A DNA stretch of 64,000 bases. Origin: a virus. The notes under the pieces are model-generated. The model did not search any database and was not told the origin of the DNA. It was given only the letters and a program-made list of their open reading frames with translations. The DNA is taken from IMG/VR virus record IMGVR_UViG_3300033074_002003; one strand, written 5' to 3'. The translations under genes were made by a program, and so were the position numbers. Positions 1 to 64,000 of this stretch are shown here, piece by piece. How positions within the stretch are numbered: position 1 is the stretch's first letter; each line of letters starts with the position of its first letter.

Positions 1-324
1 ATGGCGTGCCCGCGATTGACGATAGGTATGCGACAAACGAACGATTGAAGAGAGCGCCCTCTCGACTGTGTTGAACTATTGCTGCACAGCGAGACCCGGC
101 AAATCCGGTGAGGTAGTGAATTGCGAGAGCGCTGACAACGCCCGAGCGATTGAGTCCCTGGTGACACGTTACGAGCGCAGTCTTTCCCTCTCTTACTGCG
201 GCGGCAACAGCCTGTGCGGCAGAGTGCCAAGACGAAATCCAGTGCTCTGGGATGACACACTCCGCGTCGATCGAAGGTGCTCTGATCACTTGGACGCCCG
301 GGAATCCGAGATCCTGTGGTCCGT

Positions 325-1230
325 CTACTTGGTACTCTTTCGCACAGAGGACAACCACATCGATCCCGGAATCACGCAGGCTGTTTCCTTGCGGTGGGCG
401 AGGACCCTGGTAGATCCTCTGGAAAACCATATCAGCACTGTATTGCACTTGTCACTGGCCTTTTCTGGCTCTCGCGCGGATGGTGTCGAATGACTCCGGC
501 GCGGCGAGGTTGCCAGCATTGTACACCTCGCGCATGATAGAGTAAGGCACTTTCGCGGCACCATCCCGGAGAACAGCGCGCGAATCCTATCCGCGTCGCT
601 GCCCGATGTATTGCTCTCGTGCGCGCAGTAGTTGAAATACGGCCTGCGTCCCGTTGCAGCGTGCCAGAGCTCTCCCTCTCGCGCGATCTGCGCGAGCGTC
701 AGCTTTGCCCTGAACGGCACGAGAGCATTTCGAGCCTCGTCGGTGCTCTCATGGACAGAAAACTGCAACCCGACTGTCGGAACATCGACAGACAGCTTTC
801 TCATCTGCGAATAATCAACGTCGGGTGCACTCGTGCTGACAAGTAGGGCCGCCTTGGGATAGAGCGAGTGCAACTTTCGAACTGCAACATCGAGCTCTTT
901 CATGTTGAGCAGTGGTTCTCCCATGCTCATGAACATGATCTGCAGCTTATCGACCGCACTTGCGTCGATATTGTTCGCAGCGAAGAGGTGCGCGGGCTGC
1001 TCGACGATCTCGTCTGAGGTGAGACTTCGCACGAAGGAGTCGCCAGCACCGCAGAATCGGCATCCGACTGGGCACCCGCTCTGGGTCGAGATGCACATCA
1101 CCGTCCTCTGTTCGTACGTCGGGTACTTGTAGAGGACGGATTCGGCGACAGCATCACCTCGTTCGAAGACGTACTTCAGAACGTTGGCATCGGAGCTGCG
1201 GACGACGCGGGTAGAGTCCCAGTGTTTCAT
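325..1230 (-). CDS. radical SAM enzyme of the RlmN/Cfr RNA methyltransferase family; N-terminally short, and the last ~80 codons are compositionally odd so the C-terminal boundary is uncertain
   Basis: CPVGCRFC (CxxxCxxC) at aa 52-59; MSMGEPLL SAM-binding motif; LLVSTSAP and LQFSVHESTDEARNALVP resemble the RlmN STSG and SLHAPNDELR..LVP motifs. Confidence 0.55.
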   Translation of the reverse strand: MKHWDSTRVVRSSDANVLKYVFERGDAVAESVLYKYPTYEQRTVMCISTQSGCPVGCRFCGAGDSFVRSLTSDEIVEQPAHLFAANNIDASAVDKLQIMFMSMGEPLLNMKELDVAVRKLHSLYPKAALLVSTSAPDVDYSQMRKLSVDVPTVGLQFSVHESTDEARNALVPFRAKLTLAQIAREGELWHAATGRRPYFNYCAHESNTSGSDADRIRALFSGMVPRKCLTLSCARCTMLATSPRRSHSTPSAREPEKASDKCNTVLIWFSRGSTRVLAHRKETACVIPGSMWLSSVRKSTK

Positions 1231-1239
1231 TGCAGCCTC

Positions 1240-2271
1240 CTAGAACTTCTGCGCGAAGTGCGTGATGATGTGGAAGTGGTCCTCAAAGAAAGAGGCCTCG
1301 CTAGCGAACACCTCATTGAGTGGCATCCACCACGCTTTTTCGGCGTCATCGCTACCCCTGACACGCGGCAATTCGCCCGTGCCGAGATCAATTGCAAATG
1401 CGTGTGTGATCGTACGACCCCGGAGAGAGCGACCTGGGTGATCGAACACGTGAGAATCGACGATCGCAGATGACAGTTGCGCGTTTGAGACCTTGATGCC
1501 CGTCTCTTCACGAAGCTCTCGGATCGCACCGGCTCTGATCGTCTCTTTCTGATTGAGGAACCCACCCGGGAGCGCAAAGAGGCCCTTCCCGGGATTGCCC
1601 TTCCTCTTTACGACGAGGACGTGACCGCTCTTGAACACGACGGCATCGACGGTCACAAACATGGGCGGGAACGGAGCGCCTCTCCATGCTTCTTTGTACG
1701 ATTCGATGAAGTGAAACTCTTCCTTGAGAGCCTCAAACTTATCACTCTTGCTGAACTTGAGCAAGAAGTCCGTCACAGCCGCGGGCAAGTAGTTTTGAAA
1801 CTCAGCATCGCCGCGAAAATACAGCTCGCGAATCTCGGTCGCGCCCTTCACACCCTTGATCTCGTCCGTCTCAACGAACTTCCACTGCGGGAAGATGCGA
1901 AGGTAGAAAGAGCTGTCGTCTTTCTCATGGCCGAAAAGAGCTATCGTGGGTGAGGCGTGCTCGGTGGCACCAGTCGTAATTTCGCTCACCTGGCGCTGCA
2001 CCGACGTCACCCACACGTTGTCGTTGTAGAGGTGATCGTTTGCCAACACAAACCTGATGTGCTGCTGCTCTTCGTACGTCAGCGAGTTGAGAATCATCGC
2101 GCCGCGCTCTGCAGCGGTCCAGGGATTCTTGGTCGTCCTGGGTTTGTTGCAGCTACCGATCACAACAATCAGGGTCTCACACCGCTCGAGCGCAAATTTG
2201 ACAGACGCCAGGTGCGCGACGTGAAACGGCTCGAAACGACCGATGTAGACACCAAAATCAAACTTTTCCAT
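1240..2271 (-). CDS. nadM: bifunctional NMN adenylyltransferase / Nudix ADP-ribose pyrophosphatase (NadM-Nudix, NatV-like)
   Basis: N-terminal GRFEPFHVAHL nucleotidyltransferase (H/T)xGH motif; C-terminal Nudix box GGFLNQKETIRAGAIRELREETG. Confidence 0.8.
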   Translation of the reverse strand: MEKFDFGVYIGRFEPFHVAHLASVKFALERCETLIVVIGSCNKPRTTKNPWTAAERGAMILNSLTYEEQQHIRFVLANDHLYNDNVWVTSVQRQVSEITTGATEHASPTIALFGHEKDDSSFYLRIFPQWKFVETDEIKGVKGATEIRELYFRGDAEFQNYLPAAVTDFLLKFSKSDKFEALKEEFHFIESYKEAWRGAPFPPMFVTVDAVVFKSGHVLVVKRKGNPGKGLFALPGGFLNQKETIRAGAIRELREETGIKVSNAQLSSAIVDSHVFDHPGRSLRGRTITHAFAIDLGTGELPRVRGSDDAEKAWWMPLNEVFASEASFFEDHFHIITHFAQKF

Positions 2272-2392
2272 GACACACTCTCCGTGTATTAGGCGTCACT
2301 CGCTCACTGCAAGTATCGACACCAGAGCAGCTTCTCGTGCTCCTGACTATAGGATATGGCGACCCGTGAGTTTGTACACAAAATGCTCTAAC

Positions 2393-3511
2393 TCAGGACG
2401 CCTTTTCAGTATCATCCTTGGTTGAATCGAGCTCAATCTTCACTGCACCCGTCGGAGTGACCTTCTTGAACGCAAGCGCCTCGAAGTACTTCACTGCCTC
2501 CTGATCTTCAAGATTCACGGGTCCACCCATTCTCTTCGAAACGGCGCGACCGAACATTCTCTCCCAATCGCGGTGCTCGGGTGCCCTAACTTCGAGGTTC
2601 TTCTTCCAGGATGCTTCGATGACTGTCGGCGCAATTCCGAGCTGCTTCGCCTGATAGACAAGCGCATTTACGTCCTTCGGGAAACAGTGACCGCCATAGC
2701 CCCGCGAGCCGTCAGGACCCGGCACTGCCCAGTGAGAAGTTCCGAGCCGCTCATCGAGCCGAGCGTATTCAACGACCTTGTCGTAGTCGATATTCGCGCC
2801 CGTGGCATCGAGTGCCTCACAGATCTGTGACATCTCGTTCGCGAAGGCAACCTTCGTGGCGAGGAAGCAATTCGTCACGTACTTTACCATCTCGGCTGTC
2901 GTCGAGCTCGTCTTGATGAGCTTCACGCTCGGGAATGCAGACTGGAAGATCTCCTTCACCTTGTTGATGTGGGGACGCGGCCCGCCGAGGACGATCCTGT
3001 TCTGGTTCCTCATGTCATCGAGAGCGTTTGCCTCTGTGAGGAACTCGGGGCTGAATACGACGCGGAGACCTGTGCCGGCGTACTTCTTGTTCCACGCTTC
3101 TGTCGAGCCAGGTGGAACGGTAGACTTCACGACCGCGATGCGCGAGCCGGGAACTTTTGCAAGTTCATCGAGCGTTGACTCTACGATAGAGAGGTCGGCA
3201 GCACCGTCCTCATACATGGGTGTCGGAAGGCAGACGAAGTAGACGCCCGAGAAAAGGTGCTGTCTCTCACACTCTTCGACAAAGCCGCGCGTATTGGGAA
3301 CCTCTGCTTGTTCCGCGGGCAGAGTGTCGAGGCCGGCATTCTTTTGCATCTGCTCGAACGAGATAGAAGCTGCAATGAGCGCAGTGCCCCCCTCGGCGAC
3401 CTTTCCCATCTTGTCGTAGACAAACACGGTAAACCCGCGCTCATTCATGACAGTAGTGAGAGACCCGCCGACAAAACCTTGACCAATGATCGCTAGCGAT
3501 TGATTTTTCAT
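2393..3511 (-). CDS. ugd: UDP-glucose 6-dehydrogenase (makes UDP-glucuronic acid)
   Basis: N-terminal Rossmann IIGQGFVGG; catalytic-Cys motif GGHCFPKD; overall UDPG/MGDP dehydrogenase layout. Confidence 0.85.
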   Translation of the reverse strand: MKNQSLAIIGQGFVGGSLTTVMNERGFTVFVYDKMGKVAEGGTALIAASISFEQMQKNAGLDTLPAEQAEVPNTRGFVEECERQHLFSGVYFVCLPTPMYEDGAADLSIVESTLDELAKVPGSRIAVVKSTVPPGSTEAWNKKYAGTGLRVVFSPEFLTEANALDDMRNQNRIVLGGPRPHINKVKEIFQSAFPSVKLIKTSSTTAEMVKYVTNCFLATKVAFANEMSQICEALDATGANIDYDKVVEYARLDERLGTSHWAVPGPDGSRGYGGHCFPKDVNALVYQAKQLGIAPTVIEASWKKNLEVRAPEHRDWERMFGRAVSKRMGGPVNLEDQEAVKYFEALAFKKVTPTGAVKIELDSTKDDTEKAS

Positions 3512-4296
3512 TGTTCGTTCCTAATCCAGCTACGATAGCCCAACACTTCTAGCTCACCCTGAGTAACCCAACGATAACTCATTTGCTTAGTTTCAGCAAA
3601 TTTATGAAGCGCAAAACGTTTGAATTCAGCATTTTTATCACGACCCTTTACTTCTTCAATCGATACTCGATCACGAGTTACCAAGAAATCAGGGACAAAC
3701 ATTTTCGGAACGCCATCACAATTTGTGTATGGTATGCGAATACCATGACGTTTTGTCCACATCACAACAGTGACATCACTATCAAGTCTTTGCATGTAAA
3801 ACTTTTCAAGCATTGAATCATAGAAGAAAGATTCACTTGATTTTGATGATGTATACCAACCTTTACGCCCATACCCATTTGTATTGGGTATTGTCCCGTC
3901 AGCAATGCCGCGAGCTCGAGACTCTGACATTCTTTGACACGTTTCTGCTGTGTGGTGTTTTCCAAAGAAAGGATTATTTTCACCCGTAAAACGTTGGCTA
4001 TTTAGCGCAATTTTTCTACGAGCTTCTTCAGTGTGTGTTTTGCCGAAAAAAGAATTTCCTTCGCCTTTACGAGCTAAAGACATCTTAGCACGAGTTTCAA
4101 GTGATGCTTTCTTCCCACGTTTAGATGCGCTCAGCTTTGCTTTACTTTCAATAGAAAAATGCTTTCCGCGAAATGGATTGTTCCTTGTTGTGAAGCAACT
4201 TCGGCACTCTTGCTTTCGTTGTTCAGCACGTAAAAATGCTTGTTCACCCTTGTATGTCAACTCACGATTACATGTTGGACAATTTCGCACAAACAC
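3508..4296 (-). CDS. homing-endonuclease-like protein: N-terminal Zn finger, three NUMOD3 DNA-binding repeats and a C-terminal putative PD-(D/E)XK-like nuclease domain
   Basis: CPTCN..CRSC finger; repeats NPFRGKHFSIESKAKLS / NSFFGKTHTEEARRKIA / NPFFGKHHTAETCQRMS; C-terminal FVPDFLV..IEEVKG; local GC ~42% versus ~55% in flanks; ATGA overlap with ugd. Confidence 0.6.
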   Translation of the reverse strand: MFVRNCPTCNRELTYKGEQAFLRAEQRKQECRSCFTTRNNPFRGKHFSIESKAKLSASKRGKKASLETRAKMSLARKGEGNSFFGKTHTEEARRKIALNSQRFTGENNPFFGKHHTAETCQRMSESRARGIADGTIPNTNGYGRKGWYTSSKSSESFFYDSMLEKFYMQRLDSDVTVVMWTKRHGIRIPYTNCDGVPKMFVPDFLVTRDRVSIEEVKGRDKNAEFKRFALHKFAETKQMSYRWVTQGELEVLGYRSWIRNEQ

Positions 4297-4357
4297 ATTT
4301 AATCCCTTATCTTACAGTTCATGTTGAGCTCACTGTATATCGAGATGCTTCGAGTGT

Positions 4358-5020
4358 TTATTTCCCGCCGAGATGTTCGTGAAGGGCTTCTGACTCGTAC
4401 CTGTCTAGAGCACGCTCATATTTGGGCTCGCGCCCGAGCGAAATTTCTCGCACAGCGACAGACGACGCGAGCGACGGGCGGTGAAGCGTCGACTTTTCGC
4501 CGGCCTCGTTCAACGCAATCGCGACCCTGCTAGAGTAGCACCTGATGCCGCCGAGGATCGCATTCTTTGTGTCGTACCTCCAGAAGGAAGAAAGCCAGAC
4601 GTTCTTCAGAGACTTCTCGGCCTCGAGGTGCCAGTTCTGTTCAGAACAATCGATCACACAACCAGTAATGACGGTGTCATCATCGAGCAACAGGCAGTGT
4701 CGCCAGTCGTCTACGATGACAAAATCACACGATGCTGCGAAGATTTCCGCTAGCGCCTCGCGTGTGGGCTCGGGAACAGAGATGATCCTGCGCGACTTTC
4801 CCAGGATCTGAGAGAGCGCAATGAGTTGTGGAGAAGATCCGATTGCCACAACCAGCGCGGCTTCTGCCGCAGCGGACTTCTTCGCTGCTTTCCTCGCCGT
4901 TTCCTCGGCCCTAAATTTCTTGTTGGCCTCTCGAATCGCTTTCTTCTCGAGGCGCTTCTTCTCGTATTCTGCGATCCGCGCCGCCCGCTCTTCGAGAGAC
5001 AGTTTCACACCTCTGGGCAT
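4358..5020 (-). CDS. hypothetical protein with a basic K/A/E-rich N-terminal region
   Basis: ORF fits the operon phasing; no recognisable catalytic motifs. Confidence 0.4.
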   Translation of the reverse strand: MPRGVKLSLEERAARIAEYEKKRLEKKAIREANKKFRAEETARKAAKKSAAAEAALVVAIGSSPQLIALSQILGKSRRIISVPEPTREALAEIFAASCDFVIVDDWRHCLLLDDDTVITGCVIDCSEQNWHLEAEKSLKNVWLSSFWRYDTKNAILGGIRCYSSRVAIALNEAGEKSTLHRPSLASSVAVREISLGREPKYERALDRYESEALHEHLGGK

Positions 5021-5051
5021 GTTCAGATTTTACGCCGTCAGTGAGGTGTGT

Positions 5052-5822
5052 TCAGCGAAACCTATTTCTCATGATCGAGACAGCCTGTTCGTTGCTATCG
5101 ACCAAGATGCACGTTCGACCCGTATTCAGCGCCGCCTGTCCTGTCGTTCCTGAACCCGCAAAAAAATCTAGGACCGTCCCACCCACCGGGCAAGAGGCTC
5201 TGATCGCTCGCTCAACGAGCTTCACGGGCTTCTGCGTTGGGTAGTGCCCACCGAACTCCCTCTCTTTACTCTGCGTTCCGACAATAGACATCCACCACAC
5301 GTCTGTCGGATTTTTTCCTGCGGCCGCTCGGTCGGCATCTTTCTGCAGTCCGGGCGCCATGTAGGGAATCTTGTCAATGTCATCCCAGTTGAATACGTGC
5401 CCACCGAACGATTTCACGTACACAAGAATGTCATCGTGCTTCCTGGGCCACCGATTTTTCCCGCGCCCGCCGTAATCATAGGCCCAAATCACGTGGTTGA
5501 GGAAGTTGTGTCGACCGAAGATCTCATCGGCGACTGGTTTCACGTCAAACACCGAGTGATAGTCTAGGTGGATGTAGATCGTCCCACTGTCTTTCAATAC
5601 AGCGTGAGCTGCGCTGAGGTAATTTCGAGTGAATTGAACGTAGTCACCCACACTAAATGAGTCACGATAACGAACACCAGCATCCTCCGTAGATTTTTGC
5701 GTGTAACCGCAGTTGAAAGGCGGGTCGACGTAAATCATATCGATCGACTGTTTTGCGCGCGCAGACAGAAATTCCACACAATCACCGTGATGAATCTCTA
5801 GCGGCGAAGCGCCGCCACCCAT
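5052..5822 (-). CDS. beta-class DNA N6-adenine/N4-cytosine methyltransferase with no adjacent restriction enzyme; likely starts at the internal Met (MGGGASPLEIHHGDCVEF) of the longer ORF 5052..6053
   Basis: Motif IV IYVDPPF precedes C-terminal motif I FAGSGTTG (beta-class order); the upstream 77 codons are Arg-rich and overlap the ATP-grasp gene in another frame. Confidence 0.75.
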   Translation of the reverse strand: MGGGASPLEIHHGDCVEFLSARAKQSIDMIYVDPPFNCGYTQKSTEDAGVRYRDSFSVGDYVQFTRNYLSAAHAVLKDSGTIYIHLDYHSVFDVKPVADEIFGRHNFLNHVIWAYDYGGRGKNRWPRKHDDILVYVKSFGGHVFNWDDIDKIPYMAPGLQKDADRAAAGKNPTDVWWMSIVGTQSKEREFGGHYPTQKPVKLVERAIRASCPVGGTVLDFFAGSGTTGQAALNTGRTCILVDSNEQAVSIMRNRFR

Positions 5823-5845
5823 CTCATCTGGCGCTGGGCCTCTTC

Positions 5846-6646
5846 TCACGTGAGCACTTCTTTCCGCAGTGCGACGTACAGATCGAGAGCTTCGTTCATC
5901 GACAGCCCGGACTGTTGGCCGTCGTTCACTTCGACGACGATCCACCCGCCATCTTGCTTCTGTGCCACATCGACAGCAAAGAACGTGACGTGCTGCGCGA
6001 TGATCTCTGCAACAGATGCCAGAAATTCGGGTGGCGGTCGGGACGTGATCCACTCGGGAGGCACGTCTTCACCGTGCGTCGACCAGTAGTATCCCGTCGT
6101 CAGTTCTGTTGTCTTGTAGAAGAACGAGCGATACTCGCGTGTGATCGGGAGCCCGTGATCTGACCTGCAGTGTGTGAGCAGTGGGACGTACTCTCTGATG
6201 TAGATGTCCTGTTCACCCACAAGAGAATCGGCCGTGAGTCGTGAGTGGACTCGCACGGCGTCCTCGAAAGTCTCTGCGTACATGTGAGTGTCCCACAGAA
6301 ATTTCATCGAGTTCGTCGCGCCCTTCAGGACGAAAGGTCCCTTCGCGTCTCTTATATCCTGAAGCCTAAACCACGTCTTTGGCGTGAGGTCGCCGAGAGC
6401 CGTAGACCACTCGCGCATATCTGCACAGAACTGGTGTTCTCTGTATGTGTTTATGAGTGCACCACCGAGAAGTTCTATATCGTTCTCGAATTCCTTGAAG
6501 AAGGGCAGTGCAGAGTAGCGAGGCACGACAAAATCGCCAGGCTGTACGGCTGCGCGCTGGCGAATGACAGTGAATCCCGCCTGCTGCGCGGCCTCCCGTT
6601 CGTGGTCTTCTTCGCGACCCCCTCGCAGTAGCACTACAGTTCTCAC
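5846..6646 (-). CDS. ATP-grasp fold ligase-like protein
   Basis: C-terminal GGWIVVEVNDGQQSG resembles the ATP-grasp C-terminal strand (cf. RimK ..VMEVNASPG); ATGA overlap with glf. Confidence 0.45.
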   Translation of the reverse strand: MRTVVLLRGGREEDHEREAAQQAGFTVIRQRAAVQPGDFVVPRYSALPFFKEFENDIELLGGALINTYREHQFCADMREWSTALGDLTPKTWFRLQDIRDAKGPFVLKGATNSMKFLWDTHMYAETFEDAVRVHSRLTADSLVGEQDIYIREYVPLLTHCRSDHGLPITREYRSFFYKTTELTTGYYWSTHGEDVPPEWITSRPPPEFLASVAEIIAQHVTFFAVDVAQKQDGGWIVVEVNDGQQSGLSMNEALDLYVALRKEVLT

Positions 6647-7749
6647 AGGTGCCGTTTTGCGAGTGTCAGAGCAGAGGCGACGCAGGGACCCATGTCTGTG
6701 TAGGTGTACCTTCCCAGTCGCCCTCCGACTACATACTTCGGGTCTGAATCGGCGAGCCTCTTGTATTTCTGGTAGACCTCGCCGTTCTTATCGTCATTGA
6801 TCGGATAGTACGGGATCGCGTCGCGCGTCCACACTTCTGGGAACTCGCGCGTCACAACCGACGTGGGCAGGTTGTCCTTGAATTCGAAGTGCTTGTGTTC
6901 TACCTGACGCGTCCAGGGAACGTCGCGCTCTGTGTAGTTCACAGTTGCGGTTCCTTGCACATCGCCCAGGTTGACAGTGTGTTCGAACCTCAGTGTCCTG
7001 TACTCGAGCTCTCCATGAACGTACCCATAGAGCTTGTCGATGGGCCCAGTGTAGAGGATCTTGTCACACATCGCCTCGAGAGTGTGCTGCTCCTTGAAGA
7101 AGTCGACACCCAACTGAACTTCGATTCCTTCGAGCATGTTCTCGAAAATCTGTGTGTAGCCGCCGATGGGAATTCCCTGGTGCTTGTCGTTGAAATAGTT
7201 GTCGTCCCACGTGAGGCGAATTGGGAGGCGTCGCAGGATACTTGCCGGGAGCTTGTCTGGCGTGCGCATCCACTGCTTCGTTGTGTAGCCGTAGACGAAT
7301 GTCTCGTAGATCTGACGACCGACCTGTGTGAGCGCCCACTCTTCCATATTTCGCGGCTGTGGGTATCGCTCTCGGTAGCTACGCGTCACTTCTGCCAAGT
7401 GCATCTTCGCCTCTGCGGGCGTTGACACTCCCCAGAGTTGGTACAGCGTCATCATGTTGATCGGGAAAGAGAACATCTTTCCCTCATAGTTCACCTTCGG
7501 CCGGCAGACGAAGTGATTGAACTTCGTGAAGCGATTTACGTACCCCCACGTTTCGTCGTCGTTGCAGTGGAAGACGTGGGGACCGTGCATATGAACATGT
7601 GTACCTTCTATTTCCTTTGTGTAGCAATTACCACCGACATGTGATTGTTTGTCGATCACCAAACAACGCTTGCCCGCTTCCTTAGCCCTCTGAGCGAATG
7701 TTGAACCTGTAAGACCAGCACCAACAATCAGAAAATCATATTTTGACAT
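6643..7749 (-). CDS. glf: UDP-galactopyranose mutase (makes UDP-galactofuranose); probable start at MSKYDFLIVGAG
   Basis: Near-collinear similarity to Glf: FAD-binding DFLIVGAGLTGS, HVGGNCYT, HMHGPHVFHCND, YQGIPIGGYTQIFENML. Confidence 0.85.
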   Translation of the reverse strand: MSKYDFLIVGAGLTGSTFAQRAKEAGKRCLVIDKQSHVGGNCYTKEIEGTHVHMHGPHVFHCNDDETWGYVNRFTKFNHFVCRPKVNYEGKMFSFPINMMTLYQLWGVSTPAEAKMHLAEVTRSYRERYPQPRNMEEWALTQVGRQIYETFVYGYTTKQWMRTPDKLPASILRRLPIRLTWDDNYFNDKHQGIPIGGYTQIFENMLEGIEVQLGVDFFKEQHTLEAMCDKILYTGPIDKLYGYVHGELEYRTLRFEHTVNLGDVQGTATVNYTERDVPWTRQVEHKHFEFKDNLPTSVVTREFPEVWTRDAIPYYPINDDKNGEVYQKYKRLADSDPKYVVGGRLGRYTYTDMGPCVASALTLAKRHL

Positions 7750-8530
7750 CGAGTTTATTCCTGAGATACTGTACAAGATTATTTTGTGCTAGCTCACGCT
7801 GTGCTTCTAAATCTGTAATTCGGACGAGACGAATGTTTTGATTTTCGAACCACAATACTTGCTCTTGATCTCGAGCTCGCGTGTCTAAAATTACGCGATC
7901 GATGGGTTTATCACTCAACTGTATCGCTTCAACAGAACGATCCAGACCGTGCCAGAACACGCCGTCGACTTGAACATAGATCGTAGGCTCTTTGACTTTG
8001 AGATCAATTTCCCAACCGTTGATTCTGCTCGGCCATTCAACGAGATCTTCGCCGAAGATCGATGCTAGCGCATCACGCACGCTTCTCTCGATTTTGGAGT
8101 GTCGATAAGTTCCATTTTTGACGCGTGTCTGTCTTCCTTTTGCATAGTTCGCGGGCGAAAATGCATTTACTCTCCATTCATCAAATTTTGCTTTGCCTTC
8201 GCTTTCACCGTACTTGGAAATGAGCTTTTCAAGTCTTTCTTGATTTGTCAACCCAGCAGTACCGACCTTATTAGCAGTTTGCCATTTTGATCTACAAGAG
8301 AATCCACAAAATGCAATAGCACCCGCCGAAAGTCGCGCACCATTGATTCGTTGTGTGGTTTCTTGCTTACACTGTTTACACACAAACGTATAATCAACGG
8401 CAACCCATCCGTTCTTCTCTTGACGCTGCCGAACCCAGTAACTAGACAAACACGATTGCGAACAAAAGCGAAGTTTTCTGCCAATACCAGACGCGTCTTC
8501 AAAATCACACAAACAACGTGGACAGTTCAA
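7736..8530 (-). CDS. Zn-finger protein with a C-terminal Vsr/DUF559-like PD-(D/E)XK endonuclease domain (homing-endonuclease-like)
   Basis: CPRC..C..SC and CKQCK..C..SC fingers; C-terminal IYVQVDGVFWHG..DR..L...G..LVRI typical of DUF559/Vsr endonucleases; low local GC (~40%). Confidence 0.55.
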   Translation of the reverse strand: MNCPRCLCDFEDASGIGRKLRFCSQSCLSSYWVRQRQEKNGWVAVDYTFVCKQCKQETTQRINGARLSAGAIAFCGFSCRSKWQTANKVGTAGLTNQERLEKLISKYGESEGKAKFDEWRVNAFSPANYAKGRQTRVKNGTYRHSKIERSVRDALASIFGEDLVEWPSRINGWEIDLKVKEPTIYVQVDGVFWHGLDRSVEAIQLSDKPIDRVILDTRARDQEQVLWFENQNIRLVRITDLEAQRELAQNNLVQYLRNKLDVKI

Positions 8531-8549
8531 AGTGTATTCCCATATGTCA

Positions 8550-8915
8550 TCAGCAGTACCTCACGTTCCCGCTACGACAGCGGCCCACTTCTCTTCCCAT
8601 GACATTGAGTCGCTTCTCAATTGCATCTAGACGGATCACCAACATCGGATCGATCGCCTGCGGAGACGGTGGAATGTTCTCTGCGGGGAGCGCAGGTGCG
8701 GGATCGGCGGCGTCCTCTTGCCGTGCATCACCTTCAGCTGGTGTCAGATTGACATCTTCGGCTGAGAGGGTTGTTACCTTCTCGAAGGTCAGTTGGAGGT
8801 GTTCTTTGATCACGCGGGCTTGCGCTGCGCTGATTGAACCAGAACCGCTCGGCTGCAGTTCAAAGTAACCCTGTAGCCAGTAGCAGAATTGTTCTGGTGT
8901 CATTTGCTCTCCCAC
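8550..8915 (-). CDS. hypothetical protein (conserved small phage protein, MTPEQFCYWLQGYFEL N-terminus)
   Basis: ORF in operon phase; no catalytic motif. Confidence 0.4.
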   Translation of the reverse strand: MGEQMTPEQFCYWLQGYFELQPSGSGSISAAQARVIKEHLQLTFEKVTTLSAEDVNLTPAEGDARQEDAADPAPALPAENIPPSPQAIDPMLVIRLDAIEKRLNVMGREVGRCRSGNVRYC

Positions 8916-9286
8916 ACGTAGTTTGTTGTTGTGACCGTGTCGTCAAATCTGTCCGCTAGAGTGTGGAAGTAAATTTTGGGACGCACGTTCGACCTAAGAT
9001 ACTTTTGCACCATCATGTCCTGCAAGAAAAACGACCACACGCGCAGTTCATCGTTGATCCCTGCATTTGGCAGGCGATAAGCGTCCATGTGCATCATTAC
9101 GGGATTGCCGTGCCCAGTCCAGAATTTGGGCGTTGAAACGATTTCGCAATCGATCTCGTCGGGAATGAGAATTTTCTCGATAATGAGCAACTCAGACTCG
9201 GAGGGCTCAGCCCTTCCACTTTTAGTCTTGCTCTCGTGAAGAGTTTTCAGCAAGAGCTCTTTTTCGTCGCTGTTAAAGTGTCTCAT
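8900..9286 (-). CDS. hypothetical protein
   Basis: ORF in operon phase, overlaps its neighbours by a few codons. Confidence 0.35.
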   Translation of the reverse strand: MRHFNSDEKELLLKTLHESKTKSGRAEPSESELLIIEKILIPDEIDCEIVSTPKFWTGHGNPVMMHMDAYRLPNAGINDELRVWSFFLQDMMVQKYLRSNVRPKIYFHTLADRFDDTVTTTNYVWESK

Positions 9287-10187
9287 GCAATGCTCGAATG
9301 ACGTCAGACCACCCGCCCTGTGATTTTATCTCCTCAACACCCTGTTGTATCGCCTTGTCGTTTCTAGTGGGATCTCTGCCGAGAACGCTTCTGATATTTG
9401 TGACGAGCGAATCGAGGTCCTCAAATGGCCTGATCGTTTCGATCGTTTCACAGCCATAAGTGAACACCTGATCGTCAAATGATCGCATCGAGAAGCAGCC
9501 TCGAGCCGCGGCTTCGATGTCTTTGATCCACGGTGGGCTCGCGTTGATCTTTTCGCCGTCAACAGTGCACTCAAAGTTCTCGCTGTGCACAAACACTTTC
9601 ATCTGCGAAAGCGTCGCGAGATAGCTCTGGTAGTCTACCTGTGGAGCGATAGTGACGTCAATGCCGCGAGATTTGAGACCCTCAAACAATTCTCTGCGAT
9701 ACGGGTGAAGTGTACCACAGAATCCGACGTCAATTTTTCTATCGGAAAACTTGGGACCTACGCTGCAGTACTGCGGCAACATCCACATCCTGACAAACTT
9801 CGACGGGATTCCGCGCGAGACGACGAAGTTCGACCACCACGAAGACGTTGTCAGGAATGTTGCGAGGTTCAACCTGCGCTTGATGACATCGTACGTTCCC
9901 TTGAATGGCGACTCGTCGCGGAACGACTCCCACACGTCCTGCTCGTAGAAAAGTGTCCGCGCGCCGCCAAGAAATGATTCGATAGCATCGATCTCACGGT
10001 GAATGGTACGCAACTTCAGAAGTGACAGCGTTCGATCTGAACCCTTCTCGAGTCGCGATCCAGATCGCACGTCAGCGAGTTCATAGTACCTGACGCTGCA
10101 CTGCTGGTCTAGTGTTGCGAGGAGCTGGTGAATGTAGCAATTTGATCTCGCGTACTGGAGTGAGTCTACGATGACGTCTACTTTCAT
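9273..10187 (-). CDS. putative glycosyltransferase (GT-B C-terminal-domain-like, CgeB-like)
   Basis: Weak similarity to group-1 GT C-terminal half; embedded in the glycan operon. Confidence 0.3.
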   Translation of the reverse strand: MKVDVIVDSLQYARSNCYIHQLLATLDQQCSVRYYELADVRSGSRLEKGSDRTLSLLKLRTIHREIDAIESFLGGARTLFYEQDVWESFRDESPFKGTYDVIKRRLNLATFLTTSSWWSNFVVSRGIPSKFVRMWMLPQYCSVGPKFSDRKIDVGFCGTLHPYRRELFEGLKSRGIDVTIAPQVDYQSYLATLSQMKVFVHSENFECTVDGEKINASPPWIKDIEAAARGCFSMRSFDDQVFTYGCETIETIRPFEDLDSLVTNIRSVLGRDPTRNDKAIQQGVEEIKSQGGWSDVIRALHETL

Positions 10188-10906
10188 TGTGCGCTCCCGA
10201 ATTTCGCTACTGCCTCCGCGAGCGCTTCTTTGAACCTTGTAGATGTGTAAGAGTTGGCGGCCGCGAACTTTATTGGATTTGCTGCGACGACGCGAGCACC
10301 CTCTAGAGCAAGCTCTCTGGCGCGGTGCGGAGCAACAGCATTGTGCTGCAGCACCTGTGACAATACGTGAACCTGGCCTTTCAGTGCACGGTGGAGACCG
10401 AAGTGAAAGGCCTGTTCATCGTTGGGATACAGACAGTGAAATCCCGCGGGTTCCATGACCGCGTGGCGCCCGAGACTTTCACCCTTGAGAACGATGTCGT
10501 GATTCCCGTCGACGTGGTCACAGAATAGTTCTTGGCTACGCGCAAAGGTCACTCGAGGCGTGAAGAAATTTAGGCCCGCAATGAGACCGCCCGTGTAGAA
10601 GTCTTGGAGTCTGAGCTGCAAACCGGTGACTCGCTTGTTTTGCGCGAAAATCTCAAACCACGCACGGGCGATTACGGTTTCGTGCGCAAGAACTGTATCG
10701 GCGTCGACCTTCACAAAGAGATCGTGTGTCGCCTTGTGAGCGTCCCAAGCGTCCCAGAGCGCGTTGTGTGCTTCTTTTTCTGGTAGACCTGCCACGACAT
10801 GGTGTGTAATCGAGACCTGCTCCTGTGCGGCAATGAGACGTTTGCACTCTTCGAACTCGGCTTCGCCCGAGTGTAGTGTTCCGACAAACACTCTTGGTTG
10901 TGTCAT
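10184..10906 (-). CDS. hypothetical protein, possible GT-A fold glycosyltransferase
   Basis: KVDADTVL DxD-like motif; ATGA coupling on both sides. Confidence 0.3.
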   Translation of the reverse strand: MTQPRVFVGTLHSGEAEFEECKRLIAAQEQVSITHHVVAGLPEKEAHNALWDAWDAHKATHDLFVKVDADTVLAHETVIARAWFEIFAQNKRVTGLQLRLQDFYTGGLIAGLNFFTPRVTFARSQELFCDHVDGNHDIVLKGESLGRHAVMEPAGFHCLYPNDEQAFHFGLHRALKGQVHVLSQVLQHNAVAPHRARELALEGARVVAANPIKFAAANSYTSTRFKEALAEAVAKFGSAQ

Positions 10907-11481
10907 GGGTGGTTCCTTGTCGCGTACTGTGTTCTCAACATGAACATGCAGATCTGATCCTCAAACTTGCCGTCCCTGTACAGAGACTCCACCAAGACAC
11001 CTTCTTGCAGGAATCCAAGGCGTGTATAGACTTTTCGACCAATTTCGTTGTACACGGCCGTCGTCAGCGACACGCGATGCATCCCTAGGTCGTTGAAACA
11101 GTGTGAGAGCATGAGCTCCCACATCAGGTACGAATATCCTTTGCCGCGATAGTCCCGATGAATATCTGCACCTAGGACGCACGAGAAGTTATTCCTATCT
11201 ACCGTGAACTTGCAGAACCCAACATTTCTCCCGTTGATCGTGAAAATCTTTCGAATCTCGCGCTCTACGTTGAGAGAACGCCACCACTGCATGTGACGCT
11301 CCTCGGTGATGCGCGTCGGATCAGTGAGGTTGCGTAGCACGACTGGATCATTGTGCAGCTCGATTAGCCACGAGTGATCGCGATCATCTACGTCTACAAG
11401 TTCGGTGCGCAGCGTCGTAGAGCCGGGATGATCATCGTCTATTGTAATGGTGTATGACTCGCGACGCGATGAATCTGACAT
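10903..11481 (-). CDS. GNAT family N-acetyltransferase (RimL/PseH-like, probable amino-sugar N-acetylase)
   Basis: GNAT core VGFCKFTV..RGKGYSYLMWELMLSHCFNDLGMHRVSL..N..G..VYTRLGF; sits next to the DegT aminotransferase. Confidence 0.7.
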   Translation of the reverse strand: MSDSSRRESYTITIDDDHPGSTTLRTELVDVDDRDHSWLIELHNDPVVLRNLTDPTRITEERHMQWWRSLNVEREIRKIFTINGRNVGFCKFTVDRNNFSCVLGADIHRDYRGKGYSYLMWELMLSHCFNDLGMHRVSLTTAVYNEIGRKVYTRLGFLQEGVLVESLYRDGKFEDQICMFMLRTQYATRNHP

Positions 11482-12586
11482 CCGATTCCTCCAACCACCA
11501 ACCGCACGGTATCGAGAAGTGCCTGCGAGCGAACTTCCTCACTCCTGGGAGGTGAACTTTGTTTCTCAGGAAACACGTATAGTCGTCGTTCGGAACGTGA
11601 ACGAGTCCCGCTGCGATTCCGTCGTCGTTCAGTGACTTCACGATGTCATCGCGCGTCGCGCCGTCTTCAGAATCTGGTGCCAAGAGTGTGTACACCCAGT
11701 TGCTAGACTGTGACCTTACTGGCCGATAGATCGGCTGGACTCGCGATGTCTTGAAGATTTCGTCGTAGAGCGCGGCATTTAACCTGTGTGTCTGAATGAT
11801 CTTCTCGACGTGTCTCATCTGCGAGAGGCCGATGGCCGCCGAGATGTTGTTCATGTTGAACTTGTACCCCGCCTCCCGAATGTCGACGTCCCACTGCTGT
11901 CCCTTCCAGTCGCCCTTCGCGTCCTTGCCTACATCGCGATCGAGGCCGAACCACTTGAGGCACTTGGCTCGTGCGAGGTCTTTCTTAGACGCACAGACGA
12001 GTGCCCCACCGTCTCCCGTCGTGATGTGCTTGATCGCCTGAAATGAGTAACAGACGAAGTCTGCACTCTTTGAGAGGCACTCGCCGTCATATTTCGCTCC
12101 GAACGCGTGGGCCGCGTCTACGATAAGCTTCACGCCCTTCTGCTTGCAGACATCATAGATGACGTCCATCTCGCCGGGATTCCCGGCCCACGCGACAAAC
12201 ATCACCGCTTTCGTCTTCTCGGTGATCGCCTGCCTGATTGCCTCTGCGTAGACAGTACCAGTTGTCGGATCGATGTCAGCCCAGACGATCTTTGCACCGA
12301 GGTTCTTGATCGGTGTATTCGTGGCGACACACGTCATGGGGGTCGTGACGACGTGATCTCCGTGGCCGACACCCGCTAGCTTCAGCGCGACAGTGAGTGC
12401 CGAAGTGCAACTGTTCATCAGGACGAGATTGTGACCGTCTCCGAGGTGCTGTGAAAGCTCAGCCTGTAGCTGTGTGACGGTCTCACCCTCGTTGAGATAT
12501 CCAGACTCGAGAACGCTGTGAATGTGCTCCATCGCCGATGGTACATCGACGTGGACTTTGAAGAGTGGGTATTTCTTTGCTGTCAT
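11432..12586 (-). CDS. DegT/DnrJ/EryC1/StrS-family PLP-dependent nucleotide-sugar aminotransferase
   Basis: Full-length fold match; PLP-lysine motif SFQAIKHITTGDGGAL; DAAHAFGA. Confidence 0.85.
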   Translation of the reverse strand: MTAKKYPLFKVHVDVPSAMEHIHSVLESGYLNEGETVTQLQAELSQHLGDGHNLVLMNSCTSALTVALKLAGVGHGDHVVTTPMTCVATNTPIKNLGAKIVWADIDPTTGTVYAEAIRQAITEKTKAVMFVAWAGNPGEMDVIYDVCKQKGVKLIVDAAHAFGAKYDGECLSKSADFVCYSFQAIKHITTGDGGALVCASKKDLARAKCLKWFGLDRDVGKDAKGDWKGQQWDVDIREAGYKFNMNNISAAIGLSQMRHVEKIIQTHRLNAALYDEIFKTSRVQPIYRPVRSQSSNWVYTLLAPDSEDGATRDDIVKSLNDDGIAAGLVHVPNDDYTCFLRNKVHLPGVRKFARRHFSIPCGWWLEESDVRFIASRVIHHYNRR

Positions 12587-12595
12587 GTTTGTGTC

Positions 12596-13537
12596 TCAGT
12601 AGATTTCTTCGATGCCCATTTGAAAGTGCACCGCTTCCGGGAATTGCAGAGGCTCGTCGGCGCCCGTTCGCACAGCGAGAAGCTCCACAGAACTTCCTCG
12701 TTCGGCACCGGGTTTATACCCAGCTTCGAGTATGTTGTGCTTGTACAGTTCGTTATGAGCACACCAGATCGTGATCTCAGACCACTTGTGTCTGTAGGCG
12801 GTTTCTTCCACGGCGTCAAATAGATCTGTTAGCGACCAAGGATCACCTTCGACTTCAAGAACATGACACGCGTCTCCGTACGGTTTTAGGACGATGTAAC
12901 TACCATCCTCAGCCGAAAACTTGATGTAGTGATGGTACGGATGATGTTCCCAACGTGCGAGTCGATAGATGTCATCACACACAAACCCGTCGTAATCTGC
13001 TACAACACCGAGTCCCAAAGTGTTCTTGACACTGTCTGGTATTTTTCGATATCGATCCTGTCTCGGTTTGAGACTGTACATCTCTATTTCTTGAACACGT
13101 TCCCACCCAGACTTTAGGTGAGCATCAATCACAGGTTTGCCCGCCTGTGGGAAACCCAAGATGTAGTCAGTTAGATGGAGGTTGCGTTCACAAGCAATCG
13201 CGTACTTGCTCAGTTCAACGAATATGTTGCGCCTGCGATAGTTCGGATCGATGCCCACAGCGAAGCACCTTCCCACACTTGTCTGTTCACCCGCGCGGAG
13301 TAGTGCTTTTTGCTCGACACACCAGATACCCACAAGGTGCGTGCCGTCATACGCACCATATACACGAACATCGCGATCGAATGAACCTACAGTTGCGCGA
13401 CGCGGTCGCATATACCAATCGATCCACTCACGCGTAATGTCAGTGTTGGGAAAAAGCGTGGTGTGAAGAGCGAGAAACCGCAGCACTTCGTTGTAAGAGC
13501 TGAGCGCGACGCTGGAGAAATATATGTTTTCACTCAC
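12596..13537 (-). CDS. hypothetical protein, possible acyltransferase (GNAT/FemAB-like fold)
   Basis: Operon position between SDR and aminotransferase; weak fold-level resemblance only. Confidence 0.3.
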   Translation of the reverse strand: MSENIYFSSVALSSYNEVLRFLALHTTLFPNTDITREWIDWYMRPRRATVGSFDRDVRVYGAYDGTHLVGIWCVEQKALLRAGEQTSVGRCFAVGIDPNYRRRNIFVELSKYAIACERNLHLTDYILGFPQAGKPVIDAHLKSGWERVQEIEMYSLKPRQDRYRKIPDSVKNTLGLGVVADYDGFVCDDIYRLARWEHHPYHHYIKFSAEDGSYIVLKPYGDACHVLEVEGDPWSLTDLFDAVEETAYRHKWSEITIWCAHNELYKHNILEAGYKPGAERGSSVELLAVRTGADEPLQFPEAVHFQMGIEEIY

Positions 13538-14286
13538 AACCTGAGCCCTCCGTCAACGTGAAGTGTCTGTCCCGTAGTGTATCCGTTGTCACTATCGAGC
13601 AAGAACTTTACAGCGCTGTAGAAGTGTTGGATTGACCCAAACTTTTTCGCCGGAATCTTCTCTTTGATCTGCTCCTGGATTGCGGGCGGGATCGTGTTGA
13701 TGATACCCTGATCGAAGTAGCCAAGAGCGAGTGCGTTGACAGTGACGCCCTTCCCGATGAGCTCGAGCGCCGCTGACCTCGTGAATCCCTCGATTCCGGC
13801 CTTCGCTGCTGCGTAGTGTGATGCTCCCACGGCACCATTCGCGGCAACAACGCTCGATATGTTGATGATCCGCCCGTATTCCGCGTCACGCATTCCCGGG
13901 ATGAATTCGCGACAGACGAGAAACGTCGAGACGAGATTATCGTAGATTGCGCCCGTGAAGCTCTTGAGGTCAAGCTTCCAGCACATGCCATTCGAAGACG
14001 CGCCCGCCAGGTTGATCAGGTGCTGAACGCGCTGCCCGGTTGTGGACTCAATCGCTGCCCTGAGGTTGCGAACATCGCTCTCATTTGTCAGCTCTGCTTT
14101 GAAGCACCGCGAATCAAAGTTTCGAATCGGGTCTGATGTGATGTGTGCGTGCCTATCCCAGACGTCTTTCAATGCCGTGTAGTGATCTCTATACTGACAG
14201 ACAACGTCAAAGCCGTCGTCGAGCATCTTCTCTACGAGGGCACAACCCAGTCCGCCTCCAGCACCCGTAACTAGGACGATTGTCAC
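13534..14286 (-). CDS. classical short-chain dehydrogenase/reductase (FabG-like)
   Basis: TGAGGGLG cofactor motif; catalytic YAAAK; NISS. Confidence 0.8.
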   Translation of the reverse strand: MTIVLVTGAGGGLGCALVEKMLDDGFDVVCQYRDHYTALKDVWDRHAHITSDPIRNFDSRCFKAELTNESDVRNLRAAIESTTGQRVQHLINLAGASSNGMCWKLDLKSFTGAIYDNLVSTFLVCREFIPGMRDAEYGRIINISSVVAANGAVGASHYAAAKAGIEGFTRSAALELIGKGVTVNALALGYFDQGIINTIPPAIQEQIKEKIPAKKFGSIQHFYSAVKFLLDSDNGYTTGQTLHVDGGLRL

Positions 14287-15098
14287 TGCGCGCTCCGCAA
14301 CTGGGACGTGATGTAGACTTCACAAGCGTCGTAGAAAGTCTTTGAGAGCGGGTGCACCCTAAACTGCTTGCTCATTGAACCACGCTGGTGTGCTACGAAC
14401 GGTGTGCCGTCCGATAGCGTGTACTCTGTGTGATAGTCCTCACCCGTGAGTACGGCCTTCGCCTTGCCCGAGTTGGGCCTGACAAATTCTAGGGAGTAGT
14501 ACTTGATGGAGTTCTCATAGAGATACAACGGGAATTTCCAGCACGGTTCTCTGAAGAGAGAGAAGCCGATGGGAAGGTTGAATGCCTCGGACTGTTCTTT
14601 GGTTGTGATGGGCAGGAGGTTGCCCTTGTCTGCTGAAACGTCAAAGTCCCACGCGTGCCTCGTCGTAAGAGCACACCACGTGAAATTTGGCACGCGCTTG
14701 TAAGTCTGCGATACGCCCGTTCCAGAAGAGAACCCACCGATGTCCTCGTAGATCGTTCCGATGACATCTACGCCGCCAGCGACAATCTCTTCGAGCTTCG
14801 TGTCCCAGCCGCGAGCGAGCACGAGCGAGTCGCTGTCTGCAATGATGTTTACCTCACCCGCTTCCATGTTTGCAAGCGCGGCCTTGATACCCAGCATGTG
14901 TGCAATCGATCCCGAATTTCCGAGGGGAAGTAGCACAGCCTTCCCACCCGACGACAACACACGCTGGTAGCTGTCCTGATCGAGGCAGTATGCCACAAAA
15001 TCGAGCCGCTCTGGTTTCGCAGCGAGGCTGCGATGATTTGCTACGCAGTATTCGTAGTACTGGTACGTCACTGCTGACGTGACAATGTGAACTCTCAT
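14283..15098 (-). CDS. hypothetical protein, possible GT-A-fold glycosyltransferase
   Basis: IIADSDSLV DxD-like motif; ATGA coupled. Confidence 0.3.
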   Translation of the reverse strand: MRVHIVTSAVTYQYYEYCVANHRSLAAKPERLDFVAYCLDQDSYQRVLSSGGKAVLLPLGNSGSIAHMLGIKAALANMEAGEVNIIADSDSLVLARGWDTKLEEIVAGGVDVIGTIYEDIGGFSSGTGVSQTYKRVPNFTWCALTTRHAWDFDVSADKGNLLPITTKEQSEAFNLPIGFSLFREPCWKFPLYLYENSIKYYSLEFVRPNSGKAKAVLTGEDYHTEYTLSDGTPFVAHQRGSMSKQFRVHPLSKTFYDACEVYITSQLRSAQ

Positions 15099-16114
15099 TT
15101 TGAATCCTTCACGATTTCGTCGATCGCTCTGCCCGTGAATGACGACAGAGGCGCGTCCAAGATTCCGAGCTTTGTGAGGTGCTCGTGGAGCTCGTCCTTC
15201 GACATCACATCGTCGGCGCTCGTGTAATCGATCCGCAGCTCTCCGTCTGAAGCTTGCTTGTACGACGGCACGAGTGCGTAATGCTTCCCGTCGAAAATGA
15301 CGCGTTCCGAGGTGTTCAGAAGCGCTTCGTGCATCTTTTCTCCGGGTCGCAGGCCCACAACCTTGATTGGCTTACCAGACTTCTCAGAGAAGATTTCGGC
15401 CAAGTCTCCGATTCTCATCGCCTTCAGCTTCGGGATGTAGATCCTGTTGCTCACGCCGTGGTGGAGAGCGTGGAATATCAGGTTGACGGAGTCGTCGAGC
15501 GTCATGACGAACCTCGTCATGTCAGGATCTGTGACGGTGATGTGCTCTGCGTTCTCCGACTGGTACTTGAACAGTGGGATGATGCTACCGCGCGACTCGA
15601 GCACATTGCCGTACCTGACGCCGAGAAATCTCGTAGGTGACTGTGAACTCGTAATGAGTCTTTCTGAGATTGCCTTGCACATTCCGTAGACGTTGACTGG
15701 AGCGCAGGCTTTGTCGGTGCTGACAAAGAGAACGGATTCGATCGGCGGGTGTGATGATGCTCCTGCTGTCGCATTGTACTCGTGGACTGCGTCAACAACG
15801 TTCTGCGTTCCCGCGAGGTTCGTCAGGACACTCTCCGTGGGAGAGAGCTCACACGTATCCACCTGCTTCAGTGCAGCAGCAATGATAATCGTCTTCGGGC
15901 GGATCTGTCGTATTGTGGCAAGGACACGCTTCGAGTCCCGAATGTCGCCCACAACGAACTTGCGCGTCTGTTCGAGCGACACGCCGAGCTGAGAGCGCAG
16001 CGTCCAGTGCTTCGCCTCGTCGCGCGAGAAAGCATAAACGAGCTTCTGTGCAGGAAATCGCCTGAGAAGTGCATTGCCCAGCGATCCCGTTCCCCCAAAG
16101 ATGAGAACTGTCAT
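15095..16114 (-). CDS. UDP-GlcNAc 4,6-dehydratase/epimerase of the PseB/CapD/FlaA1 family (Polysacc_synt_2)
   Basis: IFGGTGSLGNAL Rossmann; YGMCKA (YxxxK); VRYGNVLESRGSIIPLF matches the PseB VRYGNV..SRGSVIP signature. Confidence 0.8.
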   Translation of the reverse strand: MTVLIFGGTGSLGNALLRRFPAQKLVYAFSRDEAKHWTLRSQLGVSLEQTRKFVVGDIRDSKRVLATIRQIRPKTIIIAAALKQVDTCELSPTESVLTNLAGTQNVVDAVHEYNATAGASSHPPIESVLFVSTDKACAPVNVYGMCKAISERLITSSQSPTRFLGVRYGNVLESRGSIIPLFKYQSENAEHITVTDPDMTRFVMTLDDSVNLIFHALHHGVSNRIYIPKLKAMRIGDLAEIFSEKSGKPIKVVGLRPGEKMHEALLNTSERVIFDGKHYALVPSYKQASDGELRIDYTSADDVMSKDELHEHLTKLGILDAPLSSFTGRAIDEIVKDSK

Positions 16115-16149
16115 TTCAGGAGTGATTCTAATGACAGTCCGCGCAGTGT

Positions 16150-17007
16150 TTACAATCTCTCTTTGGGGAGGATCCGCGAGTCTATCCTGTCAGCACGAGT
16201 GGGTCTGTAACCGAGTTCGGCTAACTTTGCTGGATTTGTGTAGCTTCCCGTGACGCTTCTCTCGTAGGAGCTCTTGCAGTTGTAGATCCCACCATCAAGA
16301 AGTGCTGTCTCCTCGTAGCCCATCGAGAAAAATCTCTGGAAGTCTGCCTCAGATATCCCTGCGTACTCTGACATCTTCTTCAGCTCATCGAACGCAAACT
16401 GCACTCTGCCTATCCTGTTGAGTGCTGGCAGTTGGGGCGCGAGGTTTGTGCGCCACACTTTTGGGTGGGCCGTCGGCGAGAAATACGCTTTCTTTCCCGT
16501 GAAGTGATTCGATAGCCGGGTCCACGCCCATCGCCTAGAGTCGGGTCTCTGCAACTCTTTGTCGTAGAGGTGCAACTCCTCGACAGAGAACTCCTGAAGC
16601 CGCACCGATGCAACGTCCCAGTTCAGCGGGTCATCGAGGAACGCCCGTGCTTCGGTGATCCTCTCATAACACGTGTGCACCATATCTGACTCTATGATGT
16701 AGATGTAGCTATAGTCGCCGCGGCATGACAGTCTGTAGTTCTGCAGAGCGTACCAGAGAGCGCCCCAATAGCCGTAATTTTTGTCTAGGACACACACGTG
16801 ATCTGTGACGCTTCGAAGGAGCTCCGTCACACCCTCGACAGTAGAGTTGTTATCGATAGCGTAGACGTCCTCGCGAGGGACGCGACCCTTGATGCTGTCG
16901 ATGCACTCTTTCAGGACCTCAAGCCGCGTCTCTTCGAGACAACACGAGACGATGACGTGTAAGATATCTCCCACGATCACTCCAGATTCGAGAGCATCCT
17001 GTCCCAA
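16150..17007 (-). CDS. putative GT-A fold glycosyltransferase
   Basis: N-terminal VIVSCCLEE..AIDNNS nucleotide-sugar-binding-like segment; operon context. Confidence 0.35.
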   Translation of the reverse strand: MGQDALESGVIVGDILHVIVSCCLEETRLEVLKECIDSIKGRVPREDVYAIDNNSTVEGVTELLRSVTDHVCVLDKNYGYWGALWYALQNYRLSCRGDYSYIYIIESDMVHTCYERITEARAFLDDPLNWDVASVRLQEFSVEELHLYDKELQRPDSRRWAWTRLSNHFTGKKAYFSPTAHPKVWRTNLAPQLPALNRIGRVQFAFDELKKMSEYAGISEADFQRFFSMGYEETALLDGGIYNCKSSYERSVTGSYTNPAKLAELGYRPTRADRIDSRILPKERL

Positions 17008-18152
17008 GCACTCCAGTACGAGTCGTCCTCAAAGAGACGACGGTGAACCTCGTACATTCCGAGCCTGAGCTTCGTGGCATACGCATCGTCTTTCGAGAGT
17101 CTCAAAACAGCGAGCGCTGCCTCTTCGGCTGTCTTCACGACGACACAGTTGTAATCGTGAATGAGCGTAGAGTGTGCGTGTGAGTTGTCGATGAAGTGTT
17201 GTGTGGTGATCATCGGCGTCGCCGCGAACCTCGAGTATGCTGGCACACCGCCCGACCAGTCTGTGTTCTTCAGGTGGACGACGGCCCTGATCGAGAGGAA
17301 CTTCTTTGCAGCCTGTCGCGGGCTCAGCGTCTCATAGTTGCCCGTGAGGCCGGCGTCACCTGCATACTTGACGTCTGCACCGTGACCCCTGATGTTCCCG
17401 CCGTGATTCGGAACGTGGATCCCGTGGGGCGCGAGCAGCTCGTTCATCGCCGCAAACATCGGATAACCGATCGCGTGCGGTTGCCTGATCGCGTAGTTGT
17501 GATTGAACGAACCGAATCCCTCGCGAGGGCCGGCGATCATCGCGTGTTTGTCACGCTTCACGCCGTAGAGGTCGAACTCTGTGTGGTGACGATAGAAGTT
17601 GCAGGCGTGAAGAGGCTCGGCGTACTGAAATTCGGTATCGTAGTTTGCGGGCAGGTTGCGGCAAATGTTCTTTGGTTTGAGCCCAAGCGGGTAGTGCTCC
17701 CACGAGTTGAACGACGAACTGATCCACTTCGCACCGGGCATGAACGGCTTGACGTAGTTCTCGAAGATGTTGCCAAGCTCAGTGACAGCATTACACGTCG
17801 TGTGAAAGGCGTCGATCTCAATCTTGTCCTTCGACATGTCGACGAGATCGCACTCTGCTTCGCTTGTGTATAGCACTCCCATTTCAGGGAGTTCCTGCTC
17901 GATGAACCGATCCTCACCAAAGATGACGTCATCACCCTTCGCGTACCCGTGAATCTCGAGGTTGCGCTTCGTCGGTTCGCTCTGTGAGCGCATGAGGAGC
18001 CGCGGCCAGACTGGGATGCGACGCCAATCGAGTCCCGGAGATCCGGGCTTCGGCATGAACACATTGTGGCCGAGCTTTCGATAGTGATAAGGTAGGCCCG
18101 CCTGACCGCCACGATCATCGCTGTCAATGATCATGATATTGAGCTTCTTCAT
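16977..18152 (-). CDS. putative GT-B fold glycosyltransferase
   Basis: C-terminal LKNTDWSGGVPAYSRFAATPMIT resembles the group-1 GT E..G..LEAMA.G.P motif. Confidence 0.4.
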   Translation of the reverse strand: MKKLNIMIIDSDDRGGQAGLPYHYRKLGHNVFMPKPGSPGLDWRRIPVWPRLLMRSQSEPTKRNLEIHGYAKGDDVIFGEDRFIEQELPEMGVLYTSEAECDLVDMSKDKIEIDAFHTTCNAVTELGNIFENYVKPFMPGAKWISSSFNSWEHYPLGLKPKNICRNLPANYDTEFQYAEPLHACNFYRHHTEFDLYGVKRDKHAMIAGPREGFGSFNHNYAIRQPHAIGYPMFAAMNELLAPHGIHVPNHGGNIRGHGADVKYAGDAGLTGNYETLSPRQAAKKFLSIRAVVHLKNTDWSGGVPAYSRFAATPMITTQHFIDNSHAHSTLIHDYNCVVVKTAEEAALAVLRLSKDDAYATKLRLGMYEVHRRLFEDDSYWSAWDRMLSNLE

Positions 18153-18430
18153 CGCGTCTCTTCTTTCACCTTGATAGTAATTTGATGCGGAGAGATGTGA
18201 ATCTCACCTCGAATATCTTCGGTGTGTGCACCAGCTGGGCAACAACACGATCCGAATCTCGTCCACACTCCGTGCTCTCGCAATGCGGTAATGATTTCAC
18301 TATTGCTTTCGAGGGTTGAAAGCGATTCTAGCTCTGCCTTCGTAATTTCGCCCTCGACAAACATCATAACAAGCTTGCGGAATGTTTCAAATTTCATGAT
18401 TTCGCATTTCCAATAGTGATGTGAAAGCAA
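18149..18430 (-). CDS. hypothetical small protein (lower GC)
   Basis: ATGA coupled to the upstream glycosyltransferase. Confidence 0.3.
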   Translation of the reverse strand: MLSHHYWKCEIMKFETFRKLVMMFVEGEITKAELESLSTLESNSEIITALREHGVWTRFGSCCCPAGAHTEDIRGEIHISPHQITIKVKEETR

Positions 18431-18778
18431 TCACGAATCGAGACAACCTCCACCAGGGTGAAAGAAACCACACGATGAACAAGTTTCGCCAGGGATGTGA
18501 GCGGATCGCGTCCAATTGTCTTCTTTTACAGAGAGGTGCTCTGGGAGGATGTGCAAGGTCCCTGCAAAGCCCTCTAGGTCGAGGTGTTTCGTTGAAGACC
18601 TCGCGATCGTCGATGTGGGTCTATTGAAGGTGTGCTCGCCCTTCTCACGTAGAGACGCGATTCGCAGGACGACACACTCTGTGAGGAACTCTTCCGGTGT
18701 GATTGCTCCGAACTCGAGCAGGTTGAGAAGTGTCGTGAGACCCACGGGACGAAATGTGTTTTTTTCGACGTCAAACAT
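18431..18778 (-). CDS. hypothetical protein; start taken at internal MFDVEKN to avoid overlap
   Basis: ORF 18431..18895 trimmed to the Met next to the upstream stop. Confidence 0.3.
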   Translation of the reverse strand: MFDVEKNTFRPVGLTTLLNLLEFGAITPEEFLTECVVLRIASLREKGEHTFNRPTSTIARSSTKHLDLEGFAGTLHILPEHLSVKEDNWTRSAHIPGETCSSCGFFHPGGGCLDS

Positions 18779-19781
18779 CTGTTGCTCTCTTTCCGATCCC
18801 GGGTGAGGTGACACTGAACGGAGTCCGCCGCTCGAGGGTCTCAAAGAATTCTTTGAACGGCGCGAAACCTTGCGGCATGTAGAGACTCGATACACATTTC
18901 TCCGCGTGGTCCAGCTTGTTCATATCGTGTGACGACATCACGAGCTCAGCGAGGTTGTCACCGATCGAAGACGGGTGAAGAATTTGTGAGGCGGCGCCGA
19001 CATCGCGCGACACGATGGGTGTCCTTGTCGCGGCACACTCAAAGATTGCCTGTGGCCCGCCCTCGTAACGAGATGAGACGATGTAACAGTCTATCGCGTT
19101 GTAGAGCTCGTTGATCCTCTCGATGCTGGGCCTCTCTTCGTAGACAAATGGGATCCCGGCTTGTGTGAGTCGCTGTGTCACGTACTGCCGTCGCCAGCCT
19201 GCAAGAAGTACCGTGAGGCTCGGAATCTTCTTCTGCAGCTTGATGAGCTCGTCACACAGGATGTCAGGGCCCTTTTCGAGCTTCGGTGAGGTGAGATCGC
19301 TACCTTCGGTATCGCGCTGTGCCGAGCCCACGATAAATCGATCGGGTGCGATGCCAAACTTGGACGAGTGCAGAGTGCGAGGACCCGGGAGAGCGTGCCA
19401 GACGTCGGGATTCACCCAGAACGGCTGCGAAAAGATCGGCTTCTCGATGCCGTGTGACGAAAGAATCGCGTGCAGCTGCTCTCGCGTCTTCTCGGACGGG
19501 ACGTGATACGCAGTGATGTACTTGTCGCGGACAAGGAACTCGCCCAGCTCGCGGTGCCCGAACTTCTCTGGAACGATGTGGTGCACAGTTGCGACCACGG
19601 GTCGTCCCGACAGCAGAAATGTGGGCGGAACGTGATTCCACATCCAGTCGGCGATGAGCCACAAAATGTCAGCTTTATTTGGATCTAGTTCGCCCATGCC
19701 GCTCTTTTGCCACTCGCGACAGAAGCGGTCACAAATCCAGTCCTCTTGAGCGGGGAGCGCCCACACTTTCAAATCTGTCAT
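18771..19781 (-). CDS. glycosyltransferase family 1/4 (GT-B)
   Basis: EGGPQAIFECAATRTPIVSRDVG matches the GT1 EX7E-region motif. Confidence 0.7.
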   Translation of the reverse strand: MTDLKVWALPAQEDWICDRFCREWQKSGMGELDPNKADILWLIADWMWNHVPPTFLLSGRPVVATVHHIVPEKFGHRELGEFLVRDKYITAYHVPSEKTREQLHAILSSHGIEKPIFSQPFWVNPDVWHALPGPRTLHSSKFGIAPDRFIVGSAQRDTEGSDLTSPKLEKGPDILCDELIKLQKKIPSLTVLLAGWRRQYVTQRLTQAGIPFVYEERPSIERINELYNAIDCYIVSSRYEGGPQAIFECAATRTPIVSRDVGAASQILHPSSIGDNLAELVMSSHDMNKLDHAEKCVSSLYMPQGFAPFKEFFETLERRTPFSVTSPGIGKRATDV

Positions 19782-20716
19782 CTCTCGACTCCCAAAATTG
19801 AATCGAACACAGCTTCGTACTTCGAAGCTACGGCACCAATATCAAAGCGTCCAGCATCTGGCACAGGCTTCACATCAGGGAGCGCGACCATCTGCTTCAC
19901 ATTGATCTTTGGCGGCTTATCGTAGTATGTGAGTTCGAAATTGTACTCGCTGTCATCCTTCAATACGATGCCGTTCTCGGGACCGACAAGTTCTGCGGTA
20001 CCACCTTCAGAAGAGCAGATTACGGGCAGCCCCTGGGAGAGTGCCTCAATGACAACGTTGGGACAATGGTCGAGCCAAGCGAGGTGTAGGAACCAATCCG
20101 AGCTGCGATACATCTGCAGGCAGACTTCGGGAGTCTGCCGCCCGGCATAAAAGATGTCCGGATCTGCGACCGTCACGTCTGGGTTGGGACCCACAATCAC
20201 GAGACACGACGCGCCGTGAACAGCACGGAGGTGCTTAAAGAGCTCGATATTTGACTTCAGTCGCTTCTGCGGGTGCCATGATGAACTGCAGATGAAGACG
20301 TTCTTGTACGTCTTTCTTAGGCGTTCGAATCCGACCATGGGTGGTGCCGGTGTCGTGTCGATGCCGTTGTGAATGACGCTGAACGCCTTCGGCTCGTCCC
20401 ACCAGTTGATGACCATCTTCCGATCGAAGTCCGACTGAAAAATCACGTGGTTCGCGCGGCGGAAGAATTCCCTGATGGGACGGTTCCTCCTCTCAAACTC
20501 TTCGGGGGAGAACCAGATACCGTCTAGTCGGTGAACAGACGGCTTCCTTTTGTTGAGCTCTCGCGTTGGCTCTATGAAAACAAGTGCGATGTCATAGTCG
20601 TCAGGATCGGCGATTGTGTGGCCGTTGAGGGTAAGCCTCTCAGCCAAACGTGTGGCGAACGTGTTGGGCCCGCTGTTCGAGGAGAAGTTTACATTGTCAA
20701 AGTACACACGTCGCAT
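19778..20716 (-). CDS. glycosyltransferase family 1/4 (GT-B)
   Basis: CPNVVIEALSQGLPVICSSEGGTAELV GT1 motif; ATGA coupled. Confidence 0.7.
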   Translation of the reverse strand: MRRVYFDNVNFSSNSGPNTFATRLAERLTLNGHTIADPDDYDIALVFIEPTRELNKRKPSVHRLDGIWFSPEEFERRNRPIREFFRRANHVIFQSDFDRKMVINWWDEPKAFSVIHNGIDTTPAPPMVGFERLRKTYKNVFICSSSWHPQKRLKSNIELFKHLRAVHGASCLVIVGPNPDVTVADPDIFYAGRQTPEVCLQMYRSSDWFLHLAWLDHCPNVVIEALSQGLPVICSSEGGTAELVGPENGIVLKDDSEYNFELTYYDKPPKINVKQMVALPDVKPVPDAGRFDIGAVASKYEAVFDSILGVER

Positions 20717-20728
20717 GCTACGACAAAT

Positions 20729-21676
20729 TTACGGCGTAGCACTCAGTAGTTCATCGAAAATTGCGGCGAACTTTCCGATGCACGCTCTCCAGTCAGTAAA
20801 CTCAACAGCAGTGTTAGGAACAAAGGTTTCGCTGAGAAGCAGGCGCTCTAACTCCGCTTCAGACGAGAACGAGTGATCTTCACCGGCAAACTCTTTCGCG
20901 CCGCCGCCATTTGTATGGACGTACGTCGGAACACCACATGCGATCGATTCGATCACGTGGTTGGGCCCAGGGTCCCATCGACTCGCGCTGATGTAAACAT
21001 CGGCATTCGCGAGGTGCTCAGCCAGCTCGACACCATAGCACGGCGGGACGTGCGTCGTATTTTGCAGGGTACCCTTGTACCGACCGATGTAAGTGTACGA
21101 AAATCTGTCTCTGTACTTCGGAATGAAATACGAATCGAGCCACTGTGTGAAATCTGCGCCCTTCAGCGCGTTATCCGACCAGTGATGAGTGACAATCCGA
21201 ATTTTGTCAGTTCTGGGAGCACCGCGCGCGGGCGAAAAGACGCCCTTATCGACACCGTTGTAGATGATGTGATCGCTGGATCTGGCGTGGGTGAGGTCCA
21301 GTGACTGCGCCTCCCAAGAGTTCTTCAGGTAGTCGCAAAGCCAGTGGGAAACGAACACACACTCATCGACGTGCTTCCTGCACTTGAAAAGCATCGCATC
21401 TACGTCGGATGTACCTTTTCGAGCATCGCACTCGTTCAACCTTTGGATGACGGCGGCCCGCGGGTTGCTGCGCTTGTACGTCACGATTTCGTTGATGCTG
21501 GGATTCGCGTCCTCGTAGCGCGGGTCGACGATCAGAACTGCATCAGGGTTATCGACGAGCGACCCTACGACAGTGTACCCAAATCCAGAGAATAGGTCGT
21601 GTGCCGCCTGGACAAACAGGTTACCCCCGCCCCAGCTCTGGTTGCGCCGCGGAGTTCGATTGATGAAAATCTTCAT
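20729..21676 (-). CDS. glycosyltransferase family 1/4 (GT-B)
   Basis: GPNHVIESIACGVPTYVHTNGGGAKEF GT1 motif. Confidence 0.65.
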   Translation of the reverse strand: MKIFINRTPRRNQSWGGGNLFVQAAHDLFSGFGYTVVGSLVDNPDAVLIVDPRYEDANPSINEIVTYKRSNPRAAVIQRLNECDARKGTSDVDAMLFKCRKHVDECVFVSHWLCDYLKNSWEAQSLDLTHARSSDHIIYNGVDKGVFSPARGAPRTDKIRIVTHHWSDNALKGADFTQWLDSYFIPKYRDRFSYTYIGRYKGTLQNTTHVPPCYGVELAEHLANADVYISASRWDPGPNHVIESIACGVPTYVHTNGGGAKEFAGEDHSFSSEAELERLLLSETFVPNTAVEFTDWRACIGKFAAIFDELLSATP

Positions 21677-22407
21677 CTCACGAATCCTCGCTTACGAAGA
21701 AACTCTGCCTCACGCGCCTGAAACTTTGCGTCCGCTGTCTGAAAAGTCTCTGGCCTCATGTCGCACCTATACGCATACGTTACGACAGGCACGTAGACAC
21801 GATGTTTCGCTTCGTGTAGCACGGGAAGGAAAATCGCCTGATCTCCCGCTCGACGTATGTATCGCCCGTCTTCGCCCCTGAAGTTCGCATCTGAAACCCG
21901 TGAGATCAGTGACTTACGAAACGTCTTCAGATGGCTCGAGACCCACGGGTGTGTGTAAGGGTTCGCGCCGAGAGCCATGGGCCCAGATATGTTCTGCATC
22001 GTCACGCCGCGATCGTCAAACCAACGGTGTGCGGTCCACGCGGCGTCACAGAAGCCATCGCTGTACACACGATTCAATAGTTCAAGCGCGTTGAGATCAC
22101 AGAGGTAATCGTCGGGATCTATCCGACAGATGATGTCTGTCTCTTTGACAGTGGGGTGTGCGATACACTGCAGGACATTTTCGACCTCCCACAGTTTTTC
22201 GGTGTTGACATGAAGCTTCAACTTGTCTTCAATGCCGAGCTCGCGAAAGAGCCTCGCGATGCGCTCGACAGAATCGTCTGTCGAGAGGTCATCGACGACA
22301 ATGATTGACCAGTCATTGTAAGACTGTCCGGCGAGGCTCAGAACGAATTGCCTGAGGTACCTCGACGCATTGAACATCGGCGCGACGAAGGTGAAGTGAT
22401 TTGACAT
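21673..22407 (-). CDS. glycosyltransferase family 2 (GT-A)
   Basis: FVAPMFNASRYL..SIIVVDDLSTDDS and RIDPDDY motifs. Confidence 0.75.
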   Translation of the reverse strand: MSNHFTFVAPMFNASRYLRQFVLSLAGQSYNDWSIIVVDDLSTDDSVERIARLFRELGIEDKLKLHVNTEKLWEVENVLQCIAHPTVKETDIICRIDPDDYLCDLNALELLNRVYSDGFCDAAWTAHRWFDDRGVTMQNISGPMALGANPYTHPWVSSHLKTFRKSLISRVSDANFRGEDGRYIRRAGDQAIFLPVLHEAKHRVYVPVVTYAYRCDMRPETFQTADAKFQAREAEFLRKRGFVR

Positions 22408-22408
22408 G

Positions 22409-23188
22409 TCACTTGTCGTTGAGCCACTCCGAGACGTAAGCCTCCTCCGGACTCTCTTCTACGAGCGGCTTCTTGCGCGTCATGAGGACCTGACCGTAGT
22501 CGATCTGATCGTCCGTATACCCGCGCTCGTCCATGAAAATTCGGCGATCCATCTTGATGAGCTGCTTCTCGTGTGAGTCAAACTGTGACTCATCGATCTC
22601 GTCGATCGCCCGCGCACACTCGATCGCCTCCTCTTTCTTTGTCGGGAGGTGATAGTCGTCGAAGAGAATGTGACGTGACCACTTGTCCTTCAGTAGTTCC
22701 CAGTCGCGCTTCACTGCGTCGTACCTGTGATCACCGTCGACATAGACGAGATCGAACTTCTCTGGAATTCGCGGAAGCGCGTCCTCTGACTTGTCTGTCA
22801 CGAAAACAATGCCCTTGAACCACTCCTCTGGGAAGATCCTGGCGAGGCTCTGCACGTAATCACGGTTTAGCGATGGGTCGATCGTCGTGATTCGGCCCGT
22901 CTTCCCGAGGTCTGCGAACGCCTTCGCCGCACACATTGTGCTGTAGCCCCGGCCGAAGCCGATCTCGAGGAACGAGTCGAGATTTCCGGTGACGATGAGG
23001 TAGTAAATGAGAATACCTCTCTCGTAATTGCTGCGATAGAAAGCTCCCACAGTATCGAAGAGCTTGTTCCCAGGCTCACGATTTCTCTTCGCCGTGAACT
23101 CGCCGATCGAGTCGAAATGGCCCAGTGAAATGTCAGATACTTTTACGCCGAGCTCCTCGAGCTTCTGTTGGATCTTCAGTGTCTTCAT
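22409..23188 (-). CDS. class I SAM-dependent methyltransferase (Methyltransf_24/CmcI-like; candidate sugar O-methyltransferase)
   Basis: Motif I LEIGFGRGYST; acidic LVYVDGDH. Confidence 0.65.
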   Translation of the reverse strand: MKTLKIQQKLEELGVKVSDISLGHFDSIGEFTAKRNREPGNKLFDTVGAFYRSNYERGILIYYLIVTGNLDSFLEIGFGRGYSTMCAAKAFADLGKTGRITTIDPSLNRDYVQSLARIFPEEWFKGIVFVTDKSEDALPRIPEKFDLVYVDGDHRYDAVKRDWELLKDKWSRHILFDDYHLPTKKEEAIECARAIDEIDESQFDSHEKQLIKMDRRIFMDERGYTDDQIDYGQVLMTRKKPLVEESPEEAYVSEWLNDK

Positions 23189-23784
23189 TGTGTTGGCTTT
23201 CTAAAAAGAACGACGGGTTCGCCGCCGATGGGTGCTGATGCCGTCCACGACAGGTTGTTTCCGAGAAATTCGTCTACTGCGGCTTTTACGCCCACCTTGT
23301 CAGTCTTCACTACGGGTGTGGCGCTCTCGATCTGCGAGTGTGTGTCGCGCTCGGAGTAAAAGAGGTCGCGCTCTGACCATTTTCCGAAGTAGTCATCTAC
23401 GATGAGGAGTCCATCGGGACTCAACAGGTCTTTCAAGAGGTCCAGCTCGCGACTCACCGTATAGTAGTTGTGATCGCCGTCGAGGAAGATGAGGTCGAAT
23501 TTCTCTGTGTTCGGTCCGAGAGTCGGCAGGTAATTCAAGCTGTTGTCAACAACGAACTTGAACTTGTCACTATCAAGAAATCCTGTGTACTTCAGGATCA
23601 CTTCAAGTGAGGCATCAAATCGAATATCGACGGACGTCACTTTGAAATCATTCTTCACGCGTGACAGCCAGAAGAGCATCGGAACGAGCGTCTGCCCACG
23701 GTCCACACCGATTTCAAGAATGTTTGGTCTTGAGACTCGTGAGAGAAACTGTTGTGCGACGGGAATGTAACCGTGATGGCTCAT
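23185..23784 (-). CDS. class I SAM-dependent methyltransferase, paralogue of 22409..23188; start at MSHHGYIP gives an ATGA overlap with the upstream gene
   Basis: ILEIGVDRGQT motif I; LIFLDGDHNY parallels LVYVDGDHRY in the paralogue. Confidence 0.65.
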   Translation of the reverse strand: MSHHGYIPVAQQFLSRVSRPNILEIGVDRGQTLVPMLFWLSRVKNDFKVTSVDIRFDASLEVILKYTGFLDSDKFKFVVDNSLNYLPTLGPNTEKFDLIFLDGDHNYYTVSRELDLLKDLLSPDGLLIVDDYFGKWSERDLFYSERDTHSQIESATPVVKTDKVGVKAAVDEFLGNNLSWTASAPIGGEPVVLFRKPTQ

Positions 23785-24050
23785 AGATTTTGCTCTCGCT
23801 TCTCGATTCCAATGATCTCTTGTCGACGAACGCAAAAGAGCAATTCGCCATCAACGGTGATCTGCTGCATGTGTGCAGATTTTGGAACAAAAATGATATC
23901 GTCCTCGATCGGAAGGGCCCCAACACACGAGATGACGCGCATCCTCTTACACGAAGAAGACGATGAATCGATCATGATGAGATCAGAATCAGAGCTCTTC
24001 TCTTCGATCTCTTTCACGAGAATGAAATCGTTCAGCATCTGTACGGGCAT
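23781..24050 (-). CDS. GroES/Cpn10-like co-chaperonin (analogue of T4 gp31)
   Basis: [22 protein letters not shown] aligns to GroES [31 protein letters not shown] ~ [25 protein letters not shown] ~ EEVLIMSESDILAIV; stop/start overlaps on both sides. Confidence 0.5.
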   Translation of the reverse strand: [89 protein letters not shown]

Positions 24051-25990
24051 CAGTGTTCCCTGTCGTTAGTCCAGCCAATGATATCGCGCGGAAGCGATCT
24101 GTTCACAGAAATGTGAGGCGTTGACGTCTTCCCGTCCCACTTCCTGTGCCAAACCCACCCGCCGAGGACACTCTTCATTAGTGCGGCCCTCTCACGAATA
24201 TCTTCGTCAGACACGTCCGACCACTTCTTGTCAAACATGAAGTTATTTTCTGGTGTGTCTGTGACAGTGACGTCAAACAGAGATTTCCAGTGACGAGCCC
24301 AGTACCCGCGGTACGTCTTGATTTTCCTCTCGAGATCCCACCAAGAGAAGTGAAACACGCCTGGGATCTTGTCTACGACGAAGTTGAACCACTGTTCGTA
24401 GTTTGCAAGTGCGCTGGCGTTGCCCATCATTGCAGCGTGCTTCAACCTTTCGATGTCTGGGGTGTAGAAAGACGAAAATGGGATGGGATCACTGGTGACA
24501 GAGTCGATATAATCGCAGCCGTCTGTGCCCTGCGCTGCGTAGGTGTGTCCCAATGAATCGATTCGCCGAAGCGCGCGGGGGATCCCGTGTGTTATCGCGG
24601 GGTCGTTGCGACTGATCCTCCACTTCCACGGGTTGATGTCCAACCTGACTTTTTCGATCCCGCCCCAATATTCGATGACGGGCAGCGCGAGAAGAGCGGC
24701 ATTCGCCGGGAACCTCATGACGAGGTCCTTGATTTTTTCACAGTCGTCTTCGTGGACAACCTCGTCAGAGTCCTGCTGCCAGCAGAAATCTCCCGTGCAC
24801 ATCTTGCGAGCCTCGGCTTTCTGGAGGCCGTCGAACACTGCATGGCGAGGGTGGTCCCAGTCGCGAGTGATCTGCTTGACCTTCAGGCGCTGTGTCACTG
24901 TACCGTCGACGTTTTGCGTCATATAACCGAGAGCCATCTGTTGCAGTCGGCTCCACGTGCTGTCTGTCGATCCGCCGTCCACGACGCAGACCTCATCGCA
25001 GAATGCAAGCATGCTTTCGATGCTTTCGCGAAATGGGTATCCCTGGTCGACGCAGTTGTACGTCGTCGTGTAGCCACTGATCTTCGGGCGATCCAAGTGA
25101 GACTTGGTATCGGCCCAGAACCTGGAGCGGCTGAGAAATAGGTACGATTCGGTGTCGACGCGGTCGGGCGATGTGAACCACTCCTCGGCCGCATGTTCGA
25201 CATTTTCATTGAGGTGCAGCTCACATCCGAGGAGTTTTGCCTCGATCACCATTCGTGGGCATGTATCTCCGCCGAGGGGCAGGTAAACGAATCCTGTGGC
25301 CCGCGCGAGCCTGTCAAGAAGTTCATCGTACGGCAAGTTCCACACGATGTCGTAGTCTTTGCCCGTAGACTTACACCATTCGACCGCCGCGTCGAAACCC
25401 TTCACCCACGACTTCGATCCGAGAACAATCCACTTTCCGTCGCGGGGACTGTCAGCATATTTCTTGTTCAACTGGGCAACCTTGACGAAAAATTGGTCAT
25501 CAAACACCGACGAGAGGACTGTGTTGTTGCACTGCTGGATCTCAGGAATCTTTGCGATGTACCTGCTTCTCTGGCGTTCGGACATCCACCAGATCGACTG
25601 GGCGCCGCAGAAGAACGTCGAAATTAGCTTCCCGTGTGCCTCGTTTTCGCAGTTGCATGGATTTCCTTCGATGGCGGCGTGTTTCTCTGGGGAGCGGTAT
25701 TTGCAGTACTTGTAGTCGTACTCCAGGATTGCGTACTTGATCCCAGAGGAAACGATCACGGGTAGAAGCGAGATGTCCATGCCCGCAAAATTGCCAAAGA
25801 TCCAGAAACGATCTTTTCCCTCTTCAAGGATCGATCTCGTAACACTGGATGACTTCAACTTGAGAAGCGGGAAGGGTGCAGAGTCGATGATCGCCTGCGA
25901 TGTTAGCTCTGCTCCACCGACGTACTCGTCAACGAAGAAGTCAGAAACGAAGACAAATTTGACGTCGGCTTGGATTTGGCCTGGAACCAT
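24050..25990 (-). CDS. two-domain glycosyltransferase (N-terminal GT-B-like plus C-terminal GT2-like); first gene of the leftward operon
   Basis: C-terminal half carries GT2 motifs CVVDGGSTDS and QQDSDEVV; the N-terminal ~300 aa resemble a separate glycosyltransferase domain. Confidence 0.55.
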   Translation of the reverse strand: MVPGQIQADVKFVFVSDFFVDEYVGGAELTSQAIIDSAPFPLLKLKSSSVTRSILEEGKDRFWIFGNFAGMDISLLPVIVSSGIKYAILEYDYKYCKYRSPEKHAAIEGNPCNCENEAHGKLISTFFCGAQSIWWMSERQRSRYIAKIPEIQQCNNTVLSSVFDDQFFVKVAQLNKKYADSPRDGKWIVLGSKSWVKGFDAAVEWCKSTGKDYDIVWNLPYDELLDRLARATGFVYLPLGGDTCPRMVIEAKLLGCELHLNENVEHAAEEWFTSPDRVDTESYLFLSRSRFWADTKSHLDRPKISGYTTTYNCVDQGYPFRESIESMLAFCDEVCVVDGGSTDSTWSRLQQMALGYMTQNVDGTVTQRLKVKQITRDWDHPRHAVFDGLQKAEARKMCTGDFCWQQDSDEVVHEDDCEKIKDLVMRFPANAALLALPVIEYWGGIEKVRLDINPWKWRISRNDPAITHGIPRALRRIDSLGHTYAAQGTDGCDYIDSVTSDPIPFSSFYTPDIERLKHAAMMGNASALANYEQWFNFVVDKIPGVFHFSWWDLERKIKTYRGYWARHWKSLFDVTVTDTPENNFMFDKKWSDVSDEDIRERAALMKSVLGGWVWHRKWDGKTSTPHISVNRSLPRDIIGWTNDREH

Positions 25991-26015
25991 AGCACGATGT
26001 TACAGCATTTGTCCC

Positions 26016-26152
26016 GATCTGTTCATTAAATTTGAACACCTGAGATCTCCCCTTAAATTAAGATCCAGATCAGATCTAGATCATTTAACAGATCGATCTC
26101 TTAACTGGTTAACCACTAGATCAGTTAATAGATCTGGAAGAGATCTAGATCA
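26016..26152. promoter_or_regulatory. GATC-saturated palindromic/iterated strand-switch region (divergent promoter region and/or origin-like element)
   Basis: 12 GATC sites in 137 bp; AGATCT four times; TAGATCA three times; AGATCTAGATCA twice; GGTTAACC palindrome at 26107-26114; lies between divergent operon starts. Confidence 0.6.
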
Positions 26153-26171
26153 GAAAGTGTATGTATCCTGA

Positions 26172-26633
26172 GTGCCTCCCCAAGTACCTCGTCGAGATCC
26201 GCGTGAAGAACCTCTCGAGGGGGAGAGATTTCATACTCCCCTGAGCGGGCAGGTCGGTATTTTTGAGGTTCTCTACTCTATCAAGGCAGAAGTAGGAACC
26301 GTTCACAAGCGCATCGACGAGATGCAACACACGATGACGCGCATAGGCGAGGAATCGTCTGTCAACGGACACAAGCTAACGAACCTCTCAGAGAAGCTCC
26401 TCGAACCAGACGAGGGACTGTTTGCCCGCGTTCGTGATATCGAGCGCAAGATCGAGCTCACCGAGAAGATAACGGAGAAGAAGGGCGACGAGACAGAAGC
26501 CGCTGTCAAACAAGTCGACAAGCTCGTCACGTGGAAAGACACGTGGGGCAAGGTGGGGTGGTACGTCCTCATCGCACTTGTCGGAGTTGTTTTGAAGTAC
26601 ATCTTTGATTTTCTGGTTACAAAGCCTAAGTGA
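26172..26633 (+). CDS. hypothetical coiled-coil protein with C-terminal transmembrane anchor (start may be ATG 26322)
   Basis: C-terminal hydrophobic VGWYVLIALVGVVLKYIFDFLV; the tool's start is GTG; stop overlaps the next gene's start (GTGA). Confidence 0.4.
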   Translation: MPPQVPRRDPREEPLEGERFHTPLSGQVGIFEVLYSIKAEVGTVHKRIDEMQHTMTRIGEESSVNGHKLTNLSEKLLEPDEGLFARVRDIERKIELTEKITEKKGDETEAAVKQVDKLVTWKDTWGKVGWYVLIALVGVVLKYIFDFLVTKPK

Positions 26634-27883
26634 CAGTCGAGATAGTTACGTCTTCTGACATCTCCGGACTTATTTGTGAAGTTGGAGAGCGACTCGAGAA
26701 TTTTTCCTCTCTTGTCGGGAGACTTAGCCCACAGCAGCTGTCTGCCGCGACTCTCGCGTTCCAAGATGGCTCCGAGAAGGTTGTCGCCCAACTGATGTTA
26801 GAGGCGGGATTTCGCGCCGAACGTGTCTGTCCGTACTCAGCTAGGGCTGCAATCCAGCTGGTCCTTGGTCACTCGAGAAAATTCTCTGGTGTACGTTCGG
26901 TGTACACAGCCGAAGGGCTGGAAGAATTCTTGAGTGACGTGACGAGGAAGATAGCACACGTGAGGGGCGCGTCGTTCTTTCCGAATGCGAGCGAATTTTG
27001 GGATGTTGTCTCTTCACACGCGTCTCACCGAGCTCTCGGTGTACTGCGCGACGCAATTTCGCTTGGCGGTTTTGACAGCAGATATGTCATCGAGAGAAGC
27101 AGCTCGCCTAACCCTGATGTCACTGTTGAGACTGTTTTAGGATACAACTTTTCGCTCGATTCGGCGGTGAACATCGATAGTTGGGAAGCTGAGAACGTGT
27201 CTCTTCTCATGGTCGACGGTGTGATCGAGTCTGTCACTGAGATTCATCGCGTCCTGACATTCGCCGCCGAGAAAAAAGTTCCGATTGTCATCGTCGCTCG
27301 TTCGTTTGCCGACGATGTGAGGCAGACGATCGTGACAAATAATGCCCGAAGGTCGTTCTCCGTCCTCCCAATTGTCGTACCAGCTGATGCTAGAAACATC
27401 AATACGATACGAGACATCTCTATCGTGTGTGGATCGAGCGTCGTTTCTTCGATAACTGGTGAGGTGCTGTCCGGAAAAACTGGCGAGTCACTGATCTCTG
27501 TGAACGCGGTGAGATTTTTGCGAGGAAACTTGACGATCGTGGGCGGAGAAAGAACTGCTGCTGCTACAGATGCTCACCGGTGCTCTTTGGTAGAGAGCAG
27601 GCAAGAGGCGCACCACGAGATGTTGCCACACTTTGACTCTCGCATCAAGTCGCTTACGCCGAATCACGTCTTGGTTCGCGTGCCGAGTCGAGGTCTTGAA
27701 GATTCAGGCCTATTTGACGACATCACGGACGTCTTCAGACTTGTGAGAGCAATTCACGAGTATGGTGTGCACATCGATGAAAATGGTGACATCGACGTCA
27801 CGCTCAGAGCGCTGTCGGCGCTTCGATTTGCCAAAGCACAGCTAAAGTTGCTATTTTCGCTCGGAGCGATCGTTGTAAACTAG
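26630..27883 (+). CDS. truncated, degenerate GroEL/Cpn60-like protein (apical plus intermediate domains, reduced equatorial domain)
   Basis: [14 protein letters not shown] ~ GroEL [61 protein letters not shown] ~ [58 protein letters not shown] ~ NKDTTTIIDGVGE; the GDGTTT ATP motif is replaced by QDGSEK; no GGG motif. Confidence 0.5.
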   Translation: [417 protein letters not shown]

Positions 27884-27886
27884 GGC

Positions 27887-28855
27887 TTACTTCGCTGCTG
27901 GTTTGAAGACTTTCAGCGCTTGATCGGGAGACATTTGTAGCTTCTGAAGCGCCGACGCGGCCCAATACAGGGCGCCTCTGGCGTCTCTCTTCTTGAGAGC
28001 CGAGTTCATACCGTTCAGCTGCTGCGCGACAGAGTGCTCTGGATCGCCGCCCTCGTCTCCTGTTTCGATCGGTCCGTCTTCTGGCGTACTCCGTGATGTC
28101 GTTCCTTGTGTGCTCTGCGATTGCCCCGCTTGATCTGCGGGTGCAGCTGCTTCAGGACTGCCCATTGTAGCCGCAACATCTGCCGGAGGGGGCGCCCCCA
28201 CACTGCGAATTTCTTGTGCAAATGCACGGAGCTGCGAAGGCTTGAGATTTGCGAGGTCATTCGCAAACATATCGCCGATCGAACCTTTCAACCCGAGAAG
28301 CTGGCTGAGCTTGCCGCCCGCGAGGCCCGAAAGTGAAGAGGTGTGTCCCGGATCGAAGGCTTTCTTTAGCGCAGCGATGACGTTGCCGCTGGCGGGTCCG
28401 TCCTGATCTGTCAGTGGATCGTCAGTCAATTTCTTTCCCTGCTGGTCGAGAAGCGTTCCGACGAGCTCCATGCCTGAAGACAGAAGTGTCTCAAGGGCCG
28501 CAGCTTTTGCGAGCGGGTTATTTGTCGAGGAGAGCGACCTCTTGAGGCGATCCCACCATCCTGCTCCCTGGTACGCGTTCAGTTCACTGACAACACCCGA
28601 GATCATTTTTGAGATGTTGGGCAACTGTCCGCCCTCACCGCCGAATTTTTCGAGCACAGACTCGAGACGCGAGACAGCTTTTGCAATCTTCTTTGCTTCG
28701 CCGCTGTCGATCTTCTCCTCATAGATCAGAGAGAGCGTCTCGTTCAACATCACCATTCGACCGTCAAACCGCTGGCGTGCCTCTCGCATGACAGTCGCCT
28801 TGGTCACAATCTCGTTCAGTTTGCGTGCGCGGTACGATTCTTCGAGCGTTTTCAT
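27887..28855 (-). CDS. hypothetical protein (coiled-coil N-terminus, G/S/A/P-rich low-complexity C-terminus); the only minus-strand gene in this stretch
   Basis: Long ORF with a consistent frame; no catalytic motifs. Confidence 0.4.
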   Translation of the reverse strand: MKTLEESYRARKLNEIVTKATVMREARQRFDGRMVMLNETLSLIYEEKIDSGEAKKIAKAVSRLESVLEKFGGEGGQLPNISKMISGVVSELNAYQGAGWWDRLKRSLSSTNNPLAKAAALETLLSSGMELVGTLLDQQGKKLTDDPLTDQDGPASGNVIAALKKAFDPGHTSSLSGLAGGKLSQLLGLKGSIGDMFANDLANLKPSQLRAFAQEIRSVGAPPPADVAATMGSPEAAAPADQAGQSQSTQGTTSRSTPEDGPIETGDEGGDPEHSVAQQLNGMNSALKKRDARGALYWAASALQKLQMSPDQALKVFKPAAK

Positions 28856-28927
28856 CTACACTCTAGATATGTTCGATTTACGCTACGGGAACGATGTTTA
28901 CAGTCTTGATCCAGTGCTGAGGAAAAC

Positions 28928-29173
28928 ATGAGCGTAAATGCGGTAAACAGGACAGTGAAGGGTATTTTCGACGTCACGAAATCAAAGGTGACACAGGCTG
29001 TCATCAAAGCAGTAGCCTCCGGTGAGGTGAAGACGCTCGAACAGGCTGATATCGAGAGGCTGTGCAAGATCATTGATGCCACGATCGATCAGAGCCTCTC
29101 AAACGGCTTCCCGGCGATTAATCGCTCCGTCCAGGATTCTATCAACAGCGGATCGAAAAAAAACACTCCCTGA
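28928..29173 (+). CDS. hypothetical small protein
   Basis: ORF with an upstream divergent promoter region. Confidence 0.35.
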   Translation: MSVNAVNRTVKGIFDVTKSKVTQAVIKAVASGEVKTLEQADIERLCKIIDATIDQSLSNGFPAINRSVQDSINSGSKKNTP

Positions 29174-29208
29174 TCGAGGCGCTGATGGGCTTCTTGAGAG
29201 CAGATTGA

Positions 29209-29679
29209 ATGGAAGCACTGAAACATCTCATAGAGTGCAACTGTATCCTCGCACAATTTGCGAAATCGCCCTCGCCGCCCTTTCACAAGTTTGTCGTATT
29301 TTCGCAGGTTGAAGACGACGGTCGCGTACTTGAAAAGCACGCGCAGTGTTCAAACTGCGGAGCAATTCACCGTGTCTACGACGTGTGCAAGAGCGAGGTA
29401 ATACCGAGAAAAGAGAGCTCTGCGATCGTAATGACGATCGATGACGTAAAGCCATCGCTCTCAAAAGACGTCTGCGACCTGCTCGAGAAGAATAACTGCG
29501 ATGTTTCGACGTGGGAGCACGTGCAGTTTATCATCGAGAACCAAAAGTGGGGAGAGCACGTAGTTCTCTCGTCTGAGAAAACAGGTACAGGGAAAGAGGG
29601 CAAGATCCTCAGGATTCTTGGCAACTCACTATTTCGCGTCCAGCCTTTCACGATAACAAATGAGGTAGAAATTGGCTAG
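29209..29679 (+). CDS. hypothetical Cys-rich (possible Zn-binding) protein
   Basis: ECNC and CSNC pairs. Confidence 0.35.
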   Translation: MEALKHLIECNCILAQFAKSPSPPFHKFVVFSQVEDDGRVLEKHAQCSNCGAIHRVYDVCKSEVIPRKESSAIVMTIDDVKPSLSKDVCDLLEKNNCDVSTWEHVQFIIENQKWGEHVVLSSEKTGTGKEGKILRILGNSLFRVQPFTITNEVEIG

Positions 29680-29917
29680 CCCACTCTTTGGCGAACTGAA
29701 CACAGAGCGCCTTGCAGCAGAAAATCTGAAGTGCCGTGAGATCGTTAGAGAGATTGTCAACTTTGGTGTTACAGAGAGGCAGTTGTTTGTCATTATCAAG
29801 CTTCTAGCTTATGAGCTCGAAAGTGTTGATGCGATGCGCGAGCTTGTTGCGCACGTAGATGAACTCTGTAACGAGATCGGTATTTCGTCAAATAGTACAT
29901 CAGGAGAAGCACGATAA
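29672..29917 (+). CDS. hypothetical small protein
   Basis: ATGA-coupled to clpP. Confidence 0.3.
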   Translation: MASPLFGELNTERLAAENLKCREIVREIVNFGVTERQLFVIIKLLAYELESVDAMRELVAHVDELCNEIGISSNSTSGEAR

Positions 29918-30492
29918 TGGGAAGGCAAGCTGCTAAAACAACCGGAGACAGTGAATTCGGCGAAGCTCCCTCGATGGGAATTGCGCTAGCAGAAGACAGG
30001 ATCGTATTTCTGTCTGGTGACGTTACAGAACACTCAATCACGCAAGTGCAAGCACAGCTAATTTCGCTCGCAAATCACAGCAAGTTGCCGATTACGCTAG
30101 TCGTGAGCACATACGGTGGTTCGGTGGACGAGATGTTCAGTCTGTATGACACGATCAAGTTTATCGGCGTGCCCATTCATACAGTCGGGCTCGGAAAGAT
30201 CATGTCAGCTGGTGTCTTGCTTCTCGCTGCGGGTGCAAAAGGCAAGAGACTCATTGGGACTCACGCGCGCATCATGATTCATCCGCTCTCGGGTGGATCT
30301 GGCGGCAATGTTTTCGAGATGCAAAATGACACGGCCGAACACCAGCGCCTGCAGGAGCTTCTCGTCAAAGCGATGTTGCAAGAGACGAAGTTTAAGAGGC
30401 CTGATCTCGAGAAGCTCATGAAATCTGGTTACGACTGCTACCTCACCGCGCAAGACGCGATTCGCCATGGAATCGTAGATAGTCAAATCTGA
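29917..30492 (+). CDS. clpP: ClpP-family serine protease subunit
   Basis: Ser motif GKIMSAG; His motif RIMIHPLSGG; C-terminal Asp in GIVDSQI; collinear with ClpP. Confidence 0.8.
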   Translation: MGRQAAKTTGDSEFGEAPSMGIALAEDRIVFLSGDVTEHSITQVQAQLISLANHSKLPITLVVSTYGGSVDEMFSLYDTIKFIGVPIHTVGLGKIMSAGVLLLAAGAKGKRLIGTHARIMIHPLSGGSGGNVFEMQNDTAEHQRLQELLVKAMLQETKFKRPDLEKLMKSGYDCYLTAQDAIRHGIVDSQI

Positions 30493-30620
30493 GCTCGACG
30501 AGATAAGAAAAAAAAGTGAGCCCATCGAAGTTTTTGTGGGATTTTCTTTTTACACTTTGGGATAGCGAGGTATTTATACTCTGAGCGTTGCAAAGCAAAA
30601 AGCTCGCAAGGAGAATCAAC

Positions 30621-30869
30621 ATGTCTGATACGGACGTACTCGTGAATTGGGATGGTGTGAAGGCGACTGTTACTGCTCTTGAGGAGGATGTCGTGAAGAA
30701 CCTCGTCAAGGGAAATGCGTCGGCTGGTGTTCGCGCACGCAAGGGCCTTCGCGCTCTCCGCGGGCAGCTCACCCTGATCGTGAAGCAGTCGATGGAGGCA
30801 GCAAAGGCTGCCCGCGCGGCCAAGCCGCCGAAGGCTCCGAAGGAGCCCAAGGCGAAGAAGAGCGCCTGA
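30621..30869 (+). CDS. histone H1-like (Hc1 family) DNA-binding protein
   Basis: KGNASAGVRARKGLRALRGQL ~ chlamydial Hc1 KGNKAAAQRVRTESIKL; K/A/P-rich tail AKAARAAKPPKAPKEPKAKK; AAGGAG RBS 7 nt upstream of the ATG. Confidence 0.55.
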   Translation: MSDTDVLVNWDGVKATVTALEEDVVKNLVKGNASAGVRARKGLRALRGQLTLIVKQSMEAAKAARAAKPPKAPKEPKAKKSA

Positions 30870-30891
30870 ACCGAAGCTCAGTTTGACATTT

Positions 30892-30931
30892 CGGGGACCA
30901 ACTTGAATGAGTTGGTCCCCGAAACCATTTT
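30892..30931 (+). terminator. rho-independent terminator after the Hc1-like gene
   Basis: Perfect 12-bp stem CGGGGACCAACT / AGTTGGTCCCCG with loop TGAATG, followed by AAACCATTTT. Confidence 0.6.
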
Positions 30932-30962
30932 GGCGATTATTTAGACTCGAGGTCACACAAAG

Positions 30963-31208
30963 ATGCCATCACCAAGAAGCGTTCTCATTGATATCACGGA
31001 GAAGAATCTTGATCCTGAAGTTGCTCACGCACGTGTGGGTGCAAATGGACGACTTCGTTCCCCGACCGATGCAGAGACCGTAGAAGAGCAGGCGGTTGAA
31101 GTAGAAGCCGAAAAGCCCGTCAAGGCAGGACTTGTAGAGCTGGCAGACGCGCCGGTCGTCAAGAAAGAGCCAAAGGCGAAGAAGAAGCAGTCAGTCGACG
31201 ACGCGTAA
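30963..31208 (+). CDS. hypothetical protein with a lysine-rich C-terminus
   Basis: ORF following the terminator. Confidence 0.35.
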   Translation: MPSPRSVLIDITEKNLDPEVAHARVGANGRLRSPTDAETVEEQAVEVEAEKPVKAGLVELADAPVVKKEPKAKKKQSVDDA

Positions 31209-31478
31209 GCGGCGCTTGATCGTTCCTTCAATCTGACAGATTCTCATACGTGTGAGTCCATACAATTTTCCCACCTCTTCGAGGGTCTTCGCACCCTCGG
31301 ATGCAGAAATGATCGAGCAATTTTGTGCAGACGCCGCGGCAGCCAGCCAGTGTCTGCACGTGCTCTTTTTGCACGGTACGCGGTGCTTTGCGTGAGTCTC
31401 ATAACATGTGGGCATTTGTAGATCATCTCTCCGGTTACGCCTTAGAATCTCATACGTGACGCGTTGTTGTTCAAACAT
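31191..31478 (-). CDS. small Zn-finger protein whose C-terminus is a sigma-70 region 4.2-like HTH
   Basis: TLEEVGKLYGLTRMRICQIEGTIKRRL versus RpoD [28 protein letters not shown]; N-terminal C/H cluster PTCYETHAKHRVPCKKSTCRH. Confidence 0.6.
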   Translation of the reverse strand: MFEQQRVTYEILRRNRRDDLQMPTCYETHAKHRVPCKKSTCRHWLAAAASAQNCSIISASEGAKTLEEVGKLYGLTRMRICQIEGTIKRRLRVVD

Positions 31479-31493
31479 GAAAGAGTGTTCTTG

Positions 31494-32888
31494 ATGTCAA
31501 ATGCCGTGGAAAAGTGCTTTGTTCTAGACACAAATGTCCTTCTCAGCGATCCTTCGTCAATTTACTCGTTTGAAGAGCACACTGTAGTGATTCCGCTCAT
31601 TGTCCTCGAGGAACTCGATAGGCAGAAGAGCAGGCAGGACGAGGTCGGTAAGAGCGCTCGTGCGGTCGCGCGCGAGCTCGACGATCTGAGGGCGACTGGC
31701 AATTTGTTCGACGGAGTTCGCCTCGCTCACGGAACAGCGACGGGAATTCTTCAGATCAAAAGCCTCTCTAGCACGCTTTCACTCGATAAGCTACCACCTG
31801 AGCTTCGAACCGGAAGTGCTGACAATATCATCATTTCGCTTGCAAAGCTCCTTACTGACGTGCTGACGTCAAAAAAAGTCGTTCTTGTGTCGAAAGACAT
31901 CAACGTCAGGCTGAAGGCCGATTCTATCGGTGTGGTAGCAGATGACTACCTCAAGATGAGGGTGACCACAGACAAGGAACACATCTACGGCGGAGTGATG
32001 AGACTCGACGTGCCAGCCGACGTTCTTGAGAGGTTCTACACCGAAAAGAAGGTCGACGCCGTGGGCGATTTCTTTGACGTGCACGAATTTCAACCGAATC
32101 AGTTTGTCGTCATGAAGGACGTCGCCGCACCGGGAAAATCGGCCATCGGTCGGTTTGTCTTGGTGAATGGAATGCCGACGATCCAGCAGTTCAAGTTTGC
32201 TCGCGAAGCTATGGCTGTCTTCGGTGGGCTCGCTCCAAAGAACAAGGAGCAGATCTTTGCCCTTGAGTTGCTGCTCGATCCGAGCGTGAAGCTCGTGACG
32301 CTTCTCGGTGCCGCGGGAACAGGTAAGACACTCTTGTCTGTTGCTGCGGGACTGAACCAAGTAAGTGGCATCTCGGGGGTCGCAAACGCGCCGTACAGCA
32401 AGCTCATCGTGACGCGGCCGATCCAACCTCTCGGAAAGGACATCGGGTTCCTTCCCGGAACGCTCGAAGAGAAGATGGACCCGTGGATCTCACCGATCAA
32501 GGATTCACTCAACTTTCTCTTCGGGAAGCCGAAGGCAAAGCGTGAGGACGAGACGATGCTATCGATGCACCTCGAGAAAAAGAAGATCGAGATCGAAGCG
32601 CTGACATACATCCGCGGGCGCTCTATTCCAGACTCTTTCATCATCATCGACGAGGCACAGAACCTATCTGTTCACGAGCTGAAGACGATCATTACTCGCG
32701 TGAGCGAGGGAACGAAGATCGTCCTGACGGGAGACATTGAGCAGATCGACAACACGCACGTCGATGTATACTCGAACGGTCTGACACACGCCGTCGAGAA
32801 ATTCAAGTACTATCCGATTTCTGGGCACGTGACCATGCGAAAGGGCGAGCGTAGCGAGTTGGCGACGTTGGCCGCTAGTATTCTGTGA
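31494..32888 (+). CDS. phoH: PIN-domain / PhoH-like ATPase fusion (PhoH2/YlaK-like)
   Basis: N-terminal PIN FVLDTNVLLSD..IPLIVLEELD; Walker A LLGAAGTGKT; Walker B IIIDEAQN. Confidence 0.8.
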   Translation: MSNAVEKCFVLDTNVLLSDPSSIYSFEEHTVVIPLIVLEELDRQKSRQDEVGKSARAVARELDDLRATGNLFDGVRLAHGTATGILQIKSLSSTLSLDKLPPELRTGSADNIIISLAKLLTDVLTSKKVVLVSKDINVRLKADSIGVVADDYLKMRVTTDKEHIYGGVMRLDVPADVLERFYTEKKVDAVGDFFDVHEFQPNQFVVMKDVAAPGKSAIGRFVLVNGMPTIQQFKFAREAMAVFGGLAPKNKEQIFALELLLDPSVKLVTLLGAAGTGKTLLSVAAGLNQVSGISGVANAPYSKLIVTRPIQPLGKDIGFLPGTLEEKMDPWISPIKDSLNFLFGKPKAKREDETMLSMHLEKKKIEIEALTYIRGRSIPDSFIIIDEAQNLSVHELKTIITRVSEGTKIVLTGDIEQIDNTHVDVYSNGLTHAVEKFKYYPISGHVTMRKGERSELATLAASIL

Positions 32889-32925
32889 TCGACGCGAGAT
32901 TGTGTGCGTACCTACTTAGAACGAT

Positions 32926-33843
32926 ATGGGCATACTAGACTCAAAGTCGCGAATTCTTGACACCATACTGACACCCGAGGGCCGCAAGCAGCTCTCGGAG
33001 GGAAGCTTGCGGATCAAGTTTGCGACTGTGAGCGATGCCTCGACGTTTTATGAATATGACGCGGTCAGTGGTTCATCGGATCACACTGCACGAATTTATC
33101 TAGAGTCAGCAGGTCTGCCCCAAGATACCATCACCTTCTCGGCTGATGATTCTGGAAAACTGAGGCCATTTCCCAATCCTTCGGGATTGAACGTGATCGC
33201 TGGGAAGCTGGTGTCAGGCTCAAGCGTTGTGCCCGCCGATGGGACACAGTTTTCTAGTCTCGCTGGCGATCTGCTTGGCTCAAACATCGAAAATCTCAAG
33301 AGGCTTTCGATAGTCTCTACGATCGACGACCTATTTGAGGACGATCAGTTTGAGCTATCACGGAGGAAGATTACATTCGGTTTGACAGACTCCAAACCCG
33401 CAGAGTCGACGAAGATTTCGCGCGTGACAGTGCTCGACATTCCTTCGCTTCAACAGGATCCGCGACTGATCCACACGCCTAACTTTCGTTTCCTTCCGCC
33501 CGTTGTCAGTGGGAATGACAAAAAACGCGTTCCCGTTGCCGATTTTGCTCCACTTTCATCCTTTCTCTCTGATGATGCATTCTACACAGCACTCAAAGCG
33601 AGGCTGGCGAAGCTCGATTCAGAAGGTTCGGGATGTCACGTGACGCTGCATCCGACGTCGCACGATAGCAATGTGTTCTACCAGATGTTTGAGGTGAATC
33701 CTGACGGAACGCTCACGAAGCTAGATACACTCATCTTCAAGCACAGTACGGATTCTGATAAGTCAGCGATCTTCGCTGGGAAGATTGTTCGCGATGCCGA
33801 AGAGTACAAGTTCGTGTGTCTATTTACGCTTGTGCTGTCCTGA
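32926..33843 (+). CDS. putative virion structural protein (N-terminal domain paralogous to 41881..42594)
   Basis: Shared N-terminal motif MGILDSKSRILDTILTPEGRKQLS. Confidence 0.35.
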   Translation: MGILDSKSRILDTILTPEGRKQLSEGSLRIKFATVSDASTFYEYDAVSGSSDHTARIYLESAGLPQDTITFSADDSGKLRPFPNPSGLNVIAGKLVSGSSVVPADGTQFSSLAGDLLGSNIENLKRLSIVSTIDDLFEDDQFELSRRKITFGLTDSKPAESTKISRVTVLDIPSLQQDPRLIHTPNFRFLPPVVSGNDKKRVPVADFAPLSSFLSDDAFYTALKARLAKLDSEGSGCHVTLHPTSHDSNVFYQMFEVNPDGTLTKLDTLIFKHSTDSDKSAIFAGKIVRDAEEYKFVCLFTLVLS

Positions 33844-33858
33844 TAGGATCAAAAACAC

Positions 33859-36243
33859 ATGAGGGTCACGCAGAAAGAAAAGAAGCAACTTATCTCGACT
33901 GTATCCTCATTTTTGAAGGTCGTCGAGCTCGGCGAGAAGCACACAGCACTCGAAATCCAATATTCTGTTCTTTTGGCCGAGGTGTTGCGGCGCAAGCTCT
34001 CGACCGTTCGTGTGACGCTCAGCCCACCAGCGGGTCCCACACCGTCATTGATCGACGGAACGAGCGGAGACAGCGACAAGATAGTCACGGGCATCCTGAC
34101 GGGGTATTCGCTTGTGCGAGACTCTGTGAAGAAAAAGAGTGCAGCTGTCATCAAGACATACGACAGTGACATTACGAGAGCGATCAGCAACTCATCTACG
34201 TCAGCCAGCGATCCCACGTCAGCAAAGACAGTGCTACGTGCGGTACCATCAGCCTCCGTTAAAAGCAGCATCGTAGGAACAAATCGGCTGGCTCACGTTC
34301 CAACACCAGATCGCACGGCGCAATTCCTGGCGACGAAGCTACTCGTTGACGAGTTTGACCCGGCGATGGTTACAAAAATTGGAGCGCAGGTCACGACAGT
34401 TCGTGATCTGGTTGCCGGTGTGATGAAACACGTGCGTACGCAACTGTCATCGTATGATGATCAGCTCGCGTATCTAAAAGCGATATCGTCAGCGACAACA
34501 CCCGTGATTACGGTATCTGGAACGTCGACAGAGGTTATCAGCGAACAGCAGAGCGAAGTGCTGCTTGTTGATGTGGTAGACATCCCCGTTCGTATTGATT
34601 CTTTGAGCGAAATTTCGGTAACATTTGAGCTGCTCAACGCTGATGGATCTGTTTTTTCGAGCCTTGCACGAACAGTGAAAACATCGCGCGTCGTTGCTTC
34701 GGCAGCAAATGTCTGCGTTCCACCCTCCCTAAGTGTTGGTACAAGTGAGACGGGAGCGTGTGTCGTTCAGGTGAAACAGCTAGACAGAGCCGGTAAGTTT
34801 GTTTCGCTGTATAAACGCGATGTCTTTGACAGTTTGCTCGACGCGGAGGCAAAATACGAACTTTTGACGACGCGCAAGCTGTCTTCTGCTGACGGTGTCC
34901 TTGTAGCAGAGCTAGATGTCGGATTTGCGTCGAGTATCATAGTAAGAGCTGTGGGTTCTGGTTCTGATGCAGAACTTACATCGGGAGAATTTTCTGGTGT
35001 TGTTGTGCGCCGCGATGCAAAAGCGATGAGACAGACGTTCTCGTCTTTGACTTCAAGACCCACAAGCGAAGGAGTTTCGATCGATCTCAGAAACATTCCC
35101 TATGACGTTGTGTCAGTTGCTATCAAGCGCCGCGACGCTATGGGAGCCGCAAGTGAATGGGAGACTTTGACGGTGTTTTCTGTCGCAGATCGACGAGACG
35201 TGTATCCTTTTACGGATACTACTGTCCTGCAGGGAAGAACGTACGAGTATACGTGTGATCTATCGACGGCTGGGGGAAGTGTTCTGCGCGGAAGCACTGA
35301 GATCGTAGAGTTCAGATCGGTGTCAACAAAATTGGTTGACACTCGAATCGAGAGCCTGTCAGTGTCTCAATCTGATGACGACATTGATGTTGCATTCAAA
35401 ATCACGTCATCGATCGTTCCGAAGACGCTCGAACTCACTCGCGCTGCTATGGTCGAACAAGGGCTGGCAGATTTTTACACAGATGAACTCCTTTCGGCAC
35501 GCGAGAGCCTGCAGGCCCTCATCGCGCACTCCGTCACAAGGGTCAATATGCTCACTGGTGAGCGTGAATCGTTTGGTGTACAACTCAGCGGTGATTTTTC
35601 TGATAGTGCAGTGGGGCCTTCTTTGGGCGTGTCTGCGCTCAAGAGGGGCGTAACGTATCGTTATGAGGTCACAGCGCTCTTGCGCCACCCAGAGACTATG
35701 TTGCCGGATTACGTGAAGACCGCGACAGACGGTAGATCAAAGCGATCGTATGCGTTCAAACCCGCAAAATTCAAGCATCCCGTGGTGTTTTCAGATGGCA
35801 GCATCACGACACCAGGATCTCTCACACGGAATCACAGCAAGGATCAATTTTCATTCGGCAATACGGGCAACTATGTCTGTGTTGACGTCCCAATTTCCAC
35901 ACCAACTCCCACAATAACAACACCGTCTGCGTCTCAAGTCGACGCAGAGACGATCGAAATTGTGTGGAAAGTTATCTCATCAATCTCTTCGATCGATCAC
36001 TTCCTCATTTTCAAGTGTTCTTCTGATGGCAGAGAACTGGTCGGGAAGACACACACGTTTTTCGACGGTGATTTTTCCTTTGTGTATCGCATTTCACCGG
36101 CAGACGTCGGAGACATCACATTTGTTGTCTTTCCGATATTTGCCGATTTCTCGCGAGGACAAGAGTTGTCAACGAACCACATATTCATAGCCGAAAGTGA
36201 CGGGCTTCACCGGCGCCGGCCGACAAGAGTGACAGGATACTGA
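33859..36243 (+). CDS. large putative virion structural protein with Ig/FN3-like segments (tail or fibre-associated)
   Basis: 794-aa ORF, beta-rich S/T/V composition; YEYTCDLS and VTYRYEVTAL FN3-like strands. Confidence 0.35.
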   Translation: MRVTQKEKKQLISTVSSFLKVVELGEKHTALEIQYSVLLAEVLRRKLSTVRVTLSPPAGPTPSLIDGTSGDSDKIVTGILTGYSLVRDSVKKKSAAVIKTYDSDITRAISNSSTSASDPTSAKTVLRAVPSASVKSSIVGTNRLAHVPTPDRTAQFLATKLLVDEFDPAMVTKIGAQVTTVRDLVAGVMKHVRTQLSSYDDQLAYLKAISSATTPVITVSGTSTEVISEQQSEVLLVDVVDIPVRIDSLSEISVTFELLNADGSVFSSLARTVKTSRVVASAANVCVPPSLSVGTSETGACVVQVKQLDRAGKFVSLYKRDVFDSLLDAEAKYELLTTRKLSSADGVLVAELDVGFASSIIVRAVGSGSDAELTSGEFSGVVVRRDAKAMRQTFSSLTSRPTSEGVSIDLRNIPYDVVSVAIKRRDAMGAASEWETLTVFSVADRRDVYPFTDTTVLQGRTYEYTCDLSTAGGSVLRGSTEIVEFRSVSTKLVDTRIESLSVSQSDDDIDVAFKITSSIVPKTLELTRAAMVEQGLADFYTDELLSARESLQALIAHSVTRVNMLTGERESFGVQLSGDFSDSAVGPSLGVSALKRGVTYRYEVTALLRHPETMLPDYVKTATDGRSKRSYAFKPAKFKHPVVFSDGSITTPGSLTRNHSKDQFSFGNTGNYVCVDVPISTPTPTITTPSASQVDAETIEIVWKVISSISSIDHFLIFKCSSDGRELVGKTHTFFDGDFSFVYRISPADVGDITFVVFPIFADFSRGQELSTNHIFIAESDGLHRRRPTRVTGY

Positions 36244-39200
36244 TGGCACTGTTTACAGCGAGCAAAATTCTCCCAGTGGCGCCCAGCATTGTGGCGTCGG
36301 TCAGTACTGTCTCAAGTGACCTCAAAACGCCGTCACCGGCAAAAGATCCACTCGTCGATAAAGTGATAGCCAGCGTTATCGATCCTCCCTCGCCCGGGAA
36401 GATTCCGATGTCTCCGCTGTCACCCCTTCACTCAACGAAGCCGGTCATTCCTGGAAAAGCTGAGTTTATCGATTTTACTCCCGAAGTTGCAATTGCGTCT
36501 GATATTGCGCTCCGGAGCGTTGACCGCGAAAAGAAGAATTTCAACCCACTCGGCGATACGTCGGGCATCACCTCACAGAGGCCTATCGTACTCGCTGTCA
36601 CACAGTTCAATCCTCTTTTCGTTCGTGACGTGTCCAAAGACAGCGTTGCGTCCGGCAGTCCTTTCACAGATATGGGAAATCACTTCCTCGATCAGTTTTT
36701 CACAAAGAAACTGATCTGGGAAAACATCGCTCGTATCGTAGATGAGCTCGGCAAAGCTCCCGACACGGCAAATAAGGTCGCTCTCTTGAATCGCGGGTTC
36801 AGGACGGGCTTCGAAAAGAGTATCGTCCCAGTTCAGTCGCTGTTTCTTGCTTTGCGCTCGCTCGAAGCTCTCAAGAAAGAGTTCGAGTTCAAGAGATACG
36901 AGGCAGTCAGCTCTACTACGATCGAATCGCTGAAACCATCAGTGCTAAAGAGCGTCGTCGGAACACACGATACGGCTGTTGCGACGTTGAGCGACGTGTT
37001 CACAGATGACCTGAAGTTCAGCGATAGCGCGTTCAGAAAGTTTTCTAACACAAAGGTGATCTATCAGCTCATCTACGAGCTTCAACACTTTGCTAGAAAT
37101 CACAGTTACGATCTTGTAAAGACAGATGTATCGGCTCACACGAGTGACGATACAGACTCTAAGATCGTCAAAAATTACGATGTGACGCCGAAGTTCTCTG
37201 TCGGATTCATGGAGAGATTCAAGCAGTTGAAGCTCACACAGTCTGATCTCGTATCGTTGTTTTCGGGTGATGACAAGGAACCCGCTTACAAACGGCTTCA
37301 GGCTGCGTTCAAATACATCTCGAGCGAACTGCCGACAAATACAGTTGAGAAAATTCAGCTCCTTGCTCTACTAGTAAGCCGCGAATTTAGGTGCAGCTCA
37401 GGATTGAGCAATGTTGATTTTCAGAACAGACTTCGCTCGGCGGGATTTGATCCCGATTCAGAAAAAAGCATTCTAGAGCAGCTTGCGGGTGATATTCCGG
37501 AGAGTGTGACTGACGTTCTCCTTGCGCAACCGAGGGGCGCGCTCTCAAACGTCGCGCAGATCAGAGCAGATGGTGCGGCTGTCCTGCCGTTTGAGACGAA
37601 ATTCATAGACTCCGAGAACGGGACGTACACACCTGGATCACTGTATATGATCGATTCGATCGTCAACGATCCCGCGTCGGCTCTCAACACTGATCGTCTG
37701 AAGTCGTACGTTTCTACATTGTCAACGTGTCTTGCGGCTCTGCAGGATACGCTAACACAGCTGAAACTCGTCAACTCATACGCGACACCCCTCCCGATGG
37801 GATTGAATCGCTCGGACGTATTTTTCTTCAGGCTGTTTTCCGAGTTGCTGCGTGCCACAATGTCAACCGGCGACCTAGGAGCTGGAATCCTTGTCGGAAC
37901 ACAAAATGAAGTGTTGGTATCGACATTCGCACAGGCAGCTGCTGATGACGTGCTCAAGAGCCAGATTTTTGCCCTTCTGTGGGATGCAGATAGTGCAGAG
38001 CTTGACACGATCATCGATGTTGATGCAGTGAACAGAATTTTCAATCGAGTGACAACTGTTCTCGGGGCGCTGAGAGCTGATACTACGAAATCTACGTCGG
38101 GTCTCAAGAAAACGCCGCTAGCGGGACCGGGTGTGAAACTCGATTTCACTGAGCTGGTGAAAGACATCGGAACAGCCACACGCAGAGATGTCAGCGAGGA
38201 AGAGTTCAGAGCTGCTTTCAGTAGCGCTGAATTCAAAAATGTCAAGGCACTGTTCAAATCGATCGCGTCGACATTCGAAATAAAGAAGAGCTACACAGAC
38301 GCTGGTACGACAAGACTCAGCAAAGTCAACTCGATCGCGGTTCAGATGCTGCTCGTAGACGAATTTGTCTCTATCGCGAGCAGGTTCATGTTTTCCAAAT
38401 TTAAGCTCGGGTCAGACAGCAGATTGCAGGTAGAGAGCTCGGGATCGAAGATTTTCGGCGTGCGTACCGTGCTAGACAAGCTGGCGGTTGCGCCCGACCT
38501 GCAACAGGCAATTCAAGTCAACAACGCAGACGAGCTGGATGCCGTAGATCCGCAGCTACGACAGATTGCCTTCAAGCTCAATGATGAGGAGATGGCACTC
38601 AAGAAAATCTACATCTCTCTCGTAAATCTGCTCTCAGGTGTTATCAGGTCAGCTGAGACAACTCTCGCGCAGTTCGCGCCGGGAACGGGCGTTCACGCCA
38701 AGCTGTTTGATGACCTGTCTGACATCATAGACAAGAGGCTGGTGAATTTGCTTGACGCAGCTCAGATACGCCTCGCGTCGTTCAAAACGCTCGACACCAC
38801 GTCACGCGTCGTTGCGGGTCTCGCTAAGGGTGAGAGAGTTACGATGCTTGACGATACAGTGATGCAGTTGCCGACGCTGCTCGCATTGGGTTCAGCTCTG
38901 TCGGAGAAGAGGTTTCAACAGCTCGCTGCGCAGAATCTGCGAATCATCAGCGTTGGACTCCCGGCGGGATTTTCAAAGCAACTTCAAGAGCGCGTCGACG
39001 TGCGCTTGACCAAAGGGACGACGAAACTTCAGCGCAAAGAGCAGGACGTCGTTACGATCAACGTGTACAAGCGTGACGCCGGGTATCCCGAAATCGTGTT
39101 CAAACCGCAGAAGTTCGTGTTTGAGCTCTCTAGATTCGTGTTTGTTGACTCGGCGTTTGCCCTCGCTGCCTCAAAAGAGCCGAGTTTCATGTCTTTTTCG

Positions 39201-39929
39201 AAGTTGATGGAGATCGCTAGGACGGTCGATCTGGGTGATACGATCGTATCACCAGACGTCCTGACGTCTTCAGACAAAGACCTTCGCGACAGTTCGGAGT
39301 ACGATTTCTTGAGTCCTGACGAAAAAGAGGCGCTAAGAGCAAATCACGTGATGAGTGCTCTTCTGACACAGTACATCAAGATGATTTCGGGAGTCTCTCT
39401 TGACGAGAGCGCATTTCCGATCAGTTTCGGTGACATCACTGTCCCAGTGGCAGTGACAGATCCGGCGCTTCTGAAAGAGCTTATCGAAGCGCGTGTGAAG
39501 ACAGTCGCAAACATTCCAGCATTTGACGCCGCCACAGACAGTGTCTCGAGCCTCGACATCTCTGCGGAGAAAAAGAACAAGATTGCGTGTGATGTCAAAC
39601 ACCTCGCGGCGCTCGCTTTTTCAAGAACAACACTGGGAGATCCCACAGCAGAAACAAAGGCCGCGCTGACACCAAAGCTCTTCGAGAGAATCTTCAATGT
39701 CCCAGTCGATCCAGACGACTTCCTTGTTGATGTCGAACTAACTCGCAAGAGCACATCGGGTGCTGCTGCTCTGGATGCTTACGTCGCCTCGGGCGAATTT
39801 CAACACATCGACGATCGCGATGGCACGGTGACATCTTACGCTCTTGCTGACAAAAATAGGCAGCGTACAGACACTGTTCTGGAGCAGTACTTTGTCACCA
39901 TATCTACAACCCTCGGGACAAGTACATGA
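36243..39929 (+). CDS. very large putative virion structural protein (1228 aa)
   Basis: Long uninterrupted ORF, ATGA coupled to both neighbours. Confidence 0.35.
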   Translation: MALFTASKILPVAPSIVASVSTVSSDLKTPSPAKDPLVDKVIASVIDPPSPGKIPMSPLSPLHSTKPVIPGKAEFIDFTPEVAIASDIALRSVDREKKNFNPLGDTSGITSQRPIVLAVTQFNPLFVRDVSKDSVASGSPFTDMGNHFLDQFFTKKLIWENIARIVDELGKAPDTANKVALLNRGFRTGFEKSIVPVQSLFLALRSLEALKKEFEFKRYEAVSSTTIESLKPSVLKSVVGTHDTAVATLSDVFTDDLKFSDSAFRKFSNTKVIYQLIYELQHFARNHSYDLVKTDVSAHTSDDTDSKIVKNYDVTPKFSVGFMERFKQLKLTQSDLVSLFSGDDKEPAYKRLQAAFKYISSELPTNTVEKIQLLALLVSREFRCSSGLSNVDFQNRLRSAGFDPDSEKSILEQLAGDIPESVTDVLLAQPRGALSNVAQIRADGAAVLPFETKFIDSENGTYTPGSLYMIDSIVNDPASALNTDRLKSYVSTLSTCLAALQDTLTQLKLVNSYATPLPMGLNRSDVFFFRLFSELLRATMSTGDLGAGILVGTQNEVLVSTFAQAAADDVLKSQIFALLWDADSAELDTIIDVDAVNRIFNRVTTVLGALRADTTKSTSGLKKTPLAGPGVKLDFTELVKDIGTATRRDVSEEEFRAAFSSAEFKNVKALFKSIASTFEIKKSYTDAGTTRLSKVNSIAVQMLLVDEFVSIASRFMFSKFKLGSDSRLQVESSGSKIFGVRTVLDKLAVAPDLQQAIQVNNADELDAVDPQLRQIAFKLNDEEMALKKIYISLVNLLSGVIRSAETTLAQFAPGTGVHAKLFDDLSDIIDKRLVNLLDAAQIRLASFKTLDTTSRVVAGLAKGERVTMLDDTVMQLPTLLALGSALSEKRFQQLAAQNLRIISVGLPAGFSKQLQERVDVRLTKGTTKLQRKEQDVVTINVYKRDAGYPEIVFKPQKFVFELSRFVFVDSAFALAASKEPSFMSFSKLMEIARTVDLGDTIVSPDVLTSSDKDLRDSSEYDFLSPDEKEALRANHVMSALLTQYIKMISGVSLDESAFPISFGDITVPVAVTDPALLKELIEARVKTVANIPAFDAATDSVSSLDISAEKKNKIACDVKHLAALAFSRTTLGDPTAETKAALTPKLFERIFNVPVDPDDFLVDVELTRKSTSGAAALDAYVASGEFQHIDDRDGTVTSYALADKNRQRTDTVLEQYFVTISTTLGTST

Positions 39930-41779
39930 GCACGTCATTTCCCAGCACACCCATCACAATTGCGGACGTGCCCGAAGTTTCGAAATTTCCACAACCACAG
40001 TTCGTCTACAACTACTACGTTGAGAATGAGACTGTTGATGAGACGGGTGAGCCACCCGCTGGGACCCTGCGTCGAAGCACGAGCTACATGAATGACGGCT
40101 CAAACTTGGTGCAGTACGCTCGCAGGATGCCGCGTCACGTAAAAATCGCGTTCTCGCCGGTTGTGATTTCGTCTGTGTCGACGGAGAAGAGAAAAAACGC
40201 CTCTTACATCCGTAGCAACGAATCAAAAATTGTCCACGAGGAGCACTTCAGCAACAACAAATACACCGGTGTGAACTTTGAACCAGTTGATGCTGAGGCA
40301 AAGTTGTTCGCACTAGTCTCTGGATCAGCGGCGTCTGTCGGCTCTTCTAGTCCGACGCTCGAAAAGACGGTTAGCGCAAAATCGTCGCTAGCCGAAAGGG
40401 TCGGCGGTGCTACGAGCGAAGAGATCCCACCCGGATTTCTCAGCAAAGTAATGGCTTCGCGTGTCGTTCAAGATCACGCAATTCGCGCGCACGATCCAAT
40501 TCCACCCGATCTATCACTCCGTGTGCAGTTTGACAATAGATTCGTGAAATCAGCCGTTCAGACGTCTATGTTTGATCCCTTTTCGATCTACAACGAAGAC
40601 ATCAGATCACTGTGGACGTCCCTACAAGAAGTGCAGCGTAAGGCGATTTCGTCCGCGAAGAGTACGACCATTCATAGCAAAGAGTTTGATCCTGAGGTGC
40701 AGTGGATCTCCGTCGAAAAACAGACCGACACCACAACACCAGGTCCGCTGCAGACGAAAATCGTGGGATATATCGTCGACAAGTGGGAAATTTCAAGCGA
40801 TGGCACGTTCAAGAGTGTCAAGCCGTCGATAATTCTCGAAAATCCGCTCGCGTGTGAGTACCTGGATTTTTCGGTAAAGTACGGCTGTGAATACTGCTAC
40901 GCTGTGCGAACCATAGCTGAGATTCGCGTGTCAATGCTCGTTGAGAGTGCTGACGGTAGTGTCGTCCCGTCGATCGTGACGCTGCTGGTCTCTTCGCGGC
41001 CGACGCCAAAGCAGTATGTCCAGACGATCGAAAAAGTTGCACCTCCGCCCCCGACAGACGTGGATTTCGTGTGGAACTTTCAGGACAAGCTCCTGAGCGT
41101 TGTCTGGTCATTTCCCGTCAACACGCAGCGCGACATCAAGAAGTTTCAGGTGTTTCGGAGGAGAGACATCTCTTCTCCGTTTGAGCTGTTGCAGCTGATA
41201 GACTTTTCGGACGCCCGCGCGGCAAAATTTCCCGATCCGGAGAGCGATGCGCTGCCGAGCTCTGTCGTGAGGCGCGTCACATCGCCGGTTACCATGTTTG
41301 TCGACGAAGAGTTCACACGTGACTCGGAGTTCATCTATGCTGTTGCGGCGATAGATGCACATGGCCTCGCTTCTGCTTATTCGCAGCAGTTCAAGGTTTC
41401 GTTCGATAAGTTCCGCAACAAACTCATTAGAGAGCAGATTTCTCCATCGGGCGCTCCGAAGCCCTACCCAAACTATCACCTTCTCGTCGACACATTTGCC
41501 GATGTTGTACACAGTACAAAGAAACAAACGGTGTCTGTGTATTTTACTCCTGACGCTGTTTCGATCATAGATCGTTCAAATGCGAAGAAGCAGATGCTCG
41601 AGACGGATGCTACGGGTGGGAAGTACTACTTGCAGGTGACGAACACAGATCTGCAGAAGCAGAGGATCTGTGAAATCTCTGTCGTGGATCTGAGAACGAC
41701 TGTCGGTTCTCCGAGCGCTGTTGGAAAGTTCCTCGGCGACATCAGTACAATATCTGCAGCACGCCCGAGATTCGGTTGA
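39926..41779 (+). CDS. putative virion structural protein with FN3-like segments
   Basis: CEYCYAVRTIAE and SEFIYAVAAIDAHG strands. Confidence 0.35.
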   Translation: MSTSFPSTPITIADVPEVSKFPQPQFVYNYYVENETVDETGEPPAGTLRRSTSYMNDGSNLVQYARRMPRHVKIAFSPVVISSVSTEKRKNASYIRSNESKIVHEEHFSNNKYTGVNFEPVDAEAKLFALVSGSAASVGSSSPTLEKTVSAKSSLAERVGGATSEEIPPGFLSKVMASRVVQDHAIRAHDPIPPDLSLRVQFDNRFVKSAVQTSMFDPFSIYNEDIRSLWTSLQEVQRKAISSAKSTTIHSKEFDPEVQWISVEKQTDTTTPGPLQTKIVGYIVDKWEISSDGTFKSVKPSIILENPLACEYLDFSVKYGCEYCYAVRTIAEIRVSMLVESADGSVVPSIVTLLVSSRPTPKQYVQTIEKVAPPPPTDVDFVWNFQDKLLSVVWSFPVNTQRDIKKFQVFRRRDISSPFELLQLIDFSDARAAKFPDPESDALPSSVVRRVTSPVTMFVDEEFTRDSEFIYAVAAIDAHGLASAYSQQFKVSFDKFRNKLIREQISPSGAPKPYPNYHLLVDTFADVVHSTKKQTVSVYFTPDAVSIIDRSNAKKQMLETDATGGKYYLQVTNTDLQKQRICEISVVDLRTTVGSPSAVGKFLGDISTISAARPRFG

Positions 41780-41880
41780 GGGCTTTACGATCTCACACTG
41801 TGGTATACACTACAAATACTCACGAGTGTCATACGAAGCTAATACGTAGCTGTTGTTCGCGCCTCGCGCACGGAGTGTAA

Positions 41881-42594
41881 ATGGGATTTCTAGATCAGTC
41901 TACAAATAGCATCTTGCTCGATTCTGTCTTGACTGATTACGGTCGACAGGCTCTGTCAAGGAACGACGGGTCTTTTTCCGTCGTGAAGTTCGCGGTGAGT
42001 GACGAAGAGGTAGACTACTCGATCATCACAAAGTACGGCCGAACAGTCGGCAAAGAGAAGATCGAGAAAAATACGCCCGTGTTTGAGGCAATCACCAACC
42101 AGAATTACGCTCAGAAATATCGTCTGGTGTCTCTGTCAAATCCATACCTCATTCGCCTCCCTAACTTTACGCTAGAGGGTGCCGGTGTCGATTCTAGCTC
42201 GGACACCGTGTCTATGGGTCGCCTCTACACCAAGTCGGCAACGCTGACGGTGACGCAGACAATCACAAACGAGTCTTCGATCGACAACGAGCTGCGCGAT
42301 CAGTCTTTCATCGTTGAGGTGAACAACTCGTTCCTGCAGATCGCAAAGTCACGTCCGAACAACATCGACGGACAGCAGCGTGCGAGGTACATTCTTACGC
42401 GAGCGCCCGTTGAGACGTCGCTCGGCGGGTCAACCGTGACGTTCACGCTGCAGGTGAAGTCGCTGACCGAAGCACAGTTTCAGGTGTTCGGAAGCACAAG
42501 CAACAAGAATCGAATCACGACATACGTTCGTGTCACTGGCGTGCAGAGCGGGGCCGTGAAAGAGTTTCGCGTAAACATCGACAAGACTGCGTGA
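41881..42594 (+). CDS. putative structural protein (N-terminal paralogue of 32926..33843)
   Basis: MGFLDQSTNSILLDSVLTDYGRQALS. Confidence 0.35.
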   Translation: MGFLDQSTNSILLDSVLTDYGRQALSRNDGSFSVVKFAVSDEEVDYSIITKYGRTVGKEKIEKNTPVFEAITNQNYAQKYRLVSLSNPYLIRLPNFTLEGAGVDSSSDTVSMGRLYTKSATLTVTQTITNESSIDNELRDQSFIVEVNNSFLQIAKSRPNNIDGQQRARYILTRAPVETSLGGSTVTFTLQVKSLTEAQFQVFGSTSNKNRITTYVRVTGVQSGAVKEFRVNIDKTA

Positions 42595-42604
42595 TCGGGG
42601 AGAA

Positions 42605-43867
42605 ATGGCAACATTCAAAGAAATTAGCTCAGAAGACGTCAAGACGCAGCGGTCGTTTCTCGAACAGATTGTTGACGTTCTCCAACAGAGCATCAGCGGT
42701 TCGTCTACACGCCGGAAATATCAGGTCTTCGTCACGGGTGGCCTGGGACCAGGCGTAACGTCGTCTCTCTTTCAAACTGTCTACGATCAGGATTTCACGC
42801 TGCAGACGGCAAACCCAGTCTTTGACATGTCTGTCGGCCTGTACTACAGCGGCTCTACTGCACTCGGCGCGCAGGTTGGCACAGACACGTCAGGGAAACC
42901 GCTCTTCCCCAGCAATACCCTCATGATGAGGGAGAAGATTGACGTCTACAAGCAGTTTGCCCAGGCACTTCTCGGTGAATCGACGGCACAGTTCGTTGCA
43001 CCTTTCGACTCTACAACGGACGCGGACAAATTTGATTCCGCTCTCTTCCTCTCGTTCAAGCGACTCTTTGCTCGCGACAAGATGAAGCGCGAGACGTTCT
43101 CGATGGTCTTCTACAAGGGTGCCGCACACACTGAGATGGGTGGGTTCGCGGCGGGTTCGTCTCTTCCCAACCTCGCACAGACGTCTATCATCAGCGCTTC
43201 GATCCTCACTGACTTCGGAGCGTCCGGTGATAGGGTGGTGACGCCGGGCGGAGAGGTCGGAAATCTCTACAACGCTACAGACACAACTACGACAGTCGGT
43301 CAGATCTTCTACGACAGGGGCGTTGTTGTCCTCAATCTCGCTCGTGTCATCTCCGGAAGCCAACACGTCTCAGGCGTCATCAGCTACGTTTCTGGCGGTT
43401 CTGCGACGGGATACTCGATTGGCCAAACGATCATCGGAGCACACTCTGGTGGTGGCGCGGATCCAAACTTCCCGCTCGCAAATCCGAACGCGAAGTTCAT
43501 TCCCGATCTCATGGTATCGGGCTCCATCGATAACATCATCGATCACTTCGCGACAGCGAGGTTCCAGTCGGGCTCCCTTTCGGCGATGACGTTCCAGAAC
43601 CTCACGACGATCAACTCGTCGCTGTACTTTGCACGCCTCACAGCAGATGAGTTCAACTACAGCACCAACCCAACATTCACAGATTCTGAGAACAGGATTG
43701 TTGTGATCGACGAGGGTCAGGAAGACACGCAGCAGTCGTTCACATTCGTGACCACGATCGGCCTCTACGATGCGAACGATAACCTTCTGGCTGTCGGAAA
43801 GCTCTCGCGCCCTGTTGAGAAAAACTCTGAGAAGGACCTCACGTTCAGGATCAGATTGGATTTTTGA
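42605..43867 (+). CDS. putative tail/structural protein (C-terminal domain paralogous to 43935..46280)
   Basis: Shared C-terminal motifs GQIFYDRGVVVLNLARV and FVTTIGLYDANDNLLAVGKLSRPVEK. Confidence 0.35.
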   Translation: MATFKEISSEDVKTQRSFLEQIVDVLQQSISGSSTRRKYQVFVTGGLGPGVTSSLFQTVYDQDFTLQTANPVFDMSVGLYYSGSTALGAQVGTDTSGKPLFPSNTLMMREKIDVYKQFAQALLGESTAQFVAPFDSTTDADKFDSALFLSFKRLFARDKMKRETFSMVFYKGAAHTEMGGFAAGSSLPNLAQTSIISASILTDFGASGDRVVTPGGEVGNLYNATDTTTTVGQIFYDRGVVVLNLARVISGSQHVSGVISYVSGGSATGYSIGQTIIGAHSGGGADPNFPLANPNAKFIPDLMVSGSIDNIIDHFATARFQSGSLSAMTFQNLTTINSSLYFARLTADEFNYSTNPTFTDSENRIVVIDEGQEDTQQSFTFVTTIGLYDANDNLLAVGKLSRPVEKNSEKDLTFRIRLDF

Positions 43868-43934
43868 AAGTTTTACGAATTCTGCTCAACGAGCAAAGGA
43901 TTGGCGTCGCGTTAGAGCGAGTACTTAAGTTGCG

Positions 43935-46280
43935 ATGTCATTTTTCAAAATCTCCCCCGATCAGATTGAGACATTCACGATTGTTACAAATCCGTATCGA
44001 TCGTATGCCACATCGTCAGCGGGTGCTTTTGGTTCGATCTATGTGTTCCCACGTCGCTCTCCATTTGAGCGTGACGTAGTAGAGACGGGGACAGAAGCGA
44101 CGCGCTTCTCTGACGGTACGATCGATCAGCTCATTCAGGATATCAAGTCTTCTCTAACTTCGTCTACTGACATAAGTTCGGCTGTCAGTTCGTACATGGC
44201 AGCCGTTCACTCTAGACCGCAGTCGAAGAGAAATACGGCTACACTACCGATAGTGAGGTATGTACCAGGCAACATCTTCTCCGAGAGTACGCTGCGCAAA
44301 AATACCGTCAGGAAGCTTCTCTGTCCCTACTATCGCACAGAGATGCCGACGGCACACTGGGCGTATACAAACTACCACTCGATCAACTTTGCTCGTTCGG
44401 CGAACCTTTCGACGGGGTCTGCGCTGTTGTTTCCAAATGCTCCGATTTCGAACAGCACATTTGCGTCGGGCACGTATGTCGTAACGGGTGGGTTCACCTT
44501 TGAGTTCTCTGTCAACCCGCGGTTCGTAGCCAATTCTCCCACGACTGAATTCAGGGCGTCAACGCTGATGCACCTATCATCGTGCTTTGCTGTATCGATC
44601 GTGTCCGGCTCGGAGCGCGATCACAACAACAACACGCGTGGTTTCAGGGTGCTGCTTCAGTTGAGCCACAGCGCCGATATTTCTCCGTCTGTTGCTGCTG
44701 CGGGTACGTACCCACGTAACTTGGTCTTTTTGTCGGATGACAACTCGCTGAAGGCAAATACGTGGAGCAGGGTCGTGATCCGTTGGGGCACCAATTCTGT
44801 GAACCACGGAACTGGAACCATCCTCATTGACGGCGTGACACGCGGCACGTTCGTTGTGCCGTCATCGTCGATTGCCCCACGCTCGATGGCAGCGTTCGGA
44901 AACCCAGACGTGCTCTGCGTCGGAAATTTCTACGAAGGAACCAACGCCGGAACGTCACAGCTCGCGTACTTCTTTGCTGCTAACACCGCTGCAAGAGAGG
45001 GCCTCGTTCCGCTGACGAGCGATACGTCACGGGACGAGCCGGCGACCTACAGCTTCTCTCACCCTTTCAACGCCGAATTCCACGACCTCATCATACGTGA
45101 TGGGTACGCACCAGATGACCTCGTATTCAGCGGTTCGGGCGTCGGACCGGAAAATCTAGACGGTGTGAAGTTCTTCCTCCCGCCGTTCTTTACGAGCGAG
45201 TCTCCGTTCAGGAGGCAGGTGGGAACGAAGGGTGGTGTCCTTCAGACACCGTTCTTCTCGGTCGACGGCACGACAGACGATCCGTTCAACGCTGCGCTTG
45301 CGTTCGGTGTCGGCGGTCACTATATCAACGCAGAGAACTTCGTCCGCGATTTTGCTACGGGCCGGTACCCACTTCTTCACCAGCTGTCCGCGTCAGAGAT
45401 TACGACAACGACTGATGCCCTGTCGACTAACGAGACGTTCTACAGGGATCCCAACGTGAGGCGAAGGAACACTTTCATCCTCCCGTGCGATGATGGCAGC
45501 TACGTTCCGAATTTCGGATTGCTTCTCACGAGCTCCGCGACGTCATCGTTCTACGACGATCTGGGGGCTGACGATCCAAGCTTCATCTCGCTGAATGACA
45601 TGATTCCGAGCGGCAACTTTCTCGGATTCCTGCAACACGATTCCGGTTCATATTTTCAGCAGCTCGCGGGAGCGTCCCCGGAGTCTCCTGGCGTTGACCC
45701 GGGCTCTGTCCTCACAATCTTCCAGAGGACTCGCGATAACTCATCGAACCAAGTGACGCTGTTCAACATCAGCAACCTGTACTACGGCAACAGGATCAAA
45801 CCCGGGACGTTCTCTGTCAGTGACTCATCACTTTCCGGAACGGCGGGGGCTATTGGGATCACGCTGCGCGATGACGGTTACGGAAACCTCTATCGAGCAG
45901 ATTGTAGCGGATCGCACGCTAAGTGGAACTCAGTGGGCAACATCTTCTACAATGAGGGTGTCGTCGTCGTGAAGTCACCTCACCTTAACTTTTTTGGTGC
46001 AGACGCGTTCTCAATGACATTTCAGGGTGAACAGACGATTCACACCACGAAGATCAACGTCATCATCGGTAGCAATACACTAAACTCTTCTTCAAACACG
46101 TCATTTTCGCCGATTTCGGCCTCCTTTGCGGCGAACGAGACTGACGGACGGTTCGTGTACGTGACAGATGTCTACCTGATGGACGAGAACATGAACGTTG
46201 TCATGAAGACAGCTCTCGCACAGCCGATCTTGAAGCGGTACGGCGAAAAATACCTCGTGAGAGTCCAGCATGACTATTAA
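43935..46280 (+). CDS. putative tail/baseplate or fibre structural protein
   Basis: 781-aa ORF; C-terminal GNIFYNEGVVVVKSPHL and YVTDVYLMDENMNVVMKTALAQPILK paralogous to the previous gene. Confidence 0.35.
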   Translation: MSFFKISPDQIETFTIVTNPYRSYATSSAGAFGSIYVFPRRSPFERDVVETGTEATRFSDGTIDQLIQDIKSSLTSSTDISSAVSSYMAAVHSRPQSKRNTATLPIVRYVPGNIFSESTLRKNTVRKLLCPYYRTEMPTAHWAYTNYHSINFARSANLSTGSALLFPNAPISNSTFASGTYVVTGGFTFEFSVNPRFVANSPTTEFRASTLMHLSSCFAVSIVSGSERDHNNNTRGFRVLLQLSHSADISPSVAAAGTYPRNLVFLSDDNSLKANTWSRVVIRWGTNSVNHGTGTILIDGVTRGTFVVPSSSIAPRSMAAFGNPDVLCVGNFYEGTNAGTSQLAYFFAANTAAREGLVPLTSDTSRDEPATYSFSHPFNAEFHDLIIRDGYAPDDLVFSGSGVGPENLDGVKFFLPPFFTSESPFRRQVGTKGGVLQTPFFSVDGTTDDPFNAALAFGVGGHYINAENFVRDFATGRYPLLHQLSASEITTTTDALSTNETFYRDPNVRRRNTFILPCDDGSYVPNFGLLLTSSATSSFYDDLGADDPSFISLNDMIPSGNFLGFLQHDSGSYFQQLAGASPESPGVDPGSVLTIFQRTRDNSSNQVTLFNISNLYYGNRIKPGTFSVSDSSLSGTAGAIGITLRDDGYGNLYRADCSGSHAKWNSVGNIFYNEGVVVVKSPHLNFFGADAFSMTFQGEQTIHTTKINVIIGSNTLNSSSNTSFSPISASFAANETDGRFVYVTDVYLMDENMNVVMKTALAQPILKRYGEKYLVRVQHDY

Positions 46281-46701
46281 GCGCCCGCGCCGAGCGAAGA
46301 AAAAGAGATTTCACACAGGCACTTACGTGTCTACGAAAACCGGGAAATCGATGGTCTACAGGAGTTCGTGGGAGCTCGAATTCATGGAGTACCTCGATGC
46401 TGACGATACAGTGACATCGTACTCTTACGAGTCGGTCATCGTCCCGTATCGACGGTCGTTGAGATCGATTCGCATCAGCAAGTACATCGTCGATTTTAGG
46501 GTCGAGTACAGTTCTGGTGTCACTACGCTGTATGAAATCAAATCGTCGTCATTTGTGAACAGGCGTGTCAACCTCGCCAAGTTCAGCGCGTGTAGGACGT
46601 ACTGCACACAACACGGTTGGCAATTTTCTGTGCTGACAGAGGTAGAGCTTCGCGCGATGGGCCTGCTGAAACGAAAGGCTCCGGGTACGTTACAATCATA
46701 G
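46270..46701 (+). CDS. PD-(D/E)XK family endonuclease (TnsA-N / Hjc-like)
   Basis: Motifs YIVDFRVEY and LYEIKSS (D...E.K). Confidence 0.4.
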   Translation: MTIKRPRRAKKKRFHTGTYVSTKTGKSMVYRSSWELEFMEYLDADDTVTSYSYESVIVPYRRSLRSIRISKYIVDFRVEYSSGVTTLYEIKSSSFVNRRVNLAKFSACRTYCTQHGWQFSVLTEVELRAMGLLKRKAPGTLQS

Positions 46702-47457
46702 TTGATGAAGAAGCGATTTCTTGGGCTTGATATCAGCACATCGTGCACGGGTTGGACAGTGTTGGGTGAGGAGGGCGAGCTCATCAAGATGGGACACATC
46801 CTCTTCAAGGGCTGCGCGACACTCTGGGACAAAGTAGATCTCGCAAGGGAAGCACTAGCGGAAGTGCAGACAGAATTTGCGCCCGCGCAGGTTTTCATCG
46901 AAGAATCTCTCCAGGGATTCAGACCTGGGATGTCTTCTGCAAATACGCTCTTGATGCTCGCAAAGTTCAATGGCATCATCAGCTATGATATGCGCCACCT
47001 CACCGGTGTAGATCCGGTGTATATTTCTTCGGGCGAGGCGCGCAAGAGATGCGGAGTGAAGCTGATCCGTGAGAAGAAAAAACATCCCCGTCAGCTAGGA
47101 TACAAGCACCAGACCTTCAACGTAATTTCTAGCGGCCTTCTGGACGGTTACAGCTGGCCAGAGAAGAAGGGGAAAGATGACCCAGCTGCCACTCTGGCCG
47201 AACGTGTTGTCGATTGGGCACTAGATGAGGTCGATTCTTACGTCATCGCGCGGGCGGGCTGGCTTTCAACGCTGAACAAAACAGTACGTGCGGAGAAAAA
47301 TAAGGAGGATGTTCGCCCTCTCAGACAAAGTAAAGTTCATCGAAAGGGTGTTCGGAAAGGGGGACGTGACTCGCAACCTGACGAACATTCAGGTGACGTG
47401 CCCAATTTGTCTTCAGCAGAGTCAGAAGTGGTCGCAGAAGAGAAAGCTGGCGGTTAG
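46702..47457 (+). CDS. RuvC-fold Holliday-junction resolvase-like protein; the 3' ~150 nt overlap the primase gene
   Basis: LGLDISTSCTGWTVL ~ RuvC ILGIDPG..TG first-strand Asp motif; FIEESL second acidic site. Confidence 0.5.
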   Translation: MMKKRFLGLDISTSCTGWTVLGEEGELIKMGHILFKGCATLWDKVDLAREALAEVQTEFAPAQVFIEESLQGFRPGMSSANTLLMLAKFNGIISYDMRHLTGVDPVYISSGEARKRCGVKLIREKKKHPRQLGYKHQTFNVISSGLLDGYSWPEKKGKDDPAATLAERVVDWALDEVDSYVIARAGWLSTLNKTVRAEKNKEDVRPLRQSKVHRKGVRKGGRDSQPDEHSGDVPNLSSAESEVVAEEKAGG

Positions 47458-48286
47458 GCTCTCAGACGATCTTGTGCACTGTTGGGTCTGTGGCTATAGT
47501 TCGAGGAACCTTGTCCCGCTTCTCAGGAAGTTTGGAAGCCACGATGACCTGAGTTTCTACATCGAGAAGTCTGGGTCATCTCTCACATTTCAGAAGCCCG
47601 CCGAAGACGAAAGCGTTCCACTGAAGTTGCCCGAGGGGTTCAGGTTGATCGCCCCACTCATCGGCCGCGGCGATCGAGACGTTGTTCGTGCGATGCGATA
47701 CCTCAAGGAGCGCGGGCTCACAGCGTCAGACGCGTGGTACTACAAGTTTGGTGTCGCTCCGACGCTCCCAGATCGCGTCATCATGCCCTCATTCGATCAA
47801 GTGGGTGGGCTAAATTTCTGGACGGCCCGTTCGATCGTTGACGCTCGTCCGAAGTACATCGATCCCCCGAAGGAGTGTGTGAGGAAGAATGAGATCATCT
47901 TCAATGAGATCAACATTGACTGGAAGAAGGAGCTTGTCATCGTCGAGGGCCCATTTGACCTGACGAAGTGTCCCACCAATACGACAGCCCTTCGAGGCAA
48001 CCAACTCTCTGAAGAGTCTCGGCTACTTATACAGATCGTGATCCACGAGACTCCTTGTGTCGTGATGCTTGACGACGATGCAACTGATCGCGCCGGGAAA
48101 ATCGTGAGGACATTGGCGTCGTACGGCGTCACTGCAAAGCGCGCTAACCTCGGCGAATTTCACGATCCGGGCGAGATGACGAAGAAACAGGTTGCCGACT
48201 GCGTAAAAGCCGCACGTGAGCTACAATGGGAAGATCACCTCTCCGACAAGCTTTCTAAATTGGATCGCCTTCACCTCTCGTTTTGA
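47309..48286 (+). CDS. DnaG-type DNA primase (Zn ribbon plus TOPRIM), T4 gp61-like
   Basis: CPICLQQ..HCWVCGY zinc ribbon; TOPRIM ELVIVEGPFD and VVMLDDDATDRAG. Confidence 0.7.
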   Translation: MFALSDKVKFIERVFGKGDVTRNLTNIQVTCPICLQQSQKWSQKRKLAVRLSDDLVHCWVCGYSSRNLVPLLRKFGSHDDLSFYIEKSGSSLTFQKPAEDESVPLKLPEGFRLIAPLIGRGDRDVVRAMRYLKERGLTASDAWYYKFGVAPTLPDRVIMPSFDQVGGLNFWTARSIVDARPKYIDPPKECVRKNEIIFNEINIDWKKELVIVEGPFDLTKCPTNTTALRGNQLSEESRLLIQIVIHETPCVVMLDDDATDRAGKIVRTLASYGVTAKRANLGEFHDPGEMTKKQVADCVKAARELQWEDHLSDKLSKLDRLHLSF

Positions 48287-51200
48287 GGCACATGAAAATC
48301 TGTCACATCGCAGACATCCACATCCGTTCGATCAGCAGGCACGATGAGTACCGAACTGTGTTTCAGAGTCTCATCGACGACCTGAAAAAAGATCCCGTTG
48401 ACGTTATCTTTGTCGGGGGCGATGTCTGGCACACGAAAACAGCTGGGCTCACACCTGAGTACATCGACTTCATGCGGTGGTGGCTGACAGAGCTCGCGAA
48501 TTGTGCCGAGCTGTTTGTTACTCTTGGAAATCACGACGGAAATCTCGTCAACACTGACAGGCAGGATGCAGTGTCGCCGATCGTCGCCGCCCTCGCAAAC
48601 CCGCGCGTGAAGCTGTACAAGAAGAGCGGTGTATATGAGTTCAAGAAGGGCTGGAACTTCTGCGTCTACTCGCTATTCGATCGCGAGGGGTGGAAGAATG
48701 TATCACCCGAGAAGGGGAAGATCAACATCGCGTGCTATCACGGCGGTGTCAGGTCTTCTCTGACCGAGACGGGTTGGCCAATCGAAGAGGGCCCGTCTGT
48801 CGACTTCTTCGACGGGTATGACCTTGTCCTCCTCGGTGACATCCATCGCCAGCAGTTTCTCGGCAGCCCGAAGAACGGACAGCCGTGGATCGCGTACCCC
48901 GGAACGCCAGTCTGTCAGAACTACGCAGAGGGCTACCAGAAGCACGGGTACCTAAAATGGGTGCTGAATGATGACGGTGTCGTAAGCTCTGTTGATTTCG
49001 TCGAGCTGAAGCAACCGAACCCGTTCGTGACAGTCGACTGGGAGGGCGATCGAGAGAAGTTCGTCAAAGATATCGAGGAGCTTCCGGAGGCAGCGAGGTT
49101 CCGTGTCAAGAGCTCTGTGTTCGTATCACAGGATGACATGGGTGTCATCTCTGCGACACTGAAGAAGAAGAAATCGGCGATCGAAGTCGTCTTGAAGTCT
49201 GAGGTGACACACAAGAAGGACGTGTTCTCGGCGGGCGGCCTTGAGATGATGCGCGATGACTTGCGCAATGTCGAGGTCCTGACACTTCTCTTGAAGGATT
49301 TCTATCGCGGTATCTCTATCAGCAATTCTGAGTGGGATGACGTCACGAAACTCGTTGAGAAGTACTTGCGATCGGCTTCGAGTGACGACGAGTCACCGCG
49401 ACACGTCAAGTGGAGAATCGGCGAATTCTCGTTCGAGAACCTGTACTCTTACGGGCTCGGCAACAAGATCAACTTTGAGAAGCTGTCTGGTATCGTCGGA
49501 ATTTTCGGACCTAACAGGTCTGGGAAGTCATCGATCGTCGGGACGATGATGTATGGTCTCTTCAACACGACAGATCGCGGGGCGGTCAAAAACCTTCAGA
49601 TCGTAAATGACAGGAAGTCCTCCGGCGAGGCGAAGATCGCACTTCAGGTGGGTGAAGCGAAGTACGTGCTGACGCGTGAGACAAACAAAACAGACACGAA
49701 GAAGGGCATCACAGTCGCGGCCACTTCACTCGATCTGAGGCGTATCGCCGCTGACGGCTCTCTTGTGAACATGAACGGTGAGCAGAGAAATGACACCGAG
49801 AAGACGATCAGGAAGTTGATCGGTACACAGGACGATTTCCTGCTCACGTCAATGTCAACACAGGGTGATCTGAACAAGTTCATCAACGAGGGCTCTGCCT
49901 TCAGGAAACTGATTCTCACGAAGTTCCTCGACCTCGACATCTTTGAGAAGATGCACGAAGCAGCCAAAGCAGAGCTCAAAGCGGCGACAGCGATATCAAA
50001 GACGATCCCAAAGCGTGATTGGCCAGCAGAGCTAAAGAAGATCGACACAAAGCTGTCTAATTTTGATGACTTCGCAGAGAAGATCGAGACAAAGCTGTCT
50101 GAGCTTCGGGCATCGCTGCATACCGCACAGGTGAAGCTCGCGCTGTATAAAAACACCTCAACTGTGTCAGAGGACGAAATTTCTGCCGCAGTAGCTCTTC
50201 TAGAGTCGTACGTTGCTTCTTCTGAAGCGCTCGAAGTGCAGCTCAAGAAGCTTCGCCTCTCGCTGGAAAATGGTCACGATGCCCACGCTCGCGTCCTATC
50301 CCTTCTCGAGAACTACGACGCAGAACAGCTACGAATTGAGCGTGATAACGGCGTAGCACTAAAATCTGCGGCAAAGACGCTTGAGGCACAGCTCACTCGC
50401 GCGAAAGAGGATGTCGAGAGGTTGAAGAGGTCCGCAAAGAAGCTAAGTGTCGTCCCATGCGAAGACAAGTTTCCCACGTGCATGTTCATCAAAGACTCTC
50501 ACGTCGATAGGGGAGAACTACCCGCCGCAGAACAGAATGTCGCCGAACTAGAAAAATCTCTCGAGAGCACAAATTCGGCATTTTCTGACTGGCAGAAGCT
50601 CGATACGGAGAAGAAGTTCGCAGAGCACGCTCGCCTCCTGACAGAAGAGAGGTCACTCGCAAACGCTATCTCGGCGTCAGAGGTGTCGGTCACAAAGACA
50701 GAGAGCCAACTTAGTATTGCGAACGCGAAGCGCGGAGCACAGAAGATCAAGGTCGATGAGCTCGTCGAGGCTGCGGCTCGTGCGGAGAGTGTCGAGGCAC
50801 TTACTCTCCAGAGAGAGTGCGACTCGATCAACGAAGACATCAAGCGTTACGACAAAATGAAAGTCGATGCCGCCACCAGTCGCGGCAAATTTGAGACTGA
50901 GGCGAAGCAGCTGAAGTCACAGCAGTCACAGTACGAAAAAGTTCAGCATGACATTCACGTGACGGAGCTGATCTCAGAGGCTTTCTCGAAGCGCGGAATT
51001 CCCACGAAAATCATCAATTCGCAGCTGCCGGCGATAAACGCTACTGTCGCTGAAATTCTCCATGGCGTTGTGGATTACACGATTGAGTTCGTTGCGGACG
51101 AGGACTCGAACGCCCTTGACGTGATCTTGAACTACGGCGATTCAAAGAGGGTTATCGAGCTCGGATCTGGCATGGAGAAACTATTTGCGTCACTTGCAAT

Positions 51201-51438
51201 CAGGGTGGCACTTCACACGATCACCTCGCTCCCAAAGACCGACATGTTTGTCATTGACGAAGGATTTGGCTCTCTGGACGACCTCAATGTGGAGCCCTGT
51301 AATCGCCTCTTGAGATCGCTGAAGAGGTACTTCGGAACGGTGATTGTCATCACACACGTGGGTGGTATCAAGGATTCTGCCGACACGATCATTGAGATCG
51401 CTCGAGACGGAAAAGACTCGAAGGTGGTCGCAGAATGA
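48283..51438 (+). CDS. single-polypeptide fusion of Mre11/SbcD-like nuclease (T4 gp47-like) and Rad50/SbcC-like ABC ATPase (T4 gp46-like)
   Basis: N-terminal phosphoesterase motifs ICHIADIHI, FVGGDVWH, TLGNHD; Walker A FGPNRSGKSS at ~aa 410; long coiled coil with CEDKFPTC hook-like motif; signature GSGMEK; Walker B MFVIDEGFGSLD; H-loop IVITHV. Confidence 0.75.
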   Translation: MRHMKICHIADIHIRSISRHDEYRTVFQSLIDDLKKDPVDVIFVGGDVWHTKTAGLTPEYIDFMRWWLTELANCAELFVTLGNHDGNLVNTDRQDAVSPIVAALANPRVKLYKKSGVYEFKKGWNFCVYSLFDREGWKNVSPEKGKINIACYHGGVRSSLTETGWPIEEGPSVDFFDGYDLVLLGDIHRQQFLGSPKNGQPWIAYPGTPVCQNYAEGYQKHGYLKWVLNDDGVVSSVDFVELKQPNPFVTVDWEGDREKFVKDIEELPEAARFRVKSSVFVSQDDMGVISATLKKKKSAIEVVLKSEVTHKKDVFSAGGLEMMRDDLRNVEVLTLLLKDFYRGISISNSEWDDVTKLVEKYLRSASSDDESPRHVKWRIGEFSFENLYSYGLGNKINFEKLSGIVGIFGPNRSGKSSIVGTMMYGLFNTTDRGAVKNLQIVNDRKSSGEAKIALQVGEAKYVLTRETNKTDTKKGITVAATSLDLRRIAADGSLVNMNGEQRNDTEKTIRKLIGTQDDFLLTSMSTQGDLNKFINEGSAFRKLILTKFLDLDIFEKMHEAAKAELKAATAISKTIPKRDWPAELKKIDTKLSNFDDFAEKIETKLSELRASLHTAQVKLALYKNTSTVSEDEISAAVALLESYVASSEALEVQLKKLRLSLENGHDAHARVLSLLENYDAEQLRIERDNGVALKSAAKTLEAQLTRAKEDVERLKRSAKKLSVVPCEDKFPTCMFIKDSHVDRGELPAAEQNVAELEKSLESTNSAFSDWQKLDTEKKFAEHARLLTEERSLANAISASEVSVTKTESQLSIANAKRGAQKIKVDELVEAAARAESVEALTLQRECDSINEDIKRYDKMKVDAATSRGKFETEAKQLKSQQSQYEKVQHDIHVTELISEAFSKRGIPTKIINSQLPAINATVAEILHGVVDYTIEFVADEDSNALDVILNYGDSKRVIELGSGMEKLFASLAIRVALHTITSLPKTDMFVIDEGFGSLDDLNVEPCNRLLRSLKRYFGTVIVITHVGGIKDSADTIIEIARDGKDSKVVAE

Positions 51439-51725
51439 GCGGTCTAAAGGTGACAAGGGGTGAATCGTCGATTCTGCTTGTCAGAGAGGGAGCTACGTCA
51501 CCCATACCGTTGTTTTGTCCCGTCTGTGATCTCATGATGAGAACAGCCGAAGACGCCGCAGCGCATCGCGAGTCTACGTGTTGTGCTGCGTGCGCGAGGA
51601 AGTGGCGAGATTCAAATCGATCTCGATGGGCATCTGGTTGGAGACCTACCACAAAAGAAGTCAGTGAAGAGGTCTCTACAAGGAGAATTGTACCCATCTC
51701 GCTAAAGCTTGAGGAAGACGCATAG
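51435..51725 (+). CDS. small Zn-finger protein
   Basis: CPVC..HRESTCCAAC. Confidence 0.35.
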   Translation: MSGLKVTRGESSILLVREGATSPIPLFCPVCDLMMRTAEDAAAHRESTCCAACARKWRDSNRSRWASGWRPTTKEVSEEVSTRRIVPISLKLEEDA

Positions 51726-51746
51726 TTATCTCCGCACGGAGATAAA

Positions 51747-52139
51747 ATGGAACTCGAAAATGGCCTTGATGTAGATGCTTTGGGACAGGCGACGGACAAC
51801 ACGTTCGGGCGGTCGTCTACAACGGCGTGTGCGACAAACTCTGTAAAAATCAGGCTAGTCGGCGACGGTCTGCTGCAGGTAGATTACCTGTCTTCTGTCA
51901 CGTATGCGTCAGATGCGATGATGCGCGACGTGATGAAGAAGTACGGTGATGAGTCTGATTCTGCGATCAATTCTGCGATGAAGACGGTGAAAGCAGAGTA
52001 CCGCAGGATCTGCGACAAGCAGCTGAAAGCAAAAGCTGTAGGCAATCCCGACTCGTCGATCGAGGCTGTGAACATGTCGTCTCACAGTCCCATCAAGCGT
52101 GGTTTCTACCGGAAGCGCTGTGTGTTTGAGGTGAAGTGA
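51747..52139 (+). CDS. 16: terminase small subunit (T4 gp16-like)
   Basis: Sits immediately upstream of, and ATGA-coupled to, terminase large; N-terminus MELENGLDVDALGQ resembles T4 gp16 MEGLDINKLLDISDL. Confidence 0.5.
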   Translation: MELENGLDVDALGQATDNTFGRSSTTACATNSVKIRLVGDGLLQVDYLSSVTYASDAMMRDVMKKYGDESDSAINSAMKTVKAEYRRICDKQLKAKAVGNPDSSIEAVNMSSHSPIKRGFYRKRCVFEVK

Positions 52140-53806
52140 TGACTGCTCCCAAAGCAGCGGTCTCTACCAAAGAGATCATGCGAAAAGAGCTCATCGCGTG
52201 TGCCGAGAGCCCAGAGTACTTCCTGAAGACATACGCAAAAATCGTTCACCCTACAAGGGGGCGAATTCCATTTAAGACCTACGCATTTCAGGATGACTGT
52301 CTGAAGTCGTTCATGGATCACCGCTTCAATATCGTCCTGAAGTCGCGCCAGCTCGGTCTCTCGACCGTGACAGCGGGATTTGCCACGTGGTACGCTATGT
52401 TCGCGCGCGACAAGACAGTTCTTGTTATCGCGACGAAGCTAGACGTCGCGATGAACTTCATCAAGAAGGTGAAGACGATCCTCTCAAATCTCCCACCATG
52501 GTTCGGCAGCGTCGTCTCTATCAAAGGCGAGACAAAAAAGTCGATCGAGCTTGCGAATGGCTCTACGATCACCGCTATCCCGACTTCCGAAGACGCCGGT
52601 CGTTCAGAAGCGCTGTCACTCCTGATCGTAGATGAGGCGGCAATCATCAAGGACTTCGAAGAGGTATGGACAGGCCTCTATCCGACGATCTCAACGGGAG
52701 GTCGCGCCATCCTGCTCTCTACGCCGAAGGGCGCGATGGGACAGTTCTACGAAATCTGGCAGCAGGCGATAAACGGCGAGAACGATTTCAATGCCACAAA
52801 GTTGATGTGGTACGTGCACCCAGAGCACGACGAAGAGTGGTTCAAAAAAGAGACTCGGGGCTTCTCACCGCGTAAAATCAGCCAGGAATTTTTGTGCGAC
52901 TTCAACGCGTCCGGCGATACTTTCATCACAGTCGATGACATGGAATGGTTGCGCTCGCAAGTCCAAGCGTGTGTGGATCGCTGGGGAGATGACGGGAACG
53001 TGTGGGTGTGGGAGAAGCCGCAGTACGGTGAGAAGTATTGCCTGTCGGGCGACGTGTCTCGAGGCAATGCGGAGGACTTTTCTACATTCCACGTTTTCAA
53101 GATGTCTACAAATGAGCTCGTCGCTGAGTACAAGGGTAAGTTGCCTCCTGATGAATTCGGCATGCTCATCAACGACATCGGCAAGAGGTACAATACCGCG
53201 CTAGTGTGTCCAGAGAACAACACGTTCGGATACTCTACGATCAGAGCACTGAAGACCGCGGGATACAAGAACCTCTACTACGAGGGTAGGCGACCAGGCT
53301 ACGTTCCGTATGACGAGAAAGAGATGGCGGGATTCTCGACGCAGAAAAATACGCGTGAGAAGATTCTAACCAACCTAGAGAGAGCCATCAGAAACAAGAC
53401 GATCAAGCTTCGCTCTGAGAGGTTGTACCTAGAGCTGAAGACATTCGTATGGATTGGCCAACGTGCCCGGGCACAGGACGGAAATCACGATGACCTCGTG
53501 ATGAGTGCAGCCATCGGTGCTTACCTTCTGGATCCGAACGGTGGGGCTGTTGACAATGGTGATGCTGCTGGCTTGCTCGGTGCAATGTCCGTGTCGTCTC
53601 GCGACGCGGGTGAGATTTCTGGCATGGGCAGGGATATCACCGCGCTTACGAATCCCAACATGATGGTCGCTGCAACGAACCGGGTCGCGATGCGACCCAT
53701 CATGGGATCTGAGACGATCGGAGTACAGGAGCAGCTGCGCAACATGGGATTTGGGGCGCGAGATCAGAGCCTTAGCGATTTTTCGTGGGTGCTCAAGGGA
53801 CGCTGA
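52136..53806 (+). CDS. 17: terminase large subunit (T4 gp17-like ATPase/nuclease)
   Basis: KSRQLGLSTVTAGF ~ gp17 SRQLGKTTVVAIF; ELANGSTITA ~ ELDNGSSIGA; LLIVDEAAII Walker B; HDDLVMSAAIGAYL ~ gp17 HDDLVMSLVIFGWL. Confidence 0.9.
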   Translation: MMTAPKAAVSTKEIMRKELIACAESPEYFLKTYAKIVHPTRGRIPFKTYAFQDDCLKSFMDHRFNIVLKSRQLGLSTVTAGFATWYAMFARDKTVLVIATKLDVAMNFIKKVKTILSNLPPWFGSVVSIKGETKKSIELANGSTITAIPTSEDAGRSEALSLLIVDEAAIIKDFEEVWTGLYPTISTGGRAILLSTPKGAMGQFYEIWQQAINGENDFNATKLMWYVHPEHDEEWFKKETRGFSPRKISQEFLCDFNASGDTFITVDDMEWLRSQVQACVDRWGDDGNVWVWEKPQYGEKYCLSGDVSRGNAEDFSTFHVFKMSTNELVAEYKGKLPPDEFGMLINDIGKRYNTALVCPENNTFGYSTIRALKTAGYKNLYYEGRRPGYVPYDEKEMAGFSTQKNTREKILTNLERAIRNKTIKLRSERLYLELKTFVWIGQRARAQDGNHDDLVMSAAIGAYLLDPNGGAVDNGDAAGLLGAMSVSSRDAGEISGMGRDITALTNPNMMVAATNRVAMRPIMGSETIGVQEQLRNMGFGARDQSLSDFSWVLKGR

Positions 53807-53831
53807 TAGTTAAAGGGACGGTGGGACTAGA

Positions 53832-54260
53832 ATGACAAAGATTGTCAATGTAGACGAAAAATTGCTCCGCAAGATCATCCGTGAGGAACTTGAAGCAGAG
53901 CCGCCAAAGAACACACTGAACCACGAAGAGGCAGTATCGATTGTCTCAGCAGCTAGCAAGCTTCTGGGTGCGGTCGAGGCATTCGAAGAAAAAGCACCGC
54001 AATCCGCAAAAGACCTGATGGCAAGCAGAGTACCAGACCTACGCAAAGCACTCGAAGACATGGTGACAAATCCCGGAGCTTACGTTTCAAGAGTCAACCC
54101 ACAGAACGTCAAAGTGTCAGACACAGCACAAAATATCGTAGATCCGAGTCCCGCCGTAACAGCATCACCAGCAGGCAAGAAACCAGTTCTCGATCACAAG
54201 ACAGCAACAGAGTCAATCAACAGGCGCCTGCGTCAGAACGCAAAGAACACCAAGACTTAA
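53832..54260 (+). CDS. hypothetical head-module protein with capsid-targeting-like N-terminus
   Basis: VDEKLLRKIIREELEAE motif is shared with 58390 and 59038 proteins. Confidence 0.35.
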   Translation: MTKIVNVDEKLLRKIIREELEAEPPKNTLNHEEAVSIVSAASKLLGAVEAFEEKAPQSAKDLMASRVPDLRKALEDMVTNPGAYVSRVNPQNVKVSDTAQNIVDPSPAVTASPAGKKPVLDHKTATESINRRLRQNAKNTKT

Positions 54261-54296
54261 CAACTTCGCAAATAGAGGGTACTTATCTTTCTGAAT

Positions 54297-54312
54297 GGTG
54301 ACGTTCGTCACC
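54297..54312 (+). terminator. short GC hairpin upstream of the portal gene (weak terminator or regulatory stem)
   Basis: GGTGACG tt CGTCACC followed by TTCAGACTTT. Confidence 0.3.
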
Positions 54313-54356
54313 TTCAGACTTTAAGGGCGGTGCGACAATGGCACGCTGGAGCGAAT

Positions 54357-56381
54357 ATGTCAACAAGGCAACGTGAGACTCTTTTTCGCAGGCTTACCAA
54401 ACTTTTCAAGTCTGGGCCCGTAGTAAAGAGAAAGGTAAAGCAGCAAGATACGAGGCAGGCGGGGCCCGATCCCGATAAGTCGTCAGCTGTTCTAACGTTC
54501 CAGAAGTCATATTCGCCCATCTACAACACGATCGTCAGTAATGCGTTCAACCTTTCAGAAAGGCTAGCGCGATACCAAGATTTCAACTCGATGGAAATGA
54601 CGCCGGAAATTTCCAAGGCGCTAGACCTCTACGCCGACGAAAGTGTGGCCCAAGACGATGTGGGACGTACACTTCACATCTACTCCGACAACCCGAAGGT
54701 GAAAGGTCTACTTGAGGAGCTCTTCTACGATACGCTGAACGTTGAATTCAACCTCAGACCGTGGGTGCGGAACCTGGTTAAATACGGCGACCTGTTCCTC
54801 TTTAACGACGTGCATCCCAGGTTTGGCCTGATCAACGTGATCCCGATCCCTGTGAATGAGCTCGAGCGCGAAGAGGGATTTGACAGGGAAGATCCAACAG
54901 CGGTCAGGTTTCGCTGGACGACGATGAACAACAACCTGCTCGAGAACTGGCAGGTGACACACATCAGGCTCATGAGCAATGACATGTTCTTGCCTTACGG
55001 TACGAGCATGATCGAGTCAGCAAGGAAGATCTGGCGACAGCTGATGCTCATCGAGGACGCGATGCTCGTATATCGCGTCGTCCGTGCACCCGAGCGTCGA
55101 GTCTTCTACATTGACGTCGGAAATACGCCAAATGATGAGGTGCCAAACCTCATGGAACAGGCGAGAATGAAACTTCGCACGTCACAGGTGATAGACCAGT
55201 CGACATCACGTGTAGATGTCAGATACAATCCCCTGAGCGTTGATGAGGATTATTTCATACCTCGGCGCGGAGCTGAGGGTGGAACAAAGATCGAGACGCT
55301 GGCGGGCGGGCAGAACACCGCTGCTGTCGAGGACGTTCAGTACATTCAGAGGAAGCTCTTCGCAGCACTGGGAATCCCAAAGGCGTACCTAGGCTACGAC
55401 GAGATGCTCTCCAGCAAGGCGACACTCGCTCAGGAGGACATTAGATTTTCGCGCACAGTGAACATGATCCAGCGCACTCTGATCTCAGAGCTCAACAAGA
55501 TGGCGATCATTCACCTTGCCGCGCACGGGTTTGACGGTGAAGACCTGCTGAACTTCCGACTTCACCTCTCAAATCCTTCTACAGTTGCTCAACAGCAGAA
55601 GCTTGAGCTCTACCGGACGAAGTTTGAGATTGCCGCTGCTGGACAGCAGGTCGAGAACCTCGTCGACATGCAGTTCCTCAGAAAGAAGATTTTGGGCCTC
55701 ACTGACGAAGAGATCGATGAGATCAAGTCTGGACAGCTTACTGACGCAGAGTTCCTTGCGGGTGTAGAAGCTGGCGGCGAGGGTGGTGGAGGCGGAGGTC
55801 TTGGTGGGGGAGGCGGCGGAGGTGGAGGCGGGGGTCCATTTGGCGATGAAGACGCTCCCGACGAAGAGGGTGCCGACACCGAAGATGAACCAGAGAAAGA
55901 AGAGGGTGACGATGTCGAACCGGGCGTCGAGCTCATCAGAAGCGGTGACGATGATAGTGGAAGCGGAAAACCGCTGAAAATCTCGATCGCCGACCCGTCA
56001 GCACCACTGAAGACAAAGGCTACCGTGTTGGGTGCGGCTCTTACGAAGAGGCGTCGCAAGAAGCACCATGGCAATGAGATCGAGCAGAGACCCGATTTCT
56101 TGAGGATGACGTCGATGAAGGGTCACAGAGACGACGATCCTTTCGATATGTCATGGATCAAGACATCCGCACGCAACCCACTGGGCGAGGGCCTCGCTCC
56201 GACCCTGAGCTGGAACCTCAGCTCAATGATCGATCGCATGGCGAAGAAGATCGGAATACGCCGCGGGTACACCGCGTCGCCAGTTCCTGCGAATATCCTC
56301 TCAGAGGGCGTTGAAGACGTTGAAATCGATATCAACATTGATGGCGAAGAACAAGACGATAGTTATGACGGAGACACCTGA
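54357..56381 (+). CDS. 20: portal vertex protein (T4 gp20-like) with a ~150-aa C-terminal poly-Gly/acidic extension
   Basis: LDLYADESVAQDD ~ gp20 VSEIVSDAIVYEDD; GGAG RBS 6 nt before ATG 54357; GGEGGGGGGLGGGGGGGGGGGPFGDEDAPDEEGADTEDEPEKEEGDD at aa ~473-520. Confidence 0.8.
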   Translation: MSTRQRETLFRRLTKLFKSGPVVKRKVKQQDTRQAGPDPDKSSAVLTFQKSYSPIYNTIVSNAFNLSERLARYQDFNSMEMTPEISKALDLYADESVAQDDVGRTLHIYSDNPKVKGLLEELFYDTLNVEFNLRPWVRNLVKYGDLFLFNDVHPRFGLINVIPIPVNELEREEGFDREDPTAVRFRWTTMNNNLLENWQVTHIRLMSNDMFLPYGTSMIESARKIWRQLMLIEDAMLVYRVVRAPERRVFYIDVGNTPNDEVPNLMEQARMKLRTSQVIDQSTSRVDVRYNPLSVDEDYFIPRRGAEGGTKIETLAGGQNTAAVEDVQYIQRKLFAALGIPKAYLGYDEMLSSKATLAQEDIRFSRTVNMIQRTLISELNKMAIIHLAAHGFDGEDLLNFRLHLSNPSTVAQQQKLELYRTKFEIAAAGQQVENLVDMQFLRKKILGLTDEEIDEIKSGQLTDAEFLAGVEAGGEGGGGGGLGGGGGGGGGGGPFGDEDAPDEEGADTEDEPEKEEGDDVEPGVELIRSGDDDSGSGKPLKISIADPSAPLKTKATVLGAALTKRRRKKHHGNEIEQRPDFLRMTSMKGHRDDDPFDMSWIKTSARNPLGEGLAPTLSWNLSSMIDRMAKKIGIRRGYTASPVPANILSEGVEDVEIDINIDGEEQDDSYDGDT

Positions 56382-56384
56382 GAC

Positions 56385-57248
56385 ATGAGCAGCAAAGCAC
56401 ACAACAAGCGTAGGAATGCGGGACTCCTGTACGAGTTTCTCTTCAGAGCCGCATCAACTGCGATCGTCGATGGCGATCACGAAAAGAGTGCAGCCGCCCT
56501 TGCGATCATCAAGAAGTATTTCAACAAGGACGGCGAGCTCTACAGAGAGTATCGGCTCTTCAATTCGTTGATGAAGGTCGAAGTGAAGTCTGAGGCCGTC
56601 GCGTCAACTATCCTTCGTGAGGCCGCGCTCGCGGCGAAATCTCTTCAGACAGAGGCCGTTCAGAAGAAGAAGACGGCACTGATCAACGAAATCAACAAGA
56701 CGTTCGATGATCCCACGTTCTGGGACGCGCCGATCGCTAACTACAAGATTTACGCTACGATCGGTACTCTGATCTCGGAGTGGTCAGAGCAGTCTGGCAA
56801 GGTAGACATTCAGAGGCTTGCGGAGCTCGAAGACAGGCTGGTATCTTGGCTCCGTGAGAACAAGTCAGCGGTGCAGGAAGCAGAGCCGACGAAGAGGGAC
56901 GGAACAGAGAGGCTTGCCCTCCGACTGGCACTCAGAAAATTCAACGAGAAATATGCCGGTACTCTACAGACAGAGCAAAAGGACATTATCAGGTTGTGGG
57001 CCCTGTCACACCAGAGCGGGAAAGCCGAACCTGTCACCAAGTTTCTCGCAGAGGTAAAATCGTCCACACTTGCAGCGATAGACGTTGCGGTAAAAGACCC
57101 CGAGCTGGCTCTTCTTCACGAGGGGATCAAGTCTACGCGTGAGAAGATCGAATCCGAAAAACTTGAAGAGGTGAATGACGAGACGGTCACTAGGTTTGTC
57201 CTCTATTCGCACCTCAAATCTGAGCTCACAAAGCGAGGGGACACATGA
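56385..57248 (+). CDS. putative prohead core / internal protein
   Basis: Between portal and prohead protease, ATGA coupled; helical K/E-rich composition. Confidence 0.35.
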   Translation: MSSKAHNKRRNAGLLYEFLFRAASTAIVDGDHEKSAAALAIIKKYFNKDGELYREYRLFNSLMKVEVKSEAVASTILREAALAAKSLQTEAVQKKKTALINEINKTFDDPTFWDAPIANYKIYATIGTLISEWSEQSGKVDIQRLAELEDRLVSWLRENKSAVQEAEPTKRDGTERLALRLALRKFNEKYAGTLQTEQKDIIRLWALSHQSGKAEPVTKFLAEVKSSTLAAIDVAVKDPELALLHEGIKSTREKIESEKLEEVNDETVTRFVLYSHLKSELTKRGDT

Positions 57249-57877
57249 AACTTCTTGAGACATTCGACGAATTTGAGTACAAGCTCATCACAGAGGCCGC
57301 GCCCGTACCTGTAGAAGTAGAGGACGAGAGTGGTAACAAGGTTTCGCTTCCTGGCAAGCCGAAACTCATGATGAAGGGCATCTTGCAGAAGGCCGATACG
57401 CTCAACCAGAACGGCAGGATCTACCCTAAGGCGATCCTAGAGCGCGAGATTCGCAACTACCAGAAGTTCATCAACGAGAACCGCGCTCTGGGGGAAATTG
57501 ATCACCCGGACTCTTCTGTTGTGGAGCTGAAGCGCGTCTCTCACATTATTCGCGAGGCACACATGGAGGGAAATACCGTCATCGGAACGGTGGAAATTCT
57601 CCCAACACCCTCGGGCAATATTCTACGAGATCTGGTCGAGGCGAAGGTGAAGCTCGGAATCTCGTCGCGCGGTGTCGGCTCTACGAAGAAAGACGGTGAC
57701 TACTACGTCGTTCAGGACGATTTCCAACTGATCTGCTGGGACTTCGTGTCCGAGCCGTCGACACCGGGAGCGTTCATGATGGCCGAGGGCAAGACGTTGA
57801 CTGACAGCGAACTGCGCAAGATCTTCAATAGGTCTGACAGGATTTCGCGAATCCTAAACGACATCCTGGACAAGTGA
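57245..57877 (+). CDS. 21: prohead core protease (T4 gp21-like)
   Basis: Position between portal and scaffold; collinear resemblance to gp21-family proteases (GEIDHPDSS..SSRGVGS). Confidence 0.65.
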   Translation: MKLLETFDEFEYKLITEAAPVPVEVEDESGNKVSLPGKPKLMMKGILQKADTLNQNGRIYPKAILEREIRNYQKFINENRALGEIDHPDSSVVELKRVSHIIREAHMEGNTVIGTVEILPTPSGNILRDLVEAKVKLGISSRGVGSTKKDGDYYVVQDDFQLICWDFVSEPSTPGAFMMAEGKTLTDSELRKIFNRSDRISRILNDILDK

Positions 57878-57901
57878 TCGCGAGCGGTGTAATGTACAGG
57901 G

Positions 57902-58393
57902 ATGAATATCGTAAAATTCCCTAACACAGCGCTTCGCGTCCCATGTGTCGATGTCTCGCGCGAAGATGATATCTCTGATCTCATAAAAGAGATGATTGAT
58001 ACGATGTATGCGAACAACGGCGTCGGTCTTGCGGCACCGCAGGTAAATGTGCACAAAGCGCTGTTTGTGATGGATTGGACGGGCGGAGACAGGAATGACA
58101 CTCTGACTGTCGTCATCAACCCCGTGATCATCTCACACTCTGGAGACGACCAACAAGTCTCACCAGAAGGGTGTCTCTCGATCCCTGGTGTATTTGCGAA
58201 TGTCAACCGGCGGTCTTCTATTGTGGCTACGTGGTTCAACGAAAAAAGAGAACCCATCACAAAAGAACTATCGGGCCCCGAAGCGGCGATTTTTCAGCAC
58301 GAACTTGACCACCTCGGTGGTATTGTATTCACAGACAGGTTGTCTCAGTTTGCGAAGAAGCTCGCATTCAAAGGGTATGGAAATCAGTCATGA
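57902..58393 (+). CDS. def: peptide deformylase
   Basis: Three PDF motifs GVGLAAPQV, EGCLSIPG and QHELDHLGG. Confidence 0.9.
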   Translation: MNIVKFPNTALRVPCVDVSREDDISDLIKEMIDTMYANNGVGLAAPQVNVHKALFVMDWTGGDRNDTLTVVINPVIISHSGDDQQVSPEGCLSIPGVFANVNRRSSIVATWFNEKREPITKELSGPEAAIFQHELDHLGGIVFTDRLSQFAKKLAFKGYGNQS

Positions 58394-58956
58394 AGATAAA
58401 CAGGAATGATCTGAAGGCGATTGTCAAGGAGTGTCTCCTTGAGATCATGGTAGAGGGCCTCGGTGCGCGGGTCGAAGAGAAGATCGAAGAGAGCTACGCT
58501 GCACAACCTCGACAGGTTCAGAGACAGGTTCAGCAGCCTCGCGAGCGCCGGCCACTCACCACACCTTTCACACCCGCACCCTCTGGTCGGCCTCGTGCCG
58601 CAGCCGCTCGTCAGTCGGCCGCAGTGAGCGTCTTTGCGGGACAGTCTGTCGGTGCCGTATCTCTCACAGAGATCCTGAAAGACACAGAGACAAATACGTT
58701 GCCACAGATGGCAGCGGCGCCCGATCCAGAAGCGATGATGGGAAGGGCACAAATGATGTATGAGGGGCCTTCATACGACGAAGACGGTCCGTTGCCGCAA
58801 CCCACGGCCGATGATCCGTACCCGGGTCTCACAAACATGTCGGAGGAACAGAAGGCGTCCGTGTGGGACAGACTCATCACGGCACCAACGCGCATCGTTC
58901 ACCCGCCTGCACCCGCCTCGATTCCAAGGGAAGTGTTGGATGCGAAAGTGGGTTGA
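58390..58956 (+). CDS. hypothetical head-module protein (putative internal/core protein) with Q/P-rich middle
   Basis: N-terminal NRNDLKAIVKECLLEIMVEGL amphipathic motif; ATGA coupled to def. Confidence 0.35.
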   Translation: MKINRNDLKAIVKECLLEIMVEGLGARVEEKIEESYAAQPRQVQRQVQQPRERRPLTTPFTPAPSGRPRAAAARQSAAVSVFAGQSVGAVSLTEILKDTETNTLPQMAAAPDPEAMMGRAQMMYEGPSYDEDGPLPQPTADDPYPGLTNMSEEQKASVWDRLITAPTRIVHPPAPASIPREVLDAKVG

Positions 58957-59037
58957 TCTGTCAGCACACTGCGATCGAAGCGATACTTATCTGACGTCTC
59001 CGGTCGACATCGCCCGGACTATAACATGAGGGAATCC

Positions 59038-59316
59038 ATGAAAACTGTCAAGCTTGATGCGCGTCTCCTGAAGAAGCTTGTCCTCGAAGAGGTCGAGAAG
59101 ATGAAGCTTGAGGAAGCTGACGCACTTGAGACCGTCGAGTCTCGTGGGGATGATGCCGAAGAGCTGGATGATGCCGGCGATTACGCAGACACGCTTGAGA
59201 AGAAGATCGACTTCTACAAGGCGAATAAGGTGAAGGAGCAGAGGATTCTGCGCAACCTGAAGACGCTTCGTGAGACCCAGTCGCGTCTCAAGTCTGAAAT
59301 TGCGAAGAAGCTCTAA
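59038..59316 (+). CDS. small acidic coiled-coil head-module protein (putative prohead core protein)
   Basis: MKTVKLDARLLKKLVLEEVEKMKLEE; GAGGGA RBS upstream of ATG 59038. Confidence 0.4.
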   Translation: MKTVKLDARLLKKLVLEEVEKMKLEEADALETVESRGDDAEELDDAGDYADTLEKKIDFYKANKVKEQRILRNLKTLRETQSRLKSEIAKKL

Positions 59317-59357
59317 GAGCTATCGATTTAGCGATTTCTGTACAAGGGAGATGAACC

Positions 59358-59855
59358 ATGCCTGGTCAGGGAAAATACACACAGTTTGATCCGATTCCCA
59401 GCAAAGATCCTGCTGTGGGCAAGGCTACGGCCAACGTCTCCCGTCTCCGCGGCGCGTTCAAGACGTCGCCACTGAAGAACGACGGCACGAATCGCACCGA
59501 AGCAAACAAGCGCGGTGAGGCTTTTCTCACCCCTCCATCAGTTGATGACGGTGGCTATATGTTCGGTGTCGTGGACCTCGATTACAAGAAGGCACCCGAT
59601 TTCAAGGACGTAAAGACTGGTGGCGCTGGCCTTCCTTCGACAGCTTGGTCACCGAACGTGAACTCTCCGGGTGAGGGAAATGGCGCTGATCCCAAGAAGA
59701 TCGATGCGATGGATCCGAAAGACGTTCCCGTTGCCAACACGTCGCTTGATCCCGCAGGTGATGACCTCATGAATCCTATCGAGGCATCGAAGCAGGTGTC
59801 TGCTGTGAAGCTCGGTGATGCGCTTGTCCCGGGCCGTCGTCCTGGTGCTGTCTGA
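59358..59855 (+). CDS. hypothetical G/P/D-rich head-module protein
   Basis: ORF with RBS AGGGAG. Confidence 0.35.
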   Translation: MPGQGKYTQFDPIPSKDPAVGKATANVSRLRGAFKTSPLKNDGTNRTEANKRGEAFLTPPSVDDGGYMFGVVDLDYKKAPDFKDVKTGGAGLPSTAWSPNVNSPGEGNGADPKKIDAMDPKDVPVANTSLDPAGDDLMNPIEASKQVSAVKLGDALVPGRRPGAV

Positions 59856-59905
59856 GGGCCGACTTTTCGATCGTTGAAGCTAGTTATCGAATAGGTGTTC
59901 AATAA

Positions 59906-61681
59906 ATGTCAAAATCTATGATCGAAGAGGCACTGATTGATGCGCAGAAGCTCAAGGAGCTTGCTGTTGAGAATGCGCGTCGCGATATCATAGAGAAGAT
60001 TACGCCTCGAATCAAAGAACTCGTCGAGTCTCGCATGATGGAGGACTCGTCTGCGGAAGATTCTGGCGGTACTTCGGAACTAGACGAGGATGACGAGGTC
60101 ACTACTGAATCAGGTGACTACGAGATGAGCAGCGAGTCGCTGAAGACGATGGCTCCGATTCTGCGCGCCGCAGGCGACCAGAACAGCAAGCTTGAACTCA
60201 GCGTTGCCAACCTGGGGGAATCTGTGCAGCGTGCACTTCGCGTCTCTGACACAAAGAGACAAGAGTCCGAATTTATTTCGGGGATCTCGCAGTTGTTTTC
60301 GACAATTCAGGATATCTATTCACACGTGCACGAGTCAAGGACTCTGACAACCACCCGCAAAGCTGCGCTGGAACAGAAACTCGAATCGCACTTTGCTGAA
60401 CTGAACGAGGGATTCAAGGAGATTTCGATGAAGAAGCTGAGCTTGAGAGAGGCCGATGAGATGCTTGACGCGGGTGCTCCTGATGCCGGAGCTGCTCCTG
60501 CGCCGGGTGCAGAGGACGCGCAAGAGGGTCCCGAGGGTGAAGACGTAGTCATCACGCTCAAGGGTCTCAATGGCGTCGATGCCGAGTCTCTCAATGTTGA
60601 GGTTGAGGTCGAGTCTCCTGATGAGGAAGAGGGCGAAGAGGGCGGTGCAGACCTCCCGGCAGCTCCTGACGCTGATGGCGGTGGAGACGATGTGTTTGGT
60701 GAGGGTGAGGAACTCTCCGGTGACACAATCCTCGAAATTTCGGACGTAGAACTGAAGAAGGAGATCGCTCGCATGCGTAGGTTGTCTGAGGGCGACGAAG
60801 ATGTCGGTAAGAGGGTTCCCGCAACAGGCAAGCCCAAGCACCCTGTCGAGGACTTCGGCGGTGGTTCGGATGACGGCGATCCGTGGCTCGATCACGATGT
60901 GACTGTCGGAATGGCACACCTCGCGGGCAAGCCGGGCAAGAAGCTCAAGGAGTCTGACGAGGACATGGAAGAGTCGCTCGAAGTCGAGGGTGACGAGGAC
61001 ATGACAGAGGCCGAGGATATGGACGAGTCAGATGACTGCGATGAGTCGCAGGAGTTTGGCGGCGTCGCCGAGGCAGCGAAGAAGAGTGTCGTTGCCCGTC
61101 AGCTGAAGGCCGAGAAGGCCCGTCAGCTCGAGTCGCAGAAGAAGATTGCAGCGTACAAGACAGAGGCACGCAAGTGCCGCGGAACAGTACGCGAGACGCA
61201 CCTGAAGAAGCGTGCGGCAGCAGAGTTCAATCGCATCAAGGAGTCTCAGGCGAAGGTCGCGAAGCTCTCGGGTGCACTGAAGAAGGGAGCGTCTAACAGT
61301 GGCGCTTCGAACAAGCTCGTCAAGGAAAATGCCGAGCTACGCAACAGCCTTGATGAGCAGAAGCTCTTCAGCGCAAAACTTCTCTATGCCAATAAGCTCT
61401 TGCAGACCGAGGGTGTCAAGATCACCGCAGACATGCGCGACAAGATCTACGATTACCTTGACTCGGCGGAGAGCCTGAGAGAAGCGAAGGAACTGTACGT
61501 GAAGCTGTCCAAGAAGCTCACGAGCTCGGTGAACGAGTCTGTACGGTCTGCAAAGGCCGGACTCATCGCCGGATCGTCTTCGAGGTCAGGACGTACCGCG
61601 GGCACGACTCTCAATGAGTCGGCAGATGCAGAGAGCGTCGAACTGGATCGCTGGGCGACACTCGCGGGCATCAAGTCTTGA
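59906..61681 (+). CDS. 22: prohead scaffolding protein (gp22-like, unusually long and acidic)
   Basis: Immediately upstream of the major capsid gene; coiled-coil plus poly-acidic runs (DEEEGEEGG, EEDMDESDDCDE). Confidence 0.55.
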   Translation: MSKSMIEEALIDAQKLKELAVENARRDIIEKITPRIKELVESRMMEDSSAEDSGGTSELDEDDEVTTESGDYEMSSESLKTMAPILRAAGDQNSKLELSVANLGESVQRALRVSDTKRQESEFISGISQLFSTIQDIYSHVHESRTLTTTRKAALEQKLESHFAELNEGFKEISMKKLSLREADEMLDAGAPDAGAAPAPGAEDAQEGPEGEDVVITLKGLNGVDAESLNVEVEVESPDEEEGEEGGADLPAAPDADGGGDDVFGEGEELSGDTILEISDVELKKEIARMRRLSEGDEDVGKRVPATGKPKHPVEDFGGGSDDGDPWLDHDVTVGMAHLAGKPGKKLKESDEDMEESLEVEGDEDMTEAEDMDESDDCDESQEFGGVAEAAKKSVVARQLKAEKARQLESQKKIAAYKTEARKCRGTVRETHLKKRAAAEFNRIKESQAKVAKLSGALKKGASNSGASNKLVKENAELRNSLDEQKLFSAKLLYANKLLQTEGVKITADMRDKIYDYLDSAESLREAKELYVKLSKKLTSSVNESVRSAKAGLIAGSSSRSGRTAGTTLNESADAESVELDRWATLAGIKS

Positions 61682-61722
61682 AATTGGCATAGTAAACAGG
61701 AAGGTTTGGAAAGGGTTTTCTA

Positions 61723-63630
61723 ATGAAGAAGTTTTCACTCGAGCAGCTCTCGGAAGGTATCCGAGACCGCAATCTCTCAGCTGATGGCAAGCGTCTAGTT
61801 GAGAAGTGGAGCCGCACAGGACTCCTCAGGGGCCTCGATGGCGTGAAGCGCGACAACATGGCGCGTCTCCTCGAGAACCAGGCAGCGCAGCTCCTCAAGG
61901 AGACGAACGCAATCAGCACTGGTGCTGGTGGCCTCACGTCTTCGGGACAGATCCAGGGTTTCGCGAACATCGCGTTCCCAATGGTTCGCAGGGTTTTCGG
62001 TGGCCTCGTTGCCAACGAGCTCGTGTCGATCCAGCCGATGTCGCTCCCGTCGGGCCTCATCTTCTACGTCGACTACACCTACGGTAACAACGTCGGTGGT
62101 GACTCTGGCGTGGCACTGAGCTCGGGCGCAACGACCCCGACATATCAGCGCGGACAGTCGATCTACAACAACCCGGTGGGCCGCGGCATTCAGTCCGGTT
62201 CTCTCGCGGCTGGTGGTATGTACGACCTCGTCGGTGACGGTTACTCCAAGGTTCACCTCAACAGCACGACCCTCTCCGGATCGAACGTCTGGACGGGCGC
62301 GTGGACGACCGGTCCTTCCGAGTCGTGGACCGCTTCGGGTACAGTCGGTGCAGCAACTGACTTCACGGGCACAAACGCGGTGAACGCGCAGTTCGACCCA
62401 CAGGTCGAGGCTGACCTCGCCTCCAACACGCTCGACTTCACGTTCGTTCACATCCCGGTCTCTGACTTCAGGACCGCGATCCCGAACGGCGACCTCACGG
62501 CCCTCGACCAGATCAACCTCTACGGTGTCTCGATCACCCAGGGCGCGACGGCATGGGGTTCTTCGTACCAGGCAGGTGCAGGCGTCCTGAACCTTCGCAG
62601 GCTCACGCGCCGCGGTAACTTCTCCGCGACAGCGAAGACGTTCACCGTCGATCCGTTCAACGGAACGCACATCCAGTTCGTGGTTCGCCTCACCAACGGT
62701 GGAACGGCTCCGAACGTCGGTCTTGCAAACTCCGTGTCAATGGCAACAGCTGACGCAGTGAGGAACGCAGACCTCGGCACGCCGGGCACCGTCCTGACGA
62801 TTCCGTCGTTCGAGTCTGACTTCGGCGCGACACCTTCTCCGGCAATCCCAGAGATTGACATCAAGGTGGAGTCGATCGCCGTGACAGCGACCACGCGCAA
62901 GCTGCGCGCAAAGTGGACCCCTGAGCTTGCTCAGGACCTCAATGCGTACCAGTCGCTGGACGCAGAGGTTGAGCTCACGCAGATCCTCTCGGAGCAGATT
63001 GCTCTCGAGATTGACCGCGAGATCCTTCAGGACCTCCTGATGCAGGCAAACGGCGCATCGCTCTTCTGGAGCCGCGCACCTGGCAAGTTCGTGAACAAGA
63101 TCACCGGCTCGCCGGTTTCCCTTGCGAACAGCCTCTCGATCGGTCCGGCATTCACCGGCACCGTGCGCGACTGGTACGAGACGCTCATTGAGACGATCAT
63201 TGACGTGTCGAATACCATTCACCGCAAGACGCTCCGCGGCTCGGCGAACTTCATCGTGGTGTCTCCGGACGTCGCGACGATCCTCGAGGCAAGCGTTGCC
63301 TACAGGCCGAAGGTTTCGATCGACGGCGACGGGCAGGTCTCTGCGACCTTCTCGATCGGTGCGGAGGCTGTTGGCACGCTCAACAACCGCTTCACCGTGT
63401 ACAAGGACCCGTACTTCCCACGCAACAAGATCCTTGTTGGGTTCAAGGGCGGCGGATTCCTCGAGACCGGGTATGTGTACGCTCCGTACGTACCGCTCAT
63501 CGTCACCCCGACGCTCTTTGCGCCGGAGGACTTCACTCCACGTAAGGGCGTGATGACCCGCTACGGCAAGAAAATGGTCCGCTCGGACTTCTACGGCGTG
63601 GTCACGGTTCTCGACATGAATATCATTTAG
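61723..63630 (+). CDS. 23: major capsid protein (T4 gp23-like)
   Basis: AFPMVRRVFGGLVANELVSIQPMSLPSGLIFYVDY ~ gp23 P(I/M)IRRVFP.LIANEIVSVQPM..P.GL.FY signature. Confidence 0.85.
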   Translation: MKKFSLEQLSEGIRDRNLSADGKRLVEKWSRTGLLRGLDGVKRDNMARLLENQAAQLLKETNAISTGAGGLTSSGQIQGFANIAFPMVRRVFGGLVANELVSIQPMSLPSGLIFYVDYTYGNNVGGDSGVALSSGATTPTYQRGQSIYNNPVGRGIQSGSLAAGGMYDLVGDGYSKVHLNSTTLSGSNVWTGAWTTGPSESWTASGTVGAATDFTGTNAVNAQFDPQVEADLASNTLDFTFVHIPVSDFRTAIPNGDLTALDQINLYGVSITQGATAWGSSYQAGAGVLNLRRLTRRGNFSATAKTFTVDPFNGTHIQFVVRLTNGGTAPNVGLANSVSMATADAVRNADLGTPGTVLTIPSFESDFGATPSPAIPEIDIKVESIAVTATTRKLRAKWTPELAQDLNAYQSLDAEVELTQILSEQIALEIDREILQDLLMQANGASLFWSRAPGKFVNKITGSPVSLANSLSIGPAFTGTVRDWYETLIETIIDVSNTIHRKTLRGSANFIVVSPDVATILEASVAYRPKVSIDGDGQVSATFSIGAEAVGTLNNRFTVYKDPYFPRNKILVGFKGGGFLETGYVYAPYVPLIVTPTLFAPEDFTPRKGVMTRYGKKMVRSDFYGVVTVLDMNII

Positions 63631-63732
63631 CGTCATCTGAACGCTAGACGATAATCTCAGCCTAGAGAGTCCTGATGCAAATCGGGACTTTCGGCATTTA
63701 ACGCCTGAGATCTTCAGAGTATATTATCTGAA

Positions 63733-64000
63733 ATGGAACAATGCAAAGAATGCAGACGAGAGTGTGAATCGATAGAGTTTCTTTTACGTCACCTGAGAAC
63801 ACACAGGATGAAAGCATTTGATTATGTGCTCAAGTGGGAACACAACGGCATAAGACCGAAATGCAAATGCAAGTGCGGTCGTGAAACGGGATGGAACGTT
63901 GCTCAACGAAACTTTGCACAATTTCTTCCGGGACACTGCATGACAGGAACAAAGAGAAGCGACGAGACACGCAAGAAAATCGGGAAGACAAACGCAGTAA
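63733..64000 (+). CDS. 5' part of a homing-endonuclease-like gene (Zn finger plus NUMOD3), runs off the window end
   Basis: MEQCKECRREC..CKCKCGRETG finger followed by GTKRSDETRKKIGKTNA NUMOD3-like repeat; lower GC than the capsid gene. Confidence 0.45.
   Translation, partial: MEQCKECRRECESIEFLLRHLRTHRMKAFDYVLKWEHNGIRPKCKCKCGRETGWNVAQRNFAQFLPGHCMTGTKRSDETRKKIGKTNAV

Follow-up and report, generated by a model that had tools for sequence, protein, structure and literature searches.

The radical SAM reading frame and its neighbors

Near one end of the window, by which we mean the whole 64-kb stretch of DNA analyzed and the only visible part of its genome, lies a radical SAM open reading frame of 301 codons with an ATG start (positions 325–1230, minus strand). 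Its upstream neighbor is an intact gene for a bifunctional NMN adenylyltransferase (NMNAT) and Nudix protein of the NadM-Nudix type (1240–2271, minus strand), whose product matched Pfam CTP_transf_like and NUDIX as well as PHROG 395 and PHROG 3462 (nicotinamide-nucleotide adenylyltransferase). Downstream is an intact gene for a 143-aa cysteine-phosphatase-like protein (2–430, minus strand; its stop codon falls beyond the window edge), which is 100% identical to the product of a related contig, L004, and has a P-loop (CHQGLNRSG) and a weak Pfam DSPc match (24.9 bits, under the 33.5 cutoff). In a different frame from the radical SAM ORF, we found the last 41 codons and the stop of a nicotinamide phosphoribosyltransferase (NAMPT) gene (452–577, minus strand). 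The translation of this remnant, AVLRDGAAKVPYSIMREVYNAGNLAAPESFDTIRARARKGQ up to the stop, is the C-terminus of the 465-aa NAMPT of L004, a protein with Pfam NAMPT_N and NAPRTase matches. The NadM-Nudix gene is the surviving half of a NARP2-like pair. NARP2 consists of NAMPT and NMNAT encoded together, as in Vibrio phage KVP40, and the intact relatives of the window keep both, with the radical SAM gene between NMNAT and NAMPT; in contrast, the pathway is incomplete in the window, where NMNAT is whole and NAMPT is deleted to its final 41 codons. Neither a second radical SAM gene nor a second NAMPT copy was present in the 64-kb window, and no tRNA gene was found in it. Judged by gene content, the window is phage DNA, as the preliminary description had proposed: it encodes a large terminase (52136–53806), a portal (54330–56381) and a major head protein (61723–63630), together with PhoH, SbcCD and a primase.

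The first 220 codons of the ORF (571–1230, minus strand) make up the retained 5′ part of a phage RlmN/Cfr-like radical SAM gene, as delimited by alignment to TIGR00048 and to P0001, an intact metagenomic protein of 311 aa. Residues 1–220 are ∼98% identical to the same residues of P0001 (E = 1.6e-141), and two 319-aa proteins, from the Stenotrophomonas phages ANB28 (XMQ95057) and BUCTxx99, show ∼62% identity to the first 221 residues (for ANB28, E = 1e-90, with 57% identity over a 245-residue tblastn alignment whose last ∼25 columns reach into a non-homologous tail of the window ORF). Other full-length relatives occur in Xanthomonas, Aeromonas, Vibrio, and Salmonella phages. The best NCBIfam profile was TIGR00048, RlmN (89.7 bits, E 1.7e-25; ORF residues 9–203 against model positions 73–265), with a score under the curated cutoff of 290 bits, and the Cfr models (TIGR04432 and NF000424) came second at 72.7–76.1 bits, below their cutoffs of 530–550 bits. 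No other NCBIfam match was significant. The top scores outside RlmN/Cfr were 10–15 bits at E ≥ 0.008 (12 bits for NrdG2 versus 89.7 for RlmN), so that QueE and NrdG, named in the preliminary description as competing assignments, were rejected together with other radical SAM subfamilies. Pfam Radical_SAM was borderline (29.6 bits versus a cutoff of 29.5), PHROGs gave weak partial matches at most for the radical SAM product (phrog_24834, 1e-9), and PADLOC gave zero matches. By these profile and protein comparisons, residues 1–220 belong to the RlmN/Cfr superfamily of radical SAM methylases.

Alignment with E. coli RlmN and Cfr(B), whose sequences were taken from annotated records, placed the cysteine motif C46-x6-C53-x3-C57-x2-C60 (CISTQSGCPVGCRFC; 1051–1095, minus strand) on the C118-x6-C125-x3-C129-x2-C132 pattern of RlmN. 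The radical SAM CxxxCxxC cluster C53/C57/C60 (1051–1074) aligns with the [4Fe-4S] ligands C125/C129/C132, and C46, within CISTQSGC, aligns with C118. The cluster thus sits ∼50 residues from the start, as had been noted from the sequence; the lead is indeed shorter than that of RlmN, but by ∼72 residues rather than the ∼60 that had been implied. The alignment also bore out the absence of the N-terminal extension of RlmN and Cfr. The RlmN motifs STSG and SLHAPNDELR, described as present, have recognizable but only approximate counterparts, namely LLVSTSAP (with STSA) and LQFSVHESTDEARNALVPF as compared to LSTSG and ISLHAPNDEIRDEIVPI of RlmN.

The out-of-frame tail and the deletion junction

The last ∼80 residues of the ORF had been called non-protein-like, and a possible frameshift was suggested. 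The first of these impressions was accurate. Homology to every full-length relative ends at F220, and residues 221–301 (81 residues; with the stop, 325–570, minus strand) match in no homolog. An AlphaFold model made with the family alignment as input had a pLDDT of ∼90 for residues 1–222 and of ∼24–44 for the tail, with values below 50 at residues 225–269 and 272–301. In the full-length relatives, ...DADRIxALF is followed by the strongly conserved WEATISVVCERxESVAAAN...FDPAGQDDxGGGCGQLW..., and this missing C-terminal segment was in none of the window's frames when these were searched by three minus-strand translations and by tblastn with the full-length ANB28 protein. Because the C-terminal third is encoded in no frame, a frameshift was dismissed as the origin of the tail in favor of a deletion.

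P0001 is encoded on two contigs, L003 and L004, which are 96.4–96.6% identical to the window across the flanks and carry an intact 311-aa radical SAM gene followed by a NAMPT gene. Window positions 4435 down to 571 correspond to L004 positions 1–3865, and window positions 578 down to 1 to L004 positions 5463–6040, so that the two matches overlap by 8 bp and 1,597 bp of L004 have no counterpart in the window. By this comparison the breakpoint lies at 571–578, within the range of nt 560–700 that had been singled out for re-inspection, and it consists of a single copy of an 8-bp direct repeat, CGCTGTTC (minus-strand reading). In L004, CGCTGTTC stands at both ends of the missing segment, and the intact relatives thus have two copies 1,597 bp apart; in the window, the sequence up to the junction, GATTCGCGCGCTGTTC, is directly followed by TCCGGGATGG. 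The missing segment comprises radical SAM codons 221–311 and, beyond 50 nt of spacer, the first 424 codons of the 465-codon NAMPT gene. The 91 lost radical SAM codons, the last of the gene, include that of the GGGCGQL cysteine, which matches C355 of RlmN. The length lost, 1,597 bp, is not divisible by 3, and the frame is therefore shifted past the junction: the final 81 codons cross what is left of the NAMPT 3′ end, then a 21-nt spacer, and lastly 106 nt from the start of the phosphatase gene, all of them in wrong frames. The non-protein-like tail is, by the frame translations, a wrong-frame reading of these three elements, and a sequencing error is unnecessary to explain it.

Only an exact-protein look-up located the deletion allele elsewhere, in a Logan assembly, SRR32380195 (contig L088), which has the same 301-aa product and the same junction and is 99.78% identical to the window over 11,230 bp (19 mismatches and 5 gaps). 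Because two non-identical genomes carry an identical scar, the scar represents a heritable allele rather than an assembly accident; the junction is supported by two assemblies, possibly from related samples, and on this comparison the deletion is real and heritable. The exact junction was unmatched in IMG/VR, and megablast of window positions 1–6000 against the INPHARED phages gave no match, the relatives in that collection being detectable at the protein level only. Of 146 ORFs in the radical SAM neighbor cluster (161 loci), 135 have a recognizable C-terminal motif of the GGGCGQL type, and the other 11 are mostly contig-end cuts, variant motifs, or fragments. As the motif is near-general in the cluster, the window allele represents the derived state. 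Contig L003 has an extra ∼1 kb, including a minus-strand ORF, at the same intergenic spot, and from these sequences the site is evidently prone to both insertions and deletions.

Fate of the window copy and its probable history

In the RlmN/Cfr mechanism, C355 is methylated by a first SAM, and the radical arises when a second one is cleaved at the cluster; C118 resolves the enzyme-RNA crosslink, and its mutation traps the covalent enzyme-RNA intermediate (PMC5130265). C279 of P0001, within GGGCGQL, aligns with C355, and all 55 intact relatives compared have this cysteine. No equivalent of C355 and no CGQL motif is present in the window ORF or in any of the three minus-strand frames, so the catalytic set of cluster cysteines and both mechanistic cysteines is complete in the intact relatives and incomplete in the window copy, which has nothing of RlmN past residue 220. 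Comparison of the AlphaFold models of P0001 and the ORF showed, in addition, that the predicted fold is short of its last two strands and two helices. With the C355-equivalent cysteine gone, the window copy should not modify ribosomes or tRNA, contrary to what had been envisaged for a viral copy during infection. From its residues, the product is almost certainly incapable of RlmN/Cfr-type methyl transfer, and it is probably unstable in folding. We thus consider it highly probable that a deletion has reduced a compact phage RlmN/Cfr-like radical SAM methylase gene to the present ORF, a remnant that amounts to a pseudogene. One feature that counts against a pseudogene is the open frame itself, as we estimate that 81 codons past the junction would stay open by chance in only a few percent of cases.

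The ORF could instead encode a working phage RlmN/Cfr-type methyltransferase, acting on 23S rRNA A2503 or tRNA A37, with an odd or misread C-terminus. Its top profile matches are RlmN and Cfr, and its radical SAM cluster and C118-equivalent cysteine are intact, as such an enzyme would need; however, the C355 equivalent and ∼90 conserved residues are missing in every frame, the scores are far under the RlmN and Cfr cutoffs, and the tail has no homologs and very low model confidence. We regard this explanation as extremely improbable and already largely refuted. Just as hard to credit is a sequencing or assembly artifact, in which the gene would really be intact and a frameshift or local mis-join would have made the tail. 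The onset of the tail is abrupt, a frameshift had been suspected from the outset, and mis-joins at repeats can occur in metagenome assemblies. What is absent, however, is 1,597 bp with a whole gene rather than a single-base shift; a repeat of 8 bp is too short, we infer, to collapse the assembly graph or lead an assembler astray, and the non-identical L088 assembly has exactly the same junction and protein.

A truncated protein may also have been kept for a new or partial function, for example as a SAM-binding or SAM-cleaving module, or to act in a dominant-negative way on an RlmN-type enzyme of the host. A residual non-catalytic role of this kind may exist, in which the retained Fe-S cluster would, e.g., bind SAM or cleave it reductively, and it would account for the retention of 301 open codons, the start, and the upstream gene arrangement in two lineages. 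These lineages are only 0.2% apart, though, so that persistence is little informative on selection, core strands and helices of the fold are lost, and the tail is the wrong-frame translation of other genes; we therefore find this very unlikely. A second intact copy could lie elsewhere in the genome, beyond the visible 64 kb. Returning to the deletion remnant, the ORF is best annotated as a truncated gene beside a NAMPT remnant and not as a viral rRNA methylase or a resistance gene.

The ancestor resembled L003 and L004, with the gene order NadM-Nudix, radical SAM (311 aa), NAMPT, and phosphatase, and the loss between short direct repeats would be consistent with replication slippage or microhomology-mediated recombination. 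NARP2, which is found in ∼1% of phages, makes excess NAD+ regardless of need and is described as “metabolically wasteful and somewhat toxic” (bioRxiv 10.64898/2026.01.28.702374, a preprint from the group that described the pathway). Because of this reported cost and toxicity, loss of NAMPT could be neutral or favored in hosts without NAD-depleting defenses, and it would be the probable selected event, with truncation of the radical SAM gene as collateral. In the phage lineage of the window, a NARP2-type NAD counter-defense pair has thus been inactivated by a natural deletion, and close relatives keep the pair intact.

The intact family and its NAD-gene neighborhood

The truncated gene is ordinary as such, and the wider lead is its parent family. 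This is an uncharacterized variant within a known enzyme class, and its genomic association is previously unreported. The intact family is a conserved clade of proteins of ∼310 aa in phages and prophages, RlmN/Cfr-like, without an N-terminal domain and with both catalytic cysteines. Among 55 sequences, mean column identity was 70%, and both mechanistic cysteines, MSMGEP, STS.P, and SVHES were invariant. Five intact members matched RlmN and Cfr models only, with RlmN best (93.9–129.5 bits versus the 290-bit cutoff) and the Cfr-family models at 73.8–92.9 bits versus 530–550. The AlphaFold model of P0001 (pLDDT 81.8, pTM 0.82) had RlmN or Cfr structures as all of its top ten PDB fold matches (6FZ6, 5HR7, 3RFA, 4PL1, and 9P0P; E 2e-15 to 6e-12), and radical SAM enzymes outside RlmN/Cfr appeared only from 3e-5. 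Membership in the RlmN/Cfr family, as first claimed, is thus sound at the level of the superfamily, which is the best and only strong match by profile and, for P0001, by fold, but does not extend to either named enzyme. By the curated cutoffs, the intact family is in the superfamily, yet neither RlmN nor Cfr.

RlmN of E. coli (TIGR00048; PDB 3RFA and 5HR7), a dual-specificity C2-methyltransferase for 23S rRNA A2503 and tRNA A37, is one of the closest known systems, and RlmN structures make up most of the top fold matches of P0001 (E 1e-15 to 1e-13, TM 0.61–0.69). The intact relatives share with it the four-cysteine pattern and the C355 equivalent in the CGQL motif, but SVVCERxE replaces NLIPWNP, and the N-terminal accessory domain (the first ∼78 residues of RlmN) is missing: the alignment starts at RlmN residue ∼79, model position 73, with only 8–10 residues of the phage proteins ahead of it. 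The best fold match (E 2.2e-15, 26% identity) and best PDB sequence match (E 1.9e-18, P0001 residues 7–282 with 85–356) was a Sphaerobacter thermophilus radical SAM methyltransferase, 6FZ6, annotated as a probable RlmN. Unlike the phage family, this is a bacterial housekeeping-type protein of 366 aa (341 resolved) with an N-terminal region, as is apparent from the start of the P0001 alignment at its residue 85. Cfr and Cfr(B) (TIGR04432 and NF000424; PDB 9P0P), the 23S rRNA A2503 C8-methyltransferases of multidrug resistance, share the superfamily, the fold (Foldseek E 6e-12), and the cysteine pattern; in contrast to them, the phage family lacks the N-terminal lobe, is 25–28% identical, and shows no pointer to resistance. 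The Cfr-like drug-resistance role that had been brought up for the viral copy found no support anywhere in our analysis. Identity of the intact family to RlmN and to Cfr(B) was 25–30% each, as compared to 34% between these two, and the family is the more acidic, with a median pI of 5.9 (∼5 for the isolated phages) where E. coli RlmN has 6.6 and Cfr(B) has 8.8.

When 1.84 billion representatives were searched with a profile, 112 proteins scored E ≤ 1e-30, and scores were continuous down to canonical RlmN-length proteins at ∼120 bits, with further proteins of 270–315 aa lacking the N-terminal domain in between. In one member, L153, the C-terminus is extended by 253 aa that matched nothing in Pfam. 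IMG/VR held 231 confirmed loci, many of them on contigs of 100–430 kb, and GTDB had the family in 74 of 185,579 species representatives, although MAG binning may have put some phage contigs among these genome loci. In cultured bacteria, the neighbors resemble prophage genes (DNA methylases, YqaJ/RecT-type recombination genes, and DUF5131), a resemblance read from the sequences with a Pfam match for the DUF5131 neighbor only, and NAD genes were near the family in Ornithinimicrobium only. Members in a prophage context may have a role in DNA modification, with nothing specific in its favor. That the Cfr/RlmN family includes viral sequences was noted already in 2009 (PMC2836569), and in the literature on phage RlmN-like enzymes we found no paper characterizing viral members.

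When ORFs within 3 kb of the gene were clustered across 161 loci and the representative of each NAD cluster was confirmed with Pfam, the commonest conserved neighbors were all NAD-metabolism proteins, not translation genes. They were phosphoribosyltransferases of the NAMPT/Namat/NAPRT type (26 of 161 loci), Nudix proteins (19), NAD synthetase NadE (11), Isochorismatase/PncA-like proteins (9), NadD-NAD kinase (7), and Adps/Prs-like proteins (6). At least one NAD-type neighbor was within 3 kb in 34 of the 161 loci, several of which had three to five in varying order and orientation, and ∼four-fifths of the loci had no nearby NAD genes. NAD-adjacent members fell into 12 of 35 sequence clusters (70% identity), and Vibrio phage 496E54-1 has the radical SAM gene behind an Adps-like and a Namat-like gene, an arrangement that echoes NARP1 (Adps and Namat). 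NAD-type genes were at most 1.5 kb away in 58 of 98 cases versus ∼30 expected under uniform placement within the fetched loci, in a test biased towards a positive result because its query set was drawn from near neighbors. The intact clade thus recurs beside NAMPT/Namat, Nudix, PncA, NadE, and NadD genes in diverse orders. The association appears in no paper that we found, and the NARP literature yielded no relevant mention of a radical SAM enzyme with NARP, NAD salvage, or anti-defense; drawn from gene order, it is a lead and not a demonstration.

The intact enzymes probably work as RlmN and Cfr do, with two cysteines and two SAMs acting on an aromatic adenine carbon: a methyl group would be transferred to C279, a radical formed at the cluster, the methyl added to an adenine sp2 carbon, and the product resolved by C46. 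Homology makes RNA (tRNA or rRNA) a candidate substrate, to which we would give slightly less than an even chance, and the gene neighborhood makes a link to NAD salvage another. An NAD-related adenine nucleotide or another small molecule seems a doubtful substrate and phage DNA a more doubtful one still, other substrates accounting for the rest. On a bolder proposal, the intact family, rather than methylating rRNA or tRNA, would assist NAD-salvage or NAD-reconstitution modules as an accessory enzyme, both in phages and prophages and in some uncultured bacteria, either as an RlmN-type two-cysteine radical SAM methylase of an adenine nucleotide or NAD-derived molecule or in some other support of the NAD pool against NAD-depleting defenses. 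We think this rather unlikely; if true, the window would be a natural joint knockout of the radical SAM enzyme and NAMPT. A functional NAD linkage would add a radical SAM step to phage NAD biology, and if the linkage is not functional, the family would still be a candidate viral RNA modification enzyme.

Genes related to RNA also occur around the family. tRNA genes were within 10 kb in 27 of 87 phage or viral loci, in 9 of the 74 genome loci they lay at most 6 kb away, and the nearest tRNAs were mixed (Thr, Leu, Ser, Met, Gln, Arg, and His), not specifically of the m2A37 class. In the Stenotrophomonas phages, the radical SAM gene is inside a tRNA array, and an RtcB-like protein, identified from its sequence only, is a neighbor in 7 loci. 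In the relatives of the window, PTH2-like and tRNA_bind proteins are encoded just past the position that matches the window start.

Variation at the radical SAM-NAMPT junction

The junction where the radical SAM gene meets NAMPT is an indel hotspot: the window has a 1.6-kb deletion here, whereas in the two contigs ∼96.5% identical to it, which retain an intact radical SAM gene, the junction holds either an additional ∼1 kb (L003, 4641-5615) or a spacer of just 50 nt (L004, 4141-4192). The ∼1-kb insert of L003 contains an opposite-strand ORF of 323 aa with a weak match to DUF7487.

Genes downstream of NAMPT

Immediately 3' of NAMPT in the intact relatives lies a gene, found in the window at 2-430 (minus strand), whose 143-aa product is cysteine-phosphatase-like, with the P-loop CHQGLNRSG and a Pfam DSPc score below the cutoff. 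Phosphatases have recently been described in the NAD-reconstitution operons of phages (bioRxiv 10.64898/2026.01.28.702374); however, those reported are Macro-domain proteins. The genes that follow 3' of the phosphatase gene in the relatives (L003 7945-9308 and L004 6617-8007), corresponding to sequence just past window position 1, form a small accessory block related to translation and RNA. Both contigs encode a PTH2-like peptidyl-tRNA hydrolase and a tRNA_bind domain protein within these intervals, and L004 also encodes an HD_4 domain protein. Downstream of the phosphatase gene, ARAGORN additionally reported a tRNA-like gene with an abnormal, 2-nt anticodon.

Glycan cluster and other window genes

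Beyond the radical SAM remnant, the phage genome carries a long cluster for glycan and sugar-nucleotide biosynthesis at 6643-20716 (minus strand), to which UDP-glucose dehydrogenase belongs although its gene (2393-3511) is separate from the main block. Among the products of that block are UDP-galactopyranose mutase (6643-7776), a GNAT acetyltransferase (10903-11481), a DegT/PseC-type aminotransferase (11432-12586), a short-chain dehydrogenase (13534-14286), a PseB/Polysacc_synt_2 dehydratase (15095-16114), and two GT1 glycosyltransferases (18771-20716). The presence of this cluster suggests synthesis of a modified sugar by the phage, which might use it to glycosylate its virion or DNA.

A homing-endonuclease-like ORF with NUMOD3 motifs (3508-4296, minus strand) shares its last 4 nt with the beginning of the UDP-glucose dehydrogenase gene; the TnsA-like N-terminal match of this ORF is weak and sub-threshold (E 2.5e-4, 22 bits versus a cutoff of 26.5). 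An N6/N4 DNA methyltransferase gene (∼5052-5822) adjoins that of an R2K-clade ATP-grasp protein (5846-6646), both on the minus strand. Farther away, on the plus strand, are a GroEL-like chaperonin fragment match and a PhoH-like protein (26630-27883 and 31464-32888). Several large ORFs at 33.8-46.3 kb (794, 1228, 617, 420, and 781 aa) had zero PHROG matches.

Other members of the radical SAM family

Two further family members stand out as unusual. In a gut Bacilli MAG (L164, 6058-6875), a family gene adjoining NadD/NadE is in fragments and looks like a further decayed copy. A Clostridia MAG (L153, 1720-3357) encodes a member fused to a 253-aa C-terminal domain, for which Pfam gave no match, and another radical SAM ORF lies upstream of it. 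In Stenotrophomonas phage BUCTxx99, ARAGORN called a permuted tmRNA-like gene (L002 8074-8399; tag peptide ANDDVYVVALAA) in the phage tRNA region; the radical SAM gene lies ∼1.1 kb upstream of it.

Follow-up and report, generated by a model that had tools for sequence, protein, structure and literature searches.

The question raised by this locus is whether a putative NAD+ salvage enzyme, encoded close to one end of a 64,000-nt stretch of viral DNA (IMG/VR record IMGVR_UViG_3300033074_002003; hereafter the window), belongs to a phage-encoded pathway that rebuilds NAD+, and whether that pathway is complete in this genome. The reference case is NARP2, which consists of the Nampt (NadV) and Nmnat (NatV) proteins of vibriophage KVP40 and produces NAD+ from PRPP, nicotinamide and ATP (Osterman et al. 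2024, bioRxiv 10.1101/2024.02.11.579819). As shown for the KVP40 gene pair, NARP2 allows phages to overcome Thoeris and further systems that deplete NAD+, and Nmnat is also encoded by 94% of the phages that have a NARP2-type Nampt (10.1101/2024.02.11.579819). A preliminary description of the window had recognised a NatV-like protein, and we examined its sequence, its genomic surroundings and the same locus in related contigs.

The natV gene encodes a full-length NadM-Nudix fusion

The gene was called as a single minus-strand ORF (Table 1), and its product carries every NadM-Nudix sequence feature that we examined, namely the equivalog score, the nucleotidyltransferase motifs and the Nudix box with its catalytic glutamates. 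The NCBIfam equivalog NF003791 ('bifunctional nicotinamide-nucleotide adenylyltransferase/Nudix hydroxylase', a family also listed as PRK05379) reached 429.1 bits, its curated cutoff being 409, and aligned aa 2–342 to profile positions 3–339 of 340. Two solved structures of NadM-Nudix proteins, from Synechocystis (PDB 2qjo, E = 3.6e−111, aa 3–342) and Francisella (PDB 2qjt, E = 1.9e−65), matched over their full length, while Pfam divided the protein into CTP_transf_like (aa 8–61) and NUDIX (aa 206–335, E = 1.6e−20) domains and phrog_395 matched at 1.3e−76. Taken together with the motif residues, all of which are present, the equivalog and structure matches bear out the fusion of both domains in one protein that the preliminary description had proposed.

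Table 1 Features at the natV locus of the window (positions in nucleotides unless marked aa)
Feature	Position	Strand	Details
natV / nadM-nudix CDS	1240..2271	minus	343 aa, intact; ATG 2271–2269; coordinates include stop
NMN adenylyltransferase half of NatV	about aa 1–190	minus	
Nudix ADP-ribose pyrophosphatase half of NatV	about aa 200–343	minus	
HxxH nucleotidyltransferase motif, codons H17-V18-A19-H20	2212..2223	minus	inside GRFEPFHVAH (aa 11–20); HxAH variant
Second nucleotidyltransferase motif (S/A)TxxR = GATEIR (aa 143–148)	1828..1845	minus	
Nudix box GX5EX7REUXEEXGU = GFLNQKETIRAGAIRELREETGI (aa 237–259)	1495..1563	minus	canonical
natV leader, intergenic, 121 nt	2272..2392	minus	contains GGAGAG at 2283–2278
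Deletion junction	571..578	minus	8-bp exact microhomology CGCTGTTC, within longer imperfect repeat
Pseudogene ORF from deletion	325..1230	minus	aa 1–220 of RlmN/Cfr-like radical-SAM protein (571–1230) plus 81 out-of-frame codons
nadV (NAMPT) remnant	452..577	minus	last 41 codons (aa 420–460, 455–577) plus stop
Dual-specificity-phosphatase-like (DSPc-like) gene, 143 aa	2..430	minus	CX5R P-loop CHQGLNRS; stop just off window

The catalytic positions were assessed in an alignment of 123 sequences, composed of NatV, the two PDB proteins and 120 database homologues. At least 97% conservation was seen for 63 NatV residues, including G11, R12, P15, H17, H20 and R148 in the nucleotidyltransferase half and G237, E243, R251, E252, E255 and E256 in the Nudix half, so that the loss of catalytic residues, one of two findings named beforehand as speaking against the assignment, is not seen here. 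The second nucleotidyltransferase motif, GATEIR, aligns with SSTAIR in 2qjo and NATEFR in 2qjt. The first motif had been given as HxGH but in fact reads HVAH. HxAH is found in most of the 120 closest homologues (HNAH in 36, HLAH in 36 and HVAH in 5, compared with HxGH in about 17), and NatV therefore has alanine in place of glycine like most of its close relatives.

The two structurally characterised proteins, slr0787 of Synechocystis sp. PCC 6803 (2qjo) and that of Francisella tularensis (2qjt), share the two-domain architecture and are of similar size (341 and 352 aa, compared with 343 aa here), and all of their motif residues align with those of NatV. They differ from it in carrying HxGH rather than HVAH, and in residing in cellular genomes, whereas NatV is phage-encoded and belongs to an operon context with nadV. 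Identity to 2qjo was 49.4% overall, but differed between the NMNAT half (41%) and the Nudix half (60%) of the alignment. A recent cyanobacterial origin of natV was considered and rejected in view of this level of identity to slr0787. The GC content of the gene (55%) matches that of its neighbours.

The other finding named in advance as adverse was that the protein might be a generic cytidylyltransferase. We considered this together with a MutT-type housekeeping Nudix enzyme, either of them with no relation to NAD+. PHROGs and many GenBank records do label homologues 'cytidyltransferase', and Pfam names only broad families. Against this, the best match is the specific bifunctional equivalog, above its curated cutoff and along the whole protein, as are the matches to the two solved NadM-Nudix structures. 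The top models are all NMNAT/NadM, while MutT, NudC, CoaD and NadD models reached only 18–30 bits (cutoffs 98–187). We regard a generic enzyme as having a negligible chance of being correct. NatV is probably active, a prediction that draws on its 49% identity to a characterised homologue.

Upstream of the start codon, a Shine-Dalgarno sequence GGAGAG lies 6 nt 5' of the natV ATG and is a plausible ribosome-binding site. Consensus scanning for promoters and terminators around natV gave no more sites than in shuffled sequence, and none of these was convincing.

A 2,534-bp deletion has removed most of nadV

The preliminary description saw no nadV in the window and treated it as a gene to be sought elsewhere in the genome. 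The first part holds in that an intact gene is absent; however, tblastn with the NadV of sibling contigs (those encoding an identical NatV, see below) located its last 41 codons (Table 1), and this remnant was the only match in the whole 64-kb window. The second part does not hold, because the place of nadV in related loci is immediately downstream of natV, and it is from there that this variant has lost the gene, apart from a remnant. The remnant is 100% identical to sibling NadV but has neither a start codon nor the catalytic core.

Alignment with the sibling contig L002 (blastn) showed that 2,534 bp (L002 positions 6740–9273) are missing from the window, comprising the 3' third of a radical-SAM gene, an endonuclease-like ORF and nadV codons 1–419. 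The radical-SAM protein is intact in sibling contigs, where it measures 311 aa; in the window, its first two-thirds are fused to an out-of-frame tail that crosses the nadV remnant and enters the next gene. At the junction itself, the exact microhomology of 8 bp is part of an imperfect repeat of roughly 17–18 bp. On the left side, the intact allele reads GATTCGCGCGCTGTTC followed by GATCC, and on the right side GGTTCGCACCGCTGTTC followed by TCCGGG, while the window reads GATTCGCGCGCTGTTCTCCGGG across the junction. Expressed as a fork, the shared sequence GCGCGCTGTTC continues as TCCGGGATGG in the deletion allele and as GATCCGAAC in the intact allele.

The gene beyond the remnant is intact and encodes a phosphatase-like protein (PF00782, E = 1.9e−5, below cutoff; phrog_10650 match). 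Its place downstream of nadV is conserved both among the siblings and in two more distant relatives, L008 and L009. Region 68–540 was also considered as an RNA gene or intron and rejected, since Rfam and tRNA scans were empty and the region consists of the nadV remnant and the phosphatase gene. As nadV is intact in outgroups, and the genes on either side of the deletion are both cut short in the window, this allele represents the derived, deleted state. The natV gene was left untouched, and its product is identical to that of nadV-positive siblings; the deletion is thus too recent for selection on natV without nadV to be judged from this copy.

Intact and deleted alleles appear to segregate in natural populations

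An exact-protein look-up returned 13 contigs encoding an identical NatV, of which ten were inspected, and all allele counts given here rest on such look-ups. Half of the inspected contigs (5/10), originating from SRR12487013 and four JGI samples, carry the intact arrangement of natV, the radical-SAM gene (311 aa), a 324-aa ORF, nadV (460 aa) and the DSPc-like phosphatase gene. The 324-aa ORF (orf324) lies on the opposite strand and matches endonuclease and resolvase PHROGs. Sibling NadV is a canonical NAMPT, as judged by its matches to PDB 7yqo (E = 3.2e−167), human NAMPT (about 1e−118) and phrog_448 (1.8e−146).

The deleted arrangement was found in the Logan contig SRR32380195_54745, which is 100% identical to the first 2,400 bases of the window and lacks the same 2,534 bp. 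This is the only contig on which the fusion ORF is indexed, and it possibly comes from the same sample as the window. Four further contigs, from SRR32380201 (63 kb), ERZ4216102 (77 kb), SRR32380200 and SRR12487046, representing four samples and two assembly pipelines, end exactly at GCGCGCTGTTC, the last base of which is the last one shared by both alleles. Termination on the last shared base is the expected signature of an assembly-graph fork with both alleles present, which suggests that intact and deleted alleles coexist in these four samples, the fork being read from the contig ends. Searches with the exact junction patterns of both alleles gave no match in IMG/VR, and the 27-mer to the left of the junction gave none in the JGI contig collection.

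These contigs also bear on whether the absence of nadV could be an assembly artefact, the real genome having natV, the radical-SAM gene, orf324 and nadV in this order, and the window a chimeric junction. Such an error would fit with the intact arrangement in half of the inspected contigs, with a junction that the window has in common with one indexed contig only, and with the position of that junction at a short repeat. The repeat, however, whether counted as 8 bp exact or roughly 17–18 bp imperfect, is below the k-mer lengths that assemblers typically use. A misjoin of k-mers would take more than an 8-bp repeat, and k-mers spanning the junction should therefore have needed real reads. In addition, the same junction occurs in the window and in a separately produced Logan contig with complete identity over 2,400 bp, and four other contigs break precisely at the fork point. 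We consider an artefact very unlikely, and the nadV deletion appears to segregate in natural populations.

Gene order in relatives points to an ancestral natV-nadV operon

Beyond the sibling contigs, nadV was found immediately downstream of natV in all six IMG/VR loci (6/6, 43–53% identity) and directly downstream in 13 of the 15 JGI metagenome loci in which the downstream sequence extends far enough. The recurrence of nadV downstream of natV across related loci indicates that natV followed by nadV is the ancestral operon of the group.

Two of the closest relatives illustrate different fates of this operon. On the 113-kb contig L009 (NatV 62% identical), a UDP-glucose dehydrogenase gene is followed by natV, a 68-aa ORF, an intact nadV (458 aa), the DSPc-like gene (found by tblastn), one further ORF and PTH2. 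On the 126-kb contig L008 (NatV 61% identical), natV is followed directly by a 215-aa ORF, whose residues 55–215 correspond to NadV aa about 298–459 and in which Pfam recognises no more of the NAPRTase domain than the C-terminal half; the first 54 residues of the ORF show no relation to NadV and contain a CX3CX2C motif. The truncation of nadV in L008 is independent of the deletion in the window. UDP-glucose 6-dehydrogenase is encoded directly upstream of natV in the window, L008 and L009 alike.

The two remaining JGI loci, L024 and L028, were examined as possible further phages without nadV and were discarded on account of their cellular or Preiss-Handler context. In L024, natV is flanked by genes for ScpA and an aldose epimerase, and in L028 it is followed by genes for a PncB-type NAPRTase, NadE and a PncA-like isochorismatase, a Preiss-Handler salvage set.

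On the basis of the family assignment, the remnant and the gene order in relatives, we conclude with a probability of roughly 85% that the window protein constitutes the NatV (NadM-Nudix) member of a NARP2-type operon of two genes, from which nadV has been deleted in this variant.

Relationship to known phage NAD+ reconstitution pathways

The natV gene of KVP40 itself, whose product is reportedly the subject of Lee et al. 2017, was sought in two stretches of NC_005083 and not found there, and phage VH7D, a member of the same genus (Schizotequatrovirus), was used as a stand-in. NatV of this genus is likewise a bifunctional NMNAT-Nudix protein of a T4-like phage and constitutes the Nmnat component of NARP2. 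The VH7D homologue showed 35.3% identity to the window NatV over aa 7–340 (E = 2e−55), a distant relationship that nonetheless agrees with the KVP40-type architecture previously ascribed to the protein. Organisation differs, in that natV precedes nadV in a single operon in the clade of the window, while in VH7D no nadV lies less than 3 kb from natV. KVP40 NatV works together with NadV; the window NatV is partnered with a canonical NAMPT in sibling phages, but in the window nadV is deleted. Of the two NARP2 components, a Nmnat (NatV) homologue is therefore present in the phage, and an intact Nampt (NadV) is absent from the visible 64 kb, where only codons 420–460 survive.

Two other pathways, NARP1 (Adps and Namat) and NARP3 (PnuC and a NadR-like RNK-NMNAT; Sci Adv 2026, PMC13464706), also rebuild NAD+ against NADase defences in phages, and NARP3 likewise finishes with an NMNAT step (PMC13464706). 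NatV differs from the NARP3 enzyme in lacking the ribosylnicotinamide kinase domain (TIGR01526, 40.3 bits vs a cutoff of 341; NF005988, 19.9 vs 201); its C-terminal half is a Nudix domain, which places it outside the NadR type. Neither PnuC nor Prs-like families matched any of the window ORFs scanned with Pfam. With respect to NARP1, the partner there is Namat, whereas that of the sibling phages is a canonical Nampt.

By analogy with characterised members of the family, the N-terminal HIGH-superfamily domain of NatV would adenylylate NMN with ATP to give NAD+, and the C-terminal Nudix domain would cleave ADP-ribose, releasing AMP and ribose-5-phosphate. When both genes are present, NadV would make NMN from nicotinamide and PRPP, and NadV and NatV together would rebuild NAD+ after its cleavage by a host NADase. 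The preliminary description had the fusion alone regenerating NAD+ from ADP-ribose. This needs correction, because the Nudix half yields AMP and ribose-5-phosphate, and the latter would reach NMN only by way of PRPP synthetase and NadV; only then could the NMNAT half make NAD+.

The deletion variant would retain both the conversion of NMN to NAD+ and the clearance of ADP-ribose, with NMN having to come from the host. With nadV deleted, the phage-encoded loop would be open and NatV would depend on host-derived NMN, unless a second nadV lies beyond the visible 64 kb. The route from nicotinamide to NAD+ encoded by the phage is probably broken in this variant, and its NARP2-type counter-defence probably weakened or lost. 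The suggestion that the gene acts in counter-defence consequently stands for the enzyme class, for which such a role has been published as NARP2, but it was published for the NadV and NatV pair, and the pathway is most likely incomplete here.

Possible roles of NatV without NadV

The persistence of natV next to a deleted nadV allows for the possibility that NatV is useful by itself, making NAD+ from host NMN and removing ADP-ribose, and that phages can do without nadV or may even gain from losing it. A possible beneficiary would be an NAD+-consuming sugar-nucleotide pathway of the phage, to which the upstream UDP-glucose 6-dehydrogenase would belong. An intact natV has been kept in two lineages that lost nadV, those of the window and of L008 (61% identity), and the window shares the neighbourhood of UDP-glucose dehydrogenase and natV with L008 and L009. 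NARP2 moreover increases NAD+ even where no defence system is present, and it carries a cost, as NadV consumes PRPP. These points are offset by the recency of the window deletion, which has left natV unchanged and is silent on selection; by a survey of phage genomes reporting that NadM always co-occurs with NadV; and by the chance that the synteny with the dehydrogenase gene reflects only shared ancestry within the clade. A self-sufficient NatV is possible on this evidence, though we lean against it.

A different emphasis would make the Nudix half the principal activity, acting to destroy ADP-ribose-derived immune signals or toxic ADP-ribose, or to decap NAD-RNA. This half is the better conserved of the two with respect to 2qjo (60% vs 41% identity), and a review has proposed that viral Macro and NADAR domains prefer soluble ADP-ribose derivatives produced by host conflict systems. 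Yet the motifs of the NMNAT half are complete and conserved among homologues, both activities define the family, and almost every related viral locus has natV in an operon with nadV. It seems very unlikely that the Nudix activity is the main role; the preferred reading is still that of a NatV which belongs to an operon with nadV and has been deprived of NadV in this variant.

As to why nadV was lost, candidate explanations would be the cost of draining PRPP or a deletion hotspot located beside the endonuclease-like ORF. NARP2, which also cancels aRES defence, has been termed 'metabolically wasteful and somewhat toxic', and a segregating deletion is consistent with this published cost and toxicity, although a link between nadV loss and the cost of NARP2 is speculative. 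What is new at this locus is the population-level detail, with the window representing a natural nadV knockout that arose by microhomology deletion beside an endonuclease-like ORF. Together with the independent truncation in L008, the segregating deletion offers modest leads on the costs and benefits of NAD+ reconstitution in nature. If confirmed with reads, it would amount to a natural experiment on these costs and benefits in wild phages and would provide matched allele pairs for asking whether NatV acts without NadV.

Two independent deletions, and the coexistence of alleles that appears to occur in several samples, also form the basis for a broader and rather doubtful proposal, which is that presence or absence of nadV is a recurrent and possibly balanced polymorphism in this clade, the costly NadV being shed repeatedly and NatV kept for a NadV-independent function. 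If that were true, NatV would adenylylate host NMN, clear ADP-ribose and perhaps feed NAD+ to the glycan pathway of the adjacent UDP-glucose dehydrogenase, in contradiction to the published generalisation that phage NadM works strictly with NadV.

The phage genome and the distribution of NadM-Nudix genes

Pfam matches in the window include a T4-type large terminase (52136–53806), a T4-type portal protein (54330–56381), a prohead protease (57245–57877) and a Gp23-type major capsid protein (61723–63630), as well as a PIN-PhoH protein (31464–32888) and a fused Mre11-like/Rad50-like ORF (48283–51438). A large cluster of sugar-nucleotide and glycosyltransferase genes occupies the minus-strand block from 2393 to about 25990. 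No tRNA or Rfam matches were found in the window, and its first 12 kb had no nucleotide match among 50,697 phage records. The nearest isolate by portal protein was Microcystis phage Mel-JY01, at 40.5% identity. Judged by these gene and protein comparisons, the window is from an uncultured, deep-branching T4-like phage, distant from known ones and lacking a close sequenced relative.

The natV gene itself is ordinary for large phages, and the counter-defence role of its enzyme class is already published as NARP2. A tblastn search of INPHARED detected the NadM-Nudix fusion in 484 phage records, with matches extending over at least 80% of the query length in 459 of them. No homologue from a phage isolate exceeded 46% identity to NatV, and this applies equally to members of the same family such as those of Rhodobacter phage RcXuper, Xanthomonas phage LucasX and Synechococcus phages B3 and B23. 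Beyond near-identical copies, the nearest database proteins were 57–62% identical and came from uncultured metagenomic contigs.

Truncation of nadV and an alternative partner set in related loci

In L008, a metagenomic relative of the phage whose NatV is 61% identical, a 215-aa ORF joins 54 residues with a CX3CX2C motif in frame to NadV residues about 299–459. The 54-residue part may derive from the beginning of a further radical-SAM gene. In L008, nadV function has thereby been lost a second time, independently, beside an intact natV. At the related locus L028, the partner set is of the Preiss–Handler type instead of NadV: downstream of a NadM-Nudix gene (44% identical) lie genes for a PncB-type nicotinate phosphoribosyltransferase, an NAD synthase and a PncA-like isochorismatase.

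In the intact allele, represented by the sibling contig L002, an endonuclease-like ORF sits between the radical-SAM gene and nadV, and it is taken out by the deletion. The PHROG families that it matches are annotated as Holliday junction resolvase, HNH endonuclease and endonuclease, and the ORF could indicate a hotspot of recombination or deletion. The radical-SAM gene, which is located between natV and nadV, resembles RlmN/Cfr RNA methyltransferases, with a TIGR00048 score (89.7 bits) far under the cutoff; inspection by eye revealed a Cys preceding the CX3CX2C cluster (MCISTQSGCPVGCRFC) and, at the C-terminus of the intact L002 copy, CGQL. The window copy is a frameshifted pseudogene, with its C-terminal third missing.

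Gene content around the NAD+ locus

Directly after nadV, a DSPc-like phosphatase gene is conserved in L002, L008 and L009 (a further metagenomic relative). It might be a functional part of the NAD+ operon; by way of comparison, the phage NAD+ reconstitution pathway NARP1 is known to be extended by phosphatases. The region continues past the window edge (L002 9432–11761), where the next genes are a 143-aa ORF of unknown function and those for a PTH2-like peptidyl-tRNA hydrolase, a protein with a tRNA-binding domain and an HD_4 phosphohydrolase, in this order.

Upstream of natV lies a sugar-nucleotide and glycan cluster that is unusually large for a phage, here a T4-like one. It encodes UDP-glucose 6-dehydrogenase, UDP-galactopyranose mutase, a DegT-type aminotransferase, GNAT acetyltransferases, an SDR, a Polysacc_synt_2 dehydratase, three GT1/GT4 and two GT2 glycosyltransferases, and two methyltransferases. 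The UDP-Glc dehydrogenase gene directly upstream of natV is shared by the window, L008 and L009. Between this gene and a 220-aa ORF, a homing endonuclease gene is inserted, with a GC content of 40.6% versus 53% for the window; it was found in all sibling contigs checked.

Elsewhere in the window, a single ORF combines a calcineurin-like phosphoesterase domain (Mre11/gp47-like) with an AAA_23/SMC_N ATPase domain (Rad50/gp46-like); in T4, gp47 and gp46 are encoded by separate genes. The Gp23 domain aligns mainly to aa 370–624 of the major capsid protein, as two stretches, a pattern that points to a long N-terminal extension or insertion in this protein.

Features of the window and of related loci
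Feature	Location	Strand	Remarks
DSPc-like cysteine phosphatase	window 2–430	-	CHQGLNRS P-loop; runs off window
Radical-SAM gene	window 325–1230	-	pseudogene copy; intact copy at L002 6080–7015
Glycan cluster	window 2393–25990	-	~24 kb
Homing endonuclease	window 3508–4296	-	NUMOD3 + TnsA-like
R2K-clade ATP-grasp protein and adjoining N6/N4 DNA methyltransferase	window 5846–6646 and 5052–6053	both -	mechanical ORFs overlapping by ~200 nt; sibling-contig gene calls give a 256-aa methylase
ClpP-family protease	window 29917–30492	+	
PIN-domain + PhoH fusion	window 31464–32888	+	PhoH2-type
Mre11/gp47-like + Rad50/gp46-like ORF	window 48283–51438	+	1,051 aa
Major capsid protein	window 61723–63630	+	635 aa; Gp23 domain match
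Endonuclease-like ORF	L002 7020–7994	-	324 aa; PHROG matches; absent from window
215-aa fusion ORF	L008 9037–9684		54 residues + NadV part
NadM-Nudix gene + downstream partner genes	L028 6001–10526

Follow-up and report, generated by a model that had tools for sequence, protein, structure and literature searches.

What does a T4-like phage make with a 23.6-kb block of genes in which glycan enzymes predominate, and to what would the product be attached? The block occupies positions 2393-25990 of the window, as we call the whole 64-kb stretch of DNA inspected out of a phage genome of ~306 kb. It comprises 29 back-to-back genes, all on the minus strand, running from the start of a 646-aa glycosyltransferase gene at 25990 to the stop of a dehydrogenase gene at 2393, and ~21 of the 29 encode glycan enzymes. 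The phage carries a T4-type terminase, portal, prohead protease and gp23, and the first-pass annotation's picture of a ~23-kb, one-strand glycan block in a T4-like phage was borne out, except that the block is not all-glycan: two nucleases, a DNA methylase and a GroES-like gene lie inside it. The same-strand run extends downstream to at least position 325 and includes an NMNAT-NUDIX gene and a radical-SAM gene, neither of which is a glycan gene.

The block is native phage DNA, since its codon usage is like that of the rest of the window (RSCU correlation 0.96) and copies 99-100% identical to it turn up in independent assemblies of different metagenome samples, including a contig of 305,889 bp. 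GC3 (0.628 in the block vs 0.622 in the rest of the window) and tetranucleotide usage (correlation 0.94) match as well. With the independent contigs, these agreements led us to reject host DNA from a chimeric assembly, which the first-pass annotation had named as a possible source. Synteny between the block and a GroEL-like neighbour is kept in two related loci, L009 and L010.

Twenty-four related large-phage loci (GC 31-52%) were collected through the block's 391-aa protein, hence its presence in all of them. Six glycosyltransferases and the dehydrogenase form a core that recurs across these loci, and the sugar-tailoring modules vary; accessory families in the relatives include epimerases, GDP-mannose dehydratase, formyl-, carbamoyl- and hexapeptide transferases, and FkbM methyltransferases. 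The block itself encodes nine supported glycosyltransferase domains and two tentative ones (9-11 domains in 9-10 proteins), so that the ~ten glycosyltransferases originally proposed, including a two-domain one, find support in Pfam, structure prediction and homologues. Pfam/NCBIfam profile searches of the ORFs, one of the checks suggested with that proposal, matched nucleotide-sugar and glycosyltransferase families. Three GT-B and two GT2 enzymes are confirmed by Pfam; four glycosyltransferases escape Pfam and were detected via structure prediction or homologues.

24050..25990, minus strand: two-domain glycosyltransferase (646 aa), the block's first gene, GT2 (GT-A) at ~residues 309-440; in 15/24 related loci
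21673..22407, minus strand: GT2 (GT-A) glycosyltransferase (244 aa), core gene; PF00535 E 2e-12; in 18/24 loci
18771..21676, minus strand: three core GT-B (GT1/GT4-type) glycosyltransferases (315, 312 and 336 aa); PF00534, PF13692; in 20, 20 and 18/24 loci
16977..18152, minus strand: GT-B-fold glycosyltransferase (391 aa) by AlphaFold2 and Foldseek, cluster marker; in 24/24 loci
16150..16980, minus strand: probable GT2-type glycosyltransferase (276 aa), from its L010 ortholog; in 14/24 loci
14283..15098, minus strand: GT-A-fold enzyme (271 aa); invariant DxD motif, no Pfam family
9273..10906, minus strand: probable GT-A enzyme (240 aa) and GT-B-type glycosyltransferase (304 aa); in 15/24 and 13/24 loci

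None of 41 homologues of the 391-aa protein has a Pfam domain. Its AlphaFold2 model (pLDDT 91) matches PglA, BshA and MshA in Foldseek (E ~1e-8), and judged by this model the protein is a GT-B-fold glycosyltransferase. The 276-aa protein has no direct Pfam match; its 49%-identical L010 ortholog matches PF00535. The 240-aa protein has 609 homologues and an invariant D68-A69-D70, and on sequence evidence is probably a GT-A enzyme (hhalign comparison with aligned GT2 sequences, E 1.6e-4, probability 50%); PF13524 was found in seven homologues of the 304-aa protein. In the 646-aa protein, Pfam places Glycos_transf_2 at residues 309-440, and a PDB profile search matches this GT2 segment to GmaR and chondroitin synthase. 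The N-terminal part displays GGAEL and DTCPRMVIEAKLLGC motifs in an ortholog alignment and aligns weakly with a GT-B family (hhalign E 0.006); its ~290 aa are probably GT-B-like. In tblastn searches of 50,697 phage records, neither this protein nor the 312-aa GT-B enzyme had a match.

The remaining glycan genes, and an ATP-grasp gene first grouped with them, are as follows.

2393..3511, minus strand: NDP-sugar 6-dehydrogenase (372 aa), last glycan gene, core gene; PF03721 and PF00984; in 16/24 related loci
5846..6646, minus strand: ATP-grasp, R2K_3 family (266 aa), accessory; PF14243 E 2e-17; in 0/24 loci
6643..7749, minus strand: UDP-galactopyranose mutase (368 aa); PF03275 E 4e-72; in 6/24 loci
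10903..12586, minus strand: DegT/PseC-like sugar aminotransferase (384 aa), PF01041 E 6e-83, and PseH-like GNAT N-acetyltransferase (192 aa), PF13302 E 3e-12
12596..14286, minus strand: FabG-like classical SDR (250 aa), adh_short_C2 E 8e-39, and GNAT-like protein (313 aa), weak Acetyltransf_9
15095..16114, minus strand: UDP-GlcNAc 4,6-dehydratase, PseB/FnlA/CapD type (339 aa); PF02719 E 8e-74; in 14/24 loci
22409..23784, minus strand: two tandem SAM-dependent Methyltransf_24 enzymes (199 and 259 aa); PF13578 E 4e-15 and 2e-16

The UDP-Glc dehydrogenase-type enzyme and UDP-Galp mutase called earlier both score above curated cut-offs, the former with TIGR03026 (212 bits vs 190) and the latter with TIGR00031 (329 bits vs 304); mutase homologues occur in 90 phage records. 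AglM and TuaD, both UDP-glucose dehydrogenases, give the best NCBIfam equivalog matches to the dehydrogenase, and a C-terminal UDP-binding domain was sought by Pfam/NCBIfam and not detected; by sequence it is a short enzyme, most similar to UDP-glucose dehydrogenases. The PseB-, PseC- and PseH-like labels reflect matches to the Pfam families Polysacc_synt_2, DegT and GNAT, each protein being below its curated NCBIfam cut-off (dehydratase, TIGR03589 PseB, 234 bits vs 408; C4 aminotransferase, in 15/24 loci, TIGR03588, 237 bits; 192-aa GNAT, in 13/24 loci, TIGR03585, 47 bits).

These three members of the amino-sugar set first proposed stand; its fourth, the SDR, does not. The best NCBIfam matches of the SDR are 3-oxoacyl-ACP and acetoacetyl-CoA reductases, and a role as sugar ketoreductase was rejected on account of this type. 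Because it is of the FabG/acetoacetyl-CoA-reductase type and always accompanies the 313-aa GNAT-like protein (both co-occur in the same 2/24 loci), its more likely role is to make an acyl donor. Acetyltransf_9 matches the 313-aa protein weakly (E 3.5e-4), a GNAT motif is visible in that protein's sequence, and we infer that the pair forms an N-acyl (hydroxyacyl) donor and transfer module. Both tandem Methyltransf_24 genes are present as annotated, with weaker matches to RMNT_CmcI, TylF and Methyltransf_3; the 259-aa member is found in 10/24 loci, and the pair are probably sugar O-methyltransferases. The ATP-grasp gene is also there; it is absent from all 24 related loci and counts as accessory.

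Starting from host UDP-Glc, UDP-Gal and UDP-GlcNAc, these enzymes would make a UDP-uronic acid, UDP-galactofuranose and a UDP-2-acetamido-4-acylamido-2,4,6-trideoxyhexose, the sugars being predicted from family level. To call the set self-sufficient was an overstatement, as it relies on these host nucleotide sugars and on host acetyl-CoA and SAM. A nonulosonic acid is not a predicted product, and no block ORF matched NeuB, CMP-transferase or PseG, even with the E threshold relaxed to 10. The glycosyltransferases would build a hetero-oligosaccharide or polysaccharide stepwise in the cytoplasm, and the assembled chain may then be O-methylated.

The least certain step is the acceptor, none being identified among the block's genes. 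Pfam/NCBIfam and TM-segment searches found no nucleotidyltransferase, initiating enzyme, flippase, polymerase or exporter among the block ORFs. No block protein has more than one TM-like segment, and among 497 plus-strand ORFs of the 24 related loci a single one, 164 aa long and from the most distant locus, reaches three or more; that the block enzymes are all soluble is the best explanation. Since no version of the cluster has a lipid-carrier initiating enzyme, flippase, polymerase or exporter, and the core is kept across GC 31-52%, the acceptor is likely to be phage-encoded. Our best reading, held tentatively and at somewhat under an even chance, is that a phage-encoded acceptor, most likely a protein and probably a virion component, is glycosylated in the cytoplasm; glycosylation of DNA is a minor rival. 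The proposed virion-protein acceptor would resemble the situation in giant viruses and in mycobacteriophages, virion glycosylation in the latter being cited in PMC12619734. Neither the capsid protein nor the large proteins encoded near it showed a Ser/Thr-rich tail, which counts against a virion-protein acceptor, and the glycan is dispensable for the capsid, since immuto, Mel-JY01 and LR756508 lack the core glycosyltransferases despite capsid proteins up to ~50% identical.

The main rival is remodelling of the host envelope. Cellular homologues of the block genes are located in envelope-glycan-type loci, and glycosyltransferases acting on lipid-linked intermediates are likewise soluble or peripheral, so the cluster could lack TM proteins and still rely on the host's undecaprenyl carriers, its lipid A-core and MsbA, or its exporters. 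A bacterial locus with at least nine genes homologous to the block, six of them contiguous (PseB-DegT-240-GNAT-276-304), points the other way: there the homologous genes adjoin the gene for an ABC exporter (577 aa, five TM-like segments), whereas the phage loci have no exporter, flippase or polymerase. If virion glycosylation is the true reading, the variable tailoring modules would produce lineage-specific glycan 'serotypes'. The scale of the block, initially described as not of T4-type phages, is less exceptional than that: T4-like jumbo cyanophages carry large sugar clusters (15 genes in P-SSM2; PMC7824862), and four glycosyltransferase orthogroups are among the core orthogroups of 200-307 kb 'moraphages' (PMC12619734).

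Interspersed with the glycan genes are the following.

3508..4296, minus strand: NUMOD3 and TnsA-like homing endonuclease, non-glycan; PF07460 E 2e-27
4358..5020, minus strand: ORF (220 aa); no Pfam match, homologue in L010 only
5052..5849, minus strand: N6/N4 DNA methyltransferase, non-glycan; PF01555 E 1e-47; in 1/24 related loci
7736..8530, minus strand: Zn-finger and Vsr/PD-(D/E)xK-like nuclease (264 aa); weak zf and Vsr matches
8550..9286, minus strand: two small ORFs (128 and 117 aa); no Pfam match, essentially absent from related loci
18149..18778, minus strand: two small lineage-specific ORFs (115 and 82 aa); no Pfam match, homologues in 0/24 loci
23781..24050, minus strand: GroES-like ORF (89 aa); L010 positional counterpart matches Pfam Cpn10

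The 89-aa ORF has no direct Pfam match and is weakly similar to its L010 counterpart (pairwise E 0.006). The C-terminus of the 264-aa protein, with the motif WEIDL...VQVDGVFWHG, shares 35% identity with a DUF7487 protein of L007, and its gene is probably a selfish, non-glycan element. Homing endonucleases in related loci differ in type and position (GIY-YIG in L007, Endonuclease_7 in L010).

Stop-start overlaps at most junctions, as first reported, were recovered at 16 of 28 (15 4-nt ATGA/GTGA and 1 TGATG), alongside 4 longer overlaps (8-50 nt), 7 gaps of ≤35 nt and 1 of 61 nt, classes that depend on start codons of which a few were our choice; with the DNA methylase start of the public gene call, for example, the overlap is replaced by a 23-nt gap. 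Plus-strand genes of the window have ATGA/GTGA- or TGATG-type overlaps at 7 of 26 junctions. From this arrangement we infer that the block genes are translationally coupled. Sigma-70-type promoter and terminator signals were sought across the whole block, and none was convincing. Upstream of the block lies one further feature.

25991..26171, no strand assigned: divergent intergenic region, candidate regulatory; dense GATC/AGATCT and TTAAC motifs

Twelve GATC sites within 26016-26148 make this the window's densest 200-nt stretch, and TTAAC-type repeats are present also in the equivalent upstream region of L010.

The minus-strand glycan gene block spans positions 2393–25990, limits that the first-pass annotation had drawn exactly, from the ATG of the 646-aa protein (25990) to the stop of the dehydrogenase (2393). 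ORF listing and inspection of start codons showed that the chain of minus-strand genes is unbroken from 25990 down to 325. The block comprises 29 genes, and its span is filled nearly completely by coding sequence. Among its 28 junctions, 15 are 4-nt ATGA/GTGA overlaps, one is a TGATG overlap and four are longer overlaps; the others are gaps, of ≤35 nt at seven junctions and 61 nt at one. Comparable overlaps occur at only 7 of 26 junctions between plus-strand genes elsewhere in the window. A few start codons were chosen by us, and the public gene call for the DNA methylase gives a 23-nt gap instead. Motif scans detected promoter-like and terminator-like sites in the block at about the level expected from shuffled sequence, and no T4 late-promoter motif near it. 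From the gene layout, one long transcript with translational coupling across the block is plausible.

Features of the window
325–2271, minus strand: NAD-salvage set
2393–25990, minus strand: glycan gene block
3508–4296, 7736–8530 and 46270–46701: selfish nuclease genes
23781–24050, minus strand: GroES-like ORF, 89 aa
25991–26171: intergenic region between the block and the divergent plus-strand genes
26630–27883, plus strand: truncated GroEL-like protein, 417 aa
29917–30492: ClpP
32926–46280, plus strand: seven consecutive genes
57902–58393: peptide deformylase

The divergent intergenic region holds 12 GATC sites inside 133 bp (26016–26148), the densest GATC cluster in the window, where GATC occurs at about twice the expected frequency overall (543 observed, 248 expected). 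Several of these sites take the form AGATCT and are interspersed with TTAAC/GTTAAC motifs, and TTAAC-type repeats are also found at the equivalent region of a diverged related phage locus, L010. The region may be an operator or a methylation-sensitive control region; an N6/N4 DNA methylase is encoded in the block.

The right half of the window carries a terminase, a T4-type portal, a prohead protease and a gp23-type capsid protein, together with a primase, a fused SbcCD-like nuclease, PhoH, ClpP, a peptide deformylase and the truncated GroEL-like protein. Homologues of the T4 core proteins gp17, gp20, gp21 and gp23 were recognized both by PHROG (terminase, portal phrog_213, protease phrog_207, capsid phrog_138) and by precomputed Pfam matches (Terminase_6N, Portal_T4, Peptidase_S77, Gp23). 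Proteins of the window are only about 36–51% identical to those of the closest deposited phages, which are Flavobacterium phage immuto, Microcystis phage Mel-JY01, Rhodothermus phage RM378 and an uncultured phage of 484 kb. A search of an indexed metagenome collection for the identical PseB-like protein gave 38 blocks, among whose samples is SRR32380201; all six contigs inspected run collinear with the window at 99–100% identity. The longest (NODE_15 of ENA ERZ4198739) measures 305,889 bp, which, taken with the T4-type genes, indicates a jumbo phage with a distant T4-type core. The peptide deformylase gene sits between the prohead protease and capsid genes. No tRNA genes were found to serve as a clue to the host, and ClpP, at ≤36% identity to any bacterial genome hit, offers none either.

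Bacterial DNA joined onto a phage contig during assembly could in principle account for the block, and one bacterial locus (L027, in assembly GCA_964344385.1) does hold homologues of nine window proteins at 30–55% identity. The first-pass annotation had raised the same possibility, to be recognized, for example, by a coverage or GC discontinuity at the borders. No GC step was seen, the values being 0.49–0.55 across the block and 0.50–0.55 over most of the remaining window. Relative synonymous codon usage (RSCU) in the block agrees with that of the rest of the window (r = 0.96), as does GC3 (0.628 and 0.622), and the tetranucleotide correlation of 0.94 between block and rest exceeds that between the two halves of the remaining window. 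The same block junctions appear on independent ENA, JGI and Logan assemblies, including the 305,889-bp contig; phage-type homing endonucleases lie inside the block; the opposite-strand GroEL-like neighbor is kept beside the cluster in two diverged relatives, L009 and L010; and 20 IMG/VR viral contigs carry the cluster. We reject an assembly artefact as virtually certain to be wrong.

The block contains nucleotide-sugar modification genes and several glycosyltransferases, as O-antigen and capsule loci do. Its NDP-sugar 6-dehydrogenase passes the subfamily cut-off in Pfam/NCBIfam searches and is nearest to UDP-glucose dehydrogenases. The C-terminal UDP-binding domain (PF03720) was not detected in this 372-aa protein or its phage orthologs (324–349 aa or longer), and for that reason its real substrate is uncertain, despite conservation of the gene in 16 of 24 related phage loci. 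The UDP-galactopyranose mutase passes its curated NCBIfam equivalog cut-off. For three further enzymes the PseB, PseC and PseH models are the best-matching families, each with a score below the curated cut-off: a PseB/FnlA-type UDP-GlcNAc 4,6-dehydratase (TIGR03589, 234 bits against 408), a PseC-like aminotransferase of the DegT type (TIGR03588, 237 against 424) and a PseH-like GNAT (TIGR03585, 47 against 93). No block ORF matched NeuB (PseI-type), CTP_transf_3 (PseF) or Glyco_tran_28_C (PseG), even at E values up to 10. The amino-sugar branch thus ends at a UDP-2-acetamido-4-acylamido-2,4,6-trideoxyhexose, with no nonulosonic acid. A full pseudaminic-acid pathway was rejected on the same absence of PseG, PseI and PseF, and the candidate ORFs proved to have GT-A or GT-B folds. 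Other genes of the block encode a classical short-chain dehydrogenase/reductase (SDR) resembling FabG and acetoacetyl-CoA reductase, its constant companion, a 313-aa GNAT-like protein (both occur in the same two related loci), an ATP-grasp enzyme of the R2K_3 family (Pfam) and two Methyltransf_24 enzymes in tandem. Genes of the block outside glycan synthesis are a NUMOD3 homing endonuclease, the N6/N4 DNA methylase, a Zn-finger/Vsr-like nuclease, the GroES-like ORF and five ORFs with no assigned function (220, 128, 117, 115 and 82 aa).

Three GT-B and two GT2 glycosyltransferases were identified in the block by Pfam/NCBIfam, and 12 block ORFs were Pfam-negative. The 391-aa protein belongs to a family of 41 sequences, all without a Pfam domain; its AlphaFold2 model (pLDDT 91) resembles the GT4-type GT-B enzymes PglA, BshA and MshA. 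Seven homologues of the 304-aa protein carry PF13524, and an ortholog of the 276-aa protein from a related phage matches GT2. The 240-aa protein, whose 609 homologues share an invariant D-A-D and which aligns weakly to the N-terminus of a GT2 profile, is tentatively assigned as probably GT-A. In the 646-aa protein the first ~290 residues display GT-B-like motifs with a weak hhalign link to GT-B families, and we tentatively regard this N-terminal domain as GT-B-like. Single-sequence PDB searches with the 391-, 271- and 313-aa ORFs returned no match, and profile searches of the PDB for the 391-, 271- and 240-aa families gave marginal matches only. Altogether nine glycosyltransferase domains are supported and two more are tentative, in agreement with the "about ten" estimated at first pass, and at least three glycosyltransferase families, those of the 391-, 271- and 240-aa proteins, have no Pfam model.

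We assembled 24 related loci from contigs with diverged members of the 391-aa family and from hits in an IMG/VR scan, and scored gene presence in a tblastn matrix. Scanning IMG/VR with the single 391-aa sequence yielded no match, and the scan with the family alignment succeeded. The related loci, of 31–52% GC, lie on viral contigs that reach 349 kb, and their gene content separates into a core of six glycosyltransferases plus the dehydrogenase, a frequent module and accessory genes.

Table. Block genes with homologues among the 24 related phage loci (tblastn)
Core, 391-aa GT-B: 24 of 24 (served as the search query)
Core, 315-aa GT-B: 20 of 24
Core, 312-aa GT-B: 20 of 24
Core, 244-aa GT2: 18 of 24
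Core, 336-aa GT-B: 18 of 24
Core, dehydrogenase: 16 of 24
Core, 646-aa enzyme: 15 of 24 (several loci are cut at that end)
Frequent module, PseB, DegT, GNAT and the 240-, 304-, 276- and 271-aa proteins: 11–15 of 24 each
Accessory, 259-aa methyltransferase: 10 of 24
Accessory, mutase: 6 of 24
Accessory, SDR with the 313-aa GNAT: 2 of 24

By the same measure the N6/N4 DNA methylase has a homologue in one of the 24 loci, and the ATP-grasp gene, the endonucleases and the small ORFs have homologues in none. What relatives carry in place of the accessory genes are again sugar-tailoring enzymes: GDP-mannose dehydratase, other epimerases, RmlD, nucleotidyltransferases, hexapeptide, formyl and carbamoyl transferases, FkbM methyltransferases and WbqC. 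Among 50,697 deposited phage records, the whole block found no match by megablast and the core 646- and 312-aa glycosyltransferases found none by tblastn; the PseB-like enzyme matched only seven records. The best deposited-phage match to this dehydratase (39% identity) lies at 430172–431104 of LR745206.1, an unannotated 634,780-bp uncultured huge phage, which suggests that other huge-phage lineages also carry amino-sugar pathways.

Every block protein has at most one TM-like segment. In the 24 related loci, none of the 497 same-strand ORFs has three or more, save one 164-aa ORF in the most distant locus. Flippases, polymerases and ABC exporters are missing from the block and from those 497 ORFs, and the block has no Bac_transf or Glycos_transf_4 match of the kind expected for an initiating phosphoglycosyl transferase of the WbaP/WecA type. 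Two bacterial loci contain homologous gene runs, one in the Thalassospira lucentensis chromosome (L026) and the other being L027. The latter has a contiguous six-gene run in the order PseB-DegT-240-GNAT-276-304, adjoined by a 577-aa ABC exporter with five TM-like segments. The Thalassospira locus combines PseB, DegT and GT9, GT2 and GT1 genes with a 5-TM sulfatase-family protein, and a third homologous locus, P0031, includes a Polysacc_synt flippase. The bacterial envelope-glycan loci L026 and L027 resemble the phage clusters in carrying Methyltransf_24, GT1 and GT2 genes, but they come with polytopic membrane proteins, which the phage versions never do. From this difference in export functions, it seems that the phage lineage acquired the cytoplasmic steps of a bacterial glycan pathway and at no point retained the export steps.

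What the enzymes would build can be sketched from known family functions. Host UDP-Glc, UDP-Gal and UDP-GlcNAc would be converted to a UDP-uronic acid, UDP-Galf and a di-N-acyl diamino-trideoxyhexose donor; stepwise glycosyl transfers would follow, and then O-methylation. More speculatively, the FabG-like enzyme and the 313-aa GNAT might supply and transfer a hydroxyacyl group.

For the acceptor, we tentatively favor a phage-encoded protein, probably a virion component. One reason is that the fixed six-glycosyltransferase core persists across phages of 31–52% GC, a spread which implies that the hosts are probably different and should differ in surface glycans. Others are that no version of the cluster has kept export genes, and that glycosyltransferases are among the core genes, beside structural genes, in a likely related lineage (PMC12619734). 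The combination found here, of virus-encoded soluble glycosyltransferases and sugar-nucleotide enzymes without export machinery, is the one expected for virion glycosylation of the mycobacteriophage or giant-virus type. Neither the capsid nor its neighboring proteins contain Ser/Thr-rich acceptor tracts, and no acceptor motif was recognized in them. Neither Pfam nor PHROG matches any of the seven consecutive plus-strand genes at 32926–46280 (305, 794, 1228, 617, 237, 420 and 781 aa), whose products have a raised Ser+Thr content of 0.17–0.22; these may be tail, fiber or baseplate proteins and are candidate glycan acceptors.

Giant viruses offer a precedent for such a scheme. The glycan clusters of Mimivirus/Megavirinae and the chloroviruses encode soluble glycosyltransferases that act in the cytoplasm and bypass host export, and they include sugar pathways built from a 4,6-dehydratase, an aminotransferase and an N-acetyltransferase, with clade-specific sugar repertoires. 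Virion glycosylation is also on record for mycobacteriophages (Freeman et al. 2023, as cited in PMC12619734). The block shares with both groups virus-encoded soluble glycosyltransferases.

The main rival, to our minds somewhat unlikely, is remodeling of the host envelope. Phage enzymes would construct a lipid-linked glycan, or lengthen an existing one (O-antigen, LPS core/LOS, capsule, S-layer or flagellin glycan), relying on the initiating enzyme, carrier and exporter of the host, and the altered surface would block superinfection or free progeny from receptors. The homologous runs in loci of bacterial envelope-glycan type, with their sulfatase-family protein, ABC exporter or flippase, speak for this, and because glycosyltransferases that use lipid-linked acceptors need no TM segment, the missing membrane proteins are compatible with it. 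It is also the published reading of the "LPS" clusters of jumbo cyanophages (PMC7824862). Against it, none of the 24 phage versions has a flippase, exporter, polymerase or phosphoglycosyl transferase, whereas the cellular counterparts do, and the six-glycosyltransferase core is common to phages whose GC range implies different hosts and surface glycans; by contrast, the published description of the cyanophage clusters calls them sporadic and polymorphic (PMC7824862).

Those cyanophage clusters are a close published parallel in T4-type phages. The first-pass annotation had considered a cluster of such scale foreign to this group, which is wrong, a 15-gene "LPS"/capsular-polysaccharide cluster being known in the T4-like jumbo cyanophage P-SSM2 (Iyer et al. 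2021, PMC7824862). Like them, the block is a large sugar cluster beside a T4-type core, with a function inferred from sequence; O-methyltransferases, several families of glycosyltransferases and paralogous NAD-dependent epimerase/dehydratases are common to both (PMC7824862). It differs in being larger (about 21 glycan genes, 9–11 glycosyltransferase domains), in having core glycosyltransferases with no tblastn match in the deposited phage genomes, in lacking a PfkB kinase and a nucleotidyltransferase, and in a core that is conserved through the lineage and not sporadic.

A second parallel is provided by the moraphages, aquatic jumbo phages of 200–307 kb for which four putative glycosyltransferase core orthogroups are listed (Perez-Hernandez et al. 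2025, PMC12619734). Similarities include genome size, judged by the longest contig, glycosyltransferases acting as core genes, a capsid related to that of Rhodothermus phage RM378, and frequent homing endonucleases and chaperones (PMC12619734); the capsid and terminase of the window have RM378 and Flavobacterium phages among their nearest matches. The window differs in its GC content of 52% and in lacking DnaK and DnaJ. The phage resembles the moraphages in size, nearest relatives and gene content and is likely related to them. Their description lists orthogroups only, and a cluster, sugar pathways or absent export genes are not described in it (PMC12619734).

Glycosylation of DNA would give the enzymes a different target. 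Sugars would be added to 5-hydroxymethyl- or 5-hydroxy-pyrimidines to evade restriction, with phage-made UDP-Galf among the donors. A phage UDP-galactopyranose mutase does feature in the glycosyl-5-hydroxycytosine pathway proposed for Rhizobium phage RL38J1 and related Pootjesviridae (PMC13326640). Records of Rhizobium and Aeromonas phages include homologues of the mutase, and a DNA methylase lies inside the block. Moreover, the GT-A and GT-B enzymes of phage DNA glycosylation clusters descend from LPS- and teichoic-acid-type enzymes (Pyle et al., bioRxiv 10.1101/2023.12.21.572611), and an LPS-type origin is shared by those of the block. We nevertheless find this alternative very improbable. 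Known DNA glycans are mono- to trisaccharides (bioRxiv 10.1101/2023.12.21.572611), for which the block, with 9–11 glycosyltransferase domains rather than one to three, two O-methyltransferases and an N-acyl amino-sugar pathway, is far in excess. The methylase is of the N6/N4 type (PF01555), not C5, and recurs in a single related locus, and the mutase is an accessory gene. The window and 10 kb on either side contain no C5-cytosine methylase, 5-methylpyrimidine dioxygenase (TET/JBP), dCMP/dUMP or thymidylate-synthase-like hydroxymethylase, 5-hydroxy-dCMP synthase, dCTPase or dNMP kinase.

We consider it improbable, too, that the enzymes make a metabolic or anti-defense effector, whether as a small-molecule glycoside, as a glycoconjugate that is soluble or secreted, or as a glycan attached to a cytoplasmic protein of the host. 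All of the enzymes are soluble, as this would have it; the accessory ATP-grasp enzyme and the carbamoyltransferase and FkbM-type methyltransferases of relatives recall secondary-metabolite tailoring, and Iyer et al. float a similar idea for a second cyanophage cluster (PMC7824862). Yet neither the block nor its relatives showed an enzyme for an aglycone or scaffold (PKS, NRPS, terpene or cyclitol synthase), and ten glycosyltransferases far exceed the number used by known glycoside natural products.

Returning to a phage protein as acceptor, we entertain, with more doubt than conviction, a wider picture in which an entire lineage of phages, large to jumbo in size (24 loci to date, 31–52% GC), practices autonomous cytoplasmic glycosylation. 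The core, with its uronic-acid-forming dehydrogenase, would build a backbone glycan on virion proteins, and "serotypes" would arise from exchangeable tailoring modules (for Galf, for diamino-sugars bearing N-acetyl, N-formyl or N-hydroxyacyl groups, for O-methyl and for carbamoyl), a counterpart of the glycan coats of giant viruses. Phage glycan clusters are already known, yet their targets have almost never been established. What is new here is the size and composition of the cluster, its lineage-wide organization into core and variable genes, absent from all 50,697 deposited phage genomes searched, the three glycosyltransferase families without a Pfam model, and the consistent absence of export functions, in contrast to bacterial homologues. 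An unusually large cluster has been stripped of every membrane and export part found in its bacterial relatives. If the product is a virion glycan, complex glycosylation of particles, so far shown for giant viruses and in a simple form for mycobacteriophages, would extend to jumbo phages of aquatic bacteria, with a bearing on adsorption, stability and recognition by grazers or immune systems. If it is the host envelope that is modified, the cluster would clearly exemplify a lytic jumbo phage that relies on the export routes of its host. With either target, the three Pfam-less families are concrete subjects for biochemistry.

Selfish nuclease genes are scattered through the phage and its relatives, at the three sites listed for the window and at L007:5288–5803, L010:6124–6594 and L023:12026–12889. 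Their kinds differ among relatives at comparable positions (NUMOD3+TnsA-like, Zn-finger/Vsr-like, TnsA-like, GIY-YIG, Endonuclease VII). The 305,889-bp contig (L025) lacks a 287-aa TnsA-like gene that two otherwise near-identical contigs, L023 and L024, have downstream of the capsid gene. Variable presence of the 264-aa Zn-finger/Vsr-like nuclease gene of the block was rejected, since BLAST showed the contigs to be collinear and 99–100% identical there; the difference is one of gene calling only.

Searches of the flanks, ~10 kb on each side of the window, revealed NAD-salvage and structural genes and no further sugar genes. The NAD-salvage set lies directly downstream of the block on the same strand and encodes a fused NMN adenylyltransferase-NUDIX protein and a radical-SAM protein; a nicotinamide phosphoribosyltransferase follows just past the window (L021:8028–9410), and then PTH2-like, tRNA-binding and HD-domain genes. 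At the other end of the block, the divergent GroEL-like gene, conserved in that position in L009 and L010, encodes a protein that matches residues ~60–424 of GroEL (E 5e-10, PDB chains). The GroES-like ORF has a positional counterpart in L010 that matches Pfam Cpn10, and the phage may encode its own chaperonin pair.
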